Source: a virus (taxonomy: Duplodnaviria > Caudoviricetes). From it: a stretch of 64,000 bases of DNA. The notes under the pieces were generated by a model that saw only the letters and a list, made by a program, of their open reading frames with translations, ran no database searches and was not told where the DNA came from. Within the stretch, counting starts at the first letter, position 1. Every line of letters starts with the position of its first letter. The stretch is taken from the IMG/VR virus record IMGVR_UViG_3300032116_022045, one strand, 5' to 3'. The translations under genes were made by a program, and so were the position numbers. Shown here piece by piece: positions 1 through 64,000 of the stretch.

Positions 1-755
1 TTAATGACTTTATTTTCATTATCTAACCATATTTGTTGAACTACAGCAAATGTAGCAGTATACTCTGAAGTTTCACGTCTTGTTGATGGTATTCTATAGT
101 TAATTAAACTTTTAAAAGAATTAGCTAACGCACCTGCTGTCCACTGATTATTGCTTGTTTTTGATGTTGCAGATTTAAAACAATTAACGCTACCAACAGA
201 ATCCCATAAGAAACAAACATTTTTTTGTAAGCTACCATTTTTTTGTGCATCCAATATAGAATGCATATGTAAAGCAATATCTTCAACAACTGGTTCATCT
301 CTTAATGGTTTTGTACCCATTTTACTATGTTGGTGGTCGTAATTTGCGTACATAGTTACTAAATCATAACCAGAAATGTAAATAAAATCACCAACATATT
401 TTTCTTTATTTGTTTCTTCATCATAAACAATACTATAATCAATACCAATATTTCTAGCGTGTTCCCAATTAAAATTAGTTTCTGTATCATATATAATCGG
501 TAAAATACCTAATTTTTGACAGCCAACTATCGTTTCAATTATAGCTGTTGATTTACCAGTGTTTGAATATCCTCTAAATGATGTGAAATACCCAATAGGG
601 ATACCTGGAACTTTAACAGCTTCATGAAATGCTTCAGACATTGGAATCCATGCTAATTCTTTTTCTTTTACATTAAAATCAAGACCCATTTGTTTTTTAA
701 ATGCTTCTAAATCAAATTCTTTTTTTTCAATTTCTTTTTGTGGTTTTTTTGCCAT
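1..755 (-). CDS. uvsX: RecA/UvsX-like recombinase, partial (runs off the left edge)
   Basis: Missing from the ORF track and translated by hand from ATG at 755: MAKKPQKEIEKKEFDL..., Walker A FRGYSNTGKST, Walker B-like VCFLWDSVG. The frame stays open to position 1 and lies directly downstream of the SSB gene. Confidence 0.88.
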   Translation of the reverse strand, partial: MAKKPQKEIEKKEFDLEAFKKQMGLDFNVKEKELAWIPMSEAFHEAVKVPGIPIGYFTSFRGYSNTGKSTAIIETIVGCQKLGILPIIYDTETNFNWEHARNIGIDYSIVYDEETNKEKYVGDFIYISGYDLVTMYANYDHQHSKMGTKPLRDEPVVEDIALHMHSILDAQKNGSLQKNVCFLWDSVGSVNCFKSATSKTSNNQWTAGALANSFKSLINYRIPSTRRETSEYTATFAVVQQIWLDNENKVI

Positions 756-795
756 ATATCTATTTTTATTTATTTACTTTATTTATTTTTTTAAT

Positions 796-825
796 AAAAA
801 GGGATAGTTTTAACTACCCCTTTTT
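796..825 (-). terminator. Intrinsic terminator-like hairpin between ssb and recA
   Basis: On the minus strand, ggggtagtt/aactatccc stem (one G-U pair) followed by a U-run. Confidence 0.6.
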
Positions 826-847
826 ATTTTGTTAAACATTTTTTATA

Positions 848-1765
848 TTAAAATGGAAGGTCATCATCTTCATCTTCTTCTTCAGAAGGTTCTTCAATTT
901 TTGTTGATGGTTTTGATTTACTTGCCAACATGTTAGATTTAACTGTTTCCAAACTTGTATTGATTTCTCCATTTAATTCAACTGATTCTTCTTCAGTGGA
1001 AGTCAACGAATCTTTATCAACATATTTGTTTTGGTTAGAATCCCAAGCTGGTGTACCACCTTTTACAATGATTTCAAGATAATCATAATTCTTAACAGCA
1101 TACACATCTTCCCATGTTCTGGTATCTGACAACCAAAGTTCAGCTTCTGCTGAATCTTCGCTCAATGGTGATGGGTCGCCAGCTGCAATTGCGGATACAA
1201 CGATAGCGTTATTTTGGTTTCTATTAATAGTTACCACAAGGTCTCTACCATTTTCAACGTCTGTAATATCTTTATTCTTTTTAAGTGCATTCATAGCACC
1301 AATGATTTTATCATAGATACCTTCTTTTCTATAATCATGATTAAATCTCCAGAACTTAACACCATCTTGTTCGTTATCTCTATCGATAACTTTAACAACA
1401 TACATAAGTCTTGCTTTATAGTTTTTAGAAAGTTCTTTGTCTGTTTCTGTACCTGTTTCTAATAAGGCTTCACGTGCTTCACAAAAAGGGCAAGGTTCTT
1501 CTCTTTCGTGTTTTAAGCAAGCAAATGTTTTCCATTCTCCATTAACTTGGATTTTATGACCCCAAACTTCAGTAAATGGTGAACCATTTTCAGATGGTAA
1601 AACCCTAATAGTTTTTGTTGCTGACTTAACACCTTCTTTAATGTAAGTAGAGAAATAGTTTTTTAAGTCATAAACTTTCTCACTTTTCTTTTCGTACAGT
1701 GGTTTACTGTTTTTTTCGTACTGTGCCAGAATTGCTTCTAAGCTGTTTTCACTTGTTTTACTCAT
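848..1765 (-). CDS. T4 gp32-like single-stranded DNA-binding protein
   Basis: IRVLP...PFTEVWGH, Zn-type CLKH...CPFCE, YVVKVIDR, GRDLVVT, and an acidic tail ending EDDDLPF. Confidence 0.88.
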   Translation of the reverse strand: MSKTSENSLEAILAQYEKNSKPLYEKKSEKVYDLKNYFSTYIKEGVKSATKTIRVLPSENGSPFTEVWGHKIQVNGEWKTFACLKHEREEPCPFCEAREALLETGTETDKELSKNYKARLMYVVKVIDRDNEQDGVKFWRFNHDYRKEGIYDKIIGAMNALKKNKDITDVENGRDLVVTINRNQNNAIVVSAIAAGDPSPLSEDSAEAELWLSDTRTWEDVYAVKNYDYLEIIVKGGTPAWDSNQNKYVDKDSLTSTEEESVELNGEINTSLETVKSNMLASKSKPSTKIEEPSEEEDEDDDLPF

Positions 1766-1810
1766 TTTTAATATATTTAAAATTTAACGTTATTTACTAA
1801 CCTATATTTA

Positions 1811-1841
1811 CAAATATACTAAATTAAAACACGTTTATCAA
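1811..1841 (-). promoter_or_regulatory. Bacteroidota sigma70-type promoter for the ssb-recA operon
   Basis: TTG-N20-TATATTTG on the coding strand, matching the TTG/TAnnTTTG consensus. Confidence 0.7.
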
Positions 1842-1859
1842 GTATTTTAAATATTTTTT

Positions 1860-2588
1860 TTAAATATCTTCTTCTTCGTATGAATTATCGTCAACACTAA
1901 ACGATTGTCTTATGTTGTTGTCGCTATAATCATAATTAATATCATCAGTAGTTAATGTATATTCTTTATTAGTGTCACTAGTGACTTCATAACCATCGTG
2001 TTTTTGACCCCAAAAATCAGTTAATTTTTGATTATATGGGAAAGAGCTTAAAGACCTTAATTCTAATTTTTCAACTGGTGTTGGGTTTCTTTTAACCATT
2101 TCTCTTTCTAAGTCATCGATTTTATTGGTTATGTTATCCATTTTTGCCAATCTACTTTCCAAATCAGCCAATTTACTTATTAAGGTTTCAGTATTTCTTG
2201 TTGCTTCTTCTGCTGACCTTTTAGCTTCTTCAGAGCCTTTAACTAATTCTGTGACATCTATTTCAACATCTTCTTCTCCACCACCCATGTCAGCAGGTTG
2301 TTCCATACCCATATCAGCACCCATATCACCAGCCATATCAGTAGGTTGTTCTGTTCCCATATCAGCACCAGCATCAATAGGTTGTTCTGGAGTTTCTTCA
2401 GCACCAGTGTCAGCAGGTTGTTCTGGAGTTGCTTCAGCACCTGGTTCTGGTTCTTCGTCTTGTTCTGATAATGAGCCTAATATAACATCTTTTTCATCTT
2501 TTTCTTCATTATAAAAGTCATATTCTAATAATAACTTAAATCTTTTAAGTTCTTCGTTTAATAGTTGTTTGTTAATATTTTTTTTCAT
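1860..2588 (-). CDS. Hypothetical acidic protein, possible head-internal or scaffold-like protein
   Basis: 242-aa ORF with N-terminal LLNEELKRFKLLLEY helix, EQP/ADMG low-complexity repeats and a coiled coil. Confidence 0.6.
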   Translation of the reverse strand: MKKNINKQLLNEELKRFKLLLEYDFYNEEKDEKDVILGSLSEQDEEPEPGAEATPEQPADTGAEETPEQPIDAGADMGTEQPTDMAGDMGADMGMEQPADMGGGEEDVEIDVTELVKGSEEAKRSAEEATRNTETLISKLADLESRLAKMDNITNKIDDLEREMVKRNPTPVEKLELRSLSSFPYNQKLTDFWGQKHDGYEVTSDTNKEYTLTTDDINYDYSDNNIRQSFSVDDNSYEEEDI

Positions 2589-2589
2589 A

Positions 2590-2784
2590 TCAAATCAATA
2601 GTTGTCTACCATCTTCAGTAATTATTTTTTTATTAATTCTTTCTACGATGCTTTTATCACCTTTAATAACGCATACGCCAGAGGAACAGTCTAAATTAGG
2701 GTCTTGATTGTTTTCATCAATCATTAAATCAAGAGCTTTGTTTAAATCTTTTTTGTTGTTCTGATTATTAGTATTATTTTCCAT
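2590..2784 (-). CDS. Small hypothetical protein
   Basis: 64-aa ORF abutting the next gene and preceded by a late-type motif. Confidence 0.6.
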   Translation of the reverse strand: MENNTNNQNNKKDLNKALDLMIDENNQDPNLDCSSGVCVIKGDKSIVERINKKIITEDGRQLLI

Positions 2785-2811
2785 AATATAAATTTATTAT
2801 ACTAATAAATA

Positions 2812-3441
2812 TTATGTTTTATAAAAAAAGTTTAATTTATCTTCTACTTTATTAAAAATGAAATATAAAAATGGTATATATTTTACATTATTGTTAATAT
2901 ATTCTATATATTGTTTATATTGTGAAATAATATCATTACCTATTAAGTAGGTATTACTAATATTTTTTATTTTTTGTTTTATTTTATTTATATTTATACC
3001 TATGTATTTTAATAGATTTAAATCAACACCGAATATTAAGTTATCTGAATATATATAAATCATATTATTTTTTTCATATGATATAATATTATTTAGTGAA
3101 TATATTTTATTGATTATCTTTTTAATTGTTTTTTTATTTTGTTGTATTGGGTCTATAATGATATATTTAACATTTGTTATTAATTCGTTATATAACTTAT
3201 GTTGAAACCAATTCAAATCGTCTTGGAATTTATCTCTATCTTCTGTTTTTTTAACTGTCCAATATAAATTAGGTTTGATTTCTCTGTTTAATATATCAAA
3301 GTCTTTAAACAATTTTTTTGTTAAATCATATCCAACAATAAGTGTTGGTAGGTTATCTATTATGTCATCTATTGATGAAACAATATTAAATTGTTCAGGT
3401 AATGAAATATTCGAAGTAGAAACTATATTTGCTATTTTCAT
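2812..3441 (-). CDS. Hypothetical protein
   Basis: 209-aa ORF co-oriented with its neighbours, with no recognised motif. Confidence 0.6.
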   Translation of the reverse strand: MKIANIVSTSNISLPEQFNIVSSIDDIIDNLPTLIVGYDLTKKLFKDFDILNREIKPNLYWTVKKTEDRDKFQDDLNWFQHKLYNELITNVKYIIIDPIQQNKKTIKKIINKIYSLNNIISYEKNNMIYIYSDNLIFGVDLNLLKYIGININKIKQKIKNISNTYLIGNDIISQYKQYIEYINNNVKYIPFLYFIFNKVEDKLNFFYKT

Positions 3442-3462
3442 ACTACAAATATACTATTTTTA

Positions 3463-3936
3463 TTAATTATATTTGTAATAAGCTTGTTTATATAATAATA
3501 ATGTTTTATCAGGTTTAAATTTATTTAAAGAAGTCCAAGTAGTTTTTAATTTATTGCTTACTTCAGTCATTTCAGCTTCATTAGTAATGTTAAAATCAAA
3601 ATTTTGACCTAATATTCTTTTAATTAATTTTAACGCTGCATTATCTTGATTTACTTTAGTCATAGGTGCGTTTATTTTATTATTCATTTCTTCCCAAGTT
3701 GACCCAATAAATTGATACCTACCAGCGGCTGTAGTGAATAATGTTTTATCTTTGTTTATAGCGACTTTCCATTTTTCTTTACCATGTATAATTGTTGTAT
3801 CTTCAGTCCAATTATTTATTACTCTTAACTCACTGGGTTTTGCTGAATATAAAACATCGTAACCATTTTTACTTTTACCATATGTTCCCTCACAATAAGA
3901 CAATAAATCTAAGAAAGCTTTTTCGTAATTTGTCAT
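3463..3936 (-). CDS. Lambda R-type lysozyme / lytic transglycosylase
   Basis: AFLDLLSYCEGT (catalytic Glu), YDVLY, TAAGRYQF..TW, QDNAALKLI. Confidence 0.82.
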   Translation of the reverse strand: MTNYEKAFLDLLSYCEGTYGKSKNGYDVLYSAKPSELRVINNWTEDTTIIHGKEKWKVAINKDKTLFTTAAGRYQFIGSTWEEMNNKINAPMTKVNQDNAALKLIKRILGQNFDFNITNEAEMTEVSNKLKTTWTSLNKFKPDKTLLLYKQAYYKYN

Positions 3937-3942
3937 AAAATT

Positions 3943-6900
3943 TTATATTTTTATTTGTTTATCTCCAATACTTGGTAATGTTTGTGCTGGTAAAATTGCT
4001 ATATCACCAATTACTTCTGGTTTTTTTCTACCTAAAGGTAAACAAGTATCAACATTTACTACTTCACCACTAAAAAATTCAAAACCTTGTTGTTGTCCTC
4101 GTCTTATCTCAAAATGTAAATGCGCACCACTTGATTCTCCTTCCATAGGTAGTTTTAAATCACCACCTAAATATGATGGATTATTATCATCACCACCACT
4201 TTTTGCTATTATTTGATTTTTAATAACATTTATACCTGGATTCCAATATTTACTTAAAATTTTTGTTTTTAAATCTTGTGTTAAATTATTATTTGATACA
4301 TTAGCAACTATATTTGATTCTATATCTGATAAATGACCATATAATGATTTATAATAAAAACCATCACTTAATAAACCATGGTTTATAATTAAATAAAGAC
4401 CATACCCTGAACCAGACCCTTGATATGCTATTTTCTCTATTGTACCATTATAGATAGCATACAAATCGGAACCCTTTTTAGCTGGTATATCAATACCTTT
4501 ATGTACATCACCTTTTTCATGAAATAAATTAACACCTCTACCTAAGCGTATATAACTTCTTATAGGGTCATCGAACCCTAAATCTTTTTCTGGTATTGCA
4601 CCAGATTCACCTGCACTGCTATTACTTATAAACTCACTTGGTGTACTATAACCTAACGCTTTACTTATATTTACAAATAAAGATTGTCTATCAACTAGAG
4701 GTAATTGAGAATATTTAATTCTTTGACCAGTAAATGATGTTGTCATGTAATTAGGTTTTATATTATGTGATACATTTGTTATTAAATAAGCACCATGAAA
4801 CATTGGTATATTATTTAATTGAAAATACATCATTGGTTGTATCATAGGGTTACCTAACATGCTTACTTTTGCGGAATAACTTCTAACATTATATACGTTA
4901 TATAAATTTTGTCCAATAAATGTTCTATTATTTTCAGATTTATTATCGACCAAATCTGAAGTAGTTCTAAGTGATTCATCAGTTTCTTTAAATTCGCTTT
5001 GGTCTAATTCAATATCTGTAAATATACTTTGATTTTGTTGGCTATAATTAACTTTAAAAACAGCTAAACCATTTTCAGTTCCAGTGTTATCAAAATCTGA
5101 TGGTATAGTACTATTATTTGATGGACATATAAAATCAAAACCATCATTTTTTAAATTAGCCGAATCACTTAAATCTAACGCTCTAGACTTTTCTCCAGAA
5201 TAAATACAAATAAATGTTGGTCCACATGTTGGTGTTTTATCATACCAATCTGGAAACGTTTTAAAAACCGATTTTAATTCTTCTTCATCACGATAATTTA
5301 TAAATGTTGGTAATGGTATAAAATCAAAATTATTATCAGTTAATAACTTAGCATAAAAATTATAAAAACTTATATTAGGGTTTGTGTTTATAGTGTTTGG
5401 TATTTCAGAAGGGTTTATATAAAAAACATCACCAATATCTCTAAAACTTCTAGAAACAAATCTAAAACTATCTAATAATGTCGCACCATTAGTTTTATTA
5501 AATGATGCATAATCACCAGTACATTTATAAATTATTTTATTTTCATCTTCAGAACTTGTAACCCATTTATCATTTATGTTTTTACAAAATTTATATAAAT
5601 TTAACTTAATTATATTTAAATCAGCCGTACCAAAAGTTTTTTGTAGTGCTTGTTTATCTTCATTAGCTAATTCTTCTTTTTTTACATTTAATAAATCATA
5701 TATTGTTTTTATATATAATTCTAAATTTTCTTTTTTAGATGTTATTTCAGAATATCTAGTATTAGCTAATTTTGGGTCTAACCATATTTTATAACTAGTG
5801 TTAGCAATAACAACTTCTTCCTTTAACCCATCAATAATAAGAGTTACTGGTGTTGTTTCTCCATTAATAATTGTATTATATTTACCTTTTAATTCTAGTT
5901 CTATAAAATATTTAGTATTTTGTTCTACATTATTAATTATAATATTGTTATAATATGTTAGATTGAATGTTTTTTCTAATGTTGTTTTGCTAACATTTGT
6001 TAGTGTTGTTAACAAATCTACTTTTGATTTAAACGTTACCACATCACCATTATGTATTTCTAATTTTGTTTTAAAATCTTGCCAATCGTTATTAACAAAA
6101 TCAAAAAAAATTTTTTTAAATTCTTCTTTAACTTGAGCTGGTAATGATTCTAATATTTCATCATAATCTTTTTTAAATGTTATGTTTGAAATTAATGGAA
6201 CAAATTTATTGAGTACTATAATACTAAATAAATCGTTTCTATTAGGTGTCCAAACATCACCTTGACTAAATAACTCTGACCAATTTATTGGGTCTATACT
6301 ACCAGAACCACCACCAACTATTCTTAGATTATTGTCTAAAGTATAAAGTGATTTATCATTTCTCCAAATTAAACCACCTATAAAAGCACACCAAAGTTTT
6401 GGTACATGTATAAAAGAAGCTTTTTTATTAAAAAGATTTAAAACTTCGGTTGTGAATATATTTATTGTGTCTTGAAAAACACCTTCTTTATAATAAGTGA
6501 AAGGTAATGTATTTAAAAATAATAATGCCTTGCTATAATTACCAACTATTTTTCTATATGGTGTTGTGTCTTCTTGTGAATAATAAAAAGAAGAACCAAA
6601 TAAACTAAAACCATAATAATTAGAAAAAGCGTTTATAAACAAACTAATAGGATTATTTACACGTACACCATCTTCACCTCTAAAAATTTGTTTTACAAAA
6701 GGATATGTTATATCAGTTTCATTTTCAATTAAAAAGTTCCTTATTTTACCAAATGATTTATCATCTTTATACATTGGTGTGTTTTGTTTTGCAGTTACTA
6801 TATCAGAATAATCAGTTACTATTGGTATAACATTATTACTTAAATCATAAGGACTTTTATCATCATTAGTTCTAGGTTTACAAATTGAGTTAAAACTATT

Positions 6901-9432
6901 TGAATGATAAAACATATATTTTAAATCTGATTCACCCAAATTTTCATCATCAAAATTCATTTTAACAAATTCTTGAATACCATAACTACCACCAAAAGAA
7001 TTAAGTCCAGCACTATTTGCACTTGAATCTTTTAACCCAGATAAAGAAATAACATTATCAGTTGGAACTTCATATTTTAATTCTTTTAAATTTGCTTGAT
7101 TATAAAAATCATCTAAATTAAATATCTTAATATAAACACCACCATTTAAACCTTTTAATAAACTATTTTCAGCACTATAATTAGTTAAAAAAACGCTAGT
7201 TTCTGATTTAACATTTAAATCTTTTATTATTTCACTGCTTTGTTTTTTTGGTGATGGCCATTTTGTAAATGAAGTTGTTTCATTAGGGTTAAAATCATTT
7301 TGTATTGGTAATACTTTATATGGTGAATCATTTGCATCACGATATTGTATAAAATCATATTTATAATTTTGACCGTCATCAACAATAATAGGTTTATTAA
7401 AACCAAATGTACCTTTTGTATTTGTTATAAATGTATTAGGGGTTGCTAAATCATTTATTAATGCTATAATCAATTGTTTATCTTGGATTTCACTTAACAA
7501 ACTAGCCTCAGCTTCAGCCATTTTTGTTATTTCATCATTTGTTAAATTAGTTTCATTGTTACTATAACCTAAAAAAGTTATAGCTCGCATTAAAAGTAAT
7601 GTTTTTAATGAAGCAAAATCATTTGATTGTGTGTCCAATCTAGAATAAGGTGTTTTATCAACACCAAATAATATAGTGTCAGCTGGATTAACAGGTATCC
7701 AATTTTTTTCTAAATTAGAAGTTGCTATTTCTTCAAGCCTTTTTTGTTTCTCTCTCTCTATAAACGCTTGTAATAAATTTTCAACAAATAATAACTCATC
7801 TATTTTACTTTCATTATTACCTTTTATGTTTTGAGCTGACCCTAAATATTTTTCAACATATGAATCACCTTGGTTAGTACCTTTTTCAAAATAAGAAGGC
7901 CAAGGATAATAATTATTATTTTTATTATCGTTGTTACTATAATCATTTTTGTAGTAATCACTAGAAAAAGTTTCTTTTAATATATTTTTTCTTTCTTGGT
8001 TTTTTTCAGCACTAACTGAAACTTTAAAAATAACTTTTAAAAAAGTTTCAATAGCTTTAGTGAAAATTGATGTAACATATTTTATAGTAGGTGTAAAATT
8101 TGAATTACTTGCTAAGTTTTCTATTTGTTGATTAAACTCTATCGTATTTTTATCTTTAGCTAAATTTATTTCTGATGTTATTTCATTTAAAGCACTTATT
8201 GCTACTCTTGTATCAATATAAAAAAATTCTTGAGTGTCTGTTAATGTTGATTTATTTTTAATTAAATCAATAAGTTCTTGTTTTTTTACTTCTATTGATG
8301 AACTAGTAATAGGACCAAAACTTATAGCACCATTTTTAATATCGTTTATCGTTATTTTTTTACTAAATTCTAAGGATAAAAGATTTTCATTTAATTTTAT
8401 TGTGTTATCGGTATTAAAAGTATTTATTAAATCTTTAATTGAGTTATTATATATATCTATTTGTGTTTTATCATCATTACCAGATAATATTATTTTATAA
8501 AAATCCAATAAATCGTTGGTGTTATTAGGTTTTTTATCTTCAACAACAAAAGTTGTTTCTACTGTTGAACCTAAAGTAGTTATTTGGTCTTTAATTTGAT
8601 TTATTATATTTTCACAATCTTCTAATTTTTCTTTTGTTTTTGAAGCTTCAGTGTTTTGCGATAATTTAGTTAGGTCATTATTAAAATCTTGTACTTGTTT
8701 TATAAATTCATCAATTGTTGGTATATTACTGTTTTTATATTCTTCTTTACCTAAATCAGTATAATTAATAACCGATAAATAACCTAGTAACATATCAGCT
8801 AACATTGCATAAGTATAACCAATAAATTTAGCCGTTATTTCAAAATTACCTGTTTGTGAATTAAATTTAGAAGAAAAATTTGTCATGTGTAGACAATATT
8901 TAACAGGTTTACCAAAATAACCTTTAATAGTTAATTCATATAATGGATATGGAAAATCAAATAATACACGATATTTGTTCTTATTTAATTGATAATCATT
9001 TTGAAATATAGCACTACCTCTAATATCAACAAAGTTAATTGTTACCATAGGATGGTAAGAAGTATCGAATTCAATATTAATATCAGTTATACCAAAATTT
9101 TCATCATTATCTCTTTCATTATTATCAAATGATGTTGTTAATAATGTATAGTTTGTCGTTAATGATTTATTTTTACTTTCTATACTATCATCACCAATAA
9201 ATGAAATAGTGACACCACCTGTCTCTTCAGTTGTTTGTTGTTGTCCTGACGCTCTGAAAATTGTTCTACCTCTTGTAGTAGTTCTTAACTGAACTGATAT
9301 GTTTAATTCTTCATTTTGAATAGGAACATTATTAGTTGAATCCAAAAAATCTCTACCATCATTAGGGTCAATTATTGTTATTCCATTTACAGAACAACCA
9401 GTTTTATTTTTATTAATAGATTCAGATGCCAT
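3943..9432 (-). CDS. Large baseplate hub-like protein with C-terminal M23 peptidase
   Basis: 1829 aa. N- and C-proximal hub-like segments (FGITDINIEF..., GNPMIQPMMYFQL...GAYLITNVSH), then intact M23 motifs HKGID, YGHLS and HLHFE. Confidence 0.72.
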   Translation of the reverse strand: MASESINKNKTGCSVNGITIIDPNDGRDFLDSTNNVPIQNEELNISVQLRTTTRGRTIFRASGQQQTTEETGGVTISFIGDDSIESKNKSLTTNYTLLTTSFDNNERDNDENFGITDINIEFDTSYHPMVTINFVDIRGSAIFQNDYQLNKNKYRVLFDFPYPLYELTIKGYFGKPVKYCLHMTNFSSKFNSQTGNFEITAKFIGYTYAMLADMLLGYLSVINYTDLGKEEYKNSNIPTIDEFIKQVQDFNNDLTKLSQNTEASKTKEKLEDCENIINQIKDQITTLGSTVETTFVVEDKKPNNTNDLLDFYKIILSGNDDKTQIDIYNNSIKDLINTFNTDNTIKLNENLLSLEFSKKITINDIKNGAISFGPITSSSIEVKKQELIDLIKNKSTLTDTQEFFYIDTRVAISALNEITSEINLAKDKNTIEFNQQIENLASNSNFTPTIKYVTSIFTKAIETFLKVIFKVSVSAEKNQERKNILKETFSSDYYKNDYSNNDNKNNNYYPWPSYFEKGTNQGDSYVEKYLGSAQNIKGNNESKIDELLFVENLLQAFIEREKQKRLEEIATSNLEKNWIPVNPADTILFGVDKTPYSRLDTQSNDFASLKTLLLMRAITFLGYSNNETNLTNDEITKMAEAEASLLSEIQDKQLIIALINDLATPNTFITNTKGTFGFNKPIIVDDGQNYKYDFIQYRDANDSPYKVLPIQNDFNPNETTSFTKWPSPKKQSSEIIKDLNVKSETSVFLTNYSAENSLLKGLNGGVYIKIFNLDDFYNQANLKELKYEVPTDNVISLSGLKDSSANSAGLNSFGGSYGIQEFVKMNFDDENLGESDLKYMFYHSNSFNSICKPRTNDDKSPYDLSNNVIPIVTDYSDIVTAKQNTPMYKDDKSFGKIRNFLIENETDITYPFVKQIFRGEDGVRVNNPISLFINAFSNYYGFSLFGSSFYYSQEDTTPYRKIVGNYSKALLFLNTLPFTYYKEGVFQDTINIFTTEVLNLFNKKASFIHVPKLWCAFIGGLIWRNDKSLYTLDNNLRIVGGGSGSIDPINWSELFSQGDVWTPNRNDLFSIIVLNKFVPLISNITFKKDYDEILESLPAQVKEEFKKIFFDFVNNDWQDFKTKLEIHNGDVVTFKSKVDLLTTLTNVSKTTLEKTFNLTYYNNIIINNVEQNTKYFIELELKGKYNTIINGETTPVTLIIDGLKEEVVIANTSYKIWLDPKLANTRYSEITSKKENLELYIKTIYDLLNVKKEELANEDKQALQKTFGTADLNIIKLNLYKFCKNINDKWVTSSEDENKIIYKCTGDYASFNKTNGATLLDSFRFVSRSFRDIGDVFYINPSEIPNTINTNPNISFYNFYAKLLTDNNFDFIPLPTFINYRDEEELKSVFKTFPDWYDKTPTCGPTFICIYSGEKSRALDLSDSANLKNDGFDFICPSNNSTIPSDFDNTGTENGLAVFKVNYSQQNQSIFTDIELDQSEFKETDESLRTTSDLVDNKSENNRTFIGQNLYNVYNVRSYSAKVSMLGNPMIQPMMYFQLNNIPMFHGAYLITNVSHNIKPNYMTTSFTGQRIKYSQLPLVDRQSLFVNISKALGYSTPSEFISNSSAGESGAIPEKDLGFDDPIRSYIRLGRGVNLFHEKGDVHKGIDIPAKKGSDLYAIYNGTIEKIAYQGSGSGYGLYLIINHGLLSDGFYYKSLYGHLSDIESNIVANVSNNNLTQDLKTKILSKYWNPGINVIKNQIIAKSGGDDNNPSYLGGDLKLPMEGESSGAHLHFEIRRGQQQGFEFFSGEVVNVDTCLPLGRKKPEVIGDIAILPAQTLPSIGDKQIKI

Positions 9433-9745
9433 ACAATGTTTTATGGTTATTAACTTGTGTTACATACCTAGATAAACCAGAACTATATGGAAAAGGAATC
9501 CTTAATACTGTCATATCTGGTATATTAAATTCTAACCCACCAAATTGTGGATTAGCTAACAAAATTAACCAACCGCTATAAGGATTATTATAATACTCAT
9601 TACTAACATTGTCAAGTCTTGTATTGCCTTTTTTATATAAAGCATATTTATCATTAGGGTCTTCTGGGATTACAATACCAGGTACTGGTTTTATGATATT
9701 ATCACCAATCTTAAAGTCTGAATATCTATCAAAATATTGTGCCAT
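9422..9745 (-). CDS. LysM-like / gp53-like baseplate wedge protein
   Basis: TRLDNVSNEYYNNPYSGWLILLANP...VLRIP pattern and baseplate context. Confidence 0.7.
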   Translation of the reverse strand: MAQYFDRYSDFKIGDNIIKPVPGIVIPEDPNDKYALYKKGNTRLDNVSNEYYNNPYSGWLILLANPQFGGLEFNIPDMTVLRIPFPYSSGLSRYVTQVNNHKTLYGI

Positions 9746-12700
9746 TATTTTAAGTTTAAAAATGGGTTAGTTAAATTTTTATTACCTATATTATTATTAT
9801 TATATTTTACTATAAGTTTATAATCTTTTTTATAATTATTTTCTAATGTATCCTTATTTATTATTTCTATTATATTACCATTTAACAATATTTTTTTTAT
9901 ATTTTCACTATCTGTGAATACATTACTATAAATTGTTTTAATATCAGTTATATTTGTTTCTTGTTCACCAAAAATTGTTATTTGATTTGGGTCTGGATAA
10001 GTTATTTCTTCATTTATTGTTATATTAACACCTTTTTTTATTAATTTATTAAATTTATCGTCATTCATTCCAGTAACAAAATTACCATTAGCATCAAATA
10101 TATTTTGACTTTCTAATTTTATTTTAAGTAATAAATTAGTTATATTGGATTGTTCAATAAGCCAATCAGCTTCTTGTATCCTTGTTATTTTAGGTTCACT
10201 TGTTGTACCTGATTGTGATGGTACTTCTCCATTAAGTTGTTTATCAGCTTCTTGAGTTTGATTTGATGGGTTATAACTTAAAGATTTACCAATATCACTA
10301 CCACTGCCACTACCACCCTTAAATTTATCATCTGTAGTAGAAAATGGTTCAAATGAATCATTTGCATTTTTAATACCATTCTTAATCGTACCATTTCCAC
10401 TAGTATCAATTTCTATGTAATCAGCCCTTGGGTCATAAACTTCAGTATTTGCATAATAATTAAAAGATAATGCGTTTTGTAATTTATTTAAAGGACCATT
10501 TAATGATGAACCACCAATAATCTTAAGACCTAATGTAACTTTTGCAATCATTGGTTGAACACCAATACCTTCTGGGTTTAAATCCCAAACTAATGGTTCA
10601 TAATCAATACTTAAACTATCAATAGCTATTTTTGTGTGAAAGAAATCACCAATTCTTAATATACATATAGGTGCTCTACCAAAAGCTAAGTTATCAGCTC
10701 CTTGTTCTTCTTTTGTCGCCCCTTGTCTAGTGCATTGATGTAAAAATGTTAACCTAGAATTTAAACCTTCTGGTGTTGTTGAATGGAACGCTGGATGAAA
10801 ATATTTTATCTTTTCTCTAAAACTATCAAAAATAAACGAACCACCTTCATTATTACAATCACCTTTTTCTAACTTTTCAAAGAAATTAAGTTCATTGTAA
10901 AAATTATATCTACCATCAGTATCTTTTATAGTTTCAGTTATTGTTGTTGTTGTTGTTGTTGTGTTATCTGGTTTAACTTCTTCTGATGCCTTTTCTGGGT
11001 TTGTGTTGAAAGTAATTGTTACATATCTACCTTCTTTACAGGCTTTAGCATCTGGTCTGGTTGGGTTTAAGTTGGTTGGAGTTATTTTTGGTTTACAGCT
11101 TTCACTTTCAACTACTTGACCACTTATAATTTTAATATCGTTAGTTATACCTACAGTATTTTTTAAATAATATTCAACCGCTTGAGACCTATAATTAGTT
11201 AATTCTGTTTGGTCTCTATTGCCTTTTTCTTTATCAACACCACCTTGTATTGTTGCAAATCCTTGAATTGTTATAGTGCAAGTTTTACATTTATCATCTA
11301 AATGTTTTTTTAAATCTGTAAAAAAATTAGGGTCTTGCAACGTATATGGTTTACCATCAATAGATAATTTTTGGTTTACACCATTTAAACCAAAATTAGT
11401 TTTATCCGTAAAATCTGTGTTTGATGTATAACCACCATCAAAATTACCTATACCACCCCATTTTGAAGTCGGGTCATTAACACCTGGTGGATATCCTTCC
11501 ACACCAGCTGCATTAATAGTATAATCTATTGGTGTATTTAAATTAAACCCAGATTCATATTTGTTTGTTGTACTACCAATGCCACCATTTAAAATCTTAT
11601 CAACTGAAACATTTATATCATTTTGACTAGGATAGTCATTAGGAAAATAAATTTTAAATGAATTCATTGGTACTTTTTCTTCACTAGCTGTTTTTTGTTC
11701 TTCTGATGTTGCTGAACTATTTTGAGTTTGTTCTGTTTTTTGTGTTATTTTTTCTCTTATTTTTGTTGCTATTAATTCATTAGTTAATGTTTCATCAGGT
11801 AAAATACAACAACCAGCAAAAAATGACGCTATATAATTATCATCAGGTCTGTTATTTTTATTTTTAAACGCATTAGCATATGTAGGATGGTCAACTATAA
11901 TAGAAAATGATAATGTACCTGTTCTTTCTGTATTATTATATGTATATATTGGTTCGCCTCTCCCGATAAAATTTGTTGATTCCCATTGAACTGATACACT
12001 TTCAGAAAAATTAATATCATATGGTGGAAACCACATTATTCTACCTTTTCTATTTGTTGTTGTGTCACCTGGTCCTCTTTCACCAGCAGGTAAATCAGGA
12101 TAATTATCATTCCAAGCTAAATTTTCAATAGAAAACATATAATTTTTAACATTAGCTTTTCTTGTTATGATAGGTCCATTTTGGTCAAAATCACTTGTAT
12201 ATGGTGCTATCTTAACAAATCCAGTATCTTCTAACACAGATAAATTAGGATTGAATTTATCATTTCTATAAGGCATATTATCTTTAAGTAATGCACTTCT
12301 TCTGATTAAATTACCTATACTATCATATCTATTAGTTGCAACCCAACTCCTACAAAATATATCATCAGCACTACCACCAACACCATTAAACGTATAATTA
12401 GTGAATTGACCACTTTTTAGCACAGCACTACCCTTAGACGTGGCATTACCATTAGCTGTACTTATTTGAGTTGAATCTCTTAATTCTGTATCACCTTTAA
12501 CAGACACTATATTTCTATTACTAGAACTATTAAATAATTTTTGTGTCTTTTTTAATAATGTTTTCTTTAAATTCTTACCATTATACTCATCTGGGAAAAC
12601 ATTAGAAACAGGTAAAAAAGGTATTGTTGTTGTGCTATCATTTACTCTATTTAATGGTCCTGTTTGTAATGGAGATGGTGTGTCTTGACTTTGGTTATCA

Positions 12701-14103
12701 CTTACCCAAGTAAATGTTGTTGTTTTAGGTGTTCTACCATTATATTTCGTTATATTAGGTAAAACATCTTCAAAACCATAAAAACCATATTCATCTATTT
12801 TTCGTTTATTATAATTTAAATCTGGTATTATTCTATCATTAATACTTAAAGGATTTATTAATGTACCATTACCATTATAATAAGCGTATATATTATAGTC
12901 ATTTGATTTAATATCTCTATCATTAGTATAACCAGCAGCATAACCACTTCTAAATGTCGCTAAACTAGGGTTATCAATACCATATATACCTTGCAAACTA
13001 CCGTTAACGTTTGTTATTAAGGCTTTTATCTGACCTTTACCAGTGTTATCTAACATAGCATTAGCTCTTGCTATATTTTCGCTATTACCGTTTTCATATT
13101 GAAAAATAGAGCCGCTATCTTGTAGATAACTTTTAGGTAAAGTAAATCCTAATATTCTTGATGTATAATCAGCTACTCTACCTAATGTATCACCAGGTAC
13201 AGTAATCTTATAGTTAGGTCTAAATACTGGTGATGTACCTTCTTTTATTAAATTTAATATATTTTCACCAACATTTAAACTACCTAATATCTCTTGTTGA
13301 ACATTAAACGCTGCGTTATTTCCTAATGCAACTGCAAGTTGTTGTGCACCAATAATACCTAATTCAGTATCATTTAATACACCTGTCAATCCCAATGCTC
13401 TACCAGCTAATGTTGACCTTAAATCAAAATTTGTTACTAACCCTTCATTTGAAAAACCTAATCCTTGGCCATTCAATAAACTACCAATAACATTAGAAGC
13501 TTGAACAGCACCTCCTTGTCCTAAATTTAAAGCACCGTATTCATTTAAATAACCATTTATTTGTTTAGTTATTTGTGACTCTGTTTGGATTTGAGCATCT
13601 GTTTGTTCAGACGCATCCAAATATTCATTCTTTGCCGTATTAAACTCTCTATAACCAGCGTTATTTGTTTTACCTATAATACCATATTGACTAACCTCAT
13701 CTGTTGCTGATTCAGGGTATTGTTGCGTACCATGTGGCCATTCAGCATCACCAAATTGTGGATTATTTATATCTTGAATATAATCTACCGTTACATAAGG
13801 ATTTGTTCTTGTATCTTGGTCTGGTCTAAATGTATTTCTACCAAAACTATCTTGTGCATTATTGGCACTATATTCTTCAATAGGTGAAAAATCAGGTGTT
13901 ATATTTGAATTAGTACCAACTACAGTATCTAATACAGGTTCACCTATTCTTGGTGAACCATTAACATTTGTTGATATTTGTGGGTATCTTGGTTGTAATT
14001 TTTTATTTAATAAAAAATCTCTAATACCAAAATTAGTAGCAATATCTGTTATGGTATTTTTATTACCTGGTGTTGGTTCAGATGTATTATAAAAAATTGG
14101 CAT
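9745..14103 (-). CDS. Large baseplate/tail-initiator protein with two tube-like segments flanking an OmpA-like domain
   Basis: 1452 aa. FPPYDINFSE..W...FIGRGEPIYTYNNTERTGTLSF and PICILRIGDFF..KIAIDSLSIDYEP segments. OmpA-like IYFPND...ITIQGFAT...RSQAVEYYL...GRYVTITF. Confidence 0.6.
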   Translation of the reverse strand: MPIFYNTSEPTPGNKNTITDIATNFGIRDFLLNKKLQPRYPQISTNVNGSPRIGEPVLDTVVGTNSNITPDFSPIEEYSANNAQDSFGRNTFRPDQDTRTNPYVTVDYIQDINNPQFGDAEWPHGTQQYPESATDEVSQYGIIGKTNNAGYREFNTAKNEYLDASEQTDAQIQTESQITKQINGYLNEYGALNLGQGGAVQASNVIGSLLNGQGLGFSNEGLVTNFDLRSTLAGRALGLTGVLNDTELGIIGAQQLAVALGNNAAFNVQQEILGSLNVGENILNLIKEGTSPVFRPNYKITVPGDTLGRVADYTSRILGFTLPKSYLQDSGSIFQYENGNSENIARANAMLDNTGKGQIKALITNVNGSLQGIYGIDNPSLATFRSGYAAGYTNDRDIKSNDYNIYAYYNGNGTLINPLSINDRIIPDLNYNKRKIDEYGFYGFEDVLPNITKYNGRTPKTTTFTWVSDNQSQDTPSPLQTGPLNRVNDSTTTIPFLPVSNVFPDEYNGKNLKKTLLKKTQKLFNSSSNRNIVSVKGDTELRDSTQISTANGNATSKGSAVLKSGQFTNYTFNGVGGSADDIFCRSWVATNRYDSIGNLIRRSALLKDNMPYRNDKFNPNLSVLEDTGFVKIAPYTSDFDQNGPIITRKANVKNYMFSIENLAWNDNYPDLPAGERGPGDTTTNRKGRIMWFPPYDINFSESVSVQWESTNFIGRGEPIYTYNNTERTGTLSFSIIVDHPTYANAFKNKNNRPDDNYIASFFAGCCILPDETLTNELIATKIREKITQKTEQTQNSSATSEEQKTASEEKVPMNSFKIYFPNDYPSQNDINVSVDKILNGGIGSTTNKYESGFNLNTPIDYTINAAGVEGYPPGVNDPTSKWGGIGNFDGGYTSNTDFTDKTNFGLNGVNQKLSIDGKPYTLQDPNFFTDLKKHLDDKCKTCTITIQGFATIQGGVDKEKGNRDQTELTNYRSQAVEYYLKNTVGITNDIKIISGQVVESESCKPKITPTNLNPTRPDAKACKEGRYVTITFNTNPEKASEEVKPDNTTTTTTTITETIKDTDGRYNFYNELNFFEKLEKGDCNNEGGSFIFDSFREKIKYFHPAFHSTTPEGLNSRLTFLHQCTRQGATKEEQGADNLAFGRAPICILRIGDFFHTKIAIDSLSIDYEPLVWDLNPEGIGVQPMIAKVTLGLKIIGGSSLNGPLNKLQNALSFNYYANTEVYDPRADYIEIDTSGNGTIKNGIKNANDSFEPFSTTDDKFKGGSGSGSDIGKSLSYNPSNQTQEADKQLNGEVPSQSGTTSEPKITRIQEADWLIEQSNITNLLLKIKLESQNIFDANGNFVTGMNDDKFNKLIKKGVNITINEEITYPDPNQITIFGEQETNITDIKTIYSNVFTDSENIKKILLNGNIIEIINKDTLENNYKKDYKLIVKYNNNNIGNKNLTNPFLNLK

Positions 14104-14180
14104 TTATATAATATTATAATATTATTATTTATTTAATAATAAATAGATTGTTTTTATATTTTTTATATAAATTATTTATT

Positions 14181-14232
14181 ATTATTAATATTATATATTA
14201 TATATTATTAATATTATATATTATATATTATT
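14181..14232. repeat. Perfect 23-bp A/T-only tandem repeat (about 2.3 copies) inside a 104-nt G/C-free tract
   Basis: attattaatattatatattatat at 14181-14203 and 14204-14226. No G or C from 14151 to 14254. Confidence 0.85.
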
Positions 14233-14254
14233 TATTATTATTTATATATATAAA

Positions 14255-14285
14255 CAAATATACTGATTTTTTCTGACAAAATCAA
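14255..14285 (-). promoter_or_regulatory. Bacteroidota sigma70-type promoter upstream of the baseplate operon
   Basis: TTG-N20-TATATTTG on the minus strand. Confidence 0.6.
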
Positions 14286-14326
14286 GTTTTTTTATAAAAA
14301 AATTAACTATTTTTCAATAATTATCA

Positions 14327-16762
14327 TTATAATTTACCGTTAATATTCTCAGAAATTTGAATATTAACCAATCTTGTCATATTTTTAATGAATGTTGGGT
14401 CACTTATTAATCCAGTTGATATATTATTTCCACCAGGTAAAGATATTTTAATATCACCACTAATTTTTAATTCATCAAATCTATGTATCATATTACCATT
14501 ACTATTCATAGCTTCAGCTAATGCTCTATTACCACCAGCATCTGTTCCAGCAATCATAGTAGCGTCATTTAACTTCATAAATTTATCTTTTGGGTTAAAT
14601 TTTATTATACCATCATTAATAGTAACATCACTTGCATCATCAACAATATCACTCGTATAATCATTTGGATTACCCCTAATGTCTGAAAATAAATCTTTAT
14701 TAGGTATAACAGTTGGTGCATTAGGGTATTTTTTTCTATAAATTGCTCTAGCATTAGCTAAATTGTCTGTACCCATGTTTTCAACACTTAACCCGATTTT
14801 CTTATTTACATATTTAAGAGGGTTGAAACTATCCTCACCCACACTTTCAAGTAATGACATACCTGAACCTCCAAATGACTCAAAAAAACCACCAAATCCT
14901 GTGTTTCTAGTTTTTTCATCACTCGCAAAATCAAATATATCTTTAGCTGCACCGAGTATTGCCGCTATACCTGCTAACGTACCAGCAAGTCTAGTTAAAC
15001 CACCCAATAAAGGCTTAACAAAAGAAAATGCACCTTGTATCATAGGTCCAAGATTTTTCATTGTAGCTAAATTAAAACCAGCACCAAAAGATAAACCAGA
15101 TGCAAACCATTTAGCCCCTTCAAGTAAACCTATACCAAGAATTGCACTTCCTATACCCAAACCTGGATTATCAATAAACCATTTAACATACCCACCAATT
15201 GTTTCAGCAAAACTAACTAATTTTTTCGCATAGTCTTCAAATTTTACGTTTTTAAGATAATATGCTAATTTTTCTACTGCTGGTTTAAAACTTTTAACTA
15301 ATTCTTTAGCAAAAACATCCAAAACTGGCATAATGGGTAAAAATAATTCTTTTACACCATTTATAAAATTAGTTATTGTTTCATCAAATGTTTGTGCACT
15401 TTCAGCTCTTTCAGCTAATGATTTTTTTTCTTCCATTTGTTTTTTAATAAATTCATTACCTGATTTACCAAGTGCACTTAAAAATTTCTTTTCACCATTA
15501 ACTTCAATATAAGCTTTACCGTTTTTATCTAATTTAGCGGTATTCATCAAAAATTCTTTTTCTTCATCACCAATACTAAACGAAACTTGGCCTTCTATCA
15601 TACTGAATTTTTTTGCGTTTTTTCCAGCTGTAACCAAATCTTCAAAAGCGATACCAGTTTGTTCAGCAATTTTTCTTAATCTATGTAATTCAAGACCTGA
15701 CATATCAAATTCACCAGTCTTACTATTAAATTCGACTGATTGTTCAACAGCTTTACCTATTTCTTCAGTTAATCCAGCAACATCATTTCTTGCCATATAC
15801 ATTAAATGAAATGGGTCAGCCAAATTTGAAAATGAACCACCCAAAACTTGCAATTGAGCAGACATTTGAACAGCACCTTCAATATCAAATAACTTTTCAG
15901 CCATACCAGTTGCAAAGTTCATATCAACACCAAGTCTTGTTGTTGTTTCAGCCATTTTCTTTAAACCAGCTACACCACCTTTAAAATTATATTTATTTAA
16001 TAATTTAATGTTATTTGATATTGCTTTTACAACTTTACTAGCATTTAAACCCATTTTACTAGAATCATTCATCGTTTGGTCAATAAATTCACCAGTTCTT
16101 TCAGCACTATAACCTATAAGTTCAAAATCAGCAGCCATTTTAGCTGCACCTTCAGCACCTAAACCAGTTGCAGCAGCCATAGCACCGATAGCCACCAATC
16201 CATCTTTACCTAACATTACTGTTCTACCCATTTCTTCAGTGTATGCCGCTTGCATCTCAGCTAATTGACCTTGGTTTATACCAAATTCATTTGTGATTCG
16301 ACCAGCATCAGCTAATGACTTTCTAAAAGATTTTGTTTGTGTATCTAAAATGCCCATGTTTAAAGCAGACATTTTAATTTTTTTGTCTATTTCAGCTAAA
16401 TATCGTGTATAAGAAACTATACTACCATATGCGCTAGTAATACCACCTAATAAATTTTTTGACGTTTGTAGAGCTGATGCAGAAAATTCTTGTGCTTTGA
16501 CTATATTAGACGTTTCTTTTGCTATGCGCTTATATCTTACTTCTAATTCTTTTACTTGCCTTAATTCTTCTTCTAAAATATCCTTTTGTTCGCCAGTAGC
16601 TTTTGATATTTGTTTTTCTAAATAAGCTATATTACTCTTAATAGCTTTAATCTTTTTTACAAATTCAATATAACCGCCAGTATCTTCGTTTATTCGTCTT
16701 ACTAACTCTGCTTCATCTCTTAATTGTTCTAAAAGTTTTTCTCTTTCTCTTTCTCCAGCCAT
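14327..16762 (-). CDS. Tape measure protein
   Basis: 811 aa, Ala/Gly-rich helical protein with a hydrophobic C-proximal stretch, located between the tail chaperones and the baseplate genes. Confidence 0.75.
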   Translation of the reverse strand: MAGEREREKLLEQLRDEAELVRRINEDTGGYIEFVKKIKAIKSNIAYLEKQISKATGEQKDILEEELRQVKELEVRYKRIAKETSNIVKAQEFSASALQTSKNLLGGITSAYGSIVSYTRYLAEIDKKIKMSALNMGILDTQTKSFRKSLADAGRITNEFGINQGQLAEMQAAYTEEMGRTVMLGKDGLVAIGAMAAATGLGAEGAAKMAADFELIGYSAERTGEFIDQTMNDSSKMGLNASKVVKAISNNIKLLNKYNFKGGVAGLKKMAETTTRLGVDMNFATGMAEKLFDIEGAVQMSAQLQVLGGSFSNLADPFHLMYMARNDVAGLTEEIGKAVEQSVEFNSKTGEFDMSGLELHRLRKIAEQTGIAFEDLVTAGKNAKKFSMIEGQVSFSIGDEEKEFLMNTAKLDKNGKAYIEVNGEKKFLSALGKSGNEFIKKQMEEKKSLAERAESAQTFDETITNFINGVKELFLPIMPVLDVFAKELVKSFKPAVEKLAYYLKNVKFEDYAKKLVSFAETIGGYVKWFIDNPGLGIGSAILGIGLLEGAKWFASGLSFGAGFNLATMKNLGPMIQGAFSFVKPLLGGLTRLAGTLAGIAAILGAAKDIFDFASDEKTRNTGFGGFFESFGGSGMSLLESVGEDSFNPLKYVNKKIGLSVENMGTDNLANARAIYRKKYPNAPTVIPNKDLFSDIRGNPNDYTSDIVDDASDVTINDGIIKFNPKDKFMKLNDATMIAGTDAGGNRALAEAMNSNGNMIHRFDELKISGDIKISLPGGNNISTGLISDPTFIKNMTRLVNIQISENINGKL

Positions 16763-16776
16763 AATTATTTATTTTA

Positions 16777-17715
16777 TTAGTTATTAGGTACAATATAACC
16801 ATAATTATCTCCAGAACCAGGTATCATTGTTAATATGTTATTATTAGTGTCGTTATCATTATCAACTAATTCACCAGTTCTTTTATCTCTAACTTTTGTT
16901 ATAAACGTATTGTCACGAACATTATATGTTTTAATTATTGTAAATATATATTTATTTGTATCTAATTTAATTTCTTTATAATCATTTATTACTTTACCAG
17001 TATATTTTTGATTATCATATTTAAATTCAGCATTTTTGTTTGATATAAAATTTTTATTATTTGGAACAGATTTAAGTTTATAATTAATACTATTTCTTAA
17101 ATCACGTGTTAAATCATCCAATTTAATTATACCCTTACCTTCTCTAGCTTTATTACCTTTTATAACATTAAATAACCTACCAAATAAATTAGGTGCCTTA
17201 TAAAAAGATTGTCTTAATAATGGGTCATCCAATAATTTATTATAATCTATACTATCTGCACTAACACTTTCACCACCTTGTTCACCACCTTGTTCACCAC
17301 CTTGTTGATTACCTTGTTGATTACCTTGTTGATTAGAATTTGTAGGTCCGTCAATAGTATCAACAACATTACTACCTCTAACTAATTGAATTGGTGACAT
17401 CATATTAAATTCTTCTATATCCCATATTTTAGGGTTATTTAATTTAAATTTGTCTTTAACTGTATCAGCAATTCTTAATCTTAATTTATCATTGATAACA
17501 CCATCAATGTAATACAACTTATCTTTGTGTTTTGGGTTTTGGTTTTTAAAAATTTTTTTTGTTAAATCAAAAACTGATAGTTTAACATCTTTGTTTTCTA
17601 TTTTAAATGTTATGACATCATTCTTTTTCAATTTTGATATAAAATCTTTAACTGTTGATTCTATCAAATTATTTTTAAGTGTTTTATATTGATTTTCAGT
17701 GATTATTATTTTCAT
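16777..17715 (-). CDS. Hypothetical late protein with (QQGN/EQGG)n linker, possible head-internal protein
   Basis: 312 aa. N-terminal MKIIITENQYKTLKNNLIES, five 12-nt repeats at about 17271-17334, and its own late-type motif. Confidence 0.6.
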   Translation of the reverse strand: MKIIITENQYKTLKNNLIESTVKDFISKLKKNDVITFKIENKDVKLSVFDLTKKIFKNQNPKHKDKLYYIDGVINDKLRLRIADTVKDKFKLNNPKIWDIEEFNMMSPIQLVRGSNVVDTIDGPTNSNQQGNQQGNQQGGEQGGEQGGESVSADSIDYNKLLDDPLLRQSFYKAPNLFGRLFNVIKGNKAREGKGIIKLDDLTRDLRNSINYKLKSVPNNKNFISNKNAEFKYDNQKYTGKVINDYKEIKLDTNKYIFTIIKTYNVRDNTFITKVRDKRTGELVDNDNDTNNNILTMIPGSGDNYGYIVPNN

Positions 17716-17731
17716 AAAGCTAATTATATAA

Positions 17732-17740
17732 TATAAATAT
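17732..17740 (-). promoter_or_regulatory. Putative late promoter (ATATTTATA)
   Basis: Coding-strand ATATTTATA 16 nt upstream of the ATG at 17715. The same motif precedes other structural genes. Confidence 0.5.
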
Positions 17741-17748
17741 AGAAAAAA

Positions 17749-17774
17749 TAAAAAAACCCAAAATTAATTGGGTT
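17749..17774 (-). terminator. Intrinsic terminator after the tail chaperone pair
   Basis: aacccaa/ttgggtt stem followed by a U-run on the minus strand. Confidence 0.65.
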
Positions 17775-18036
17775 AATTATTTGGTATTTCACCGCTTTTT
17801 AATTTTGATTTTAGTGCTTCACCACTTATTTTTGTTGTTCTACCACTTTTACCGCTTGATTTATTTTTCATTTCTTCATATTGTTCTTCACGTTGTCTTG
17901 CTTGTTTTGTTAATAATGATAAATAATATCTTCTTTCATAAATTGGTAAATTAAGAATATCAGAATAAGTAAAACCTTTTAAATGTTGTGTACAAATAAA
18001 TATTTCCTCAAGTAGTGATGGTTTAAATTCTGGCAT
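17773..18036 (-). CDS. Tail assembly chaperone C-terminal ORF (gp51 / GT-extension-like)
   Basis: FTYSDILNLPIYERRYYLSLL motif. It overlaps the end of the upstream chaperone in the +1 frame. First plausible ATG at 18036 (the ORF track starts at 18105). Confidence 0.65.
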   Translation of the reverse strand: MPEFKPSLLEEIFICTQHLKGFTYSDILNLPIYERRYYLSLLTKQARQREEQYEEMKNKSSGKSGRTTKISGEALKSKLKSGEIPNN

Positions 18037-19165
18037 CAGGCCAAAAAAACTTGATGTTAAGTGGAAGAAAGGTATCAATTGACCCACCTCTAGGAGTCGG
18101 AACACTGATATTTAAATCAATACCTGGTTCAATCGTAGATATATATTTTAATAAAGCTTTTGAATCACCAATTCTCATTGATTTTGATAAATTTGAAATA
18201 AGATTTCTATCTCTATCACCATCAATCTCAACAATCATTTTTTCTAATGTATATGTGTTTGTATTATTAACAGCCACATTATCTTCTTTTTCTTTAGCTA
18301 TAATTTGTTCAATAACATCAACATCACCACAAGTTAATAATTTAAATTTAATTACTGATTTACTAATTGGTAATGTAAAAGTAAATAAACCTTCATCGTC
18401 AGGGTCAACTTCTAATTTTTTAATTTTTAAATCATTTAAATTAACTTCAGTATCAAATGGGTCATCTAGTTCATCTAGTAACGTTACAGGATACATTTCA
18501 CCATAACTAGTTGCCCTTAACCAAATCATAATAGCATTTCTATCACCAATTAATAAATCTTCATATCTTAATTCGGTATCTAAAATTTTTCTATTAATTA
18601 ATATTTTTAAAAACTCACCGCTTTGTAATAGATTAGGACTCGTCAAAATATTCTCATCAGCAGTTGTCATATAAGAAACTTTAATATTTGGTTTTCTATT
18701 TCGATATACTTTACCTTGAGATGGTAATGGAATAACATCAAATGCTGAATTAAAATCTGGTTGACTTAATTCTATAATTTGTGAATTTAAATTTGATGGT
18801 AATTCACCATAATTTTCTGGTTTGTTTTTAGTTGTCATATTAGTTTTAATTGTATTATAATTTTTATTTTCTACTTTATTTTGATTAATTGTTGTATCTA
18901 CAACCTTATTTACTTTTTTAACCTCACTTAAATTATCTTCAACAACAACACCAGTGTTATTCTTTAAATTTAATTGTTCTTGTGTTCTTTTCATCATCGC
19001 CTCTACAGCAGAAGCATAATTTTGATTTACTTCATTTGAATTTTTAGTGTTTTCATAAATTTCTTTTGCTACATCAATTTTTTCTCTATGATATTTTTCT
19101 TCTTCAGCTTTTCTTTTTGCTGCTTCCATATCTTCATTTGAAGGTATTACATTAAGTTTACTCAT
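18023..19165 (-). CDS. Tail assembly chaperone / T4 gp26-like baseplate hub assembly protein
   Basis: IPLPSQGKVY...VSYMTTADENIL...GDRNAIMIWLRATSYG, FTLPISKSVIKFKLLT, ending FFWPDARI, upstream of the tape measure gene. Confidence 0.7.
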   Translation of the reverse strand: MSKLNVIPSNEDMEAAKRKAEEEKYHREKIDVAKEIYENTKNSNEVNQNYASAVEAMMKRTQEQLNLKNNTGVVVEDNLSEVKKVNKVVDTTINQNKVENKNYNTIKTNMTTKNKPENYGELPSNLNSQIIELSQPDFNSAFDVIPLPSQGKVYRNRKPNIKVSYMTTADENILTSPNLLQSGEFLKILINRKILDTELRYEDLLIGDRNAIMIWLRATSYGEMYPVTLLDELDDPFDTEVNLNDLKIKKLEVDPDDEGLFTFTLPISKSVIKFKLLTCGDVDVIEQIIAKEKEDNVAVNNTNTYTLEKMIVEIDGDRDRNLISNLSKSMRIGDSKALLKYISTIEPGIDLNISVPTPRGGSIDTFLPLNIKFFWPDARI

Positions 19166-19212
19166 AACAATTACTTTATATTAAATATAATTAGTTATAT
19201 TTTTATGTAAAT

Positions 19213-19242
19213 AAAAAAAAACCTAACATAAGTTAGGTTTTT
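19213..19242 (-). terminator. Intrinsic terminator after the 830-aa gene
   Basis: aaaacctaac/gttaggtttt stem, 4-nt loop and a U-run. Confidence 0.7.
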
Positions 19243-19249
19243 ATTGTTT

Positions 19250-21742
19250 TTAGTATTTTATTAATTTCTTTATCTTTTCTATTTCATTTTCTATTAAAAC
19301 TTCTTTTGGAATAACTTTCCTTTCAAAAATTTGTGGTCGATTAGCCTGTTGGTTATTGTTACCACCAGCTTGTTGTTGTGGTTGTTGTTGTTTTTGTTGT
19401 TGTTGTTGATTATTACCACCTTGTGTTTTTAATTTATATAGATATTGAAAAAGACCAATTAATGTTTTTAAGAAATTAGCCAAATTCTTTTTAAATGCTG
19501 TTCTACTTTGAGCATCTTTAGAAAATGATTTATTAGGCATTGAAGCACCATAACCAGCTTCAACCTCTGCAATTTTATTTATATTACCACCACCTAAACC
19601 TTTCATTTTACCAACCATACTATTATCTTTAGTATATTGATTATTAGGGTCTAAATTCTTTATTTTACCTGAGAAAGCGTTACTAACTGTTTTATAATCC
19701 GTAGAATAAACTGTATTTAAAGTTTCTTTTATAAATGTTAAAAGTTGTCTCATATCTTGTTCATTGTCAGGATTAGCATTAGTTAAAGCTTCAAAATTTG
19801 TCATCATAATAGGGTTTGAATCTAATTGATTTAAGAAACCCTTAATAACATTATCATTTGTTTTAGCTAAACTTTTCCTTAAAGTATTTCTAACATACTC
19901 TATTCTTTTTAACAACTCTTCAAATTTTTGTAATTGGTCAACTTTTAAATTTTTTGATAAATAAGTAATAACTCTTTTATCTTTAAAAAATTTGCCTTCG
20001 TATAACATTTCTTCACCTTCTCTTACATAATTTTGATTAGCAAAAAATCTTTCTCTACCACTTTGTGTTTGCCCACCAGCTTGTGCTCTATTACCACCTT
20101 TCATTATTTGACCACCTTGATATGTTCTACCACCTAAACTATCTCTAGCTGAAGAACTTTGAGATTTAGAAGGTGATTTAGCACCAGTACCCATTGTACC
20201 TCTATTATTAACTATAAATTGAAAAAGACTTTTTAAATCATTAAATAAACCATCTGTAGAACCACTATCTTGTGATATTTTTTTCGGGTCTTGAGCTTGA
20301 GCTACAGAAATTGGTGGTTCATCTGGTTTTATAACACCATCCCCACCTTCAATATTTCTAATTGATTGATATAACGCATTAAGTGTTGCAGCTCTTGAAG
20401 ATTTTTGGCCTTTCATTCGCATAAGTTTAACCAAAGCACCAGTAGCTATTAAACCAACACCAATAGGTCCTAATAAAGCACCTAAACCTTTTGCAACAAG
20501 ATAACCAGCACCAACCTTAAGACCAGTTTTCATAACAATTGTTGGTACCATTTTTACTATAGCATTGACAACAAGACCTTGTAAACCACCACCAGTTTGT
20601 GTTACCAATAAATCACCAACACTTTTACCTGTTCCAGCCCAACTACCTTGGAACATTTCACCTAAATTTTTACCATAACTATTAGGGTTTTTAGCAATTT
20701 CTTCAAGAACTTTTTTAGCGTTATCAGGGTCCATAAATATACCACCTTTAGCTGATAATGCATCAATACCAGCTTGTAAATTACCACCACCAAGTTGTTT
20801 TACAGCATTTACAAAATCTTGTGGTGAAGAATTTGGACTTAAGTTTAATCCCATAGCCCTATTCATTATTTGTGTCATACCTTCACCTGGTTTTATTGAC
20901 GCAAAAATTGAAGATTTTTCTTTTACTATTTGTCTAACATATTCAATAGAAGGGTTTTTGGTTATTTCAAGAAATAAACTTTTAAACCATTCTGTATTAA
21001 CTAACCAACTAAAAGCACCTAAAGAAGAACCAACACCAGCTAATGTTAAAGGTAATCTATTTGATTTAAGAGTGTCCATTCTTGTACTAGCAAAATCATC
21101 ACCACCACCTCTTTTTGCAGCTAAACTTTGTCTAACGGCTTTATCATCATAAACCTTACCAGCATCTGATGGTTCTTGTTCAGATAAACCAAATTCTTCA
21201 TCTATTTGAGCCATTTGCTCATCAGTTATATCATACTCTTCATTCATTAAATCTTGTTCAGATTCATTAACCACTGAATATACTGCTGTTAAATCAATAT
21301 CTAAGAATTTTTTAACGTATTCTCTTAAATCATTTATAACACCATTAGCTGCATCAACAGATAGATATCCTTCTTCATTAGGATTTTTTGTTGTAGCATC
21401 AATAATAGAATCATAAACAGCTGCTATTGACATAACAGTTGATAAAAATTGTTGTGGGTCTTTATTATTTGGGAATTGTGGGTTTTCTTCTTTAATTTTA
21501 TCGTTAAGATTTTTAATTAATGTGTTAGATGCTTTATCAATAATTTGTTGTATCTTAGCACCAGCTTCTTGGTCAATTTTACCTCTACCAAAAATTTTAC
21601 CACCAACTTTATATCTACCTAATTTAGACAAACCGTATTTAATTGTATCCATTAAACCTTCATCCAAATGTTTACCTTCATTTAATAAGAAATTTTCTAA
21701 CATTTCTTTTTGTTCTTTTGTAATCTTAATTCTATTTTTCAT
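19250..21742 (-). CDS. Large hypothetical late protein, candidate head-packaged/ejection protein
   Basis: 830 aa. N-terminal IKITKEQ..LLNEG, Gly-rich hydrophobic helices, Q-rich linker and C-terminal LIENEIEKIKKLIKY. Confidence 0.6.
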   Translation of the reverse strand: MKNRIKITKEQKEMLENFLLNEGKHLDEGLMDTIKYGLSKLGRYKVGGKIFGRGKIDQEAGAKIQQIIDKASNTLIKNLNDKIKEENPQFPNNKDPQQFLSTVMSIAAVYDSIIDATTKNPNEEGYLSVDAANGVINDLREYVKKFLDIDLTAVYSVVNESEQDLMNEEYDITDEQMAQIDEEFGLSEQEPSDAGKVYDDKAVRQSLAAKRGGGDDFASTRMDTLKSNRLPLTLAGVGSSLGAFSWLVNTEWFKSLFLEITKNPSIEYVRQIVKEKSSIFASIKPGEGMTQIMNRAMGLNLSPNSSPQDFVNAVKQLGGGNLQAGIDALSAKGGIFMDPDNAKKVLEEIAKNPNSYGKNLGEMFQGSWAGTGKSVGDLLVTQTGGGLQGLVVNAIVKMVPTIVMKTGLKVGAGYLVAKGLGALLGPIGVGLIATGALVKLMRMKGQKSSRAATLNALYQSIRNIEGGDGVIKPDEPPISVAQAQDPKKISQDSGSTDGLFNDLKSLFQFIVNNRGTMGTGAKSPSKSQSSSARDSLGGRTYQGGQIMKGGNRAQAGGQTQSGRERFFANQNYVREGEEMLYEGKFFKDKRVITYLSKNLKVDQLQKFEELLKRIEYVRNTLRKSLAKTNDNVIKGFLNQLDSNPIMMTNFEALTNANPDNEQDMRQLLTFIKETLNTVYSTDYKTVSNAFSGKIKNLDPNNQYTKDNSMVGKMKGLGGGNINKIAEVEAGYGASMPNKSFSKDAQSRTAFKKNLANFLKTLIGLFQYLYKLKTQGGNNQQQQQKQQQPQQQAGGNNNQQANRPQIFERKVIPKEVLIENEIEKIKKLIKY

Positions 21743-21764
21743 ATTATAAAATTTTTTTTATATC

Positions 21765-21773
21765 TATAAATAT
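21765..21773 (-). promoter_or_regulatory. Putative late promoter (ATATTTATA)
   Basis: Motif upstream of the ATG at 21742 and downstream of the sheath terminator. Confidence 0.5.
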
Positions 21774-21788
21774 ATAAATTAATTAAAA

Positions 21789-21831
21789 AAAACAAAAAAG
21801 CTGTTAATTATCTTAACAGCTTTTTTGTTTT
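21789..21831 (-). terminator. Strong intrinsic terminator after the tail sheath gene
   Basis: aacaaaaaagctgttaa/ttaacagcttttttgtt perfect inverted repeat with flanking U-runs. Confidence 0.8.
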
Positions 21832-21850
21832 ACGTTTTAACTAATATAAA

Positions 21851-24691
21851 TTAGATATTATCAAAAGACGCTCCTGTATTCATCACCACAAATTCAATTT
21901 TTATAAATTCTAGTGAACGGGTTGGTTTTAAGAAAATCTGTCCAGATAATTGATTTCTATCAATATCTTCAGGGTCATTTGAAAGAACAACACGGAAATC
22001 AGTTAAACCTCTTTCACTTCTAATGTTATCCAATATTGGATTAACAAGAGCTAAGAATTGGTTTCTAACCACTGAATCATTTTGTTCGAACAATAATCTA
22101 ATAGCAACAGCAGATATAAGTTTTCTTGCTTGTAATAAAAGTCTTCTAACGTTTATTCTATTAAGAGCAGTTTCTTTAACCTGCATTGTTTTATTACCCC
22201 AAATTTTAATACCATCACTTGTGAATGTTGCAATAGGGTTAATTCTATTTTCATAAAGTGTATCTCTTTGAGATAATGTTAATTTTGTTCTTGCTTGAAT
22301 AGCATCAACATCACCACGCTGAACACCTGCAACAGCAAACCAAGGGAATGCAATGTTATCAGTTAAAGCGATATTTCTAACAACATCTCTTGTAGGTGGA
22401 ACGAAAATTAAAACATTATTTTCAGTGTCATTTATTTGAACCCATGGCCAATAAGTACAAGAGTAGTTACTATCATACATATCACCTATGTTATCAACAA
22501 CATCATCAACAGTTAATAATGTTTCATTATAGTAATCAGGAGTTGTCATGATATACAATGAATCTGCTCTTTCTTGTTCAACCATTTCAATTGTTGCTTC
22601 AACAAGATTAGTGTTATCAAAGTTATCAATACCTGGTGTTGCAAATACGTTAACATTCACAGCTTCAGGGTTTCTAAATGTCCAGATACCTTCTAAGTAA
22701 GCGTAATAATCAGAAGTTATACCTAAATCACCATTAGATAATGTTCTATTAGAAAACGCACCACTAGTTAAACCAGCAGAACCATAAACACCGTTAATTA
22801 AGAATCTATCAGTATTACTTCTTCTTGTTCTGTAAACATCCCAACCATCAAAACCACCATAAGGAACTAAAGTAAACTTACGTGCAAATACTTTTTCGTA
22901 TGGACCACCAATTAAACCAGCTTCAGTTCTAAATTGAGCCACACCAGTGTCAAATAAGAACACTGGACTATATGTACCACCACTGTTATTTATAACTACA
23001 ACAACGTTATCTATTGTAGCACCAGTAGCACCAATATCCATATGGAAACCATTAGTTAAACCAGTCCAAATATCAACACCAGTAATGTTAGGAACACCTT
23101 TGTAATCAAAGAAGTCAGCGTCTACACCAACAATATTTGAAATACCTAAGAAAGCTCTTCTTTTATTTTCAAAAGTACCATAAGATTTTTTATAACTTAA
23201 TACTGGGTCAATAACTGTTGTGTTACCATTTTCTTGGTAATCACGTATTGGATAACCAATAAAACCAGCAGGGAAAGCTTCACTAGTATCTGAAGTGTCA
23301 TCTAATTCAGCTAAAACATATACAGAATTAGAAACATAAACACCATCTAATGTACCTATTCTTCTTGCAATATAATTTGCTGAAGTTGGGTCCATCGTAC
23401 AACGTGTGAAACTTTCTAATACAACTGGATTTGCATCAGTATCATAGAAAGACCTGATAACAACATCAAATTCTCTTGTATCTGGTTTAATGTTTGTTAT
23501 AGAGATTTTAAATTGCTCGTTAGCAGCATTACCATCAGAAATTGTCCAGAATCTAAATAATCTTAATACTTTATTACCACGTAATTCAGATACGACATAA
23601 GGTGTAACTGCTGGACTGTATTCTTTAAGATAATTATAGAATTCTCTATCGTAACTAATTAAAGATTGTTTAATACCTCTGATTTTACCATCAGTATTTA
23701 AATTTCTAAATAAATTATCATACAATTCTTCAACAAATAAAGCTGTTTTACCATCTTGTGCTGTTCTTCCCAATACTTTAGGTAAATAATTTCTTTGTGT
23801 TCTATCCATAGAAACATTGTAATTAAAATTACCTTGTAATGTAGAATTACCGCTTAATGAGAATGTACCAAGTGGGTCTGTAGTAGCACCACTAAACGTT
23901 GGGTCAAAAATAACACCTGTTGCACCAGTTACTTCAAAAGAAGGTAATTGAGTATTAACGTTTATTGTACCTCTAGAACGAAGTAAAGCGACTAATTGAT
24001 TTTCTACACCAGAATATACAGTACCAGAATAATATACTGTAACACCAGAGGTTGTACCAGTATTTGTGGTTGTTGTTGCACTACCAGCAGCTGTAACATA
24101 AAGATTAAATGATACACCACTAAAATTACTACCAGTTTTTTGATATACTGGTCCGATTGTAGATGTAGCACCAGTTGTTGCTGTACCTAAAAATGCTAAT
24201 TGGGTAGTTAATAAACCATCATTATATAATGTTTGAACAAATGTATCATTAGATACAACATTAGTTACTGTACCAGCAGTTGTTGCCGTATACTCAATTA
24301 AAGTTGCATATGATGAACCTGTTTGTGTGATAGTAACACTGGCTGGGTCTAAAGCAGCATCTAATGTTATACCCCATGCTAGACCAGCATCATAACCTGA
24401 AAACCCTAATACTCTTGTTACGAATAATTGGTTTGATTGAGAAAGATAAGATTTAGCTATATATGGTAATTCATATAATGGTGCGTTATTATCTTTTACT
24501 TTTGTTGCATTTAAGCCACCAAAAAATGATTGAAATTCACCATAATTTGATACAAAAATAGGTTGAAAAGCAGGTCCTTTAGTCGTTTCACCAACTAAGC
24601 CCAATGTAGTTACACCGACTTGTCTGGTAATAAAGGTTAAATCTTTTTCTGATGTATAAACACCTGGACTTACGAATACTTGTGTTGACAT
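21851..24691 (-). CDS. Contractile tail sheath protein (gp18-like)
   Basis: VFVSPGVYTSEKDLT, LVGETTKGPAFQP, YWPWV, PWFAVAG..RG, RDTLYENRINPI, WGNKT, RINVRRLL, LKPTRSLEFI. Confidence 0.95.
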   Translation of the reverse strand: MSTQVFVSPGVYTSEKDLTFITRQVGVTTLGLVGETTKGPAFQPIFVSNYGEFQSFFGGLNATKVKDNNAPLYELPYIAKSYLSQSNQLFVTRVLGFSGYDAGLAWGITLDAALDPASVTITQTGSSYATLIEYTATTAGTVTNVVSNDTFVQTLYNDGLLTTQLAFLGTATTGATSTIGPVYQKTGSNFSGVSFNLYVTAAGSATTTTNTGTTSGVTVYYSGTVYSGVENQLVALLRSRGTINVNTQLPSFEVTGATGVIFDPTFSGATTDPLGTFSLSGNSTLQGNFNYNVSMDRTQRNYLPKVLGRTAQDGKTALFVEELYDNLFRNLNTDGKIRGIKQSLISYDREFYNYLKEYSPAVTPYVVSELRGNKVLRLFRFWTISDGNAANEQFKISITNIKPDTREFDVVIRSFYDTDANPVVLESFTRCTMDPTSANYIARRIGTLDGVYVSNSVYVLAELDDTSDTSEAFPAGFIGYPIRDYQENGNTTVIDPVLSYKKSYGTFENKRRAFLGISNIVGVDADFFDYKGVPNITGVDIWTGLTNGFHMDIGATGATIDNVVVVINNSGGTYSPVFLFDTGVAQFRTEAGLIGGPYEKVFARKFTLVPYGGFDGWDVYRTRRSNTDRFLINGVYGSAGLTSGAFSNRTLSNGDLGITSDYYAYLEGIWTFRNPEAVNVNVFATPGIDNFDNTNLVEATIEMVEQERADSLYIMTTPDYYNETLLTVDDVVDNIGDMYDSNYSCTYWPWVQINDTENNVLIFVPPTRDVVRNIALTDNIAFPWFAVAGVQRGDVDAIQARTKLTLSQRDTLYENRINPIATFTSDGIKIWGNKTMQVKETALNRINVRRLLLQARKLISAVAIRLLFEQNDSVVRNQFLALVNPILDNIRSERGLTDFRVVLSNDPEDIDRNQLSGQIFLKPTRSLEFIKIEFVVMNTGASFDNI

Positions 24692-24731
24692 ATTTTTTTC
24701 CGTTTAATATTTATTTTTATAATTTCTTTAT

Positions 24732-24740
24732 TATAAATAT
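24732..24740 (-). promoter_or_regulatory. Putative late promoter (ATATTTATA) for the sheath gene
   Basis: Motif about 40 nt upstream of the sheath ATG. Confidence 0.5.
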
Positions 24741-24780
24741 TGATTTTTTAACAAAAGTTATAATAATGGAAAAAAATATT

Positions 24781-25047
24781 CTACAACTCTAAATAACCTT
24801 CATATCTATTTTGCATTTGTTCACCATTTATTCTATAATTATGAACACCTGAATATTCATTATTATACCAATAAATGTCAAAACTTATGTTTTTAAAGTT
24901 ATCTGGTTCTGGTGATGGCCAGTTATTTTTTCTAACTTCTTCAATTTTTACCAAAACATCATCTGGTATTTTCCAATCACCATCAATAGTTGAAGCTTCC
25001 CAATTATATCTATAAAAAAAATTAATGTTAAAATTATATTGTTCCAT
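24781..25047 (-). CDS. Small hypothetical protein, possible tail fibre assembly chaperone
   Basis: Trp/Tyr-rich ORF immediately downstream of the large fibre gene. ATG at 25047 preferred (the track gives 25065). Confidence 0.5.
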   Translation of the reverse strand: MEQYNFNINFFYRYNWEASTIDGDWKIPDDVLVKIEEVRKNNWPSPEPDNFKNISFDIYWYNNEYSGVHNYRINGEQMQNRYEGYLEL

Positions 25048-25051
25048 ATTA

Positions 25052-28000
25052 TTAAATATTTGCATCTATTACATTATAAGGGGTTGTTACAAAATTTGTT
25101 ATACCAGAAAATGGTGTTGTATTAAAAGCACATAGATAAGTTGACGCACTAACAGTTGTTGTTGCATTTAAACTAAGACCAGAACCTGTTGATATAGCTC
25201 TTATACCAGTTAATTTAGCATTATTTTGTATTTGTGTTATTGCACTTTGATTTGCACCTAAAGCAATAAATTCACTATCTCTAACATAACCAGAAACTCT
25301 AGCTGTCCATTGACCTGTTTTATTAATTCTTAATCCAGTACCTGAAAAACCATTAGCGGTTGAACCACCAAAAGTTCTTTGTTCTGAACCACTTGATGTT
25401 GTGGCTTCACAATTAATAAAAATACCAGTAGCTGAACCATGTGAAAAACCACCAAAAGATGTTATTGCACCACTATTTGACCTAGCCATACAATTTATAA
25501 ACCTACCTGATGCTGTATTTGACCCATTAAAACCACCTTGATTACCACCAAACGAAGCATTTGCACCACCACCAGTAGATATTGCTGTACAATTAATAAA
25601 TTCACCTGACGCATTACCAGAACTACCACCACCAAAAGACCTATTAATATTAGATGATGAAGTCATAATACAATTTAAAAATCTACCGCTAGCTGTTTCA
25701 GTTGCAATTGAAACGGCTGTACCAAAACAATATATGTTTTCAAAATAACCAGATGATGTATTAAAACCACCGTCATTAACATTACCACCAAAACCATTTA
25801 TCTGAGCTAAGTTATTTACGTTAATATTTTTAAATGTACCTGATACAGTAGCACCAGCAATACCAAAAATATTTAAACCTGGGTAATTACTATGTCTTGT
25901 GACAACATTAATATTGTTAAATACACCAGTTATAGTTGTTGAGATACCACCAATGTCAATTCTATTTGGAAATACTGGATTTACTGCACCTATTTCAGTA
26001 AAAGTATTATAATTTATATTTGTAAACGTACCAGATAAAGTTGTTGCATTAAAAAGATTATATGTTATACAATTAAAAATACTATTACTATTTGGGAAAA
26101 AACAAACCAAATCAATATTATTAAACGAACCAGATAATGTACCAGCAGCAGTTGTTCCAGTAGCACTAAATAAATTCATTATAACGTGGTCAGTAGGATA
26201 AGTAGACCCAACACCAACAGCTAAAGTTAATAATTGTATTTGACTATATCTACCAGAAAAAGTAAAACTATTATTATGTATTCTTGTATTAACACCAGCA
26301 TTTGGTCCATATTTAAAAACAATATTGTTCCATTCTTCATTAGACCTAGTTGTAGTGTTAACACCATCAATACATAATCTAGCTGTAGTATTAGCATTAT
26401 TCTCTATTGTTAAATTTTTTAACCTATAGTTAGTAATTGAACCTAATGTAACAACTGTCGCACCTGAAGAGTAAATAACAGCTAAATTAGGGTCAGATGA
26501 TAAACCAATTATATCAATAAAATTGTTTGATAATGTGAATGTTGTTGAACCTATATCATAAACACCTGGTTGTAATATAATACTATATCTATTACTATTA
26601 GATAAAGCACTACCATATGGTGTTCTTGTTGTAGCATAAGTATATGCAGCTTTTAAATTGTTTCCGTTAGTCACTTGATTAGAACCAACAGTAACAATTA
26701 AAAATGATTCACCGCTATAAGCTAAACCATCTTGATAACCACTAATTGTAAACGTTCCGCCAGTATTATTTATAAAAGTCGTTACACCATTAGCGTAAGT
26801 ACCACCTGTAACAAACACATCACTTCCGCTACCAGTGCTTGTGCTAAAACCACTAACTGAAAATGTACCACCTGTATTATTTGTAAACACAGCTGTACCA
26901 GCAGAATAGGTACCACCTGTTACAAATACATCAGTATTTCCTGTAAATAAACCTGTTACATTAAATGTACCACCAGTATTATTCGTAAACAATATATTAC
27001 CATTAGAATAAGTACCACCAGTTACTGTAACATCTATTGGTAAATTCTGATATGTTGTTGCTGATATTGTATTTGAAAATAATGTACCACCAATTGTTGT
27101 GTTTCCAGTTATCGTATATGAACCATTAAGTGTTTTTGTATTAACCCAAACATCATAACCATTATAAGCACTATAAACCAATAAATCACCATATGTAGCA
27201 CCAGTTGCAATTACATTATGCAATTCATCTAATTCATAACCATTTTGTGGTTTAACATATAATTGACCATTACCAGCATTAGCTCTTTGAACAACACCGA
27301 TAAAAACAAGATGATATGGGGCATATTGTTTTGTTTTTGTAAAACCACCTGGAGTTGAATCAAGCCAAACAATATCACCTTCTGTGTAAGAACCCAAATT
27401 TAACCCATCAAGTGTACCTTGTGTAATTACATAACCTAAACCATTTACTGCTATTGTTTCTGCAACAACACCTAAAGTTTTTGAAGATGTTGTATCACCA
27501 GTATTTGATGCTCTTTTTACAGATAGTTTATCACCACTAGCACCAAAAATATAAACAACATCACCTTTATTTAACGTAACAGAATCAACGTTTTTAACAT
27601 AAGAAAAAACAGTTTCCCCAATTTTTTGTATGACATTACCACCAGTCATTGTCACTTGAGGAACACCAAAATCAGAATTCCAAGATATTTCACCAACATT
27701 TGGTGTTCCAGTATATGATGTGTTAAAACCTAAATAATTTATATTAGAAACACTTGTTGCTGTTACTGCATTAAAATTTGAATTACCAGTGACAGATAAA
27801 TTACCGTTAATTGTTAACCCTGTTAATGTATTAAATAAAACATTAAATGTACCACCAGTATTATTTCTAAATGTGAATGTATTATTAGAATATGTACTAC
27901 CAGTAACATTTACATCTATTGGTAAACCATAATAAGTTGTTGCAGAGACACTAGAACCACTAAATCCACCAGCAGCAGTAATAAATGATGTTATTACACC

Positions 28001-31000
28001 AGCAGTATTTTGACCTTCTAATAAATGTGTTGTTAAATCTGGACTTCCAGTACCATTTTGAATTGTTAACGCACCTAAAGTTGAATTTATTACGATTTCT
28101 GGAGTGGGACTATTATTATATGCTTGTTGAAGAGTAGTTGTTGATAAACCAGCTGTACCACCAAGAGCTTCACCAAATTTAGAAACTAATGTAAATATAG
28201 CATCATTTGTATTTGATAAATCAGTAGCACCATCTTTAACAGTTAAAAAACCAATAAGTATACCATTATCTCTATTATTGGAATATTCCACAAAAACTTC
28301 ACTTTGTATACCAGCTAAAGCTTTAGCTAATGTTGGATAATGAGTTTGACCATATTGTATTCTAATTAAACCTGTTGGAAATAAATAAATTCTTTGTGTT
28401 GTAAAAGCACCAGCACCTGGTACATCTGTAACGACTCCATTAACGTCATACTTTGTAGTATCAATTGTTGTTGTATCACCTAATGTACCACCTGTTTGAG
28501 TCCTATATGCAAATGTTGCAGGTGAACTACCAGATATAGTAACACTATTAGGATTAAGTTGGTCAGCATACCAATTAATACCATTACCCCATAAAACACC
28601 AGATGAAATGTTTATATTTAAATTAGCACCGTTAGGGCTAGGTATTACACCAATGTTTATTAATTTAAAAGATGTCCACATATCACGTAAAGCAGACATT
28701 GGACTAACATCAAAATCAGTTGTATTGTTTACATTAAGTATTGTTGTTCTACTAGGATGAACTACCTTACCTAAATATATATTTTGTCTTCTCTGTTGAG
28801 GTGTTGGAAAACTATTTTGTAAAGAAACTGTTGATGCGCTATTAATTAAAACATATGTTGCATCAGATGAACTTAAATAAGGTGTTGTTATCCCAGTCGT
28901 ACCACTATATATAATATTTATTACTTCTGGTAATGTAGCTTTTTCATATGTATTATTGACTATCCATCCTTTTAAAGGTGCTATTGAAAATAATGTATTG
29001 GAAACTTTTGTTAACCCAGTAAATTCATAAACCCCAGTTGATATTACATTACCTTCAAGTATATTTCTTTCAATACTAGTTAATGATAAGCTATTATCTT
29101 CATTATTAATATTAACATATATCTTACCTGTTGTTGAACCAGTTTCAATCACATAACCTATTTCATTAGTCCTAGAATTAAAAGATAAAGAAGAAGTAGT
29201 TGAAACATAATCACCATCATTATCATCAGATAAATATAATATATCACCGTTTGAAAAATTATTAAGGGTTATACCACTTAAAATACCATTATTTATGATT
29301 AAACCTTCTGAATTATTGGGTATGTTTTCAGCGGATAAACCAACGGGTCTTCTAGCATAAATAGTATTAATATTTTTAGCTAATGCGATACTTGGCAATC
29401 CATTTGATGTACCTGTTATTGTTACAACCTTACCTTTATTAATTTGGCTACCAGTGCTATTATAAACTCTGGTATATAGTTGTTGACCCATAGCAATAGG
29501 TACATTATTATTTAATATATCATAATAAGATAATGCTTTAGAACCATTATCAAAAAATACTCTACCACCAATTGCTATTGGGTTTGTTGTTCCAGTATTA
29601 AAATCAATATAATTAGTTACATTAATTGTATTAGCTGTTAAACCAGAATTAAATATAGTAGCACCAGTAACCGTACCACCACTTAATGGTAAATAAACAC
29701 CATTAAAACTATTTTGTGTTGTAAAACCAGTTAATGTAAATGTACCACCAGTATTATTTATAAAATTTGCAATACCAGTGTTTGAATTATAAGTACCTCC
29801 TGTAACAAACACATCAGTAGCACCAGTATAAAAACCATTTATTGTAAACGTACCACCAGTATTATTTCTGAAAGTAGCTGAACCATTAGAATAAGTACCA
29901 CCTGTAACAAACACATCAGTATTTCCTGTGAATAAACCTGTTACATTAAAAGTACCACCAGTATTATTTATAAATAATATATTACCATTAGAATAAGTAC
30001 CACCTGTTACAAATACATCAGTAGCACCAGTATAAAAACCAGTTAATGTAAACGTACCACCAGTATTATTTCTGAAAGTAGCTGAACCATTAGAATAGGT
30101 ACCACCAGTAACGAATACATCAGTAGCACCAGTATAAAAATTATTTACAGTGAATGTACCACCAGTGTTATTTGTGAAAGTGGCTATACCAGTATTTGGG
30201 TTATACGTACCACCTGTTACAAATACATCAGTATTTCCTGTAAATAAACCTGTTACGTTAAACGTACCACCAGTATTATTTGTAAATAATATGTTACCAT
30301 TAGAATAAGTACCACCTGTTACAAATACATCTGTAGCACCAGTATAAAAATTATTTATTGTAAATGTACCACCAGTATTATTTGTAAATGTTGCAACACC
30401 AGTACTTGGATTGTATGTCCCACCAGTAACAAACACATCTGTATTTCCTGTAAATAACCCAGTTATATTAAACGTGCCCCCAGTATTATTTGTAAACAGT
30501 ATATTACCATTAGAATAAGTACCACCTGTAACAAACACATCTAAAGGTAAGTTTTGATATGTGGTTGCTGATATTGTATTTGCAGTTATACCACCAGTAA
30601 AATTTGTTGCACCAGTTACTGTACCACCAGTAAATTGTGTTGAAGTACTAAAACCACTTAAAGTAAATGTACCACCAGTATTATTTGTGAAAATAGCTAT
30701 ACCAGTATTTGAATTATAAGTACCACCAGTAACAAATACATCTGTATTTCCTGTGAATAAACCATTAATTGTGAATGTACCACCACTATTATTTATTAAT
30801 GTTATAGAACCATTAGAATAAGTACCACCAGTAACAAATATGTCTGTAAAACCGCTTATACTTATGTTAGAACCATTTTTTAAACCTAATGATAATGTTT
30901 GACCGTTATAAGTTCCACCAGTAAGTGAATTACTATCAATAATATCACTTAATTGTGTTGAACCGCTAAAATAATTTGATGCCGTTATGTTATTAGCGTT

Positions 31001-31180
31001 TATATTATTATTTGTGAATATATCACCAATAACTGAAACTGTACCTACACCTAACAATATGCTTGTATTACCACTACAAGATAATATAGCGTTTGAATAA
31101 ACGCCAGTACAAGCTGTAAATGTTGGTTCAAGATTATCTACTGTTTGTATTATAAATGTTTCGTTTATATTATAACTCAT
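25052..31180 (-). CDS. Giant tail fibre / surface appendage protein with internal repeats
   Basis: 2042 aa, Thr/Gly/Asn-rich, 14 copies of a DVxVTGGTY...NNTGGTF repeat, and a C-terminal region resembling a beta-helix (FGG...ASG.F.NC repeats). Confidence 0.8.
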   Translation of the reverse strand: MSYNINETFIIQTVDNLEPTFTACTGVYSNAILSCSGNTSILLGVGTVSVIGDIFTNNNINANNITASNYFSGSTQLSDIIDSNSLTGGTYNGQTLSLGLKNGSNISISGFTDIFVTGGTYSNGSITLINNSGGTFTINGLFTGNTDVFVTGGTYNSNTGIAIFTNNTGGTFTLSGFSTSTQFTGGTVTGATNFTGGITANTISATTYQNLPLDVFVTGGTYSNGNILFTNNTGGTFNITGLFTGNTDVFVTGGTYNPSTGVATFTNNTGGTFTINNFYTGATDVFVTGGTYSNGNILFTNNTGGTFNVTGLFTGNTDVFVTGGTYNPNTGIATFTNNTGGTFTVNNFYTGATDVFVTGGTYSNGSATFRNNTGGTFTLTGFYTGATDVFVTGGTYSNGNILFINNTGGTFNVTGLFTGNTDVFVTGGTYSNGSATFRNNTGGTFTINGFYTGATDVFVTGGTYNSNTGIANFINNTGGTFTLTGFTTQNSFNGVYLPLSGGTVTGATIFNSGLTANTINVTNYIDFNTGTTNPIAIGGRVFFDNGSKALSYYDILNNNVPIAMGQQLYTRVYNSTGSQINKGKVVTITGTSNGLPSIALAKNINTIYARRPVGLSAENIPNNSEGLIINNGILSGITLNNFSNGDILYLSDDNDGDYVSTTSSLSFNSRTNEIGYVIETGSTTGKIYVNINNEDNSLSLTSIERNILEGNVISTGVYEFTGLTKVSNTLFSIAPLKGWIVNNTYEKATLPEVINIIYSGTTGITTPYLSSSDATYVLINSASTVSLQNSFPTPQQRRQNIYLGKVVHPSRTTILNVNNTTDFDVSPMSALRDMWTSFKLINIGVIPSPNGANLNINISSGVLWGNGINWYADQLNPNSVTISGSSPATFAYRTQTGGTLGDTTTIDTTKYDVNGVVTDVPGAGAFTTQRIYLFPTGLIRIQYGQTHYPTLAKALAGIQSEVFVEYSNNRDNGILIGFLTVKDGATDLSNTNDAIFTLVSKFGEALGGTAGLSTTTLQQAYNNSPTPEIVINSTLGALTIQNGTGSPDLTTHLLEGQNTAGVITSFITAAGGFSGSSVSATTYYGLPIDVNVTGSTYSNNTFTFRNNTGGTFNVLFNTLTGLTINGNLSVTGNSNFNAVTATSVSNINYLGFNTSYTGTPNVGEISWNSDFGVPQVTMTGGNVIQKIGETVFSYVKNVDSVTLNKGDVVYIFGASGDKLSVKRASNTGDTTSSKTLGVVAETIAVNGLGYVITQGTLDGLNLGSYTEGDIVWLDSTPGGFTKTKQYAPYHLVFIGVVQRANAGNGQLYVKPQNGYELDELHNVIATGATYGDLLVYSAYNGYDVWVNTKTLNGSYTITGNTTIGGTLFSNTISATTYQNLPIDVTVTGGTYSNGNILFTNNTGGTFNVTGLFTGNTDVFVTGGTYSAGTAVFTNNTGGTFSVSGFSTSTGSGSDVFVTGGTYANGVTTFINNTGGTFTISGYQDGLAYSGESFLIVTVGSNQVTNGNNLKAAYTYATTRTPYGSALSNSNRYSIILQPGVYDIGSTTFTLSNNFIDIIGLSSDPNLAVIYSSGATVVTLGSITNYRLKNLTIENNANTTARLCIDGVNTTTRSNEEWNNIVFKYGPNAGVNTRIHNNSFTFSGRYSQIQLLTLAVGVGSTYPTDHVIMNLFSATGTTAAGTLSGSFNNIDLVCFFPNSNSIFNCITYNLFNATTLSGTFTNINYNTFTEIGAVNPVFPNRIDIGGISTTITGVFNNINVVTRHSNYPGLNIFGIAGATVSGTFKNINVNNLAQINGFGGNVNDGGFNTSSGYFENIYCFGTAVSIATETASGRFLNCIMTSSSNINRSFGGGSSGNASGEFINCTAISTGGGANASFGGNQGGFNGSNTASGRFINCMARSNSGAITSFGGFSHGSATGIFINCEATTSSGSEQRTFGGSTANGFSGTGLRINKTGQWTARVSGYVRDSEFIALGANQSAITQIQNNAKLTGIRAISTGSGLSLNATTTVSASTYLCAFNTTPFSGITNFVTTPYNVIDANI
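29714..30844 (-). repeat. Array of ten 34-36-aa coding repeats (DVFVTGGTY...NNTGGTF)
   Basis: Seen directly in both the translation and the DNA. Four more copies lie at about 27820-27916 and 26732-27034. Confidence 0.92.
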
Positions 31181-32238
31181 GATGTTGTAGTTCCGTTTAA
31201 AACAAATTTTCCAGTTGTTAAATAATTTTTAAATACTTGTATATCTATTAAATCATTATTACTGAAAATTAATGGGGTTGTCAATACTGTACCATCAAAT
31301 ATTACAGAATTATTTCTTCTTATAATTATTCTACTAATATTTTCAATAGTATCTAAACTATTTAATATGGTTTCGTATTGAGCATTAAAATTAAATCTTG
31401 GGAATGATTTTGGTTTAAAAACGAATGTTAATTGAATAGTATTACCAACTCTTAATGGTTCAAATATAACGTCATTATATAATAATCTTTCATCTGTTTC
31501 AAGTGTTGTTACAACTCTATTTAATGTTGGAACAACTTCAAAATCATCTTCATTAACCAAATAACCTAAAAGTTTAATTTCAAATGATTGAACATAAAAA
31601 CGAGTTTCTTCAAATTCGTTAATATTACTTTCATCACTAATACCTTCTAATAAAAGTGGCATTGGATGACCTTTAACATTTATATAACATTGTCTAGATT
31701 GGAAAGCTCTTTGAATTAAACCATTAAATTTATTAAGGTCTTTCATTCTATTTGTAAATATTCTAACATTGTATGTTATATCAACAGAAACTGGTTGTGG
31801 TATCTTATATAAATCGACACCTTTCCTTACACCATCCCATGTTGGTACTTTCATATAGGTATATGTTCTATATGGTGGGATATTATATAAACCAGCTTGA
31901 TTTTGACCTTGTTGAATATCTGGTTGTCTAACAACAGTTATAAATGGTAAATCTATATTTCTGTATTCATCAGCAAATTGCCAAGTTTTTGTGAATTCAC
32001 TCCATCTTTGTATTGTTAAAAAGATAACTGGAATTTTTCTACCATCAATACTTAAATAAACTCTTTCATCATTATTAAAGAAATCTAAAAAAGCTTCATC
32101 CATGTCTTCTTCATTAACACCTCTAGGTAAAAAAGTACCATTTGATGAAATATCATCAAGAATCTCTTGTCTTCTTTCAAAACCTATTTTTTGGTTTAAT
32201 ATATTAATATTATTTCTATATCCTTTAGGTAAAGCCAT
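31177..32238 (-). CDS. Tail terminator / sheath stabiliser (gp15-like)
   Basis: DMDEAFLDF, LPFITVVR, IPQPVSVDITYNVRIFT...DLNKF, next to the neck gene. Confidence 0.62.
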   Translation of the reverse strand: MALPKGYRNNINILNQKIGFERRQEILDDISSNGTFLPRGVNEEDMDEAFLDFFNNDERVYLSIDGRKIPVIFLTIQRWSEFTKTWQFADEYRNIDLPFITVVRQPDIQQGQNQAGLYNIPPYRTYTYMKVPTWDGVRKGVDLYKIPQPVSVDITYNVRIFTNRMKDLNKFNGLIQRAFQSRQCYINVKGHPMPLLLEGISDESNINEFEETRFYVQSFEIKLLGYLVNEDDFEVVPTLNRVVTTLETDERLLYNDVIFEPLRVGNTIQLTFVFKPKSFPRFNFNAQYETILNSLDTIENISRIIIRRNNSVIFDGTVLTTPLIFSNNDLIDIQVFKNYLTTGKFVLNGTTTS

Positions 32239-32241
32239 TTA

Positions 32242-32760
32242 TTAAAAACCTCTAAATTCATCACTAGTTACAGCGGCACAAACTATTGTTCTAAATGCAC
32301 CTCTATAACCCATTATAGTATGTTTATTATCGTAATTTTTTAAGTTATCATTAACAACACTAAAATATCTTATCTCTTTTTCAGTTATTGGATAACCGAT
32401 ATAATCACCATAATTAATATCAACATTAAGTTCGTTTAATTGAGCTGAATGTACGCTAAATGTAAACTTACCATCATAAATATACCTTAAACTACCATTG
32501 TCATTATATGTGTTATTTATTGGTTCATCAGCAATTGGTAACACTTTTAATTCAATAGGCGGAAAAAATCTAATACCATCAACTGATGCTTCACCATAAA
32601 CATTATCAAATTCAGTTAATTGTCTATCAACTTTATATAAAATAACAGTAAAATTACCATCGCCCTCAATGGCTTCTCTAGACATGCTGATTTCTAAATT
32701 GAAGTCTTCTTCTGAAAACCATTTATTAATTCTTGTTATAGGTACTTGTTTATTTGACAT
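32242..32760 (-). CDS. Neck / head-closure protein (gp14-like)
   Basis: VILYKVD...DNVYGEA...FFPPIEL...INYGDYIGY. Confidence 0.65.
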   Translation of the reverse strand: MSNKQVPITRINKWFSEEDFNLEISMSREAIEGDGNFTVILYKVDRQLTEFDNVYGEASVDGIRFFPPIELKVLPIADEPINNTYNDNGSLRYIYDGKFTFSVHSAQLNELNVDINYGDYIGYPITEKEIRYFSVVNDNLKNYDNKHTIMGYRGAFRTIVCAAVTSDEFRGF

Positions 32761-32773
32761 AATGATATTTTAA

Positions 32774-32782
32774 TATAAATAC
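32774..32782 (-). promoter_or_regulatory. Putative late promoter (GTATTTATA)
   Basis: Motif 13 nt upstream of the neck gene ATG. Confidence 0.5.
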
Positions 32783-32860
32783 TTGCAATTAGGTTAATAA
32801 TAATCAATTGTTGATTTTTTTTTACCAGGTATTATATTTAATATAACAATTCATTAAAAA

Positions 32861-35191
32861 ATGATTAATTTAGATGATATTAGAGGTCGTTCAGCACTAG
32901 ATTTATTAAAAAATTATAGTGGGATAAATCCATATATAATAAAATTGAAACAAGATTTATTAAAAAATAATAAAATAAAATTAACGGATAATCAAACAAA
33001 ATATGTTGCTGATAATCACGATAAAGAACCAATATTTATTAATAGAGTAGTAAGAATAACAAGCTATTTAGGTGAAGAATTAAAAAGAGTTGATGAATTA
33101 TCATTTACACCAGAAAAAATATTAATAGAATTTATTTTAGCTGAAACAAATAAAACGTTTCATATTTATGGTAAATTAACAAAAAAACAAAAAGAATCTA
33201 GATTATATTGGATTCCAAAAACACAAGTTATTGATGACCCTTATTTTGAAAATTTAGATGTTAATGTAGATTTTGAAAAGTATAATACAATACTAGAAAA
33301 ATACGGTAAAAAATTATATAAACACCAAGAAGATGGTATTAAATTTTTATTATCTAGAAATGGTTGTATATTAGCTGACGACATGGGCCTTGGGAAAACG
33401 ATTCAAACAATAATTGCAGCTTTAGAAACTGGATTAGAAAGAATTTTAATCGTATGCCCAACATCAGCAAAAATTAATTGGCAAAGAGAAATAAATATTT
33501 TTTGTGATAAAACAGCAATCGTAGAAGGAAAAAGATGGAAAAAATCTAAATTCACTATTATTAATTTTGATATTTTAAAAAATTTTCATACTTTAGTTGA
33601 TGGTAGAAAAATAAATACTTATGAAGGTGAAATAAATAGAGAATTAGCAAACGCTAATTTTGATTTAATTATTGTTGATGAAGCACATAATTTAAAAAAT
33701 GCTAATAGCATAAGAGGTAAAATATTATTAGAGTTAGCAACAAAGTATAATGTTAGTAAAACATGGTTATTAACTGGTACACCAGTGGCAAATAGACCAA
33801 TGGATTTCTTTAATTTGTTGCGTATAATCAAGTCACCAATAACAGATAATTGGCAACACTTCGCTACTAGATATTGTGATGCAAAAAAGATGTTTAAAAC
33901 GCTTAAAAACGGTAAAAAGAAAAAAATATGGATAACTGATGGTGCATCTAATTTGGAAGAATTATCACAACGAACAAAAAATATTTTATTAAGGCGTTTA
34001 AAAAATGATGTGTTGGATATGCCAGATAAAATAATAACACCAATGTATTATCAACTTGATAGCTCTTCAAATATAGAATATAATCAATTATGGGATGATT
34101 ATCTAACAAAAAGAGAAATAGAAGGTAAAGGAGAAATAGATTTACAGAAAGAACTAGTTGAATTAATATTATTAAGAAAATTTATTGCGGAAAAAGCGAT
34201 ACCATATACAATAGAATTAGTTGAAAATGCTATTGAAATGGATAAAAAGGTAATTGTATTCACATCATTTAATGATGAATTAAATATGTTATCTGAACAT
34301 TTTGGTAAATTAGCTGTATGTCATAATGGTTCAATGACAACAAAAGAAAAACAAGCTTCTGTAGATTCTTTTCAAAACAATCCAAAGGTAAAAGTTTTTA
34401 TTGGTAATATTAAATCAGCTGGCGTTGCAATTACATTAACTGAAGCAACAGTTGTTGTATTTAATTCTTTTGATTGGGTGCCAGGAAATAATGAACAAGC
34501 AGAAGATAGATGTGTATTTGCTGGTCAATTAATTATGACAGATAAAGGGTTTAGAAAAATAGAAGACATACAAGTTGGCGATACTGTATACACTCATTTA
34601 GGTAACTTTAAAACTGTTTTAGCCACGCATAGTCATTTAGAAAAAACTAAAGCAAGAATAGATATCACATCAATAGGTTATAATAAGACACTATCATTAA
34701 CTGAAGACCATAAACTTTATATTTATGATAAAGAACTTAACCTTTTTTATTGGGTTAGGGCTAAATTTTTAGATATTAATAAACATTTATTAACATTAAA
34801 AAATAATAAAGAATTATTTGAAATTGATGGTTATAATTCTATACTACAAGATAGTGAACCTATATTAAAAAATGATTATTTATTGTATCCAATATTAAGT
34901 TTGCATGTTAGCAAACCAAAAAAAGGTGAAGAATTAGTATATGACTTATCAGTTGAAGATGACCATTCTTTTGTTGTAGGTAATTATAATGTACATAATT
35001 GTTATAGAATAGGGCAAAAAAATAATGTTAATATTTACTATCAAATATTTGAAGATACTATATCAATAACGATGTGGGATGTGTTAAAAAATAAAAAAGA
35101 TGTAATTTCAACAATTATTGGTGATAAAAACATAACCGATGAAGAAATATCAAAAACAATAATAGATAATATAATTAATAATAAATTATGA
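32861..35191 (+). CDS. SNF2-family helicase/ATPase containing an intein
   Basis: LADDMGLGKT, DEAH, LTGTP..NRPMD, GVAITLT, and motif VI QAEDR/CYRIGQ split by the intein. Confidence 0.92.
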   Translation: MINLDDIRGRSALDLLKNYSGINPYIIKLKQDLLKNNKIKLTDNQTKYVADNHDKEPIFINRVVRITSYLGEELKRVDELSFTPEKILIEFILAETNKTFHIYGKLTKKQKESRLYWIPKTQVIDDPYFENLDVNVDFEKYNTILEKYGKKLYKHQEDGIKFLLSRNGCILADDMGLGKTIQTIIAALETGLERILIVCPTSAKINWQREINIFCDKTAIVEGKRWKKSKFTIINFDILKNFHTLVDGRKINTYEGEINRELANANFDLIIVDEAHNLKNANSIRGKILLELATKYNVSKTWLLTGTPVANRPMDFFNLLRIIKSPITDNWQHFATRYCDAKKMFKTLKNGKKKKIWITDGASNLEELSQRTKNILLRRLKNDVLDMPDKIITPMYYQLDSSSNIEYNQLWDDYLTKREIEGKGEIDLQKELVELILLRKFIAEKAIPYTIELVENAIEMDKKVIVFTSFNDELNMLSEHFGKLAVCHNGSMTTKEKQASVDSFQNNPKVKVFIGNIKSAGVAITLTEATVVVFNSFDWVPGNNEQAEDRCVFAGQLIMTDKGFRKIEDIQVGDTVYTHLGNFKTVLATHSHLEKTKARIDITSIGYNKTLSLTEDHKLYIYDKELNLFYWVRAKFLDINKHLLTLKNNKELFEIDGYNSILQDSEPILKNDYLLYPILSLHVSKPKKGEELVYDLSVEDDHSFVVGNYNVHNCYRIGQKNNVNIYYQIFEDTISITMWDVLKNKKDVISTIIGDKNITDEEISKTIIDNIINNKL
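34511..34999 (+). mobile_element. 163-aa mini-intein (no homing endonuclease)
   Basis: Begins CVFAGQLIMT (Cys1), has block B LTEDHKL, ends VYDLSVEDDHSFVVGNYNVHN followed by Cys+1. Removal restores QAEDRCYRIGQ. Confidence 0.93.
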
Positions 35192-35454
35192 TTAGAGTTT
35201 ATAGTATACCAGACTGTCCTTATTGTACAAAAATAAAGGATTTATTAACTAGTGAAAATATCCCTTTTAGAGATATTAATATTTATTTACCAGAAAATAA
35301 AGAAGAATCTGATAAATTATTTGAATTAACAAAATCAGACCAAGTACCTATTTTAATAGTTGAAAAACAAATATTATTACCTGATGTTAGTTTTACTACT
35401 ATTGATGAATGTTTTAATATTGTGAAAAAACTGTTGAATAAAGAAAATAATTAA
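35188..35454 (+). CDS. Glutaredoxin / NrdH-like redoxin
   Basis: CPYC active site and QVP motif, with an ATGA overlap with the helicase stop. Confidence 0.88.
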   Translation: MIRVYSIPDCPYCTKIKDLLTSENIPFRDINIYLPENKEESDKLFELTKSDQVPILIVEKQILLPDVSFTTIDECFNIVKKLLNKENN

Positions 35455-35473
35455 TTATTTTATTTTTTTTTAG

Positions 35474-35482
35474 ATATTTATA
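35474..35482 (+). promoter_or_regulatory. Putative late promoter (ATATTTATA)
   Basis: Motif 15 nt upstream of the ATG at 35498. Confidence 0.5.
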
Positions 35483-35497
35483 ATAAAAATAAATATC

Positions 35498-36640
35498 ATG
35501 TCAATAACAACTCAAGAACAAGAAAAACTATTTAGACAATTTAAACACTCTGTTGGTGCGCCAATAAGACAAATAGAATTAACTGATGAACAATTATGTA
35601 CATTGTTAGAGATAGCTATTGAAGATTACAGTCAAATAGTACAAGATTGGTTAATAGAACATCAATGGCAATCTTTATTGGGTAAAAATGTTACTACATT
35701 AGATATGACATTTGCACTTAGTTATAGGTCATTTGACTCTGTAACACAAGCAACCTATGCTTACTCAAAACAAGTAGGTTTACAATCAAATGGTCCTTGG
35801 GAATTAAAGAAAGATTATGTAGAATTACAAGCTGGTAGACAAGTATATCAAATACCAGCTGGACGTGAAATAAATGAAGTATTATGGATAACACCACCAC
35901 CAATTAATCAAGCATTATTGGCTAATTATGGTGGTATTGATTATGGTTTTGGTGGTGGTTTCTCACAAGTTGGTGGTGGAACTGGAACAGGTGGACCAGG
36001 TTTTTCCAGAATGGGTTATTATATCGCACCAGCATTTGATATTTTATTGACTGCTGCTGATATGAATTTAAAAAATAGAATAATTAGAAGTGAATTAGTT
36101 TATAAAGTAACTGCTGGTCCAAATGGTACTAAATTATTACATTTATTATCAACACCAGGTTCAAGATATACATTTGGTCAACAAATAGGTGGTGTAGGTA
36201 GCACAATTAATTTAACTGGTTGTCAAGTATGGTATTTTTATTATGATACAACACCAGAAAACGTTAATCAATGTTTGGCTGAAAACCCTGATATCATTAG
36301 ATATCCAAATCAAGTTAATTTAGCTACATTAGATTATTCTTCTTTTAACCAACCTACAAAAGCTATCATACGTCAGTTATTTATCGCTGAAGCTAAAAAA
36401 GCATTGGGAAGGGTCAGAGGTAAATTTGGTGGTGTTGTAGGGCCTCCTGAAGCGGAAAGAACTATGGATTATGAGAGTTTAATATCAGAAGGTAACGAAG
36501 AAAGAAAAGCTGTTATGGAAAAACTTGAAGAAAGGTTAACAAGGTTTACCACAACGTCACAGCTGGAAAGGGCAGCTAACGAAGCTGAACAATTAAACAA
36601 ACATTTAAAACATAGACCATTAGGTTTTTGGGTGTACTAA
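35498..36640 (+). CDS. Neck / head-tail adaptor protein (gp13-like)
   Basis: VGAPIRQIELTDEQL...AIEDY, and C-terminal AEAKKALGRVRGKFGG...MDYESLISEG. Confidence 0.72.
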   Translation: MSITTQEQEKLFRQFKHSVGAPIRQIELTDEQLCTLLEIAIEDYSQIVQDWLIEHQWQSLLGKNVTTLDMTFALSYRSFDSVTQATYAYSKQVGLQSNGPWELKKDYVELQAGRQVYQIPAGREINEVLWITPPPINQALLANYGGIDYGFGGGFSQVGGGTGTGGPGFSRMGYYIAPAFDILLTAADMNLKNRIIRSELVYKVTAGPNGTKLLHLLSTPGSRYTFGQQIGGVGSTINLTGCQVWYFYYDTTPENVNQCLAENPDIIRYPNQVNLATLDYSSFNQPTKAIIRQLFIAEAKKALGRVRGKFGGVVGPPEAERTMDYESLISEGNEERKAVMEKLEERLTRFTTTSQLERAANEAEQLNKHLKHRPLGFWVY

Positions 36641-39600
36641 AAACCCCATTCATCTACTTCATCTATTGTTATAACAGGTTCAGAAATTTCTTCTATATTT
36701 TCAGCGAATGTATCATCATATTCGTCTTCCAATATAATATCTTCATTATATTTTTCATCAATTATTTCATCTGATTCTATATCATCAGAATCTTCATCTG
36801 TGTCTACATCTTTTATGGTCATAACTTCTTTTTCTTCATCTATTTCATTGTTTACAGTCAATTTTATTTCACTAATTGATGTTAACTTAGTTGTAGCTGA
36901 AAAGATGTCATCATAACCGTTTAAAAGAGATTTTGAAATAACATAATTAATCCATTGTTCGTATTTATCTTTATGTTTTTCTATTTTATGCTCTTTATAG
37001 TATTCATTTCTATCAATTGCAATAGATTCATATTTAAAAATGTCTTCTATTGGACATAATGGTTCTTCCCATTTATTTGAAACAAGCATATAAGGTGCTT
37101 CTGTTGATATATTAGCAATTATAGATATTGTTTTTGGTAATACATTTGTTTTGATTATATCTTGTAAATCAATAACTTCTAGTTTTCTAAAAATATCATC
37201 TAATTTAGCTTTTTCTGAAACAATACCATCTGCTTTTTCTTTAATCATTCTTTGAATGTAATCTTTTCTTATGGTATCCCATTCATCTGCTTCCATATAA
37301 TTTGGTTGTTTATTAACGCTATCCCAGAATCTTATTTCTTTATCTTCCATAGTCATAAGTTTTTCATAAGAATCTTGGTCAACTTCTTTAAATGGCATAC
37401 CTGAAACAAGTTCACATTGTTCTTTTTCAAAAATATGTTTAGGTTTTAGTTTTTCAGTCACTTGTTTTGTTTCTGGGTTTTTAACTTTAACCGTTGTTAT
37501 TAAAATATCTTTTCTAACATCTGGATGAAAACAGACTAATAGTGGTTTAACCTTTTTATTAAAGGCTTCTAAGTATCTAAGTACGTTATATTCATCTATA
37601 TATAGATTATCATTTAATTGATTAATGGTTTCAATTAATGATTTATATTCTTCAGAATCTGGTGATAAGATATTTAAACTTAATTTTAGACTTTCTATTT
37701 CTTTAATTGTTTCTAAATCTTGTTCAACACGTAATGAATCAATTAATTTACAATTCAATTCTGTTTTTGTTGTGAAATTTGGTTCATGACCATGCAGTTC
37801 AACATATTCCTTAACTGCTTTTTTAGACATCTTATCACGTCTAATAGTTTTTAAGTCACCTTGACCTTTTTTAGTACCAATATTAACATAGTATATTGTA
37901 TCACCCAAATCAACATCTATTTCATTTTTAACAACAAGTTCCATATGAGCTTGTTTTGGCATTGGATTACCAGCTTTATTTTTTAATTTAGCTTTTTTTA
38001 GATAATCAGTTACGTTTATTTTAACTTTAGATTTACTAGCTATTTTAACTAATGGTATTTGATAGTTATATATTTTGTCAACATATTCTTGGTAATAGTT
38101 TATGAATTTATAACCTTCACCATCCAATAACATTCTTATACCATTATTAATAAATTCTTCAATATAAAGTGGCATTTTTTTAGATTTGATTGAGTTACCA
38201 ACCAATTTTATTTTACCATCAATATCATTAGCATAATTTTTTCTTGCGAAGTTAATCGTAGAATTACAGATATCGTCAATATCAAGACCCATTCTACCTT
38301 CCATGTATTCTTCATTAAATTCTGCAAGAACTGCTTCAAGACCAACCAATTCTTTTCCAGCATCATTAACTGTTTTCCAATGGTTACCTTTTGCAACATA
38401 TTTAATATCATTAACATTATCTGGGAAAGAAAAATTACAACCATCTGTATCTAAAACTAACGGTTTAAAATTATATTTCTCAGTAAAATGTCTAACCATC
38501 AAACGTAAACTCTGTCTACCACGACAAGTAGTTTCTTCAGCAGAATTTGTATCACCCCAATTAAAAATATATGGTGCGCCATATGAACCAAACCATGAGT
38601 TAGCCAATATTTTAAGTGGTAATTGTTTTTTATCGAATAAATTTGATAAGAATTTATTCTCATCAATTTCTTTAATTATTTCATTTATTGATATTTTTTC
38701 ATTCTTAAGTTTTTCTTGTAGTTTTTTGACTATTTTTTTGTGTTTACCAGTTAAGAATTTAAACTCATCTCTGGTATCAACAACATAGGTCAAAATACCA
38801 CGCATAACGCCAGATATATCCAAATCTGGGAATATACCCCAAGTTAACTGTGTCTTTGGATATAGGGCAGCAAAATCAAGTTTAACGACATTTTTAGCAT
38901 AACCAACCTGAAGAAGTCTTGATAAACCACCAGTAAACTCTCTCTTTTTTTGTGTTTCAGGTATTGCTAAGTCATTTTGATATGACCATGCGGCCATAAT
39001 TAATTTCCATTGACCAGCAGTACCCATTGTTGATGAACGCATAAAACTGGTTGGTAATATTTTTGATAATAAAAATGATGCTTGATTAAATATATTATCT
39101 ATTTGTTCAGTTTCCCATAAGTCATCATAAAGATATCTTTTAATAACATAATCACCAGTTACAATTTCATAATTTTCTTTTAATGGTCTTTTTTCAGATA
39201 TCACATACCAGTCACCAGTATTTTCATTAAAAGCGTATTGATTCTTTTTATCAACCCATGTTGAGTTAATTTTATCGCCTGGTACATAAACACGATTTTC
39301 TTTAGCTATTTCAGAATATTTTGTAATATATTTAAGTGTCCAACTTTTAATATCTGAGTTAATAGACATTGCTCTACGAACAGCATGTGATATATCTATA
39401 ATATTATATCCATACATGTATGTTTGTTTATATTTTTCAGTTTCGCTACCTAACTTTAATGTTGAATCTCTTCTATATATCTTATGATATGGACTTAAAG
39501 TTTTTGCTATCTCAGTTATTGGTATATTTAATCGTTCACATCGTTCAAATAAAAACTTCCAATCAAATGATTCTGAGTTATAACCTGTAATAATATCTGG

Positions 39601-40281
39601 TTTTAGAGCATCAATTAAATGAAAAAATTTAATTATATTACTTCTTTCAGAATTTCTTCTTTCTTGTGGTGTATTACCAGTTGTTTCTAAAATAATTTTA
39701 GAATTTCGATTATCACTAACCCCTATTTGAAATATAGCATGTTTACTAGCAACAAGACCTTCTGTCTCTAAGTCAAATTGTAATCTATGAAGGTCATTAT
39801 AATCATCAAAACCTTTGAAAAGTCTTTTACCTGTTTGTATAAAAAATTGTTCAACAGGTGAAAACATAACAAAATATTTTTTATATGTCTCATTAAAGAC
39901 ATCAACACCACCTTCTTTAAAAAATTGTATTAAATCGTTATAAGAATTTTTACATTTAGCGATAAATTTATAACCATTCTCCATCCTTTCTGGTGTATAA
40001 CCTTCAGGATTACTAGTCTTTAATCTAGTAATTTTCACATCAAATTTTTTTGATGCTTCATATATTTTAACTCTATTACCTTTATATAATACTTTAACAA
40101 CTTCTTCTTTAAACCATAAAAAAGGCACAAACTTGTGGTTCTCAATGTATTTACCCTTATCTGGGTCATTAATTATTAAACTTATAATTGGTTTTCCATA
40201 TTGCGGTTCTGCTGCTACAATATATTTTTGTGGGTCTGAACCATGTAAAAAATCTTCAATTATTTCTTTATTGATATCCAT
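36637..40281 (-). CDS. polB: Family B DNA polymerase
   Basis: ExoI FDLETEG, ExoII YNSESFDW, ExoIII YLYDD, region II LDFAALYP, region III KILANSWFG, region I LDTDG, plus an acidic C-terminal extension. Confidence 0.95.
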   Translation of the reverse strand: MDINKEIIEDFLHGSDPQKYIVAAEPQYGKPIISLIINDPDKGKYIENHKFVPFLWFKEEVVKVLYKGNRVKIYEASKKFDVKITRLKTSNPEGYTPERMENGYKFIAKCKNSYNDLIQFFKEGGVDVFNETYKKYFVMFSPVEQFFIQTGKRLFKGFDDYNDLHRLQFDLETEGLVASKHAIFQIGVSDNRNSKIILETTGNTPQERRNSERSNIIKFFHLIDALKPDIITGYNSESFDWKFLFERCERLNIPITEIAKTLSPYHKIYRRDSTLKLGSETEKYKQTYMYGYNIIDISHAVRRAMSINSDIKSWTLKYITKYSEIAKENRVYVPGDKINSTWVDKKNQYAFNENTGDWYVISEKRPLKENYEIVTGDYVIKRYLYDDLWETEQIDNIFNQASFLLSKILPTSFMRSSTMGTAGQWKLIMAAWSYQNDLAIPETQKKREFTGGLSRLLQVGYAKNVVKLDFAALYPKTQLTWGIFPDLDISGVMRGILTYVVDTRDEFKFLTGKHKKIVKKLQEKLKNEKISINEIIKEIDENKFLSNLFDKKQLPLKILANSWFGSYGAPYIFNWGDTNSAEETTCRGRQSLRLMVRHFTEKYNFKPLVLDTDGCNFSFPDNVNDIKYVAKGNHWKTVNDAGKELVGLEAVLAEFNEEYMEGRMGLDIDDICNSTINFARKNYANDIDGKIKLVGNSIKSKKMPLYIEEFINNGIRMLLDGEGYKFINYYQEYVDKIYNYQIPLVKIASKSKVKINVTDYLKKAKLKNKAGNPMPKQAHMELVVKNEIDVDLGDTIYYVNIGTKKGQGDLKTIRRDKMSKKAVKEYVELHGHEPNFTTKTELNCKLIDSLRVEQDLETIKEIESLKLSLNILSPDSEEYKSLIETINQLNDNLYIDEYNVLRYLEAFNKKVKPLLVCFHPDVRKDILITTVKVKNPETKQVTEKLKPKHIFEKEQCELVSGMPFKEVDQDSYEKLMTMEDKEIRFWDSVNKQPNYMEADEWDTIRKDYIQRMIKEKADGIVSEKAKLDDIFRKLEVIDLQDIIKTNVLPKTISIIANISTEAPYMLVSNKWEEPLCPIEDIFKYESIAIDRNEYYKEHKIEKHKDKYEQWINYVISKSLLNGYDDIFSATTKLTSISEIKLTVNNEIDEEKEVMTIKDVDTDEDSDDIESDEIIDEKYNEDIILEDEYDDTFAENIEEISEPVITIDEVDEWGF

Positions 40282-40297
40282 ATAAGTTATATTTTAA

Positions 40298-40328
40298 CAA
40301 ATATACTAAATAGATAGTAGAAACACAA
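40298..40328 (-). promoter_or_regulatory. Bacteroidota sigma70-type promoter for the DNA polymerase gene
   Basis: TTG-N20-TATATTTG on the coding strand. Confidence 0.7.
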
Positions 40329-40350
40329 CAATAAACATAAAAAAAAAATT

Positions 40351-40372
40351 AACTTTGTAACATTACAAAGTT
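40351..40372. other. Perfect 10-bp inverted repeat (terminator or operator)
   Basis: aactttgtaa-ca-ttacaaagtt, followed by a U-run on the minus strand and lying just upstream of the polB promoter. Confidence 0.55.
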
Positions 40373-40422
40373 ACTAAAAAAAATCGACAAAAACAAATAT
40401 TTTTTTAATTTTAATTAAAATA

Positions 40423-40794
40423 TTATTTTTTTATATCACCATCTAATATGTTTATATATAATGATTCTCTAATAGGGACAATTAGTGTTCCAGAACCATC
40501 TAAAAACTCTATAGTAAAAGTACCAACATATTTACCTGGTTTTGATGTTTCATTTGAAGTAAATTTATAAGTTATATAAAATTCTTCACCAACACAATTT
40601 ATTGGTATTACTTGTTGTAAACCAGCAGTTTTTTTAGCTATTCTTTTAACACCAGTAACGACATCCGCCATAGTAAAATATATATTAGCATTTTGGATTG
40701 CAGAAAAAAATCTATGATAATCGTTACGACCATCAGAAATTAATTCCATTTTCAAAACTGGTAATGTTGCGTTTTTGTTTATAAAAAATTCCAT
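40423..40794 (-). CDS. BppU-N-like baseplate/fibre attachment protein
   Basis: ITYKFTSNETSKPGKYVGTFTIEF..G.LIVP pattern, downstream of the fibre genes. Confidence 0.55.
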   Translation of the reverse strand: MEFFINKNATLPVLKMELISDGRNDYHRFFSAIQNANIYFTMADVVTGVKRIAKKTAGLQQVIPINCVGEEFYITYKFTSNETSKPGKYVGTFTIEFLDGSGTLIVPIRESLYINILDGDIKK

Positions 40795-40800
40795 GTTTTA

Positions 40801-42657
40801 TTAATTTATACCGTATTTATTCTTATCTAAATCAAAATTATATTTTATGTTTTCATATGGTAAATCACATATGTTAAATTTAAATTGAGACATACTACCA
40901 ATAAAGGTACCAGCAAAATTTTGTTCTATTGGTAATCCTCTATCAGCCATATCTAACCCATCAAATGTTTGACTATCAATTAACCCTTGAGAACCACCAC
41001 CTAAACTAAAATTAAACGGAACACCTACTTGTTTTAAATAATGTTCATCAAGTCTTTTAGCGATAAACTCTGGAAAATTATCAACAGTAAATTTTAATTT
41101 AGAATTAATATAAAACATTAGTTTACCTGTTCTTTGTGGTTTTGTTTGTAATTCACAATCAGTTAAATAATTTGTTGTATATCTTATTGTAATATATGAC
41201 CATTCATCAAAAGTAACTAAACCAGATAAAGAATATTCTTCTTTAATAGAAACGTTTGATTCATATAATCTTTGACCTGTGGATGCTGTATAACATGTTC
41301 CAGTAACTGTTAATAGTCTATAACCTATTTTACCATCATCTGTTATTATAAACGCTAATGCGTTATCAACAATATCTTTTTTGTAATCAACAACTGTTTG
41401 TGGTTTTGACCTACCACTAAAACTACATTTTGTTTCAGTACCTAAACCATCATTTGGTCCACAACATGATGTGCATGTACAACCTGAAGATGAAAAACCA
41501 GCACCCCTACCATAAATTAGAAAAGGGTTTTGATAATTATTAACAACTTCAACAGTTTTTTTAATTGCAATACCACCGCCATGATAACTACAAACTGTTT
41601 GTGTACCTAAACCATCATTACTTAATAAATTACAAGTACAATTAGTTGAACTATTTTGTTGCATTGTTTGACCAGTGTTAATTAACACTGTACCAACTGA
41701 ACCAGTTATTGTTGGTCCTCTATTATCTTGTGCTCTACCATAAATTAAAAAAGGATTTGTAATTATTTCTATTTTAACTTGTGGTGGAATTAAAGGTATT
41801 GCAAAACCATTTTCTTCTAAAACAGATATATCATCTTCTTTTATGGTTGTACACCATGTATTAACGGTTCCAGTACAACCAGAATCTTGAGTACAACCAC
41901 TAGTACAACCAGTACTATTACCATAAAATTGATTCCAAAATTTATTTTCAGCTCTTGTACCCATATAAAAGAAAATACCTTTATTGTCTGGATAAACTTC
42001 ATTTAATGTTGTACCTGTAAAACCAGTAAATGAACATTCTTGTCTAGGTCTTAACCAAAATTCGGCTGACCATGCTTCGTTAACCCTTGTTGGTAATACT
42101 TTATAGTTTGTACCATCTAACTTATAAAAACCTTGAAAAAAACCACCACATAGTTCTTCATAAACACCTTCAGTACCACCAGTAAGTGTTCTCCTAGGAT
42201 AAACGTAATTACCAGTTGTTCCAGTAACTAAATTCATTGTAAATCTAGTATCACCAGATGTAATAACCAATGTAGATGCTGTTAATGCACTAAGTAATGC
42301 TAAATTACTGGTATCAGATTGGTCTTTTTGAAATGTTACTAAACCATTATCAATACCTGTTAACCCTAATGTAGTCATTGTGTAACCAGTATTAACAGCA
42401 CCATTCCAATCAACCAAACTTAATAATGTACCTGTACTTGGATTGTTATTTTTATATGTTAAAGTATTATTAAAATCGTACCAAACGACAAAACAATCAC
42501 CTGAAGACAATGAAGATGAAGACCCAGCACCATTACCACCACCAACACTTTTTAAATATCTAACATTCTCATCAGTAGCTAAATAAAAATCCCAGTAATC
42601 AGAATTTGATAACTTTAAATCTATTTTGTTAAAATTGAAATTCTTAATATTCCCCAT
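40801..42657 (-). CDS. Virion structural protein with LamG/ConA-like domain and Cys-rich insert
   Basis: WSAEFWLRP...GIFFYMG, DEWSYITI...GKLMFYINSKL...FIGSMSQFKF, with many Cys and [ST]GxT motifs. Confidence 0.6.
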   Translation of the reverse strand: MGNIKNFNFNKIDLKLSNSDYWDFYLATDENVRYLKSVGGGNGAGSSSSLSSGDCFVVWYDFNNTLTYKNNNPSTGTLLSLVDWNGAVNTGYTMTTLGLTGIDNGLVTFQKDQSDTSNLALLSALTASTLVITSGDTRFTMNLVTGTTGNYVYPRRTLTGGTEGVYEELCGGFFQGFYKLDGTNYKVLPTRVNEAWSAEFWLRPRQECSFTGFTGTTLNEVYPDNKGIFFYMGTRAENKFWNQFYGNSTGCTSGCTQDSGCTGTVNTWCTTIKEDDISVLEENGFAIPLIPPQVKIEIITNPFLIYGRAQDNRGPTITGSVGTVLINTGQTMQQNSSTNCTCNLLSNDGLGTQTVCSYHGGGIAIKKTVEVVNNYQNPFLIYGRGAGFSSSGCTCTSCCGPNDGLGTETKCSFSGRSKPQTVVDYKKDIVDNALAFIITDDGKIGYRLLTVTGTCYTASTGQRLYESNVSIKEEYSLSGLVTFDEWSYITIRYTTNYLTDCELQTKPQRTGKLMFYINSKLKFTVDNFPEFIAKRLDEHYLKQVGVPFNFSLGGGSQGLIDSQTFDGLDMADRGLPIEQNFAGTFIGSMSQFKFNICDLPYENIKYNFDLDKNKYGIN

Positions 42658-44423
42658 TAAAAATCTTCTAAAGCAACTCTTTTCCAGTTGTTACTGGTTT
42701 TTATGTATAAATAATTATCATCTCTTGTGATAGAACCATCAGTACCATTTGTATCAGTAGATGATGATGGCGTGTAAATCGGTATAATTAATTCTTTTGG
42801 TATTAAAGATGTGTTTGTAACCCAATTACCATTGTTATCAACAATAAATTCAGAATTTTTATCTGTATCTACACCATTAATAACGATAATACCACCACCA
42901 TTAGCTGATTCATGAGAACCATTATAATTTAATTCAATATTATTATCTTCAGCAACAACTGTTTGAGTTGTTATGTTAATGTTGCTAACATTCGTATTAT
43001 TGTCTGACAATTGTTTAATAGCTTCAACAATAATAGGAATAACACAATCTGTATGTACACCTTTATACCCACTTTTTTCATTTTTAAATACTAATAATGG
43101 CTCAACATCTTCAACTTGTTGAGCAATAAAACCAAATCTAGGCTTTGTACCACCAGCTGACTTATCAATCCATTCATATGTTACACCACTTAATCCTTTT
43201 ACTATATCTAAAGAATTTTTTATTGATTTTATGTTTTCTTTCAAATTAATATCTGATGTGCTAGATGTTAAAAAACCATTAGCGTCAATATTAACATTAT
43301 TAAAAAAAGCACCAGAACCTAAATTATCAATGTTTAAATTAACCACATGTGTTACATCATTTGCTTTACTACTAATACTTGGACCTAAAACAACTGAATC
43401 GTCATGTGTCGCCTGACTAGCATTACCAAACGAAAAAGAACAAAGTCCTGTTGCTTGACTAGTATCACCACCAGCAAAAGAATAATCACCAGATGCTATT
43501 GTTGCTTTACCAGAAGCATGTGATGCAACACCAGAAGCTTCTGTAGAAGTACCTTCAGCATGTGAAGCATCATTAGAAGCTATTGTTGAAATACCTTCAG
43601 CATGTGAATAATTACCAGTAGCTATTGTATCGCTACCTTCAGCATGTGAGAAAGCACCACCAGCAATTGTTTTAAAACCTTCAGACAAACTAGTGTCACC
43701 AGAAGATATTGTTTCTCGACCCAAAGATATTGAATAATTACCAGTAACTAGTGAATTATAATTAGATAATGCTAAAGAATATTGACCAGTACCACCAGAC
43801 CAATAACCTGTAACACCAGTTAAAGCTTTCCATTCTCCTTTACCCTCAGATGTTGAACAAACCCAAACATACCCAATAACAGGTGTTTTATTAATTATTA
43901 AATCATTTGTTCTAGTTATTCCAGATACATCAACCCAAATAGTTCTACCATTAAAATCTAAACTATTACCACTATAAACTGTTAATAATGTTGTTAAAAT
44001 ACCACCACTATAATTACCAGAACCATCAACAGTCATACCTGTAACTAAAACATCATAAGAAACACCTGTATATGTTAATGCAATGGTATTACCATCAATA
44101 ACTGTTGTTGTGTTTGCACTAAATACAAGATTAACTGTTTGAGTTACAGCAGAATTAGATGGTGTTATAGCAGATAATAACGGGTCACCAATAGACATAA
44201 TCGGATAATTCCAATTAAATATTGTTGTACCAGAATTACCTGAAAAACTACTTGTAAAAAAAACATATGTTTCACTAACACCAGTACTACTGGTATCAAT
44301 ACCAGATGGTAATTGTGAAAAAGGAACACCAAAAACTGTACCACCAGATAAATAGGTGGTTGTTTCAATGTTTTGTTTTATTTGTCTATTATTAGAATAA
44401 TCTAATTTTGTTAAGAATGGCAT
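42657..44423 (-). CDS. Trimeric tail fibre with YadA-like head repeats and a peptidase S74 chaperone domain
   Basis: SHAEG..T.A.G 14-aa repeats, and SDINLKENI...GVTYEW...FGFIAQQVE. Confidence 0.8.
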   Translation of the reverse strand: MPFLTKLDYSNNRQIKQNIETTTYLSGGTVFGVPFSQLPSGIDTSSTGVSETYVFFTSSFSGNSGTTIFNWNYPIMSIGDPLLSAITPSNSAVTQTVNLVFSANTTTVIDGNTIALTYTGVSYDVLVTGMTVDGSGNYSGGILTTLLTVYSGNSLDFNGRTIWVDVSGITRTNDLIINKTPVIGYVWVCSTSEGKGEWKALTGVTGYWSGGTGQYSLALSNYNSLVTGNYSISLGRETISSGDTSLSEGFKTIAGGAFSHAEGSDTIATGNYSHAEGISTIASNDASHAEGTSTEASGVASHASGKATIASGDYSFAGGDTSQATGLCSFSFGNASQATHDDSVVLGPSISSKANDVTHVVNLNIDNLGSGAFFNNVNIDANGFLTSSTSDINLKENIKSIKNSLDIVKGLSGVTYEWIDKSAGGTKPRFGFIAQQVEDVEPLLVFKNEKSGYKGVHTDCVIPIIVEAIKQLSDNNTNVSNINITTQTVVAEDNNIELNYNGSHESANGGGIIVINGVDTDKNSEFIVDNNGNWVTNTSLIPKELIIPIYTPSSSTDTNGTDGSITRDDNYLYIKTSNNWKRVALEDF

Positions 44424-44443
44424 CGTATTTTTTTATTTTTATT

Positions 44444-44475
44444 TATAAATATTCTAATATTACAATATATTTATA
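44444..44475. promoter_or_regulatory. Divergent pair of putative late promoters
   Basis: ATATTTATA on the minus strand (44444-44452) and on the plus strand (44467-44475), each facing its own operon. Confidence 0.55.
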
Positions 44476-44489
44476 ATAAAATATTTTTT

Positions 44490-44942
44490 ATGAAAAATAA
44501 AAATAAAAACTTAAATATTAATGAACTTGTTGGTGGTGATATTTACGCATCAAGTGGTGATAAACCATTTAATGGGTATTCTGAAATAGAAACTGGCCCT
44601 GTACAAAAATCTTATAATGATTATTCAGATTATGAAAAGGGACAATCAACAACAACTGATAAAGTTTTTGGTAGATATAGACAAAATATACCATGGTTCG
44701 CTGTTTATACATATGGCGGTATGAGGTCAAATGTTGGTCCAATAACATTTGAAAGTAAAATCATAAATAAAAAAACTGTTGAAGAAACAATAGATTCTAT
44801 CGTTAAAAAACGTTCTAATAACGATATTAAATCTAAAGATGATAATCCTAAATTTAATAAAATATTAGATTTAATAGATGATATTAATTTAACAGATGAA
44901 CAAATAAAAAAATTAAAAGAAAAATTAAATAAAGATGCCTAA
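44490..44942 (+). CDS. Hypothetical late protein
   Basis: 150-aa ORF, first gene after the plus-strand late motif. Confidence 0.6.
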   Translation: MKNKNKNLNINELVGGDIYASSGDKPFNGYSEIETGPVQKSYNDYSDYEKGQSTTTDKVFGRYRQNIPWFAVYTYGGMRSNVGPITFESKIINKKTVEETIDSIVKKRSNNDIKSKDDNPKFNKILDLIDDINLTDEQIKKLKEKLNKDA

Positions 44943-45384
44943 TTCAAATTTAAAAGACAAATACTATAATATCGATGGTGAACAATTAAAGTACACTGCT
45001 ATTGCTATGCGTGAATCTAGATTGAAAAAAGCCAAAGAATTATGTGAAAGTTCTAAAAATTGTGAAGAATTTAATAAATTGGGTGGTCAACAAAAGCTAA
45101 ATAGATATACTGAAATAATAAAAAAAGAACAAGAAATTGATTATAAAATAAAAGACGAAAAAAGAAAAGGTGGTTTAGAAAATCAATTTATAAAAAAACA
45201 CACTAAAGATAAAAATAACGCAAACCCTACAGAAGTGGGTGGTGTACCTTTAGTAACAAAAGGTAATACTTTTGACAAAATAATGTCTGGTAAAGATATT
45301 TATAATGAAAATATTGAAAAAGAAATTATTGAGATAAAGTATTTAATAGAATACATGAATAATAACAAAAAAAATAAAATTTAA
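44935..45384 (+). CDS. Hypothetical late protein with C-terminal EIIEIKYLIEY helix
   Basis: 149-aa ORF overlapping the previous gene. Confidence 0.6.
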   Translation: MPNSNLKDKYYNIDGEQLKYTAIAMRESRLKKAKELCESSKNCEEFNKLGGQQKLNRYTEIIKKEQEIDYKIKDEKRKGGLENQFIKKHTKDKNNANPTEVGGVPLVTKGNTFDKIMSGKDIYNENIEKEIIEIKYLIEYMNNNKKNKI

Positions 45385-45389
45385 AGAAT

Positions 45390-45764
45390 ATGCCAACAAA
45401 CTACAACGGTGGACAATCACCATTAGAAGCAGCTGCGATTATTGCTAGAAGCAATTTAATCCCTAAGAACATCTATAACAATGAAAGTAATAGTAATCAA
45501 TACGGTGACACGCATACAAGAGCATTGTCTGACACAACAACACCAGTACATGGTAAAGGGTCTGGTAATTATCTAGATATTGAAAATTATAAAGGTGTTG
45601 GTGGTGCATTTGATATTTTTGGTAATGCTAGTAACCCAGGTAGTGGTAGAGAACCATCACTATCATTAAATAGTAGTACATGGGGTTATGGTCCAGATGG
45701 TTTAGGAATGACAAATTATACCGCACCAGACACATCAGCAAATAGAGGTCAAGTTATTATTTAA
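45390..45764 (+). CDS. Hypothetical Gly/Asn-rich virion-type protein
   Basis: 124-aa ORF in the late operon. Confidence 0.6.
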   Translation: MPTNYNGGQSPLEAAAIIARSNLIPKNIYNNESNSNQYGDTHTRALSDTTTPVHGKGSGNYLDIENYKGVGGAFDIFGNASNPGSGREPSLSLNSSTWGYGPDGLGMTNYTAPDTSANRGQVII

Positions 45765-45767
45765 TTA

Positions 45768-46202
45768 ATGAAACTTTACAATTTATTTAAAGATGTTATT
45801 TTAGAAGAAAGAAACCTTTTATCTGAAGGTGTATCTCAATCTCAAATTGAAGACGCTATTAATAATCAATATAACGTCAAAATTGAATATAGAGATTATG
45901 AAAATGAACCACCAAGTAAAAGGTATATTCAGGTATATAACTTATCCAAGACAAAAGCTGGTAATTACGCTATTAGAGCTTATCAAATATTTGGTGGTTC
46001 TAAAACAACACCAAAAGAAGGTTCTTGGAAAATATTTAGATTAGATAGAATAGAAAAATGGGAACCAACAAAAGTAAAATGGAAACAACCAGTATCTGAT
46101 TTAGATAACACTATACCAAAATATAATAAATTAGGAGACAAAACAATGTCAGTAGTATTAAAAAAAGTTAATTTAAAAAATGGAAACACCACAACCAGTT
46201 GA
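45768..46202 (+). CDS. Stand-alone WYL-domain protein
   Basis: IEDAINNQYNVKIEY...KRYIQVYNL....GNYAIRAYQ...WKIFRLDRIEKW. Confidence 0.75.
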   Translation: MKLYNLFKDVILEERNLLSEGVSQSQIEDAINNQYNVKIEYRDYENEPPSKRYIQVYNLSKTKAGNYAIRAYQIFGGSKTTPKEGSWKIFRLDRIEKWEPTKVKWKQPVSDLDNTIPKYNKLGDKTMSVVLKKVNLKNGNTTTS

Positions 46203-46740
46203 TTTAAACAGATTAAAAGGTATTTTAAGTAATGCTAAAAAAGTAATGAAAGTAACGGATGAAAAATTCCCTACTAAAACTGCATCTAAGCAACAAGCAG
46301 AACCAATATATGAAAATATTGGCCCTATGTATGATGAAAATGATGAAAGAGAACCAAATTATAACACTTATAACCCAAGTTCAAATAATAATGATGGTTC
46401 ATATACACAAGAACAAGTATTAGCGTCAAAATTACCACAAGCAATTAAAGAAATAATGATAAAAAAACCAATTCCTAAGATAAATGGTTTACCTCAAAAA
46501 TTTACATTAGATGAATTAAGTGATTTGGTTGAAAAACCAAAAGCTAATAAAAGAACTATTACCGAAAATAAATCAAATAACGATAACATAACAATTAGTC
46601 TATCACAATTAAACGAATTAATAGACCAAAGAGTTAATAAAATTTTAGCTGAACAATTCACAAAACACATTAGTGAACAATCAATTAAAAAAACAATATC
46701 TACTTTGATTAAAGAAGGAAAATTGACTAATAAACGATAA
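46180..46740 (+). CDS. Hypothetical late protein
   Basis: 186-aa ORF with several [IL]xE motifs, last gene before the terminator. Confidence 0.6.
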   Translation: METPQPVDLNRLKGILSNAKKVMKVTDEKFPTKTASKQQAEPIYENIGPMYDENDEREPNYNTYNPSSNNNDGSYTQEQVLASKLPQAIKEIMIKKPIPKINGLPQKFTLDELSDLVEKPKANKRTITENKSNNDNITISLSQLNELIDQRVNKILAEQFTKHISEQSIKKTISTLIKEGKLTNKR

Positions 46741-46770
46741 ATTAATTATTTAAATGTTTTTTTTTTATTT

Positions 46771-46796
46771 AGGGGAATTTAAGTTCCCCTTTTTTA
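46771..46796 (+). terminator. Intrinsic terminator
   Basis: aggggaa/ttcccct stem followed by a U-run. Confidence 0.75.
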
Positions 46797-46870
46797 TTTA
46801 CAAATTACTTATTAAAGATTATAATTGTTAAGTAATAATAACAATAAAATAAAGAACATAATAAAAAATT

Positions 46871-48150
46871 ATGAATCAAATTAATAAACAAAAAACTACC
46901 CCTGTAGGTCGTAAATGTAAGGTACTTGTAGTCCCTTCAGACCGTACAGGGGTAGGTTAAATGGTTTTTTTAGGTCAACTAATCCACACATTGAATTAGA
47001 AAATAAATATCCTGACTTATTTAGTGTAGATATTGATTATGAACCACAATTAGATAATGATGAATGGTTAAAACAATATGATATTATTCATTATCATAGA
47101 ACTTTAGGTCCTTTTGAAACAATTCAAAATGTTTTAGATAGATGTAAAAAGCTAGGTATTGTTACTATTATGGATATTGATGATTATTGGGCACCAGGTA
47201 ATCACCACCCAGCTTATTTATTAATTAAAAATTCTGGTATGGATAAAAAAATTGAGAATAATCTAAGATATTCTCACAATATCACAACAACTACACCAAT
47301 ATTTGCTAAAGAAATAAGTAAATACAACAAGAATGTTTTTGTATTACCTAATGCAATTGATGAAAAAGAACCACAATTCATTCCAACACCAGTTACATCA
47401 GAAAAATTAAGGATTGGTTGGTTAGGAGGTTCATCCCATTTAAAAGATTTAGAAATTTTAAGTGGATTAGTTAATAGATTAAAAGCAGATGGTTTATTAG
47501 ATAAACTACAATTTGTTTTATGTGGATTCGATTTAAGAGGAACGCATACAGAAATTGATAAAAATACTGGACAACAAAGACAAAGACCTATTTTACCAAA
47601 AGAAAGTGTTTGGTATCTTTATGAAAAAATATTCACAGATGATTATAAAACAATTAGTCCAGAATATAGAGATTTTCTATTAAAATTTGTGCAAGAAGAA
47701 TATAAAGATGTTGAAAATGAACCTTATAGAAGAGTTTGGACTAAACACGTATCTAGTTATGCTACTAATTATAATTTATTTGATGTTTCACTTGCACCAT
47801 TAGAAGAAAATGTGTTTAATAAGAATAAGAGTCAATTAAAAGTTATTGAAGCAGGTTTTCATAAAAAAGCTTTAATAGCACAAAATTTTGGACCTTATCA
47901 AATTGATTTAGTTAATGTATTTAAGAGTGGTGGTGCAATAAATGAAAATGGTAATGCTATTTTAGTTGATTCTAACAGAAACCATAGTGATTGGTATAAA
48001 GCGATTAAAAGACTGATTAACAACCCTGAAGTAATCGATATTATGAAAAATAATTTAAGTAACTTGGTTAAAAGTACTTATAGTGTTGATGCTGTTAATG
48101 AGACAAGAAAAAATCTTTATTTATCTTTATTAGAGAAAAATAAAAATTAA
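46871..48150 (+). CDS. GT-B (GT4-like) glycosyltransferase interrupted by an in-frame TAA and a -1 frame change
   Basis: 46871-46960 encodes MNQ...KVLVVPSDRTGVG*. The -1 frame continues FFRSTNPHIELE...DIIHYHR...MDIDDYW...IGWLGGSSH...SLAPLEENVFNKNKSQLKVIEAG. Confidence 0.82.
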
Positions 48151-48151
48151 G

Positions 48152-48183
48152 TTGTTTTTTAGGGTTATTATTTAGTATATTTG
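48152..48183 (+). promoter_or_regulatory. Bacteroidota sigma70-type promoter for the HD-dut-glycan operon
   Basis: TTG-N21-TATATTTG. Confidence 0.65.
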
Positions 48184-48206
48184 TTTTGTAACAAAAAAAT
48201 AAATTT

Positions 48207-48764
48207 ATGTCTTTAGAACAATCAAAAATTATCGCTAACACAAAAAAGTATTTTGACACAGCGAACAAACACGGTTTTATGACCGATGACTTAATGAAAT
48301 TCTTGGGTGAGGATTTGATTAAAGCCCCTGCAACTAATTTAACATCATTATATGGTGCTTATGAAGGTGGTTTAATTGAACACATGCTAAGAGTGGCTAA
48401 ATATGCTGTAGCTGTTAATAATTCTTTATCAGAAGATGAAAGAGTAGATATGAGCAGTTTATTAAAAGTTTGTTTGCTACATCAAATTGGAAAAACTAAG
48501 TTATACATTCCATGTACTTCTGATTGGCACATTAAAAATCAAGGTAAAATGTATGATTACAACAATGACCTTACATCTATGAGAGTTGGTGAGCGAAGTG
48601 TTTATTATGCTCAAACTAATGGCGTTAAATTAACTGAAGAAGAATATTATGCTATCATCTCTTATGATAAGACTGAAGATAAAATGGCTGACTATCATAA
48701 TAGTTTACTTGGTGAACTTTTAAAAATGGGTAATACATTAGCAATTAAAACAGTAAAAAAATAA
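48207..48764 (+). CDS. HD-superfamily phosphohydrolase-like protein (HD appears as HQ)
   Basis: [10 protein letters not shown]...LLHQIGK...GERS. Confidence 0.6.
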
Positions 48765-48768
48765 TAAT

Positions 48769-49353
48769 ATGAAATTTAGTTTAGATTACATTAGAAAAAA
48801 GATAAACGATATTACTGATAGTAATAAAGATTATGGCGTTAATGATTTTGAAAATGAATTTTCAAAAACATTTGTTGGTGAAGGTTACGATTATGATTTG
48901 TTTAAATTAAATGTGGGTTTTAAAAACGAGTCAAATAATCCAGACCCAGAGTATGCTACTAATGGTTCTTCTGGTTTTGATTTAAGGGCTAATTTAAATG
49001 AATCAGTAACGTTAAAAAGCGGTAATAGAGCAATAATACCTACTGGTTTATATTTTGAGATACCAGAAAACTTTGAAATTCAAATTAGACCAAGGAGTGG
49101 TTTAGCAGCAAAAAATGGTGTTACTGTATTAAACACACCAGGAACAATTGATTCTGATTATACTGGTGAGATTAAAATAATTTTAATTAATCATGGTGAT
49201 GAAGATTTCACAATTAATCATGGTGATAGAATTGCTCAAGGTGTGTTAGCATCAGTATTAAATAAAAAAATTATTAAATTAACTAAACAAACTAACATTA
49301 CTTCTAATACTGAAAGAGGAAATGGTGGTTTTGGTTCAACAGGGATTCAATAA
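48769..49353 (+). CDS. dut: dUTPase (trimeric)
   Basis: [35 protein letters not shown]. Confidence 0.95.
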
Positions 49354-49364
49354 CTAAAATAAAT

Positions 49365-50366
49365 ATGAAAAGTAAATTCGATTTTAATGACATTCTAATT
49401 CAACCTGCGACCACATCAAAGATATCTAGTCGTAGTGAAGTAAATCCATACGTAAATGGTTATTTACCCTTAATAACAGCACCAATGGATACTGTTGTTG
49501 ATACTAATAACATAGATTTATATAGTTCACTAAAAATAAATGTTTGTTTACCTAGAGGTGAATATTATGTTGATAATAATGTGTTTATATCTTATTCATT
49601 AGATGATTTTATTTTTCTATATGAAGAAAAACTATTAAACAATAGTGGTAGTTATTTAATTGATATTGCGAATGGCCATATGGAAAAACTATTAACACAT
49701 GTTAGGTTATGTAAAGAAAAATATCCTAACATTAGGCTAATGGTTGGTAATGTTGCTAATCCAGAAACATATGTTGAATTATCAAATGCTGGTGCTGATT
49801 TAGTAAGATGTGGAATAGGTAATGGAAATGCATGTTCTACAACTTTACAAACTGGTGTTGGTTATCCTATGGCTTCTTTAATTCAAGAGTGTTATGACGC
49901 TTCATGTTTATTAGATAATCCAGCTAAAATCGTGGCAGATGGTGGTATGAAGAGTTATAGTGATGTTATTAAAGCATTAGCTTTAGGTGCTGATTATGTT
50001 ATGGTTGGCAGTATTTTTAATAAAGCTATTGAATCTTGTGGTGACAATTATTTATTTGGTAAAATTAAAGTAAGTCAAGAATTTGCTGAATTAGCTTATA
50101 GATACAAATTACCTGTTTATAAGAAATTTAGAGGTATGAGTACTAAAGAAGTTCAGAAAAAATGGGGTAAAGTAAAATTAACAACGTCTGAAGGTGTTAT
50201 TAGATATAGAAAAGTTGAATATCCTTTAAAAAAATGGGTAAATAACTTTGAAGATTATTTAAGAAGTGCTATGAGTTATACTGATTCTAAAACATTAAAT
50301 GAATTTATCGGTAATGTTAGTATAAATAAAATAACTAATAACGCATTTAACAGATTTAATAAATAA
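49365..50366 (+). CDS. GMP reductase / IMP dehydrogenase family protein (no CBS domains)
   Basis: ITAPMDTV, IDIANGH, GIGNGNACST catalytic Cys loop, IVADGG, FRGMST, LRSAMSY. Confidence 0.85.
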   Translation: MKSKFDFNDILIQPATTSKISSRSEVNPYVNGYLPLITAPMDTVVDTNNIDLYSSLKINVCLPRGEYYVDNNVFISYSLDDFIFLYEEKLLNNSGSYLIDIANGHMEKLLTHVRLCKEKYPNIRLMVGNVANPETYVELSNAGADLVRCGIGNGNACSTTLQTGVGYPMASLIQECYDASCLLDNPAKIVADGGMKSYSDVIKALALGADYVMVGSIFNKAIESCGDNYLFGKIKVSQEFAELAYRYKLPVYKKFRGMSTKEVQKKWGKVKLTTSEGVIRYRKVEYPLKKWVNNFEDYLRSAMSYTDSKTLNEFIGNVSINKITNNAFNRFNK

Positions 50367-50371
50367 AAAAT

Positions 50372-51562
50372 ATGGTTACAGTAGTTTGTTCATCACAAAA
50401 CCAATTAGATGAATTTAAAGAGCATGTTATTAAAACATCTGGTTTACATAATAAATTAGAGTTTTTAGGGTATGAAAACAAAGGTGAATTTTCATTAACG
50501 GAAATTTACAATCGTGGTTTGCGTGAAGCCAAAAATAACATTGTAGTTTTTATGCACGATGATATCATAATCGAAAAAAATAAATGGGCTGAAAAGATAA
50601 TCAAACTATTCGATAAAAACCCTGATTATGGTGTTATTGGCGTTGCTGGTACTAAATACTTATCAAGTAGTGGTAGATGGTGGGAAGACCCTAAAAAGAT
50701 GTATGGTAAGGTTTCACATACACATGAAGGTAAGACATGGTTATCATCATATTCTGAAGATTTGGGTAACGAATTAGAAGAAGTTGTTTTGGTAGATGGT
50801 GTTTTTTTTGCGGTAAATAAAGATAGACTTAAAAACAATTTTAATGAAGACGTTAAGGGATTCCATTTTTATGATGTTAATTTTTGTGTTGAGAATTACT
50901 TATCTGGGGTTAAAATTGGTGTTACAACACTGGTTAGAATTAACCATATGTCTATTGGTATGACAAACGATAAATGGGAAGAAAACAGACAAAATTTTGC
51001 TGATAAATTTAAAGAAAATTTACCGTTAACTATTAAAAAAGTTTTAAGGAAAAACGAAAAATTAAATATAATGTTTGTTTCTTTAACTTTTGATGATACA
51101 ACACAAAAAAGTAATATTATTTTAGAGCTTAGTAAAAAATTAAAGAATGAAGGTCATAATATAACAATTTGTTCAAATATGAATGGTAAATTACCAAATT
51201 TGGCTAAAAATAATAAAATAATTTTATCACCAATACAACAGCCACCTGGATTTTTATTAGGTGATGGTAATTGGAAAATGAATACACAACAAGGTGAAAT
51301 AATATCTCAAAAAAATACGTTATATAAAATTAAAGAAGAAAAATTTAATATTATCCATATTTTTGACGACAATATTATAGAACACTTTGTTAAATTATAT
51401 CCTAATTCAGTATTTGTTAATACTAAACAAAGTAATTCTTTATTTGTTAATGATAATAAAAATGAATTTGTTTCTGGTTCAATAAACATCAGCAATGATT
51501 TAAATGATATTATTAAATTACATGTTAATGAATTAATTAAAGAATATGAAAATTATTTATAA
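50372..51562 (+). CDS. GT-A (GT2-like) glycosyltransferase fused to a GT-B N-terminal-like domain
   Basis: SLTEIYNRGL...VFMHDD, DGVFFA, FHFYDV, and C-terminal NIMFVS...LELSKKLKNEGHNIT. Confidence 0.72.
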   Translation: MVTVVCSSQNQLDEFKEHVIKTSGLHNKLEFLGYENKGEFSLTEIYNRGLREAKNNIVVFMHDDIIIEKNKWAEKIIKLFDKNPDYGVIGVAGTKYLSSSGRWWEDPKKMYGKVSHTHEGKTWLSSYSEDLGNELEEVVLVDGVFFAVNKDRLKNNFNEDVKGFHFYDVNFCVENYLSGVKIGVTTLVRINHMSIGMTNDKWEENRQNFADKFKENLPLTIKKVLRKNEKLNIMFVSLTFDDTTQKSNIILELSKKLKNEGHNITICSNMNGKLPNLAKNNKIILSPIQQPPGFLLGDGNWKMNTQQGEIISQKNTLYKIKEEKFNIIHIFDDNIIEHFVKLYPNSVFVNTKQSNSLFVNDNKNEFVSGSINISNDLNDIIKLHVNELIKEYENYL

Positions 51563-52350
51563 TGGTTAAAATTGTATCTGGTTATTCTGAAAAAGGTGGT
51601 TCTACTTCAGCGTTAATTGATTTAACCAATGAATTAAATAATTATAAGATTGAAACTATTTTTTATGGTCCTCATAATTGGCATTTAGATAAATGTAATG
51701 CTAAAATATTGGATGATAGTTTAATAGTTAATAACGATGATATACTTATTTGTCATTTTTTACAATTACCTAGTAGACCAAATGCTAAAAAAGTTATATT
51801 AAGTTGTCATGAAAAATGGTGGTTTAAAGTAGGTGAAATTAAACAATATTGGGATATTGCTGTATTTTTACACGAAGAACATAGAAATTACCATAATAAT
51901 TATATTGGTGAGTCTATTATAATACCAAATCTAAAACCAAATCTAAAACCAAAAGATAAAAAAGACTTAGACTTAGTTGCTGGTATAATTGGTGCCATAG
52001 AAGATAGAAAACAAACACATATTTCTATAAAAAGAGCTTTATCTGATGGTTGCGAAAAAATAAAAATTTTTGGTAATATAAATGACCAAACATATTTTGA
52101 TTATTTTGTTAAACCATTATTGAATGATAATATTGAACTAATAGGATTTATAAATAATAAACAAGATATTTATGATTCAATTGGTCGTGTTTATCATTCA
52201 TCAAAAGGAGAAGTAGCTTGCTTAGTAAAAGATGAATGTTGGTTAACAAACACAAAATTTTTTGGTAATGAAGAAACTAATAATGAAGTTTCAACATTAA
52301 CCAATGAAGAAATTATAAATAAATGGAAAAAAATATTATTTAACTTATGA
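51562..52350 (+). CDS. GT-B (GT4-like) glycosyltransferase
   Basis: SEKGGSTSALIDLTNEL, IIGAIEDRKQ, GEVACLVKDEC. Confidence 0.65.
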   Translation: MVKIVSGYSEKGGSTSALIDLTNELNNYKIETIFYGPHNWHLDKCNAKILDDSLIVNNDDILICHFLQLPSRPNAKKVILSCHEKWWFKVGEIKQYWDIAVFLHEEHRNYHNNYIGESIIIPNLKPNLKPKDKKDLDLVAGIIGAIEDRKQTHISIKRALSDGCEKIKIFGNINDQTYFDYFVKPLLNDNIELIGFINNKQDIYDSIGRVYHSSKGEVACLVKDECWLTNTKFFGNEETNNEVSTLTNEEIINKWKKILFNL

Positions 52351-53063
52351 TAATACACGCACATATATTAGCATATAACGAAGAAAAGATATTACCCTTT
52401 ACTTTAGACTATTACTCACAATTTTGTGAAAAAATTTATATATATGATAATATGTCAACTGATAGTTCAGATGATATCTACAAGAAATACGATAAAGTTA
52501 ATGTTATAAAATGGGATAGTAATAATGAAATAAACGAAATTAATTATATAAATATAAAATCTAATTGTTACAAACAATATAGCAGACATGCTGATTGGGT
52601 TATTATATGCGATTGTGATGAGTTTTTATATCATAATAGATTAATAGACAAATTAAACTATTATAAAGAAAACAATATATCGGTACCAAAAATAAATGGG
52701 CATGATATGGTTAGTGAAACATTTCCAGTGTATGATGGTGAACTAATAACTAATAAAATAAAAATAGGTTCCGAAGTTTACCCACCATTTTGTAAAAATA
52801 TTATATTTAATCCTAAATTAGATGTTGAATATGGTATAGGTGGTCATTCATTTAATGCTAAAAATGCTGTATATTCAAATAGCCCTGAATTAAAATTATT
52901 ACATTATAAATTTTTAGGTATTGATTATGTTGAAAATATTTATAAAAATCGTGCAAAAAGACTAAGTAATTTTAATAAAGAAAATAGATTTGGTGAACAT
53001 TATTTTAATGTACCTTATGATTACATGAATAAATTATTATCTGAAAAAATAGAAGTAATATGA
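52347..53063 (+). CDS. GT2-like glycosyltransferase
   Basis: AYNEEKILPF, IYDNMSTD, WVIICDCDEF (DxD), LLHYKF. Confidence 0.75.
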   Translation: MIIHAHILAYNEEKILPFTLDYYSQFCEKIYIYDNMSTDSSDDIYKKYDKVNVIKWDSNNEINEINYINIKSNCYKQYSRHADWVIICDCDEFLYHNRLIDKLNYYKENNISVPKINGHDMVSETFPVYDGELITNKIKIGSEVYPPFCKNIIFNPKLDVEYGIGGHSFNAKNAVYSNSPELKLLHYKFLGIDYVENIYKNRAKRLSNFNKENRFGEHYFNVPYDYMNKLLSEKIEVI

Positions 53064-53878
53064 AAAAAATATTAATATCAGATTTTACAATAAATGAAAT
53101 TCCTCATGGTGGTTCAGAATGGGTTAATGAGGTATTAATTGATAATTTTAATTTAGAATTTGAATATTCACAAAATGTTAATAGTTTTGATATAAATAAT
53201 TTTTATATTATATCAAATATTTCACTAATGCGACCAGATTTAGTAAGACAAATACCTAATTTAAATTACATTATAATTGAGAATGATTATAAAATATGTC
53301 AATCAAGGCATCCATGGCGTTGGCCAGATTCAATAATACCAAAGAATGAAAGAATAAACTATGATTTATATAAAAACGCTAAAGCTGTGTTTGTTCAAAC
53401 AAACGACCATTTAAGAGTTTTTAAAATTAATGATGTTAACGCTAATTTTGTTAATTTACATTCATCAATATGGTCAGAAAATGATTTAAATTTATTAGAA
53501 AAAATTTTAAATAACACTAATGATAAAAACGGATATTATGGTATTTATGAAACAAATAATTGGATTAAAAACACAAACGGTGCGATAGAATATTGTAAAA
53601 ATAACAATTTTAATTATAAATTAATACCTAATAACCATAATAGAGAAGTTTTTTTATCTGAAATTGCAAATTGTTCTCATTTAGTTTTTTTACCAATCGC
53701 TAGAGAAACTTTTTGTAGATTAGTTGTGGAAGCTAAATGTATGGGTGTTAATGTGATAACAACAAAAAACTACGGAGCTTCATTAGAGGGTTATTTCGAA
53801 ATGATTGGTCAAGAATTAATTGATTTTTTAAGAGAACAAACTAAAGATAATTTAAAAAAAATAAATAATTACATATGA
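53060..53878 (+). CDS. GT-B-like glycosyltransferase
   Basis: PHGGSE, IENDY, FLPIARETFCRLVVEAKCMG. Confidence 0.65.
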   Translation: MKKILISDFTINEIPHGGSEWVNEVLIDNFNLEFEYSQNVNSFDINNFYIISNISLMRPDLVRQIPNLNYIIIENDYKICQSRHPWRWPDSIIPKNERINYDLYKNAKAVFVQTNDHLRVFKINDVNANFVNLHSSIWSENDLNLLEKILNNTNDKNGYYGIYETNNWIKNTNGAIEYCKNNNFNYKLIPNNHNREVFLSEIANCSHLVFLPIARETFCRLVVEAKCMGVNVITTKNYGASLEGYFEMIGQELIDFLREQTKDNLKKINNYI

Positions 53879-54771
53879 TAACAAGACTAAAAGATTTTTT
53901 TATAACTAAATTGACATTATTTTTAATGTCTATTTCAAAAATAGAAAAAGAAACTTTAACAAATCAAAACAAATCTTCTAACGATAACAAAAATAACGAT
54001 AGGAGAGCAACACAAGGTCAATTAGCTGACTCATTATTAAATGGTGAAATAACAAAAGAAGTTGAAAATTTTAGATGGAGAACATATAAAATATTAAGAC
54101 AAATTGAAGGGTTAGAATCAACTATAATTGGTTATGATGATGATGGTTTTCCGATAGTAGAAACTAAAAAAATAAATAGGAAAGAATCATTATCAAAAAT
54201 AAAATTAGATGAATATGATAATTATGAATTAGAAATGGTTGTTGATAATACCCCAATAACTGTTTCTATTGCTGACACCCTAAAAACAATTAATGATGAC
54301 GAATTAATTGATGAAATACAGCATAATGCTAATTTTAAGAATACTTACCCTTTAACCATAAAAAGAAAAATAATATCAAGTTTTGACATTGAAAAATATA
54401 CTAAAAAGTTAAATGTTAGAATTATTGATAATAATAAAAGATTATTAGAGTTCTATATAAGCAAATATCCAGATATAGAAAATAAGACACATAAATTATT
54501 CATCAATAAATTGAAAAAAACTATTGATAATCCAAATAGTAGTAATATTTTTAATATAGATAGCGTTTATTTTATAACTAACAAAACGATTGGCGTTGTT
54601 GATTTATTAGAATTTGAATTTAATAATTTAATATATGATAAGACAATTGAATTTGATGGTTATTACGTTGTTAAATTTGTAGGTGAAATAGAAAAAAATG
54701 GTTTGGATTTAACTAACAAATATTTAAACGAAAAATTAGAAATCAAATACGATAATAAAGTTAAGAAATGA
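53875..54771 (+). CDS. Hypothetical protein embedded in the glycan island
   Basis: 298-aa ORF overlapping both neighbours, with no glycosyltransferase motif recognised. Confidence 0.6.
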   Translation: MITRLKDFFITKLTLFLMSISKIEKETLTNQNKSSNDNKNNDRRATQGQLADSLLNGEITKEVENFRWRTYKILRQIEGLESTIIGYDDDGFPIVETKKINRKESLSKIKLDEYDNYELEMVVDNTPITVSIADTLKTINDDELIDEIQHNANFKNTYPLTIKRKIISSFDIEKYTKKLNVRIIDNNKRLLEFYISKYPDIENKTHKLFINKLKKTIDNPNSSNIFNIDSVYFITNKTIGVVDLLEFEFNNLIYDKTIEFDGYYVVKFVGEIEKNGLDLTNKYLNEKLEIKYDNKVKK

Positions 54772-55505
54772 ATAAAGATATTACAGTTATTTTAAATGGT
54801 TATAAACGACCACAGTTTTTAAAAGAGCAGGTCGACTCAATTTTTAATCAAACAATAAAACCTAGTGAAATTATGTTTTGGCAAAATGGTATTAATGATT
54901 TTGATGAAAACATAAAAAACAATTTAACATCTATTGTATCAAATACAAATTTAGGTGTTTGGGCTAGGTTTGCTTTAGCTTTAAATGCTAAAACAGAATA
55001 TATTTGTATTTTTGATGATGACACAATACCAGGTGACATGTGGTTTGAAAATTGTTTGGAAACAATGAAAACGCATGAAGGTTTGCTAGGTACTATTGGT
55101 TTAATATACGATACACCAAATAGCTACAGACCAAATACAAGATTTGGTTGGGCTGATATTAATAATCCAGAAACAATAATGGTTGATATTGTTGGTCATT
55201 GTTGGTTTTTTAAAAGAGATTGGTTATCCGCTTATTGGAGAGAATTACCACCAATAGGTTTAACAACTGTTGGTGAAGACATGCATTTTTCTTATACTAT
55301 CCAAAAATATTTAGGTTTAAATACATACGTACCACCTCATCCAGAAGATAATAAAAGATTGTGGGGAAGTTTAAAAGGTTGGGAAATGGGTACTGAAAAA
55401 AACGCTTTATCATTTAATAATAATAATTTAACACTTATGGATAATTATCATAAAGATTTAATATCTAAAGGTTTCAAATTAATTAGACATGGAAAAATTC
55501 AATAG
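54768..55505 (+). CDS. GT2-like glycosyltransferase
   Basis: VILNGYKRP, NLGVWARF, ICIFDDDTIPG, VDIVGH, GEDM. Confidence 0.75.
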   Translation: MNKDITVILNGYKRPQFLKEQVDSIFNQTIKPSEIMFWQNGINDFDENIKNNLTSIVSNTNLGVWARFALALNAKTEYICIFDDDTIPGDMWFENCLETMKTHEGLLGTIGLIYDTPNSYRPNTRFGWADINNPETIMVDIVGHCWFFKRDWLSAYWRELPPIGLTTVGEDMHFSYTIQKYLGLNTYVPPHPEDNKRLWGSLKGWEMGTEKNALSFNNNNLTLMDNYHKDLISKGFKLIRHGKIQ

Positions 55506-56208
55506 TGATTTTGACTATTTTTGGGGTTTAATCGAAAATAATAATAATTTTACTTTCACAAGATATGCTGATGGTGAAGTTATGTTAATGAATGGTATAT
55601 CAGTAAAAGAAGGTACACAAGCATACAATGTTGATAAATGGTCAGCGCCAACTGGTTTAACAAAAGTTGGCAGAGAATTAATTGAAAGTTTAAATCATAT
55701 CGAAGATAATTATTATTACGCCATATCATCAAAAACAGATAACATAAATGATTATTCATTTTTAAGAAATAATATAAAACAAAATGATGATAAAATAACT
55801 TTTGTAAACCTTTGGATTAATGCTAATTATGGTAAATCAATCGAAAAATATAAATCCTTAAAAAGAGATGTAACATTAATTTGCAATTATAAAGCTAAAA
55901 AAGAAAACTTCCCATTTAAAGTTAATAAAATTTATCCTTTCCCAAATAATTGTGTTGAATATTGGGAAACTAGTGGTGATAATTTTATTGAAATGTTATT
56001 AACTGATTTTGGTTATAAACAAAATGAATTGTTTTTTATTTCTTGCGGTCCTATTTCAGAGATTATTATAGATAAACTATATCGTAACAACCCAAATAAC
56101 ACTTACGTTGATGTAGGGTCTTCTATTGACGAATTTGTGCATGGTTATAAAACTAGACCTTACATGTATGATAACACTATTTACAGTAAAATGATTTCTA
56201 GTTTTTAA
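55489..56208 (+). CDS. Putative GT-D-fold (DUF1792-like) glycosyltransferase
   Basis: FTFTRYADGE, FFISCGPISEII...YVDVGSSID. Confidence 0.5.
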   Translation: MEKFNSDFDYFWGLIENNNNFTFTRYADGEVMLMNGISVKEGTQAYNVDKWSAPTGLTKVGRELIESLNHIEDNYYYAISSKTDNINDYSFLRNNIKQNDDKITFVNLWINANYGKSIEKYKSLKRDVTLICNYKAKKENFPFKVNKIYPFPNNCVEYWETSGDNFIEMLLTDFGYKQNELFFISCGPISEIIIDKLYRNNPNNTYVDVGSSIDEFVHGYKTRPYMYDNTIYSKMISSF

Positions 56209-56209
56209 A

Positions 56210-56902
56210 ATGATACAAGTAGTATATACGCATAGTAATTGCTCTGATTTATGGGAGATGTTTATTGAACAAAATAAAAAACACATAGGTTGGCCAATAT
56301 TTTTTATAACTAATAAATTAATACCTAATTATCCAGAAGATAGTCAGTACATCTACAATGACACTGACAATTATTCTGATGTTTGGATATCTGTATTAAA
56401 TAAAATTAATTCTGAATTTTTTATTTATTTACAAGAAGATTTTATTTTATATAATGACGCTAACATAAATAAAATTAATGATTACACTAACTTTTTAAAA
56501 AATAGTGATTATTCATTTGTAAGATTAATAAAATCTGGTGACATCAATCAAAAAATAACTGAAACACTGTATGAAATTTCTTCATCAAACCAATTTATTT
56601 TTGCTATGCAAACAACTATATGGAAAACAAAAGACTATATAAAAATTTTAGAAAACGTACATGAAGAAAAATGGTTAGAAACAGATGGATATAAAAATTA
56701 TATGTCACAAAATAATATAAAAGGTTTATCACATTATGATAGTGAACCAAAAAGAGGTGGTAACCATTCGGATAGTAATGTCTATCCTTACATAGCAACA
56801 GCTTTGGTTAAAGGTAAATGGATACTTTCAGAATATCCCAACGAATTAACACCAATTCTAACTAATTACGGAATCAATCAAAACATACGAGGTGTAATAT
56901 AA
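56210..56902 (+). CDS. Putative GT-A-like glycosyltransferase
   Basis: YTHSNCSDLW, FIYLQEDFIL, QTTIWK. Confidence 0.5.
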   Translation: MIQVVYTHSNCSDLWEMFIEQNKKHIGWPIFFITNKLIPNYPEDSQYIYNDTDNYSDVWISVLNKINSEFFIYLQEDFILYNDANINKINDYTNFLKNSDYSFVRLIKSGDINQKITETLYEISSSNQFIFAMQTTIWKTKDYIKILENVHEEKWLETDGYKNYMSQNNIKGLSHYDSEPKRGGNHSDSNVYPYIATALVKGKWILSEYPNELTPILTNYGINQNIRGVI

Positions 56903-56945
56903 CAATAAGTATTTACTATAACGTTAAAAAGAATATATTTGTAAT

Positions 56946-57707
56946 ATGAAATACATTGCATTAAACTACAGTTATGACTTAAATAAAATGGTCGATATTG
57001 GTCGAAAATGGGCTTTTGATATCTATAAAAATGATGATTTTATTTGTGATTATTCAGCAGCTTCATATGCAACGTTTATTGATAAAAATCCAACTAAACT
57101 TCTTTATCTTTATTGTGACAACATTGAAAAAATGAAGTCTAAAATGAATCATTATAACATTGACCAAGATAGAATAATTTATATTGATTACAGTGATGTT
57201 ATAAGACAATACGGTAATGATTTATCATATAGTTTTACAGTATTAAACGATTTTATAAACAATGCGAAATCTGATAAAGAATATACTATAAAAATTGATA
57301 ATGATTTAATTTTTAAAGAAGAATTACCAGAACCAGACCCAAATAGTATTATGGTTTGGAAATATGAAAGAATAGTTAAAAACGGTGATGTAAGATGGGG
57401 TGAAATTAAAATATGTAATGAAGTACTTAATGATTTAGATTTTAAAATTTATAATTTAGGATTATTTGGGTTACCTCATGATTATCAAAAACATGAGGCC
57501 AAAGAAATAATGGATAAAATGATTTCGGTTGATATTTCTGATGTCACTGATGTTGATTCTAAAATTTATCATTGTTGTGAACAAACAGCTAACAATTATG
57601 TATTTCATAAATACGGTTATAATATTATTGAAACGTATCAATATGTTGACCACAATTTTGACAATAAAGGTAAATGTATTACCGATGCTAAATATTTAAA
57701 AAAATAA
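56946..57707 (+). CDS. Putative GT-A-like glycosyltransferase
   Basis: IKIDNDLIF (DxD-like), YNLGLFG, CEQ. Confidence 0.5.
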   Translation: MKYIALNYSYDLNKMVDIGRKWAFDIYKNDDFICDYSAASYATFIDKNPTKLLYLYCDNIEKMKSKMNHYNIDQDRIIYIDYSDVIRQYGNDLSYSFTVLNDFINNAKSDKEYTIKIDNDLIFKEELPEPDPNSIMVWKYERIVKNGDVRWGEIKICNEVLNDLDFKIYNLGLFGLPHDYQKHEAKEIMDKMISVDISDVTDVDSKIYHCCEQTANNYVFHKYGYNIIETYQYVDHNFDNKGKCITDAKYLKK

Positions 57708-57709
57708 TT

Positions 57710-58789
57710 ATGAATAACGGAATATCTATAATTGGGGTTGGTAAATTAGGATTATGTTTAGGTCTTAATTTAGAACGAAAAGGTTACAATATACTAGGGG
57801 TTGATTTATCAGAAGAATATATTAATTTGTTAAATAATAAAGAATATAAAACAGAGGAACCATATGTTGAAGAATATTTGAAAAATAGTAAAAATATTTT
57901 ATTTACCACTGATTTGAAAAAATCATTAGAGAATGATGTTTTATTTATCGTTGTTCAAACCCCATCAACAACTGATTGGCAATATGACCATTCAAATATT
58001 GATAAGATATGCAATACATTTATTTCTTTTGGAGTACAAAAAACTAGAAAAGATTTAATAATAAACTCAACAACATTTCCAGAATACTGTGAAAAATTAC
58101 ATGAGAAAATGGTTAAGTATAATTTTCATATTTCTTATAACCCAGAATTTATTGCTCAAGGTTCTATAATTAAAGACCAAATTAATTGTGATAACGTTTT
58201 AATTGGAGAATGTGATATTATGGCTGGTAATTTAATTCAATCTATTTATGAAAATATGTGTGAGTCAAACCCTATTATGAATAGAATGAGTTTAACAGAA
58301 GCTGAATTAACAAAAATAGCAGTTAATTGTTTTCTAACAACTAAAATTAGTTACGCCAATATGATTGGCGATATTGCCGAAAGATTAAATTGCGATTCAA
58401 ACACTATATTAAATGCTGTTGGTTCAGATTCAAGGATTGGAGTTAAATACCTAAAACATGGTTTTGGTTTTGGTGGTCCTTGTTTCCCTAGAGACAACCG
58501 AGCATTATCAAATTGTGCCTCAAAAGTTGGGATTGATGCTGTTATATCCAAAGCAACTGACGAAATGAATAATAAACATTTAGAATACCAAATTGAAAAC
58601 TTTGTTAAAAACAATCCTAATAAAGACAATGAGGTAGAAATTGAATATGTCACATATAAAAAGGATAGTACCATCATTGAAGAATCACAACAATTAAGAT
58701 TTGCTGTTAGGTTAAAAGAATTAGGATATAAAATAAAATTATTAGATAATAGGGTTGAAGTTATTAAACAATTAAATAATATGTTATGA
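57710..58789 (+). CDS. ugd: UDP-glucose/GDP-mannose 6-dehydrogenase family protein
   Basis: GVGKLG, VQTP, YNPEFIAQG, AELTKIAVNCFLTTKISYAN, GFGGPCFPRD. Confidence 0.9.
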   Translation: MNNGISIIGVGKLGLCLGLNLERKGYNILGVDLSEEYINLLNNKEYKTEEPYVEEYLKNSKNILFTTDLKKSLENDVLFIVVQTPSTTDWQYDHSNIDKICNTFISFGVQKTRKDLIINSTTFPEYCEKLHEKMVKYNFHISYNPEFIAQGSIIKDQINCDNVLIGECDIMAGNLIQSIYENMCESNPIMNRMSLTEAELTKIAVNCFLTTKISYANMIGDIAERLNCDSNTILNAVGSDSRIGVKYLKHGFGFGGPCFPRDNRALSNCASKVGIDAVISKATDEMNNKHLEYQIENFVKNNPNKDNEVEIEYVTYKKDSTIIEESQQLRFAVRLKELGYKIKLLDNRVEVIKQLNNML

Positions 58790-59544
58790 AATTAAATGAA
58801 GAAATTAGTGAATGGTTAAAAAGCTATTTAATTAATAATAAATTAGATTGTTTTGTTATTGGTATTAGTGGCGGTGTAGACTCGGCTCTAACATCAATTT
58901 TATGTGCCATTACTGGTGTTAAAACAATAGTTGTAAGTTTACCTATAAGACAAAATAAAGAACAGTTAAATAGGGTCACTAACCATATTAAATGGTTAAA
59001 AGAACGTTTTAGTAATGTTAAATCATATGAGATAGATTTGACCAAAACTTTTAACACGTTTGAACAATTGTTTGATGATAAAAATGAATTAGCATTAGCT
59101 AATTCAAGGTCTAGATTAAGAATGACTACTTTATATCAAATAGCTGGTTCGAATAAAGGATTAGTTGTTGGGACTGGAAATAAAATTGAAGATTTTGGTA
59201 TTGGTTTTTTTACTAAATATGGAGACGGTGGTGTAGATATCTCACCAATAGCTGATTTATTAAAAAGTGAAGTTTTTACTATGGCTAAAGAACTTGGTGT
59301 TATCGATGAAATAATAAACGCAAAACCAACAGATGGTTTATGGGATGATAACCGTAGTGATGAAGACCAAATTGGCGCTACATATGACGAACTAGAAAAA
59401 ATAATGACTTACACTGGGTCATTAAAAAATTTAACAGAAAGAGAATTAGAAGTGTATAACATTTACACTAGACTAAATAAATTAAATAAACATAAAATAA
59501 CACAAATTCCAATTTTTAAAAAAAATGAAATACACGCAAATTAA
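58786..59544 (+). CDS. nadE: NH3-dependent NAD+ synthetase
   Basis: GISGGVDS, NSRSRLRM, VGTGNKIE, GFFTKYGDGG, KPTDGL, DEDQIGATYDELE. Confidence 0.92.
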   Translation: MKLNEEISEWLKSYLINNKLDCFVIGISGGVDSALTSILCAITGVKTIVVSLPIRQNKEQLNRVTNHIKWLKERFSNVKSYEIDLTKTFNTFEQLFDDKNELALANSRSRLRMTTLYQIAGSNKGLVVGTGNKIEDFGIGFFTKYGDGGVDISPIADLLKSEVFTMAKELGVIDEIINAKPTDGLWDDNRSDEDQIGATYDELEKIMTYTGSLKNLTERELEVYNIYTRLNKLNKHKITQIPIFKKNEIHAN

Positions 59545-60142
59545 TTTATATACAGGGGATGATTATAAAGATTACGAAAAAGCAACAGTAGACCTATTTA
59601 GAGGTTTGATTAAAGATGACTGGACTGTATTTGATTGTGGTGCTAAAACTGGTTTTTTCACATTACTATTTTCAGAATTATGTGAAAATGGTATGGTTCA
59701 TGCATTTGAACCTACATCAACATTTGACATGTTAGTTAACAATATAAATCATTATGGTATTAGCAATACAATATTAAATAAACTAGCATTAGGTGATAAA
59801 TCTGGTAGTATAGAAGACGAGATTTTCAGAATATGGGGGCAACCATCTGAAAGAATGGTTTACGATTTTATAACAATTGATGATTATTGTGAAAAAAATA
59901 AAATTGAACGATTAGATTTTATAAAAATAGACGTTGATTCATACGATTTTGATTTATTAAAAGGTGCGGTAAAAACATTAAATAAATTAAAACCAATGAT
60001 AACTGTTGAATTAAACTATGCGCTTAACTTTAGAAATGCAACTGAACAAGAGGTTATTGATTGGTTGGTAACTAAAGAATATTCATTAGCTTATGTGACT
60101 AATGACCAAAATCATACATTTATTCATAATAATAAACTTTAA
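59525..60142 (+). CDS. FkbM-family SAM methyltransferase
   Basis: VFDCGAKTG, VHAFEP, ITIDDY...DFIKIDVDSYD...GA. Confidence 0.85.
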   Translation: MKYTQINLYTGDDYKDYEKATVDLFRGLIKDDWTVFDCGAKTGFFTLLFSELCENGMVHAFEPTSTFDMLVNNINHYGISNTILNKLALGDKSGSIEDEIFRIWGQPSERMVYDFITIDDYCEKNKIERLDFIKIDVDSYDFDLLKGAVKTLNKLKPMITVELNYALNFRNATEQEVIDWLVTKEYSLAYVTNDQNHTFIHNNKL

Positions 60143-60143
60143 T

Positions 60144-60722
60144 ATGACACAAGGTGCTTTAGAAGATAACTTTGTTTATCAAGAATTTAAAAATTTAATT
60201 AAAAAATTTAATATTAAAAAAATTATTGAAACTGGAACTTATTATGGTTGGTCAACTATGAAATTAGCTGAGTTTGGTATTGATGTTACCACTATAGAAT
60301 ATTCGGAAAAAAATTACAATATTGCTGTTAGTAATTTTAATAAAACAAACTTTACAAATATACAAGCAATATTTGGAAGTTCACCAGATATTTTAGATAA
60401 GATTCTAACTAATGATGATAATGACACTATTTTGTTTTTAGATGCTCACTGGTACGAATACTGGCCAATACACGATGAACTTAGGGTTTGTATAAAAAAG
60501 AAAATTAAACCAGTTATAATAATACATGATTTTTTTGTACCAGATGAAAATGGTAACCCTAAATTTGGGTTTGATAAATATGGTGAACAAAGTTTGGATT
60601 TTAATTATATTAAATCTTTTTTGGATGAAATATATGGTGTAAACAATTATGATTATCATTATAACGAAGAATCAGATAATGTGGGACAAGGAGTTATTTA
60701 TATATATAAAAAAAATGGATAA
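60144..60722 (+). CDS. Class I SAM-dependent methyltransferase
   Basis: IIETGTYYG, GSSPDIL, FLDAHW, IIIHDF. ATG at 60144 preferred over 60102. Confidence 0.75.
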   Translation: MTQGALEDNFVYQEFKNLIKKFNIKKIIETGTYYGWSTMKLAEFGIDVTTIEYSEKNYNIAVSNFNKTNFTNIQAIFGSSPDILDKILTNDDNDTILFLDAHWYEYWPIHDELRVCIKKKIKPVIIIHDFFVPDENGNPKFGFDKYGEQSLDFNYIKSFLDEIYGVNNYDYHYNEESDNVGQGVIYIYKKNG

Positions 60723-61428
60723 AAAAATTATAGATAAGTTGTTTTCACATATTCTGGAAAACAATAAAATAAAAATACCAACATGGGTTAAACGTGTTAA
60801 GTTAGACGTTGGCACATCATTAAATGCACCTAACTCTCAAAAATGGTTAGAAAGTGATTCTGAACTTTGTGTTTTTGGTTTTGAACCTAACATTTATAAC
60901 CTACAAATTTTACACACTGGAATACATAGATGGCCAATAAAATTAGATTTAGATAAAATTAATAAATCTTTTTTTTATGTTAATTGTGCATTATCAGATA
61001 TTATAGCTGAAAATGTTGATTTTTATTGTACCGATTATGAAAACCCTGGTACCTCTAGTTTATTTAAACCAACTATGACAAACGTTGATGTTGTAACTAA
61101 AGTATCTGTAATTAGATTATCTGATTTTTTTGATTTGTTTCCGTGGGAATCGATTCAATATATTGACCAAGTTAAAATTGATGCACAATCAGCTGATTTT
61201 AATATTGTAAGAGGTATGGGTGATTATTTAGCAGATAGAGTTGTTTATTTAGATGTTGAAGCAACAACTAATGGACAATATGAAAACGTTGAAGACCCTA
61301 GTGGGTTAAAAGAATATATTGAATATAAAGGTTTTGAATGCTTAGAGTGGGGGATGAACGCTAGATTTCGTAACCGTAAATTTTCAGATATATACGATAA
61401 AATTAATTATATATTTTTAAACGATTAA
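60715..61428 (+). CDS. FkbM-like methyltransferase
   Basis: LDVGTS, VFGFEP, VKIDAQSAD. ATG at 60715 preferred over 60649. Confidence 0.7.
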   Translation: MDKKIIDKLFSHILENNKIKIPTWVKRVKLDVGTSLNAPNSQKWLESDSELCVFGFEPNIYNLQILHTGIHRWPIKLDLDKINKSFFYVNCALSDIIAENVDFYCTDYENPGTSSLFKPTMTNVDVVTKVSVIRLSDFFDLFPWESIQYIDQVKIDAQSADFNIVRGMGDYLADRVVYLDVEATTNGQYENVEDPSGLKEYIEYKGFECLEWGMNARFRNRKFSDIYDKINYIFLND

Positions 61429-61429
61429 T

Positions 61430-62158
61430 ATGAATGTTACTAATTGCGTAAGAGGTGATGGCTTTGGTGCACAATATCAAAACATAATATGGGCTATTAT
61501 ATATGCCGAACAACATAATTATAATTTTTATTATACTCCGTTTAGTTCTATGGAACATAATTATGAAAACAACTCTGAATTTTTAGATAAAAAAGAAAAA
61601 TTAATAAACATCATAAATAATTTCCCAATAGTTTCAGAACTACCACCAAACACAAATGTTAAACAACTTTGTGGTGGTTTAGACGGTGTTAATTTTAATG
61701 AGATAGAAAATAATTTAACTAATTCGTTTAGTTTTTCGTCATTTAAAAAAATAAAAAAATGTCTACACGCAAATAAAACATCAATGTTTGATAATAATTT
61801 AATAAATGTTGCGGTGCATGTTAGAAAACAAAATAATCATGATAATCACACATTAGGTATATGTGGTGATGATTATTTTTTAGATGTAATGAATCATATA
61901 AGAAACACACATAATGGTGAAAAGATTTTTCATATTTACTCACAAGGTGAAGAAAAAGATTTTTTACACTTTAAAAATGATGATGTTGTATTTCATTTAA
62001 ATGAACCAATTGAAGAAACTTTTTACTCGATGGTTACAGCTCAAATTTTAGTGATGTCTAAAAGTTCTTTGAGTTATACAGCTGGAATGTTAAGCGATGG
62101 TATTGTTTATTATTTACCATTTTGGCATAAACCAGCATCAACATGGATAATAAAATAA
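61430..62158 (+). CDS. GT11-like (alpha-1,2-fucosyltransferase-like) glycosyltransferase
   Basis: DGFGAQ, VAVHVRK, FHIYSQG, MVTAQILVMSKSSLSYTAG. Confidence 0.6.
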   Translation: MNVTNCVRGDGFGAQYQNIIWAIIYAEQHNYNFYYTPFSSMEHNYENNSEFLDKKEKLINIINNFPIVSELPPNTNVKQLCGGLDGVNFNEIENNLTNSFSFSSFKKIKKCLHANKTSMFDNNLINVAVHVRKQNNHDNHTLGICGDDYFLDVMNHIRNTHNGEKIFHIYSQGEEKDFLHFKNDDVVFHLNEPIEETFYSMVTAQILVMSKSSLSYTAGMLSDGIVYYLPFWHKPASTWIIK

Positions 62159-62172
62159 AATAAAAAAAAAAA

Positions 62173-62709
62173 ATGGAAGAAAAATTTTTAAGTATTATAG
62201 CAGAAGGTAATGAACTAGAAGCACATAAAAAATATTCATCAACATGTAAAGACGTGATTGTAGAAATAGGTGTATTATTTGGTCAAACGACAAAAGTAAT
62301 ATTAGAAAACACTACAGCTAAAGTTTATGGTATAGACCCAATCATCCCAGACTCAATGAATAGCGCTTTAATTGGTGATGTACATAAAATAAAAGAATTG
62401 GAAACTATTCACCCTAATTTTATATTTATAAAAGATTATAGCTTTAATGTTGTTAAAAATTGGGATAAAAAAATTGATTATATTTTTATAGATGGTGACC
62501 ACACATATAATGCGGTAAAACAAGATTTTGAAGATTGGTACCCACATGTTAAATCTGGTGGTATAATTTCAATACATGATTCATCCGCTAATAGACGTGG
62601 ACCATCATTTTGGCCTGGACCATCAAAATTAGCTGATGAATTAATAAAGGATGATAGGTTAGAATACATTGAAACATTAACAGCATTAACAATTTTTAAA
62701 AAGAAATAA
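62173..62709 (+). CDS. Class I SAM methyltransferase (Methyltransf_24-like)
   Basis: IVEIGVLFG, IDYIFIDGDHTYNAVKQDF...GGIISIHD. Confidence 0.85.
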   Translation: MEEKFLSIIAEGNELEAHKKYSSTCKDVIVEIGVLFGQTTKVILENTTAKVYGIDPIIPDSMNSALIGDVHKIKELETIHPNFIFIKDYSFNVVKNWDKKIDYIFIDGDHTYNAVKQDFEDWYPHVKSGGIISIHDSSANRRGPSFWPGPSKLADELIKDDRLEYIETLTALTIFKKK

Positions 62710-62710
62710 T

Positions 62711-63742
62711 ATGAAAAAAATACTAATATTAGGCGGTGGTGGTTTTATAGGTGGTCACTTAGCCAAAAAATTAAAATCTCAAGGTAATTGGGTTAGAGTC
62801 GTTGATTTAAAAGAACACGAATACTTTACTAAAGAAGAAATATCAGATGAGTTCATTGTTGGTGATTTAAGAGACCCAATGCTTGTTTCTAGAGTTATGT
62901 TCGCACCTAACCAAATTAGTTTAGATGATAAAATTAATTCATTCGATGAAGTTTATCAATTGGCTGCTGATATGGGTGGTGCTGGTTATATTTTTACTGG
63001 TGAACATGATGCTGATGTAATGCATAACTCAGCTTTAGTTAATTTAAACGTTGCTAAAGAAGCAACACGTATGAGTGTTAAAAAATTATTTTATTCATCC
63101 TCTGCTTGTATGTACCCAGAACATAATCAATTAGACCCTAACAATCCAAATTGTGAAGAATCTTCAGCCTATCCAGCTAATCCAGATTCTGAATATGGTT
63201 GGGAAAAATTGTTTAGCGAAAGACTTTATTTATCATTTATGCGTAATTATGGTTTAAATGTTAAAATAGCGAGATTTCACAATATATTTGGTCCACAAGG
63301 TACTTGGAAAGGCGGTAAAGAAAAAGCACCAGCAGCTATGTGTAGAAAAGCGGCTGAAACACCAGATGGAGGTATTTTAGAAGTATGGGGTGATGGTTTA
63401 CAAACACGTTCATTTCTTTATATTGATGAATGTGTTGAAGCTATTTTAAGACTTATGAATAGCGATTTTAGTGGACCAGTTAATATAGGGTCTGAAGAAA
63501 TGATAACCATAAATCAATTAGCGCAAATGGCCATTGATTTAAGTGGTAAAAATATTAAAATAAAAAACATTTATGATGATGAATTTATGATTAAGTATGG
63601 TCATAAATGTCCAACTGGTGTTAAAGGTAGAAATTCAGATAATAAATTATACCAAGAAAAAATCGGGTGGGTTGTTAACCAACCATTAAAAAACGGTATG
63701 ATTAAAACATTTGAATGGATTAACGAAAAAGTAAAAAAATAA
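62711..63742 (+). CDS. GDP-mannose 3,5-epimerase-like NAD-dependent epimerase
   Basis: GGGGFIG, QLAADMGGAGYI, YSSSACMYP, YGWEK, RFHNIFGP.GTWKGGKEKAPAA, GVKGRNSDN. Confidence 0.82.
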   Translation: MKKILILGGGGFIGGHLAKKLKSQGNWVRVVDLKEHEYFTKEEISDEFIVGDLRDPMLVSRVMFAPNQISLDDKINSFDEVYQLAADMGGAGYIFTGEHDADVMHNSALVNLNVAKEATRMSVKKLFYSSSACMYPEHNQLDPNNPNCEESSAYPANPDSEYGWEKLFSERLYLSFMRNYGLNVKIARFHNIFGPQGTWKGGKEKAPAAMCRKAAETPDGGILEVWGDGLQTRSFLYIDECVEAILRLMNSDFSGPVNIGSEEMITINQLAQMAIDLSGKNIKIKNIYDDEFMIKYGHKCPTGVKGRNSDNKLYQEKIGWVVNQPLKNGMIKTFEWINEKVKK

Positions 63743-63745
63743 ATA

Positions 63746-64000
63746 ATGGATTATAAAGGACATATAGGGAATTATATAGTACCAGATGATACAAAAAACG
63801 GTATTTGTGTAGATATTGGTGCTAATTATGGTAATTTTATTGAAAAATATAATAATCATTTTAAAGAGATTCATTACGTAGAAGCGTTAAAGCATGTTTA
63901 TGACTCTATTAACGAAAAATTTAAAAACCATACAAATGTTTTTGGTAATAATAGGGCTGCTTGGTCAAAAAGTAATATAAAATTAAAAATGGTTTCACAT
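63746..64000 (+). CDS. FkbM-like methyltransferase, partial (runs off the right edge)
   Basis: Missing from the ORF track and translated by hand: MDYKGHIG...CVDIGANYG...HYVEALK. Confidence 0.75.
   Translation, partial: MDYKGHIGNYIVPDDTKNGICVDIGANYGNFIEKYNNHFKEIHYVEALKHVYDSINEKFKNHTNVFGNNRAAWSKSNIKLKMVSH

Follow-up and report, generated by a model that had tools for sequence, protein, structure and literature searches.

A candidate [ST]-[GA]-x-T modification tag in tail proteins of an uncultured jumbo phage and its association with two glycosyltransferase genes

Relation to described glycosylation systems

TibC is known to heptosylate TibA in the cytoplasm; the modified Ser residues, in QN-S-GGAV and NT-S-AAV, lie at turns of beta-helix repeats (PMC4358343). 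This BAHT system (TibC/Aah on TibA/AIDA-I) joins a soluble cytoplasmic enzyme to many sites on a beta-rich surface protein (PMC4358343), and in this it resembles the arrangement proposed here for an uncultured jumbo phage, of which we analysed a stretch of 64,000 nucleotides (the window); in the phage the modification is putative, and the products of its glycan island are soluble by prediction only. The S-G-G-A and S-A-A-V turns of TibA, in which the acceptor Ser precedes small residues, often follow Asn and may be compared with NN-[ST]-G-G-T in the phage. However, TibC modified Ser and not Thr, whereas the phage motif is Thr-dominated; BAHT sites have no conserved Thr at position 4; and their carriers are secreted adhesins, whereas the phage candidates are tail proteins. 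No match to a GT9-type enzyme (PF01075) was found in the window ORFs or in the relatives G001-G003.

Virion O-glycosylation by phage-encoded transferases has been described for mycobacteriophages (Freeman et al. 2023, via PMC12619734). In that account the transferase genes lie near structural genes and a glycan coat on the virion is proposed, which parallels the putative coat of our phage. The mycobacteriophage glycans are placed there on C-terminal tails of capsid and tail-tube subunits, and the account describes no short sequon of this kind. In our phage, by contrast, the capsid protein lacks the motif, as judged from the relative G002, and internal turns of sheath insertions, fibres and a lectin-like protein hold the candidate sites.

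The Bacteroidota sequon D-[ST]-[AILVMT] is likewise short and Ser/Thr-centred, but its glycan is assembled on a lipid carrier and transferred in the periplasm, which requires membrane enzymes, whereas the phage island is without predicted membrane proteins. We rejected this sequon as a candidate, because it occurs 10 times against 16.2 expected in the four motif-rich proteins and Asp stands at -1 in 1 of 88 motif sites; the first-pass annotation had correctly set the two motifs apart. In Chlorovirus PBCV-1 glycosylation is N-linked and lies on the major capsid protein, unlike the phage, where the motif is missing from the capsid and Ser or Thr is the candidate acceptor. The likeness to PBCV-1 is that of a large virus with its own soluble transferases and sugar-modifying enzymes (PMC5852040) and with a non-canonical acceptor signal, which in the phage is putative. 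Glycoproteins have been detected in the jumbo phage XacN1 (PMC5852040), and the hosts of related aquatic jumbo phages are probably Bacteroidota (PMC12619734).

YadA-like heads and phage fibres also carry short Gly turn signatures that recur in trimeric beta fibres, but there hydroxyl residues at both flanks are not required. The phage motif lies mostly outside recognised structural repeat families: the YadA-like part of the 588-aa fibre holds one of its eight copies, and the core family region of the sheath holds none. To our knowledge, the candidate sequon is unlike any described one.

The motif in four tail proteins

The first-pass annotation had counted [ST]-G-x-T by hand in four predicted surface-exposed virion proteins (about 8, more than 50, about 11 and about 8 copies), and the computed counts of 8, 61, 11 and 8 match; each exceeds the expectation from whole-protein shuffles (p <= 0.001, Table 1). 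The remaining 39 window ORFs of at least 150 aa have 0-1 copies each, as it had stated for other proteins, and the other proteins of the phage show no avoidance of the motif (17 vs 15.5 expected), which is a point against a tag. The label of surface-exposed virion proteins is only partly borne out: the tail proteins are enriched, but the gp23-like major capsid protein of the close relative G002 has no motif. The four proteins have no significant mutual sequence similarity (best E 0.02-0.06), so homology does not explain the shared motif, again as annotated.

Table 1. Motif-rich tail genes and candidate modification genes in the window
Feature	Coordinates	Strand	[ST]-G-x-T copies (expected)	Remarks
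Tail sheath, 946 aa	21851..24691	-	8 (1.4)	Pfam and PHROG sheath matches, residues 659-944 only
Sheath segment, residues 543-573	22973-23065			clade-specific
Sheath segment, residues 173-270	23882-24175			clade-specific
Fibre, 2042 aa	25052..31180	-	61 (10.4)	no Pfam or PHROG family
Lectin-like (ConA/LamG jelly-roll) tail protein, 618 aa	40801..42657	-	11 (1.4)	Foldseek
Fibre, 588 aa	42657..44423	-	8 (1.6)	YadA-like head repeats and S74 domain
GT-B-like glycosyltransferase, candidate reader	46871..48150	+		main ORF 47170-48150; weak Glyco_trans_1_4 match
GT2_5-family glycosyltransferase, candidate second reader or partner	50372..51562	+		PF13712, E 1.8e-34
Variable island tail	51562..63742	+		methyltransferase-rich; runs off the window

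The enrichment persists when the proteins are shuffled in 20-, 40- and 80-aa blocks, which shows that local T/G richness is not the cause; under both kinds of shuffle it outlasts control for T/G/S composition. It also depends on residue order, with the reversed T.G[ST] occurring 1, 1 and 2 times in the three non-repetitive proteins, and 60 distinct sites are left once the fibre repeats are collapsed. When all three-residue patterns in six gapped shapes were scanned without bias in the sheath, the lectin-like protein and the 588-aa fibre, SG.T and TG.T took ranks 1 and 2 of the gapped patterns (p 2e-7 and 5e-7).

The refined pattern is [ST]-[GA]-x-T, which occurs in the four tail proteins at about six times its chance frequency. 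Position 1 is exclusively S or T, without enrichment of N, D, V, A, G or I; position 2 favours G (5.9-fold) and A (3-fold) and no other residue; position 3 accepts any residue; and position 4 is T (5.9-fold), with S at 1.75-fold. Ser at position 1 is encoded by AGY as well as TCN codons, so the selection is at the protein level.

In the sheath, all motifs are confined to the two clade-specific segments, and the conserved core (residues 660-936) has none. Six to seven of the sites are conserved in 79 homologues, with interchange of S and T at position 1 and of G and A at position 2; these conserved sites account for the whole excess, with fixed positions, no excess elsewhere and no turnover. 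Most motifs of the 2042-aa fibre lie in a repeat of about 35 aa (VTGGTY..NNTGGTF..TG[NA]T; residues 96-530, 1086-1130 and 1381-1490), and outside the repeats there are 12 against 4.3 expected; the monomer model of this fibre has a pLDDT of 45. The AF2 model of the lectin-like protein (pLDDT 69) matches the PilC lectin module, CBM40 and BoNT Hc jelly rolls in Foldseek, and four of its motifs are [ST]-G-C-T units within an invariant Cys cluster. The stop of the 588-aa fibre gene overlaps the start of the lectin-like gene. The head repeats of this fibre (residues 220-358) match the BpaC head in phmmer, while the YadA_head match of 21.8 bits is below the 25-bit cut-off. One motif (residue 412) lies in its C-terminal S74 intramolecular chaperone domain (residues 390-443), a domain that is cleaved off in known S74 fibres.

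Motif enrichment is a family trait. Among 80 IMG/VR sheath homologues the mean is 7.1 motifs against 1.4 expected, 120 close lectin-like homologues average 12.5, and 149 distant lectin-like representatives hold 881 in total against 82.5 expected. In the lectin-like family (more than 700 clusters at 50% identity) motifs start at 59 distinct alignment columns, 11 of them conserved, and outside the conserved sites the observed/expected ratio is 3.75, set against 59 reverse-order matches. The excess is not general to myovirus tails: T4 virion proteins have 18 motifs (12.2 expected; none in gp18), the Mel-JY01 structural block has 3 (about 5.2 expected), and the whole genome of LR756508.1 has 60 (45.2 expected).

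Motif-free lectin-like proteins fall into three separate clusters (A, B and C) of the family tree. At aligned turns they have (N/D)-G-x-(N/other), while equally distant motif-rich homologues have [ST]-G-x-T; at site 145, Gly is retained in 25 of 29 motif-free and 45 of 46 motif-rich sequences. Because motif-free homologues keep the Gly turn without its hydroxyl flanks, the hydroxyl residues are dispensable for the fold.

Glycosyltransferase genes and their co-occurrence with the motif

The glycosyltransferase island named in the first-pass annotation is real and is confirmed by family matches. Its GT-B-like gene lies 4.5 kb, and its GT2_5 gene 7.7 kb, from the lectin-like gene. The first 29 codons of the GT-B-like gene (46871-46960) stand in another frame, and this frame break near the start counts against a tag-reading role. 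The island tail contains three GT2 genes, GT1-like and GT11-like genes, a UDP-glucose dehydrogenase, two FkbM and two other methyltransferases, and an epimerase/dehydratase. It varies among motif-rich genomes, FkbM being limited to 3 of the 9 complete or near-complete relatives, whereas the GT-B-like/GT2_5 pair is conserved, so that the candidate reader, if any, is the pair and not the whole island. No island ORF has a 19-residue hydrophobic window typical of a membrane span, and every product is soluble by prediction; the family searches gave no match to a flippase, polymerase or oligosaccharyltransferase.

Across relatives, presence of the motif largely follows presence of the two transferase genes. 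A GT-B-like orthologue (61-68% identity) and a GT2_5 gene are each present as a single copy in all 8 complete or near-complete motif-rich genomes, and neither is found in G004 or in LR756508.1. G004 is a complete, syntenic sister genome that is motif-free, with no motif in the lectin-like protein, 2 in the sheath (1.3 expected) and 69 in the whole genome (49.7 expected); one 393-aa protein of G004 is an exception with 6 motifs against 0.86 expected. At the motif-free locus L132 the flanking WYL, HD and dUTPase genes are kept and the GT-B gene is missing. The pair or one of its members lies within 10 kb at 46 of 57 motif-rich loci, where transferases thus stand beside structural genes, vs 1 of 7 motif-free loci, or 1 of 8 if L202 is included (Fisher p ~0.001 for 46/57 vs 1/7, ignoring phylogeny). 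Whole-genome support among motif-free lineages comes from cluster C only (G004 and L132), clusters A and B having short flanks or mixed evidence. The expectation that relatives without the transferases lack the motif therefore agrees with G004, LR756508.1 and the eight motif-rich genomes, but P0184 is a counter-example, a motif-free homologue that adjoins a GT2_5 gene and a weak GT1-like gene.

Interpretation of the motif

According to these comparisons, [ST]-[GA]-x-T is a probable modification tag, most likely for O-glycosylation, a reading that we hold with about even confidence. The tag would sit on glycine turns that already existed in the outward-facing tail regions, namely in the sheath insertions, in both fibres and in the lectin-like protein. 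A soluble phage glycosyltransferase would read it in the cytoplasm and O-glycosylate one of the two hydroxyl residues, and the downstream variable transferases and methyltransferases may then extend and decorate the glycan. The best candidates for the enzyme are the GT-B-like and GT2_5 proteins. By analogy with the S-[GA]-[GA] sites of TibC, the acceptor is more likely to be position 1. The enrichment, the residue preferences, their persistence across the families, the overlay on turns and the co-occurrence with the two genes are observed, whereas we infer any modification, as well as its reader enzyme, its acceptor residue and what a coat would do. The first-pass reading of the motif as an acceptor signal thus gains from the real island and from the co-occurrence with the pair, and loses from the motif-free capsid, the fixed sheath sites and P0184. 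More tentatively, and with somewhat less than even confidence, we propose a four-residue O-glycosylation sequon written by the GT-B-like/GT2_5 pair on tail-surface glycine turns in aquatic jumbo phages of a very large clade, with at least three joint gains or losses of tag and enzymes.

The main rival to the tag is purely structural, and we consider it unlikely, though the best placed of the alternatives: the motif would cap strand ends or beta-turns, as is typical of the Thr/Gly-rich beta modules of this lineage's fibres and sheath decorations, and would have spread by repeat duplication and lineage-specific drift, and the co-occurrence with transferases would be lineage confounding. In the confident domain of the lectin-like model the motifs do sit at strand ends and hairpin loops. 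Over all sites, the motif is preceded by a hydrophobic residue or Asn and often followed by an aromatic one, and [ST]-G turns are used by YadA-like heads. In the big fibre the motif is integral to the beta-repeat and regularly spaced within its 35 aa, an observation that speaks against a tag. The full account of the sheath excess by conserved positions, the weak likeness of sheath residues 544-600 to the fibre repeat (E 0.06) and the mild excess in T4 gp37 (6 vs 2.1) fit a cap as well, and the independent lineage contrasts number only about three or four, one with an exception. However, a structural cap does not easily explain why motif-free clades keep Gly at homologous turns with N/D at position 1 and anything at position 4, or why the phage, unlike a generic Asx/ST turn, shows no enrichment of N and D at position 1. 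The G/A interchange at position 2 argues for a small-residue requirement and not a positive-phi one, new sites keep appearing in variable lectin-like regions, and the sheath and fibre orthologues in G004, Mel-JY01 and T4 lack the motif.

It is quite improbable that a tag of this kind is read by something other than a glycosyltransferase, through phosphorylation or acylation, as a signal for an assembly chaperone, or as a Thr-pair surface that orders ligand, ice or water, with the glycan island serving DNA hypermodification or host-surface changes. The candidate transferases lie amid nucleotide-metabolism genes (HD, dUTPase-like and GMP-reductase-like), so DNA could be their target instead, and phage transferases that build glycans on DNA are known (bioRxiv 10.1101/2023.12.21.572611). 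P0184 has a transferase pair without the motif, and the four [ST]-G-C-T units in the invariant Cys cluster suggest metal or disulfide chemistry there. Against this, the window yielded neither a kinase nor an acyltransferase nor any other candidate reader, and across genomes the two transferases are the only genes seen to follow the motif. A statistical or compositional artefact of Thr/Gly/Ser-rich repetitive proteins is effectively refuted, for although 45 of the 61 copies in the big fibre come from duplicated repeats and T and G are more abundant in the four proteins than in the remaining ones, the excess outlasts block shuffles, repeat collapse, order reversal and the unbiased pattern scan and is replicated in hundreds of homologues, the distant ones included.

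If O-glycosylation at [ST]-[GA]-x-T is true, it would mark the first description of a sequon-directed glycan coat on a phage tail, the documented phage case using, in the account cited above, C-terminal tails instead of a sequon. If the two-enzyme core reads the tag, a simple portable rule would predict the glycan coats of uncultured phages from sequence alone, the large sugar-enzyme islands of huge phages would have a reason, and cytoplasmic glycoengineering would gain a small tag-and-enzyme pair. Because the lectin-like family is very large, any such coat would affect the adsorption, stability and recognition of abundant aquatic phages.

Enrichment of the motif in tail proteins of one clade

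The tetrapeptide [ST]-G-x-T occurs 8, 61, 11 and 8 times in the sheath, the 2042-aa fibre, the 618-aa lectin-like protein and the 588-aa fibre, respectively, where 1.4, 10.4, 1.4 and 1.6 are expected. These values match the hand counts of the first-pass annotation, and the near absence of the motif from other window proteins was likewise confirmed, with 0 or 1 copy in each of the 39 other ORFs. Composition, named beforehand as the explanation that could undo the observation, leaves the excess standing. After shuffling within blocks of 20 to 80 residues it is still 3.5- to 6-fold, the reversed pattern is rare, collapsing the repeats leaves 60 distinct motif sites, and the 2042-aa fibre has 12 motifs outside its repeats versus 4.3 expected. 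Moreover, of all three-residue patterns in six gapped shapes across the three non-repetitive proteins, SG.T takes first place and TG.T second. The enrichment is solid as an observation. The phage's other proteins do not avoid the motif (5 versus 7.8 expected in the window; 17 versus 15.5 in the relative G001).

The source of the window is an uncultured, AT-rich myovirus (about 27% G+C) that is distantly T4-like. No close DNA-level relative was found among public phages; hundreds of relatives, whose genomes measure some 290-370 kb, are present in IMG/VR and the protein collections. Sheath and fibre homologues carry on average 7.1 and 19 motifs, versus 1.4 and 4.6 expected, and the relatives' hub, tape-measure-like and other proteins do not exceed expectation. 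In G001 (205 kb), two tail-gene blocks account for the whole excess (93 versus 20.7), the remaining genome giving 1.0-1.1. This genome also encodes three further motif-enriched proteins (715 aa, 11 versus 1.6; 509 aa, 5 versus 0.5; 1223 aa, 6 versus 1.2), for which Pfam and PHROGs gave no match and whose homologues would lie upstream of the window. Among the control phages, T4 virion proteins have 18 motifs versus 12.2 (gp18 and gp34 none), the Mel-JY01 structural block 3 versus about 5.2, and the whole LR756508.1 genome 60 versus 45.2. The motif is a trait of this clade and not of myovirus tails generally. A close relative's gp23-like capsid protein is motif-free; therefore, the pattern marks tail surfaces, and the earlier assignment to surface-exposed virion proteins holds for these and not for every exposed virion protein.

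Features of the window and of related genomes
Feature	Location	Strand	Remarks
Tail genes	1-44 kb	minus	
Hub protein	tail block	minus	M23 peptidase domain
Baseplate-hub-like protein	tail block	minus	
Sheath	21851-24691	minus	sheath-family match is the C-terminal 290 residues
2042-aa fibre	25052-31180, tail block	minus	
Family-B DNA polymerase	same 1-44 kb block	minus	
618-aa lectin-like protein	40801-42657, tail block	minus	
Its Cys cluster	41872-42390		residues 249-269
588-aa fibre	42657-44423	minus	YadA-like repeats, S74 chaperone domain
WYL-domain protein	45768-46202		heads the island
Sugar island	from 47 kb	plus	
GT-B-like gene	46871/47170-48150	plus	29-codon start 46871-46960; main frame open from 46921, ATG at 47170
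HD, dUTPase-like and GMP-reductase-like genes	sugar island	plus	
GT2_5 gene	50372-51562	plus	
Three more GT2 genes	sugar island	plus	
GT1-like and GT11-like genes	sugar island	plus	
UDP-glucose dehydrogenase	sugar island	plus	
Two FkbM and two other methyltransferases	sugar island	plus	
Epimerase/dehydratase	sugar island	plus	
G001, three further enriched proteins	IMGVR_UViG_3300034198_017033, 94380-102346 (L095:1380-9346)		
G004, 393-aa protein	IMGVR_UViG_3300021255_000114, 31114-32295		
Family-B polymerase of a relative	L126:12168-16670		
IS605 OrfB/TnpB-like gene of a relative	L133:8674-9801		

Residue choice and placement of the sites

Position 1 accepts S or T but none of N, D, V, A, G and I; position 2 is G, less often A, and no other residue; position 3 is unconstrained; and position 4 calls for T, S being only weakly enriched, so that the motif is better written [ST]-[GA]-x-T. 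Alignments of 120 lectin-like homologues and of 79 sheath homologues each show the G/A and S/T interchanges independently. Position-1 Ser is encoded by both codon families, which places selection at the protein level, and position-4 codons follow the background; a DNA-level explanation was rejected on these grounds. The sole codon bias, ACT preferred over ACA before GGT, stems mostly from the duplicated fibre repeats (position-1 Thr is ACT in 72% versus 36% overall in the four motif genes).

Profile searching found 704 clusters in the lectin-like family, and among the 149 representatives listed we counted 881 motifs versus 82.5 expected, with 20 representatives having none. Motif-free and motif-rich members can be equally far from the window protein (31-36% identity), and the motif-free ones form three separate clusters in the family tree. 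Their aligned turns keep the Gly, preceded by N or D and not followed by a conserved Thr, where motif-rich proteins have [ST]-G-x-T. The hydroxyl residues are therefore superimposed on turns that do not need them to fold, and from these alignments it appears that structure alone does not explain the motif. A pooled pattern scan of motif-free versus motif-rich homologues was uninformative, being swamped by conserved family columns. Across the close family, motif starts are spread over 59 alignment columns, only 11 of which are conserved, and outside the conserved sites observed/expected is 3.75; in the sheath, six to seven fixed sites account for the whole excess. That the motif is a purely structural signature of the lineage is possible but rather unlikely in our estimate. 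In one relative, a motif-free lectin-like gene has an IS605 OrfB/TnpB-like gene as its immediate upstream neighbour.

The model of the 618-aa protein is a ConA/LamG-type jelly roll (pLDDT 69), closest in fold to a pilus lectin module, CBM40 and the receptor-binding domains of clostridial neurotoxins. Where it is confident, the motifs occupy strand ends and hairpin loops, such as SGDT between strands 130-132 and 138-143; the remainder lie in low-confidence Cys-rich loops. One of these loop regions, also modeled at low confidence, holds a cluster of C251, C255, C261 and C269, the first three each inside an [ST]-G-C-T unit; across 58 homologues three Cys are invariant and one nearly so, and the cluster may bind metal or form a disulfide knot. 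The sheath motifs all fall in clade-specific segments beyond the conserved core, which, judging from that position and from the T4 gp18 architecture, would face outward. The AlphaFold2 model of residues 96-535 of the 2042-aa fibre (pLDDT 45) was uninformative on repeat fold or exposure, and an ESM Atlas feature search with the fibre repeat scored below 0.9. Besides its 35-aa repeats, this fibre shares with relatives a conserved module of the type LSGGTVTG.T.F..GLTANTISATTY.NLP, found repeatedly between repeat blocks. As modeled, the motifs are turn elements in loops, which speaks against the buried turns named beforehand as a refutation, and these loops may be exposed.

Co-occurrence with a transferase pair

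The first-pass annotation had asked whether relatives without the transferases also lack the motif, and in the whole genomes compared here those without the pair do. Exactly one PF13712 (GT2_5) gene and one GT-B-like orthologue (61-68% identity to that of the window) are present in each of eight complete or near-complete motif-rich genomes. The relative G004, a complete 373-kb genome with terminal repeats that is syntenic with the window and has a motif-free lectin-like protein, contains neither gene, only one sub-threshold GT2 match, and its motif content is at background in the sheath (2 versus 1.3), the large fibres and the whole genome (69 versus 49.7). LR756508.1 lacks both the pair and the excess. 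This whole-genome evidence for the motif-free state covers one of the three motif-free clusters. One 393-aa protein of G004 has 6 motifs versus 0.86, though the genome otherwise shows neither excess nor pair.

The loci around the lectin-like gene give a similar picture. At least one pair member lies within 10 kb in 46 of 57 motif-rich loci versus 1 of 7 motif-free ones (1 of 8 with L202), loci that are not phylogenetically independent, and six of six further motif-rich loci have the GT-B-like gene. The motif-free locus L132 keeps the WYL, HD and dUTPase neighbours and is missing the GT-B gene; in L127 and L129, which are motif-rich and equally distant, the GT-B-like gene, the GT2_5 gene and a third shared gene stand directly upstream. 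A WYL homologue adjoins the lectin-like gene in motif-rich and motif-free relatives alike (L127, L129, L131, L132). The motif-free homologue P0184, which has transferase genes nearby, is a real exception to the link, and a related-locus search with it found nothing; its contig encodes a 1021-aa PhoH with homing-endonuclease domains (Hom_end_hint, LAGLIDADG_3). FkbM methyltransferases occur in only three of nine complete or near-complete relatives, so the long island tail varies between genomes, and the motif is tracked by the pair alone.

In the window the GT-B-like gene is split: its start (...DRTGVG, then TAA) is in a different frame from the main ORF. Most relatives have a single uninterrupted frame of 413-424 aa, and two (G014, G015) have an in-frame TAA; the break, at 46955-46965, may come from a sequencing error, mark a pseudogene or be a programmed shift. 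No island product has a membrane-span-like hydrophobic stretch, an NCBIfam search gave the island enzymes no specific names, and phmmer against PDB sequences returned nothing usable for the big fibre, the GT-B-like protein or GT2_5. The family-B polymerase of one relative reaches 1500 aa, with only a faint intein match.

Known systems and the reading of the motif

The motif is not the Bacteroidota O-glycosylation sequon, and none of the literature searched describes [ST]-[GA]-x-T as a sequon. Glycoproteins are detectable in the jumbo phage XacN1 (PMC5852040). Mycobacteriophage virion glycosylation, as described in PMC12619734, is placed on the C-terminal tails of the capsid and tail-tube proteins, an arrangement different from that in the window. 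The nearest mechanistic precedent is BAHT hyperglycosylation, in which the TibC acceptors are the Ser residues of QN-S-GGAV and NT-S-AAV in the repeats of TibA (PMC4358343); however, its GT9 enzyme is absent here, so BAHT is at most an analogue and the window system is not a member of that family.

As a candidate glycosylation sequon, the motif gains real comparative support, short of proof, from its co-occurrence with the pair and from the overlay on turns. A different reader for the tag, or a different target for the island, takes up what probability the remaining readings leave. At about an even chance, the motif would be a tag read by a modifying enzyme of the phage, most likely the GT-B-like/GT2_5 pair.

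Follow-up and report, generated by a model that had tools for sequence, protein, structure and literature searches.

We describe a block of 22 tightly packed, co-directional plus-strand genes in a large, low-GC, uncultured jumbo phage from a freshwater lake, which very probably constitutes a functional glycan-building cassette system and whose cassette is exchanged as a unit between strains about 99% identical in both flanks. The fuller reading, in which this glycan factory and cassette system decorates exposed virion proteins, is tentative, and we put its probability at roughly 0.4.

Layout and gene content of the block

The block adjoins tail-fiber genes and occupies 46871-64000 of the 64,000-nt stretch of DNA analyzed (the window) plus about 345 nt beyond, where it completes an FkbM methyltransferase gene and is followed by phoH (Table 1). 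On the ORF map, neighboring genes overlap or are separated by gaps of ≤57 nt, and an intrinsic-terminator hairpin with a sigma-70-like promoter match forms the left boundary. The original prediction had about 20 contiguous genes in an island running past the window edge; it does run on, but as a contiguous block by only some 0.35 kb, and a further conserved GT2 gene lies about 3 kb past phoH, with a late-like ATATTTAT motif at phoH/the downstream GT2. Independent assemblies are 99.9-100% identical across the block, and the phage itself is distant from isolates, its sheath being only ~31-38% identical to that of any cultured phage.

Profile and structure searches identified nine glycosyltransferase-like ORFs of GT-A, GT-B, GT-D-like, and GT11-like types plus one possible further case, close to the ten or so first proposed. 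Family matches bore out all five predicted methyltransferases, the predicted nucleotide-sugar dehydrogenase passes a family cut-off and has a short C-terminal domain, and the predicted epimerase is a full-length homologue of GDP-mannose 3,5-epimerase (GME). Five genes of the block are not glycan enzymes (HD, dUTPase, GMP-reductase-like, NadE, and a 298-aa protein).

Table 1. Features of the block and of its left boundary, in window coordinates.
Feature	Coordinates	Strand	Evidence or remark
Intrinsic-terminator hairpin	46771..46790	+	5' of sigma-70-like promoter match
Sigma-70-like promoter match	46797..46825	+	TTTACA-17-TATAAT; region's best match
GT-B (GT4-like) glycosyltransferase, conserved	46871..48150	+	phrog_7162, E 2.7e-43
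HD-domain phosphohydrolase	48207..48764	+	domain match; TTTAGTATATTTG upstream
dUTP diphosphatase, canonical	48769..49353	+	NCBIfam equivalog cut-off passed
GMP-reductase/IMPDH-family TIM-barrel protein	49365..50366	+	below equivalog cut-offs; last gene of conserved left part
GT-A glycosyltransferase with C-terminal extension	50372..51562	+	Glyco_tranf_2_5, 1.8e-34; opens cassette
Compact GT-B (GT4-like), 262 aa	51562..52350	+	no sequence family; AF2 model compared with GT4 enzymes
GT-A glycosyltransferase, Glyco_tranf_2_4/GT92-like	52347..53063	+	GT2_4, 1.1e-15
Probable small GT-B	53060..53878	+	weak Glycos_transf_1 match at C-terminus, 3.4e-4
Conserved 298-aa phage protein, no assigned function	53875..54771	+	291 homologues; no Pfam
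GT-A glycosyltransferase (Glycos_transf_2)	54768..55505	+	GT2, 9.7e-12
GT-D/GT-D-like glycosyltransferase candidate	55489..56208	+	Atlas features, score 0.96
GT-A-fold protein, phage-specific family	56210..56902	+	TM 0.58-0.76 vs GT2/GT8 clusters
253-aa protein, possible GT	56946..57707	+	weak GT8/DUF6734 lead only
Nucleotide-sugar 6-dehydrogenase, UDP-Glc/GDP-Man dehydrogenase family	57710..58789	+	NDP-sugar dehydrogenase cut-off passed
NadE-type NAD synthase-family ATP pyrophosphatase	58786..59544	+	start overlaps dehydrogenase stop
FkbM methyltransferase	59525..60142	+	family match
Class I O-methyltransferase-like	60102..60722	+	family match
FkbM methyltransferase	60649..61428	+	family match
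GT11-like (fucosyltransferase-like) transferase	61430..62158	+	weak GT11 match, 3.9e-4
Methyltransf_24/CmcI-like methyltransferase	62173..62709	+	family match
GDP-mannose 3,5-epimerase (GME) homologue	62711..63742	+	E 7e-90 to 2c59, full length
FkbM methyltransferase, 199 aa	63746..64000 (5' part)	+	ends ~345 nt past window; cassette's last gene

The GT2_5 gene that opens the cassette is found in every relative, often as a fusion with a GT4 domain, and has 87% nucleotide identity to that of the alternative strain described below. For the 262-aa GT-B that follows it, the AF2 model (pLDDT 91) matched GT4 enzymes at a Foldseek probability of 1.0; the protein belongs to a phage family, the best 120 of its 697 homologues sharing 61-99% identity, and in relative L008 the homologue is fused with the GT2_5 protein. 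The 298-aa protein gave weak fold matches only (tail-tube-like or split-barrel), its gene being retained in the cassettes of relatives G001 and L002 and of the alternative strain, while among homologues of the GT11-like transferase PF01531 was matched in 9/120.

The first GT-B gene is split in the analyzed strain (29 codons, then TAA and a frame change at 46958-46962), whereas the allele is intact, at 411 aa, in strains 98.7-99.4% identical. All other ORFs of the block are intact, tightly coupled, and fully phage-adapted in codon usage (block versus rest of the phage, r 0.94; within-phage control, 0.93), and family matches together with codon usage uphold the multi-enzyme glycan-building block as real and phage-adapted. 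The promoter motifs of the phage are of the Bacteroidota type; the promoter-like TTTAGTATATTTG upstream of the HD gene occurs ahead of the DNA polymerase gene as well, suggesting that expression is early or middle, and no late-promoter motif of the structural genes was found at promoter position in the block.

Cassette replacement between strains and relatives

To the right of a conserved left part (46871-50364, holding the GT-B, HD, dUTPase, and GMP-reductase-like genes), the replaceable cassette extends from 50365 to about 64315. In the alternative strain (L051) the flanks are 98.8-99.4% identical on both sides and the 13.95 kb are swapped for 9.6 kb carrying GT25, GT10, FUT8-like, GT2, and FkbM genes. 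Strains differing in their cassette share the adjoining fiber gene at 98.8% identity, and cassette type thus gives no hint of varying together with this candidate acceptor.

Synteny across relatives shows the slot kept beside tail-fiber genes both here and in G001, a 100%-complete, collinear relative of 368 kb with 36-74% amino acid identity, and filled, in relatives more distant than L051, with differing glycan cassettes that hold other sugar pathways: GT2_5+GT4, GT2+MT, TOD1-like, and GT25 genes in G001; a UDP-GlcNAc 2-epimerase, GT1/GT2 genes, and an RmlD-like gene in L002; and a UDP-galactopyranose mutase, an acetyltransferase, and GT15-like genes in L006. All cassette variants examined consist mostly of glycosyltransferases, sugar-nucleotide enzymes, and methyltransferases, and conservation of the GT-B and GT2_5 genes extends throughout the lineage. 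A decaying host locus absent from related phages had been named as the counter-case: relatives do lack the distal 14 kb, but their slot holds other glycan cassettes, and given that the block matches the rest of the phage in codon usage, it is not a decaying host locus.

Candidate acceptors and alternative readings

We propose that the block is a phage-owned cytoplasmic glycan factory with a conserved core and a replaceable cassette. The GME homologue would convert GDP-mannose to GDP-L-galactose or GDP-L-gulose, the dehydrogenase would turn a hexose nucleotide into a uronic acid, and the adjacent NadE-type enzyme would amidate that uronic acid or provide NAD; the 9-10 soluble transferases (GT-A, GT-B, GT-D-like, GT11-like) would assemble an oligosaccharide, which the five methyltransferases would then methylate. 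Acceptors would be exposed virion proteins (fibers, a LamG-like protein, and the insertion domains of the sheath), which would receive the glycan in the cytoplasm before particles assemble or while they do so.

No transmembrane segment was found in cassette ORFs of the window, G001, L006, L008, L038, or L045, and in the other relatives only three segments scored at or above the threshold (N-terminally in the GT2_5 homologue of L009, in a 96-codon frame within the GT2_5 gene in L003, and in an SDR epimerase in L002). Pfam searches of the cassettes recovered no initiating phosphoglycosyl transferase, flippase, polymerase, ligase, or ABC exporter, and both results together favor a cytoplasmic acceptor. 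Virion proteins of chloroviruses, Megavirinae, and mycobacteriophages are glycosylated by virus-encoded soluble enzymes, and the characterized GT-D enzyme builds a protein O-glycan. Hints of a virion target are the slot beside tail fibers, the lineage-wide GT-B and GT2_5, the further GT2 past phoH with the late-like ATATTTAT there, and the tetrapeptide [ST]-G-x-T. This tetrapeptide is strongly enriched in the sheath insertions, the two fibers, and the LamG-like protein alone (z 5-16) and is enriched again in their G001 orthologues, where some of the sites persist while others have turned over; the excess may reflect the structure of fiber-type domains rather than a sequon. Counting against a virion target, the missing late motif and a TTTAGTATATTTG as on the DNA polymerase gene suggest early or middle expression, the sole homologous module in a cultured phage lies in the 'LPS cluster' of S-SSM7, usually read as host-surface modification, and GT25, GT11, and GT10 are families typically met in LPS/O-antigen decoration. 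Against the full statement, the lineage-conserved GT-B is interrupted in the analyzed strain.

It is possible, if rather unlikely, that the host envelope is remodeled instead, the soluble phage transferases and methyltransferases acting at the cytoplasmic face on undecaprenyl-linked O-antigen, capsule, or LPS-core intermediates whose product host machinery exports; benefits would be superinfection exclusion, progeny release from debris, or grazer escape in a long jumbo-phage infection, and cassette differences would stem from host strain differences. The S-SSM7 cluster holds GME, NadE, and dehydrogenase orthologues, and published accounts interpret such clusters as genes of cell-wall synthesis/modification (PMC12801897; PMC3037559). 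An early/middle-type promoter motif suits action well before lysis, LPS and O-antigen pathways often use GT25, GT11-like, GT10, and FkbM families, and a cassette lacking membrane proteins is compatible with this reading, as most O-antigen transferases are themselves soluble. Yet the initiating transferase and the flippase, polymerase, ligase, and exporter are absent in 5/5 cassette variants, two transferases are conserved lineage-wide in a way resembling an intrinsic phage function rather than a host-matched accessory, and cassette types differ though the near-identical fiber gene serves as a proxy of host range.

We consider it improbable that the slot yields no single product, as a recombination hot spot gathering unrelated auxiliary genes of nucleotide, NAD, and sugar metabolism each with its own effect on host metabolism, a soluble acceptor, or a nonvirion protein, some perhaps being neutral headful-packaging filler. 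HD, dUTPase, GMP-reductase-like, and NadE genes are mixed among glycan genes, the first transferase is interrupted, slot content turns over fast, and 'stuffer DNA' is one possibility that Sullivan et al. put forward for cyanophage clusters; but glycan-gene dominance in every cassette variant examined is not random assortment, the remaining ORFs are sound and codon-adapted, several families are strongly conserved (the 262-aa GT-B among them), and a distant phage also has the NadE and dehydrogenase genes side by side.

DNA hypermodification is very improbable; here some or all transferases would glycosylate modified bases and evade restriction, the HD, dUTPase, and GMP-reductase-like proteins would tune nucleotide pools, and cassette turnover would be an arms race with modification-dependent nucleases. 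Strain-level turnover would suit such a race, nucleotide-metabolism genes sit among the conserved GT-B and GT2_5 genes behind a promoter motif of replication type, and phage transferases reportedly make diverse DNA glycans (Pyle et al. 2024, as cited in PMC12619734). The window holds no thymidylate-synthase-fold gene, in line with the original prediction, which saw no base hydroxymethylase there, the dUTPase is canonical, and T4 alpha- and beta-glucosyltransferase families are unmatched in the block. In G001 the single thymidylate-synthase-fold gene is a canonical ThyA (309 bits to the family) that keeps the ...PFNIASY... motif, which contains the dUMP-specific Asn, and a search there, run without a positive control, gave no TET/JBP match. 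We know of no DNA glycan requiring as much as 9-10 transferases, five O-methyltransferases, and a GDP-L-galactose pathway; simple T-even-type glucosylation, already judged a poor fit, is still one on these enzyme counts.

Relation to known glycan systems

The closest known kind is the 'LPS' or cell-wall synthesis-and-modification clusters of large T4-like cyanomyoviruses, represented in our comparison by S-SSM7, P-SSM2, S-SM2, S-SCSM1, and S-SCSM2R, the last with 13 reported transferases (PMC12801897). There, as here, a lytic myovirus carries many glycosyltransferases, nucleotide-sugar enzymes, and methyltransferases in a plastic region, which phoH adjoins in P-SSM2 and in the analyzed phage. 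Identity to S-SSM7 is 59% for GME (SSSM7_253), 50% for NadE, and 39% for the dehydrogenase, the latter two being adjacent in both. Unlike the cyanophages, the analyzed phage belongs to a low-GC freshwater jumbo lineage with Bacteroidota-type promoter motifs, and most transferases of its block have no cyanophage homologue.

Bacterial O-antigen and capsule loci likewise combine hypervariable transferase/sugar-nucleotide sets with conserved flanks and swap cassettes between near-identical genomes, and they have GT25, GT11, GT10, and FkbM families in common with the slot, whereas the block is phage-like in codon usage and holds no initiating phosphoglycosyl transferase, Wzx, Wzy, WaaL, ABC transporter, or membrane protein. 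T-even DNA glucosylation (gp42 hydroxymethylase plus alpha/beta-glucosyltransferases) also sets transferases beside nucleotide-pool enzymes under a non-late promoter motif; the analyzed phage differs in its transferase families, far more enzymes, its methyltransferases, and in that no hydroxymethylase was found in the window or G001.

For cytoplasmic virion glycosylation the comparator is the giant viruses, namely chlorovirus PBCV-1, with its capsid N-glycans and the A064R transferase-methyltransferase, and the fibril glycan clusters of Megavirinae. These viruses, too, have their own nucleotide-sugar pathways, many soluble transferases, O-methyltransferases, and no lipid-carrier or export genes, with a conserved core and strain-variable decoration; they infect eukaryotes and their virion glycan is proven, whereas a virion glycan of the analyzed phage is a proposal. 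Mycobacteriophage transferases, some with methyltransferases, reportedly lie near structural genes, their substrates being capsid and tail proteins that they modify in the cytoplasm. These systems comprise 2-6 genes and differ in having no nucleotide-sugar synthesis module, in their siphovirus morphotype, and in their hosts. Such virion glycosylation is the subject of Freeman et al. 2023 (PMC10527164).

What is new here is the conserved left part with its replaceable cassette, for which boundaries and strain-level replacement have been mapped. If the virion is indeed the target, the sugar coat of the particle would differ among strains.

Gene content and phage character of the block

The window comes from a large, uncultured, tailed, low-GC (23-32%) phage, whose identity as a myovirus is shown by its tail sheath, baseplate and fibre genes. 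The sheath is best matched, at 31-38% identity, by an uncultured 484-kb phage, a Microcystis phage and a Flavobacterium phage, and no close cultured phage is apparent at the sequence level. There are no tRNA genes in the window, and several freshwater metagenomes (JGI, ENA, Logan) contain contigs 99.9-100% identical to it. From 46871 to the window end, the ORF map comprises 22 plus-strand genes whose ends overlap or nearly abut, and this feature is real and as first described. The original prediction of about 10 glycosyltransferase-like ORFs of GT-A, GT-B, GT-D-like and GT11-like types was right in counts and fold classes (9-10 found by Pfam, PHROG and fold evidence), and the proposed five methyltransferases (three FkbM, one Methyltransf_24, one class I O-methyltransferase-like), nucleotide-sugar dehydrogenase (passing the NDP-sugar dehydrogenase cut-off) and epimerase, a full-length GDP-mannose 3,5-epimerase (GME) homologue, are all present. 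An extent of at least 17 kb, running past the window edge, had also been proposed; the block does cross the edge, but as a contiguous unit spans only ~17.5 kb, with the last methyltransferase ending ~345 nt beyond. Overlooked at that stage were an interleaved canonical dUTPase, HD-domain phosphohydrolase (HD), GMP-reductase-like protein and NadE-type enzyme, as well as a conserved 298-aa protein in mid-block.

Positions of structural, replication, glycan-related and motif features (window coordinates unless another sequence is named)
Feature	Position	Strand	Basis or remark
Tail sheath	21851-24691		
Baseplate-hub-like protein	in window		
Family-B DNA polymerase	36637-40281		
Helicase	in window		
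Tail fibre with endosialidase-chaperone domain	42657-44423		
GT-B	46871-48150	+	phrog_7162, 2.7e-43
HD phosphohydrolase	48207-48764	+	
Glyco_tranf_2_5 (GT2_5) protein	50372-51562	+	sequence family
262-aa ORF	51562-52350	+	model
GT2_4 protein	52347-53063	+	sequence family
ORF with weak GT1 match	53060-53878	+	
298-aa protein	53875-54771	+	
GT2 protein	54768-55505	+	sequence family
GT-D / GT-D-like candidate	55489-56208	+	grouped with phage clusters bearing these domains, score 0.96
GT-A-fold ORF	56210-56902	+	fold comparison
ORF without family assignment	56946-57707	+	
Dehydrogenase	57710-58789	+	
NadE-type gene	58786-59544	+	
GT11-like ORF	61430-62158	+	weak match; PF01531 in 9/120 homologues
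GME homologue	62711-63742	+	
ATATTTAT(A) sites	17740, 21773, 24740, 35474, 44452, 44467		
ATATTTAT(A) sites, contig L045	7670-7690, 12344-12352, 15800-15815		
AGTATATTTG sites	1811-1820, 3446-3455, 14255-14264, 40298-40307, 48174-48183		
[ST]-G-x-T-enriched proteins	21851-24691, 25052-31180, 40801-42657, 42657-44423; G001 118433-147512		z 5-16

Four transferases (the GT-B, GT2_5, GT2_4 and GT2 proteins of the table) have a solid sequence-family assignment; Pfam scans of all island ORFs recovered the transferase families GT2, GT1, GT11 and GT2_5 only, and sequence searches with the unknown ORFs of the block against PDB, PHROGs and NCBIfam gave no matches. The 262-aa ORF lacks a sequence family, and its model (pLDDT 91) matches GT4 enzymes (TarM, HepE, BshA, PimB') at a Foldseek probability of 1.0, so that it is predicted by structure to be a compact GT-B; BLASTP found no similarity to the GT4 domain of G001, a collinear 368-kb IMG/VR relative, or to a 272-aa ORF. 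Its family is an unusually conserved phage one with 697 homologues (the best 120 of 697 at 61-99% identity), for which we found no Pfam entry and no match in cultured phages, and in one relative (L008, 10001-11878) it is fused to the GT2_5 transferase as a 625-aa protein. The model of the 298-aa protein (pLDDT 75) found nothing in the PDB at E <= 0.001 by Foldseek and only one uncharacterised myovirus protein in BFVD, plus weak gp15-like rows; the rows from VIA-align (best Z 6.6) were a mixture of tail-tube/neck, split-barrel and PilZ-like entries, and all hits of the Atlas shape search had TM < 0.4.

The prediction had also considered that the island might be a decaying host O-antigen/capsule locus, which was not borne out: codon usage of the block correlates with that of the rest of the phage at r 0.94 (0.93 between two halves of the phage, as a control), and every ORF but the first GT-B is intact. 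On these two grounds we also reject recent capture of a host locus. GC3 is 0.153 in the block and 0.128 in the rest of the phage. The left edge is marked by a terminator hairpin (46771-46790), after which come the region's best sigma-70-like promoter match (46797-46825) and the first gene; the total count of such matches is not above shuffle expectation, and the position of the best match alone was used. In the window strain the first GT-B runs for 29 codons into a TAA and a frame change (...GGT TAA AT GGT...; 46871-46999), whereas strains 98.7-99.4% identical carry an uninterrupted 411-aa GT-B without the extra 8 nt (GGTTAAAT), and the 5' segment 46829-46962 as a whole differs between the two alleles. 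The interruption is not one assembly error, because three independent assemblies (the window, L042 and L043) show it, and it may represent a dead allele or be read through by a ribosomal hop. Just 5' of the stop lies a strong hairpin (46896-46955; -30.8 kcal/mol, z -3.9).

Sugar chemistry encoded in the block is suggested by three enzymes shared with a marine cyanophage. The GME homologue aligns to 2c59 over residues 3-343 (E 7e-90, 305 bits), with the next family, UDP-glucuronate decarboxylase, well behind the GME structures at E 4e-26; judged by this similarity, its putative product should be GDP-L-galactose or GDP-L-gulose. The second-best solved relative of the dehydrogenase is GDP-mannose 6-dehydrogenase, and the enzyme would yield a hexuronic acid. 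Its stop codon overlaps the start of the NadE-type ATP pyrophosphatase gene, and in the 'LPS cluster' of S-SSM7 (L050, 21924-23844) a NadE-type gene likewise directly adjoins the dehydrogenase, with a GME orthologue in the same cluster (identities of 59% for GME, 50% for NadE and 39% for the dehydrogenase; no further island gene matched). Recurrence of the pair suggests that the two enzymes act together, the NadE-type one through NAD supply or uronate amidation, and the pair may produce a sugar uronamide, not NAD. Enzymes of the GT11 family use GDP-L-fucose, a close analogue of GDP-L-galactose, and the GT11-like enzyme two genes upstream of GME is therefore a candidate L-galactosyl transferase.

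Exchange of the cassette between strains

The CheckV 100% complete relative G001 (368 kb) is collinear with window positions 1-51.5 kb at 36-74% amino-acid identity, a stretch that includes the fibre genes, five small ORFs, GT-B, HD, dUTPase, the GMP-reductase-like gene and GT2_5. Between GT2_5 and phoH, G001 carries a smaller set (a GT2_5+GT4 fusion, a GT2 with methyltransferase, a TOD1/MUCI70-like gene, a homologue of the 298-aa protein and a GT25), and window positions 51562-53878 and 54768-64000 have no homologue anywhere in G001. Synteny across relatives, proposed earlier as a check on the island, thus holds for GT-B, dUTPase, GT2_5 and the phoH-side genes, but not for the slot between them, which is filled differently. 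Other relatives keep the same frame (GT-B, dUTPase and GT2_5, then the phoH-side genes and the conserved GT2). In one of them (L002) the slot encodes a UDP-GlcNAc 2-epimerase, GT2 and GT1 enzymes, an SDR epimerase and an RmlD-like reductase, and in another (L006) a UDP-galactopyranose mutase, DUF707, a GT15-like enzyme, a hexapeptide acetyltransferase, a GFO/IDH/MocA oxidoreductase, an RXYLT1-like protein and a Methyltransf_24. At ~8700-9420 of L004, L006 and L008, the position of the HD gene is occupied by a 232-aa PolB-exonuclease-like protein (DNA_pol_B_exo2). Metagenome contigs that match the window at 100% identity supply the sequence past its edge, which shows that phoH directly adjoins the cassette downstream of the last methyltransferase, followed by three unknown genes, the conserved 261-aa GT2, and then late-motif genes with a weak baseplate-hub match.

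The same replacement is seen at strain level. Contigs encoding an HD protein identical to that of the window fall into two types, one being the window itself and the other comprising L038-L040 and L051. The alternative type is 98.8-99.4% identical over the left flank (43395-50364) and 99.2% over the right flank (64316-68404 in extended coordinates), and has 9.6 kb in place of window positions 50365-64315 (13.95 kb). The replacement encodes a 187-aa protein, a GT2_5+GT4 fusion, a 298-aa homologue, GT25, GT10, GT2, a FUT8-like protein, unknowns and an FkbM methyltransferase; the two cassettes can be aligned only over the 5' part of GT2_5 (87%) and the 298-aa gene (93%). Another sample shows a third arrangement. 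The slot is therefore a cassette locus whose break points are fixed, and in its exchange behaviour it resembles bacterial O-antigen loci.

Acceptor of the glycan

Virion proteins are our preferred acceptor, at a probability of roughly 0.4. The glycan slot adjoins the fibre genes in both the window phage and G001, and two of the island transferases are lineage-wide. An excess of the tetrapeptide [ST]-G-x-T is confined to the sheath insertions (8 versus 1.6 expected), the 2042-aa fibre (61 versus 10.5), a 618-aa protein (11 versus 1.4) and the 588-aa fibre (8 versus 1.6), and the orthologues of the same four proteins rank top among 166 G001 ORFs; 5/8 and 8/11 sites share alignment columns between the two phages, the remainder having turned over. 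Such a pattern would fit a sequon, and might just as well be a property of fibre-type domains. No glycan enzyme of the window has a transmembrane-level 19-residue hydrophobic segment, the single above-threshold hydrophobic value in the island belonging to the soluble NadE fold. Pfam found no initiating phosphoglycosyl transferase, flippase, polymerase, ligase or exporter in the window or four other cassette variants, and none of these five encodes a membrane protein. This gene complement favours a cytoplasmic acceptor and argues against modification of host envelope glycans, a possible but somewhat unlikely reading, with which it would still be compatible if the enzymes act on host lipid-linked intermediates.

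Promoter motifs bear on the timing of expression. The motif ATATTTAT(A), the reverse complement of T4 late TATAAATA, is found 20-35 nt in front of the sheath gene, the fibre gene and further structural genes, a small-ORF operon (44490), phoH and the downstream baseplate-side genes, and is likely a late-promoter element. A motif scan found no late-like ATATTTAT at promoter positions within 46871-64000; the late 9-mer ATATTTATA occurs inside genes at 52936 and 62422, a number within chance expectation, and was rejected as a promoter. A second motif, TTTAGTATATTTG, which fits the Bacteroidota -7 element TAnnTTTG, precedes five genes, among them those for the DNA polymerase and HD. The related 10-mer AGTATATTTG has five copies (~0.7 expected from a base-composition estimate), all intergenic and each pointing at a downstream gene, the DNA polymerase and HD genes included, and its match to TAnnTTTG hints at a Bacteroidota host and a non-late promoter class. 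The island carries this second class only, which on motif grounds suggests early or middle expression, and would speak mildly against a system that is purely late and coupled to the virion. Two metatranscriptome runs contained 5-15% of sampled GME-gene words, and none of the listed sources of a 10-kb stretch is recorded as RNA. The five-gene small-ORF operon that separates the island from the fibre gene, and has the late-type motif, encodes a WYL-domain protein (45768-46202); the operon carrying this gene is conserved in G001.

That the block has no single product, or some other acceptor, we consider improbable. Glycosylation of DNA is very improbable: as originally predicted, no base hydroxymethylase is visible in the window, which has no thymidylate-synthase-fold gene, the one such gene in the complete relative G001 looks canonical (309 bits to the thymidylate-synthase family), the dUTPase is canonical, the T4 alpha-gt and beta-gt families are absent from Pfam scans of all island ORFs, and a search of G001 for TET/JBP, run without a positive control, gave no match. 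The G001 thymidylate synthase (76677-77774; L015) lies in a 377-codon open frame with a long insertion and keeps the ...LPPCH... and ...PFNIASY... motifs.

With virion proteins as the acceptor, the slot could be an O-antigen-like serotype locus of the virus particle, whereby 99%-identical lake jumbo phages swap whole glycan cassettes and hence differ in their coats, an extension that we regard as speculative and unlikely. The coats would consist of methylated rare sugars (L-galactose or L-gulose, uronic acid or uronamide), attached at [ST]-G-x-T-type sites of the fibres and of the sheath decorations.

Relation to known glycan clusters and significance

Large glycan clusters in big phages have been familiar since the genomes of P-SSM2 and S-SSM7, and we know of no demonstration of their targets, or even of their use. 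The window island has what the cyanomyovirus LPS or cell-wall-modification clusters have, namely a multi-gene array of transferases and nucleotide-sugar enzymes in a lytic myovirus, and it resembles S-SSM7 in its homologous GME, NadE and dehydrogenase genes and P-SSM2, with its plastic region near phoH, in being directly followed by phoH. However, the window phage is not a T4-like cyanophage (Kyanoviridae): the only cyanophage nucleotide match over 17 kb is a 245-nt stretch, the sheath is ~31-36% identical to those of cyanophages over a third to half of its length, and the phage has promoter motifs of the Bacteroidota type. For mycobacteriophages, glycosylation of the virion is established, and the island, known from genes alone, resembles the mycobacteriophage, chlorovirus and Megavirinae systems in having soluble virus-encoded transferases without lipid-carrier or export machinery. 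It differs from T-even DNA glycosylation in lacking transferases of the T4 families, and from Wzx/Wzy- or ABC-dependent bacterial O-antigen/capsule loci in lacking an initiating transferase, flippase, polymerase and ABC exporter, and in its phage-like codon usage, with no signs of recent capture or decay. According to Sullivan et al. (PMC3037559), S-SSM7, P-SSM2 and S-SM2 have large clusters of LPS genes close to hli03 or phoH; whether these function or are filler was left undecided by those authors. For S-SCSM2R, 13 transferases and 22 cell-wall-related genes are reported (PMC12801897), and aquatic 'moraphages' with predicted Bacteroidota hosts share four core transferase orthogroups (PMC12619734).

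New in this study are a map of the locus, in which a core is conserved and a unit of 10-14 kb is replaceable between break points that are fixed, the swapping of that unit between strains with 99%-identical flanks, and a three-gene sugar-nucleotide module (GME, NadE-type, dehydrogenase) in common with a marine cyanophage, which offers concrete enzymes to assay. Replacement at strain level points to strong diversifying selection on the product. If the acceptor is the virion, phage particles would differ in their glycans in a serotype-like way, with bearing on their ecology, stability and recognition, and a true serotype locus would mean that these glycans are read by a selective agent not yet recognised, for instance host lectin-like defences, grazers or particle adhesion. 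If the acceptor is instead the host surface, loci of this kind would be major host-reprogramming loci of lytic phages.
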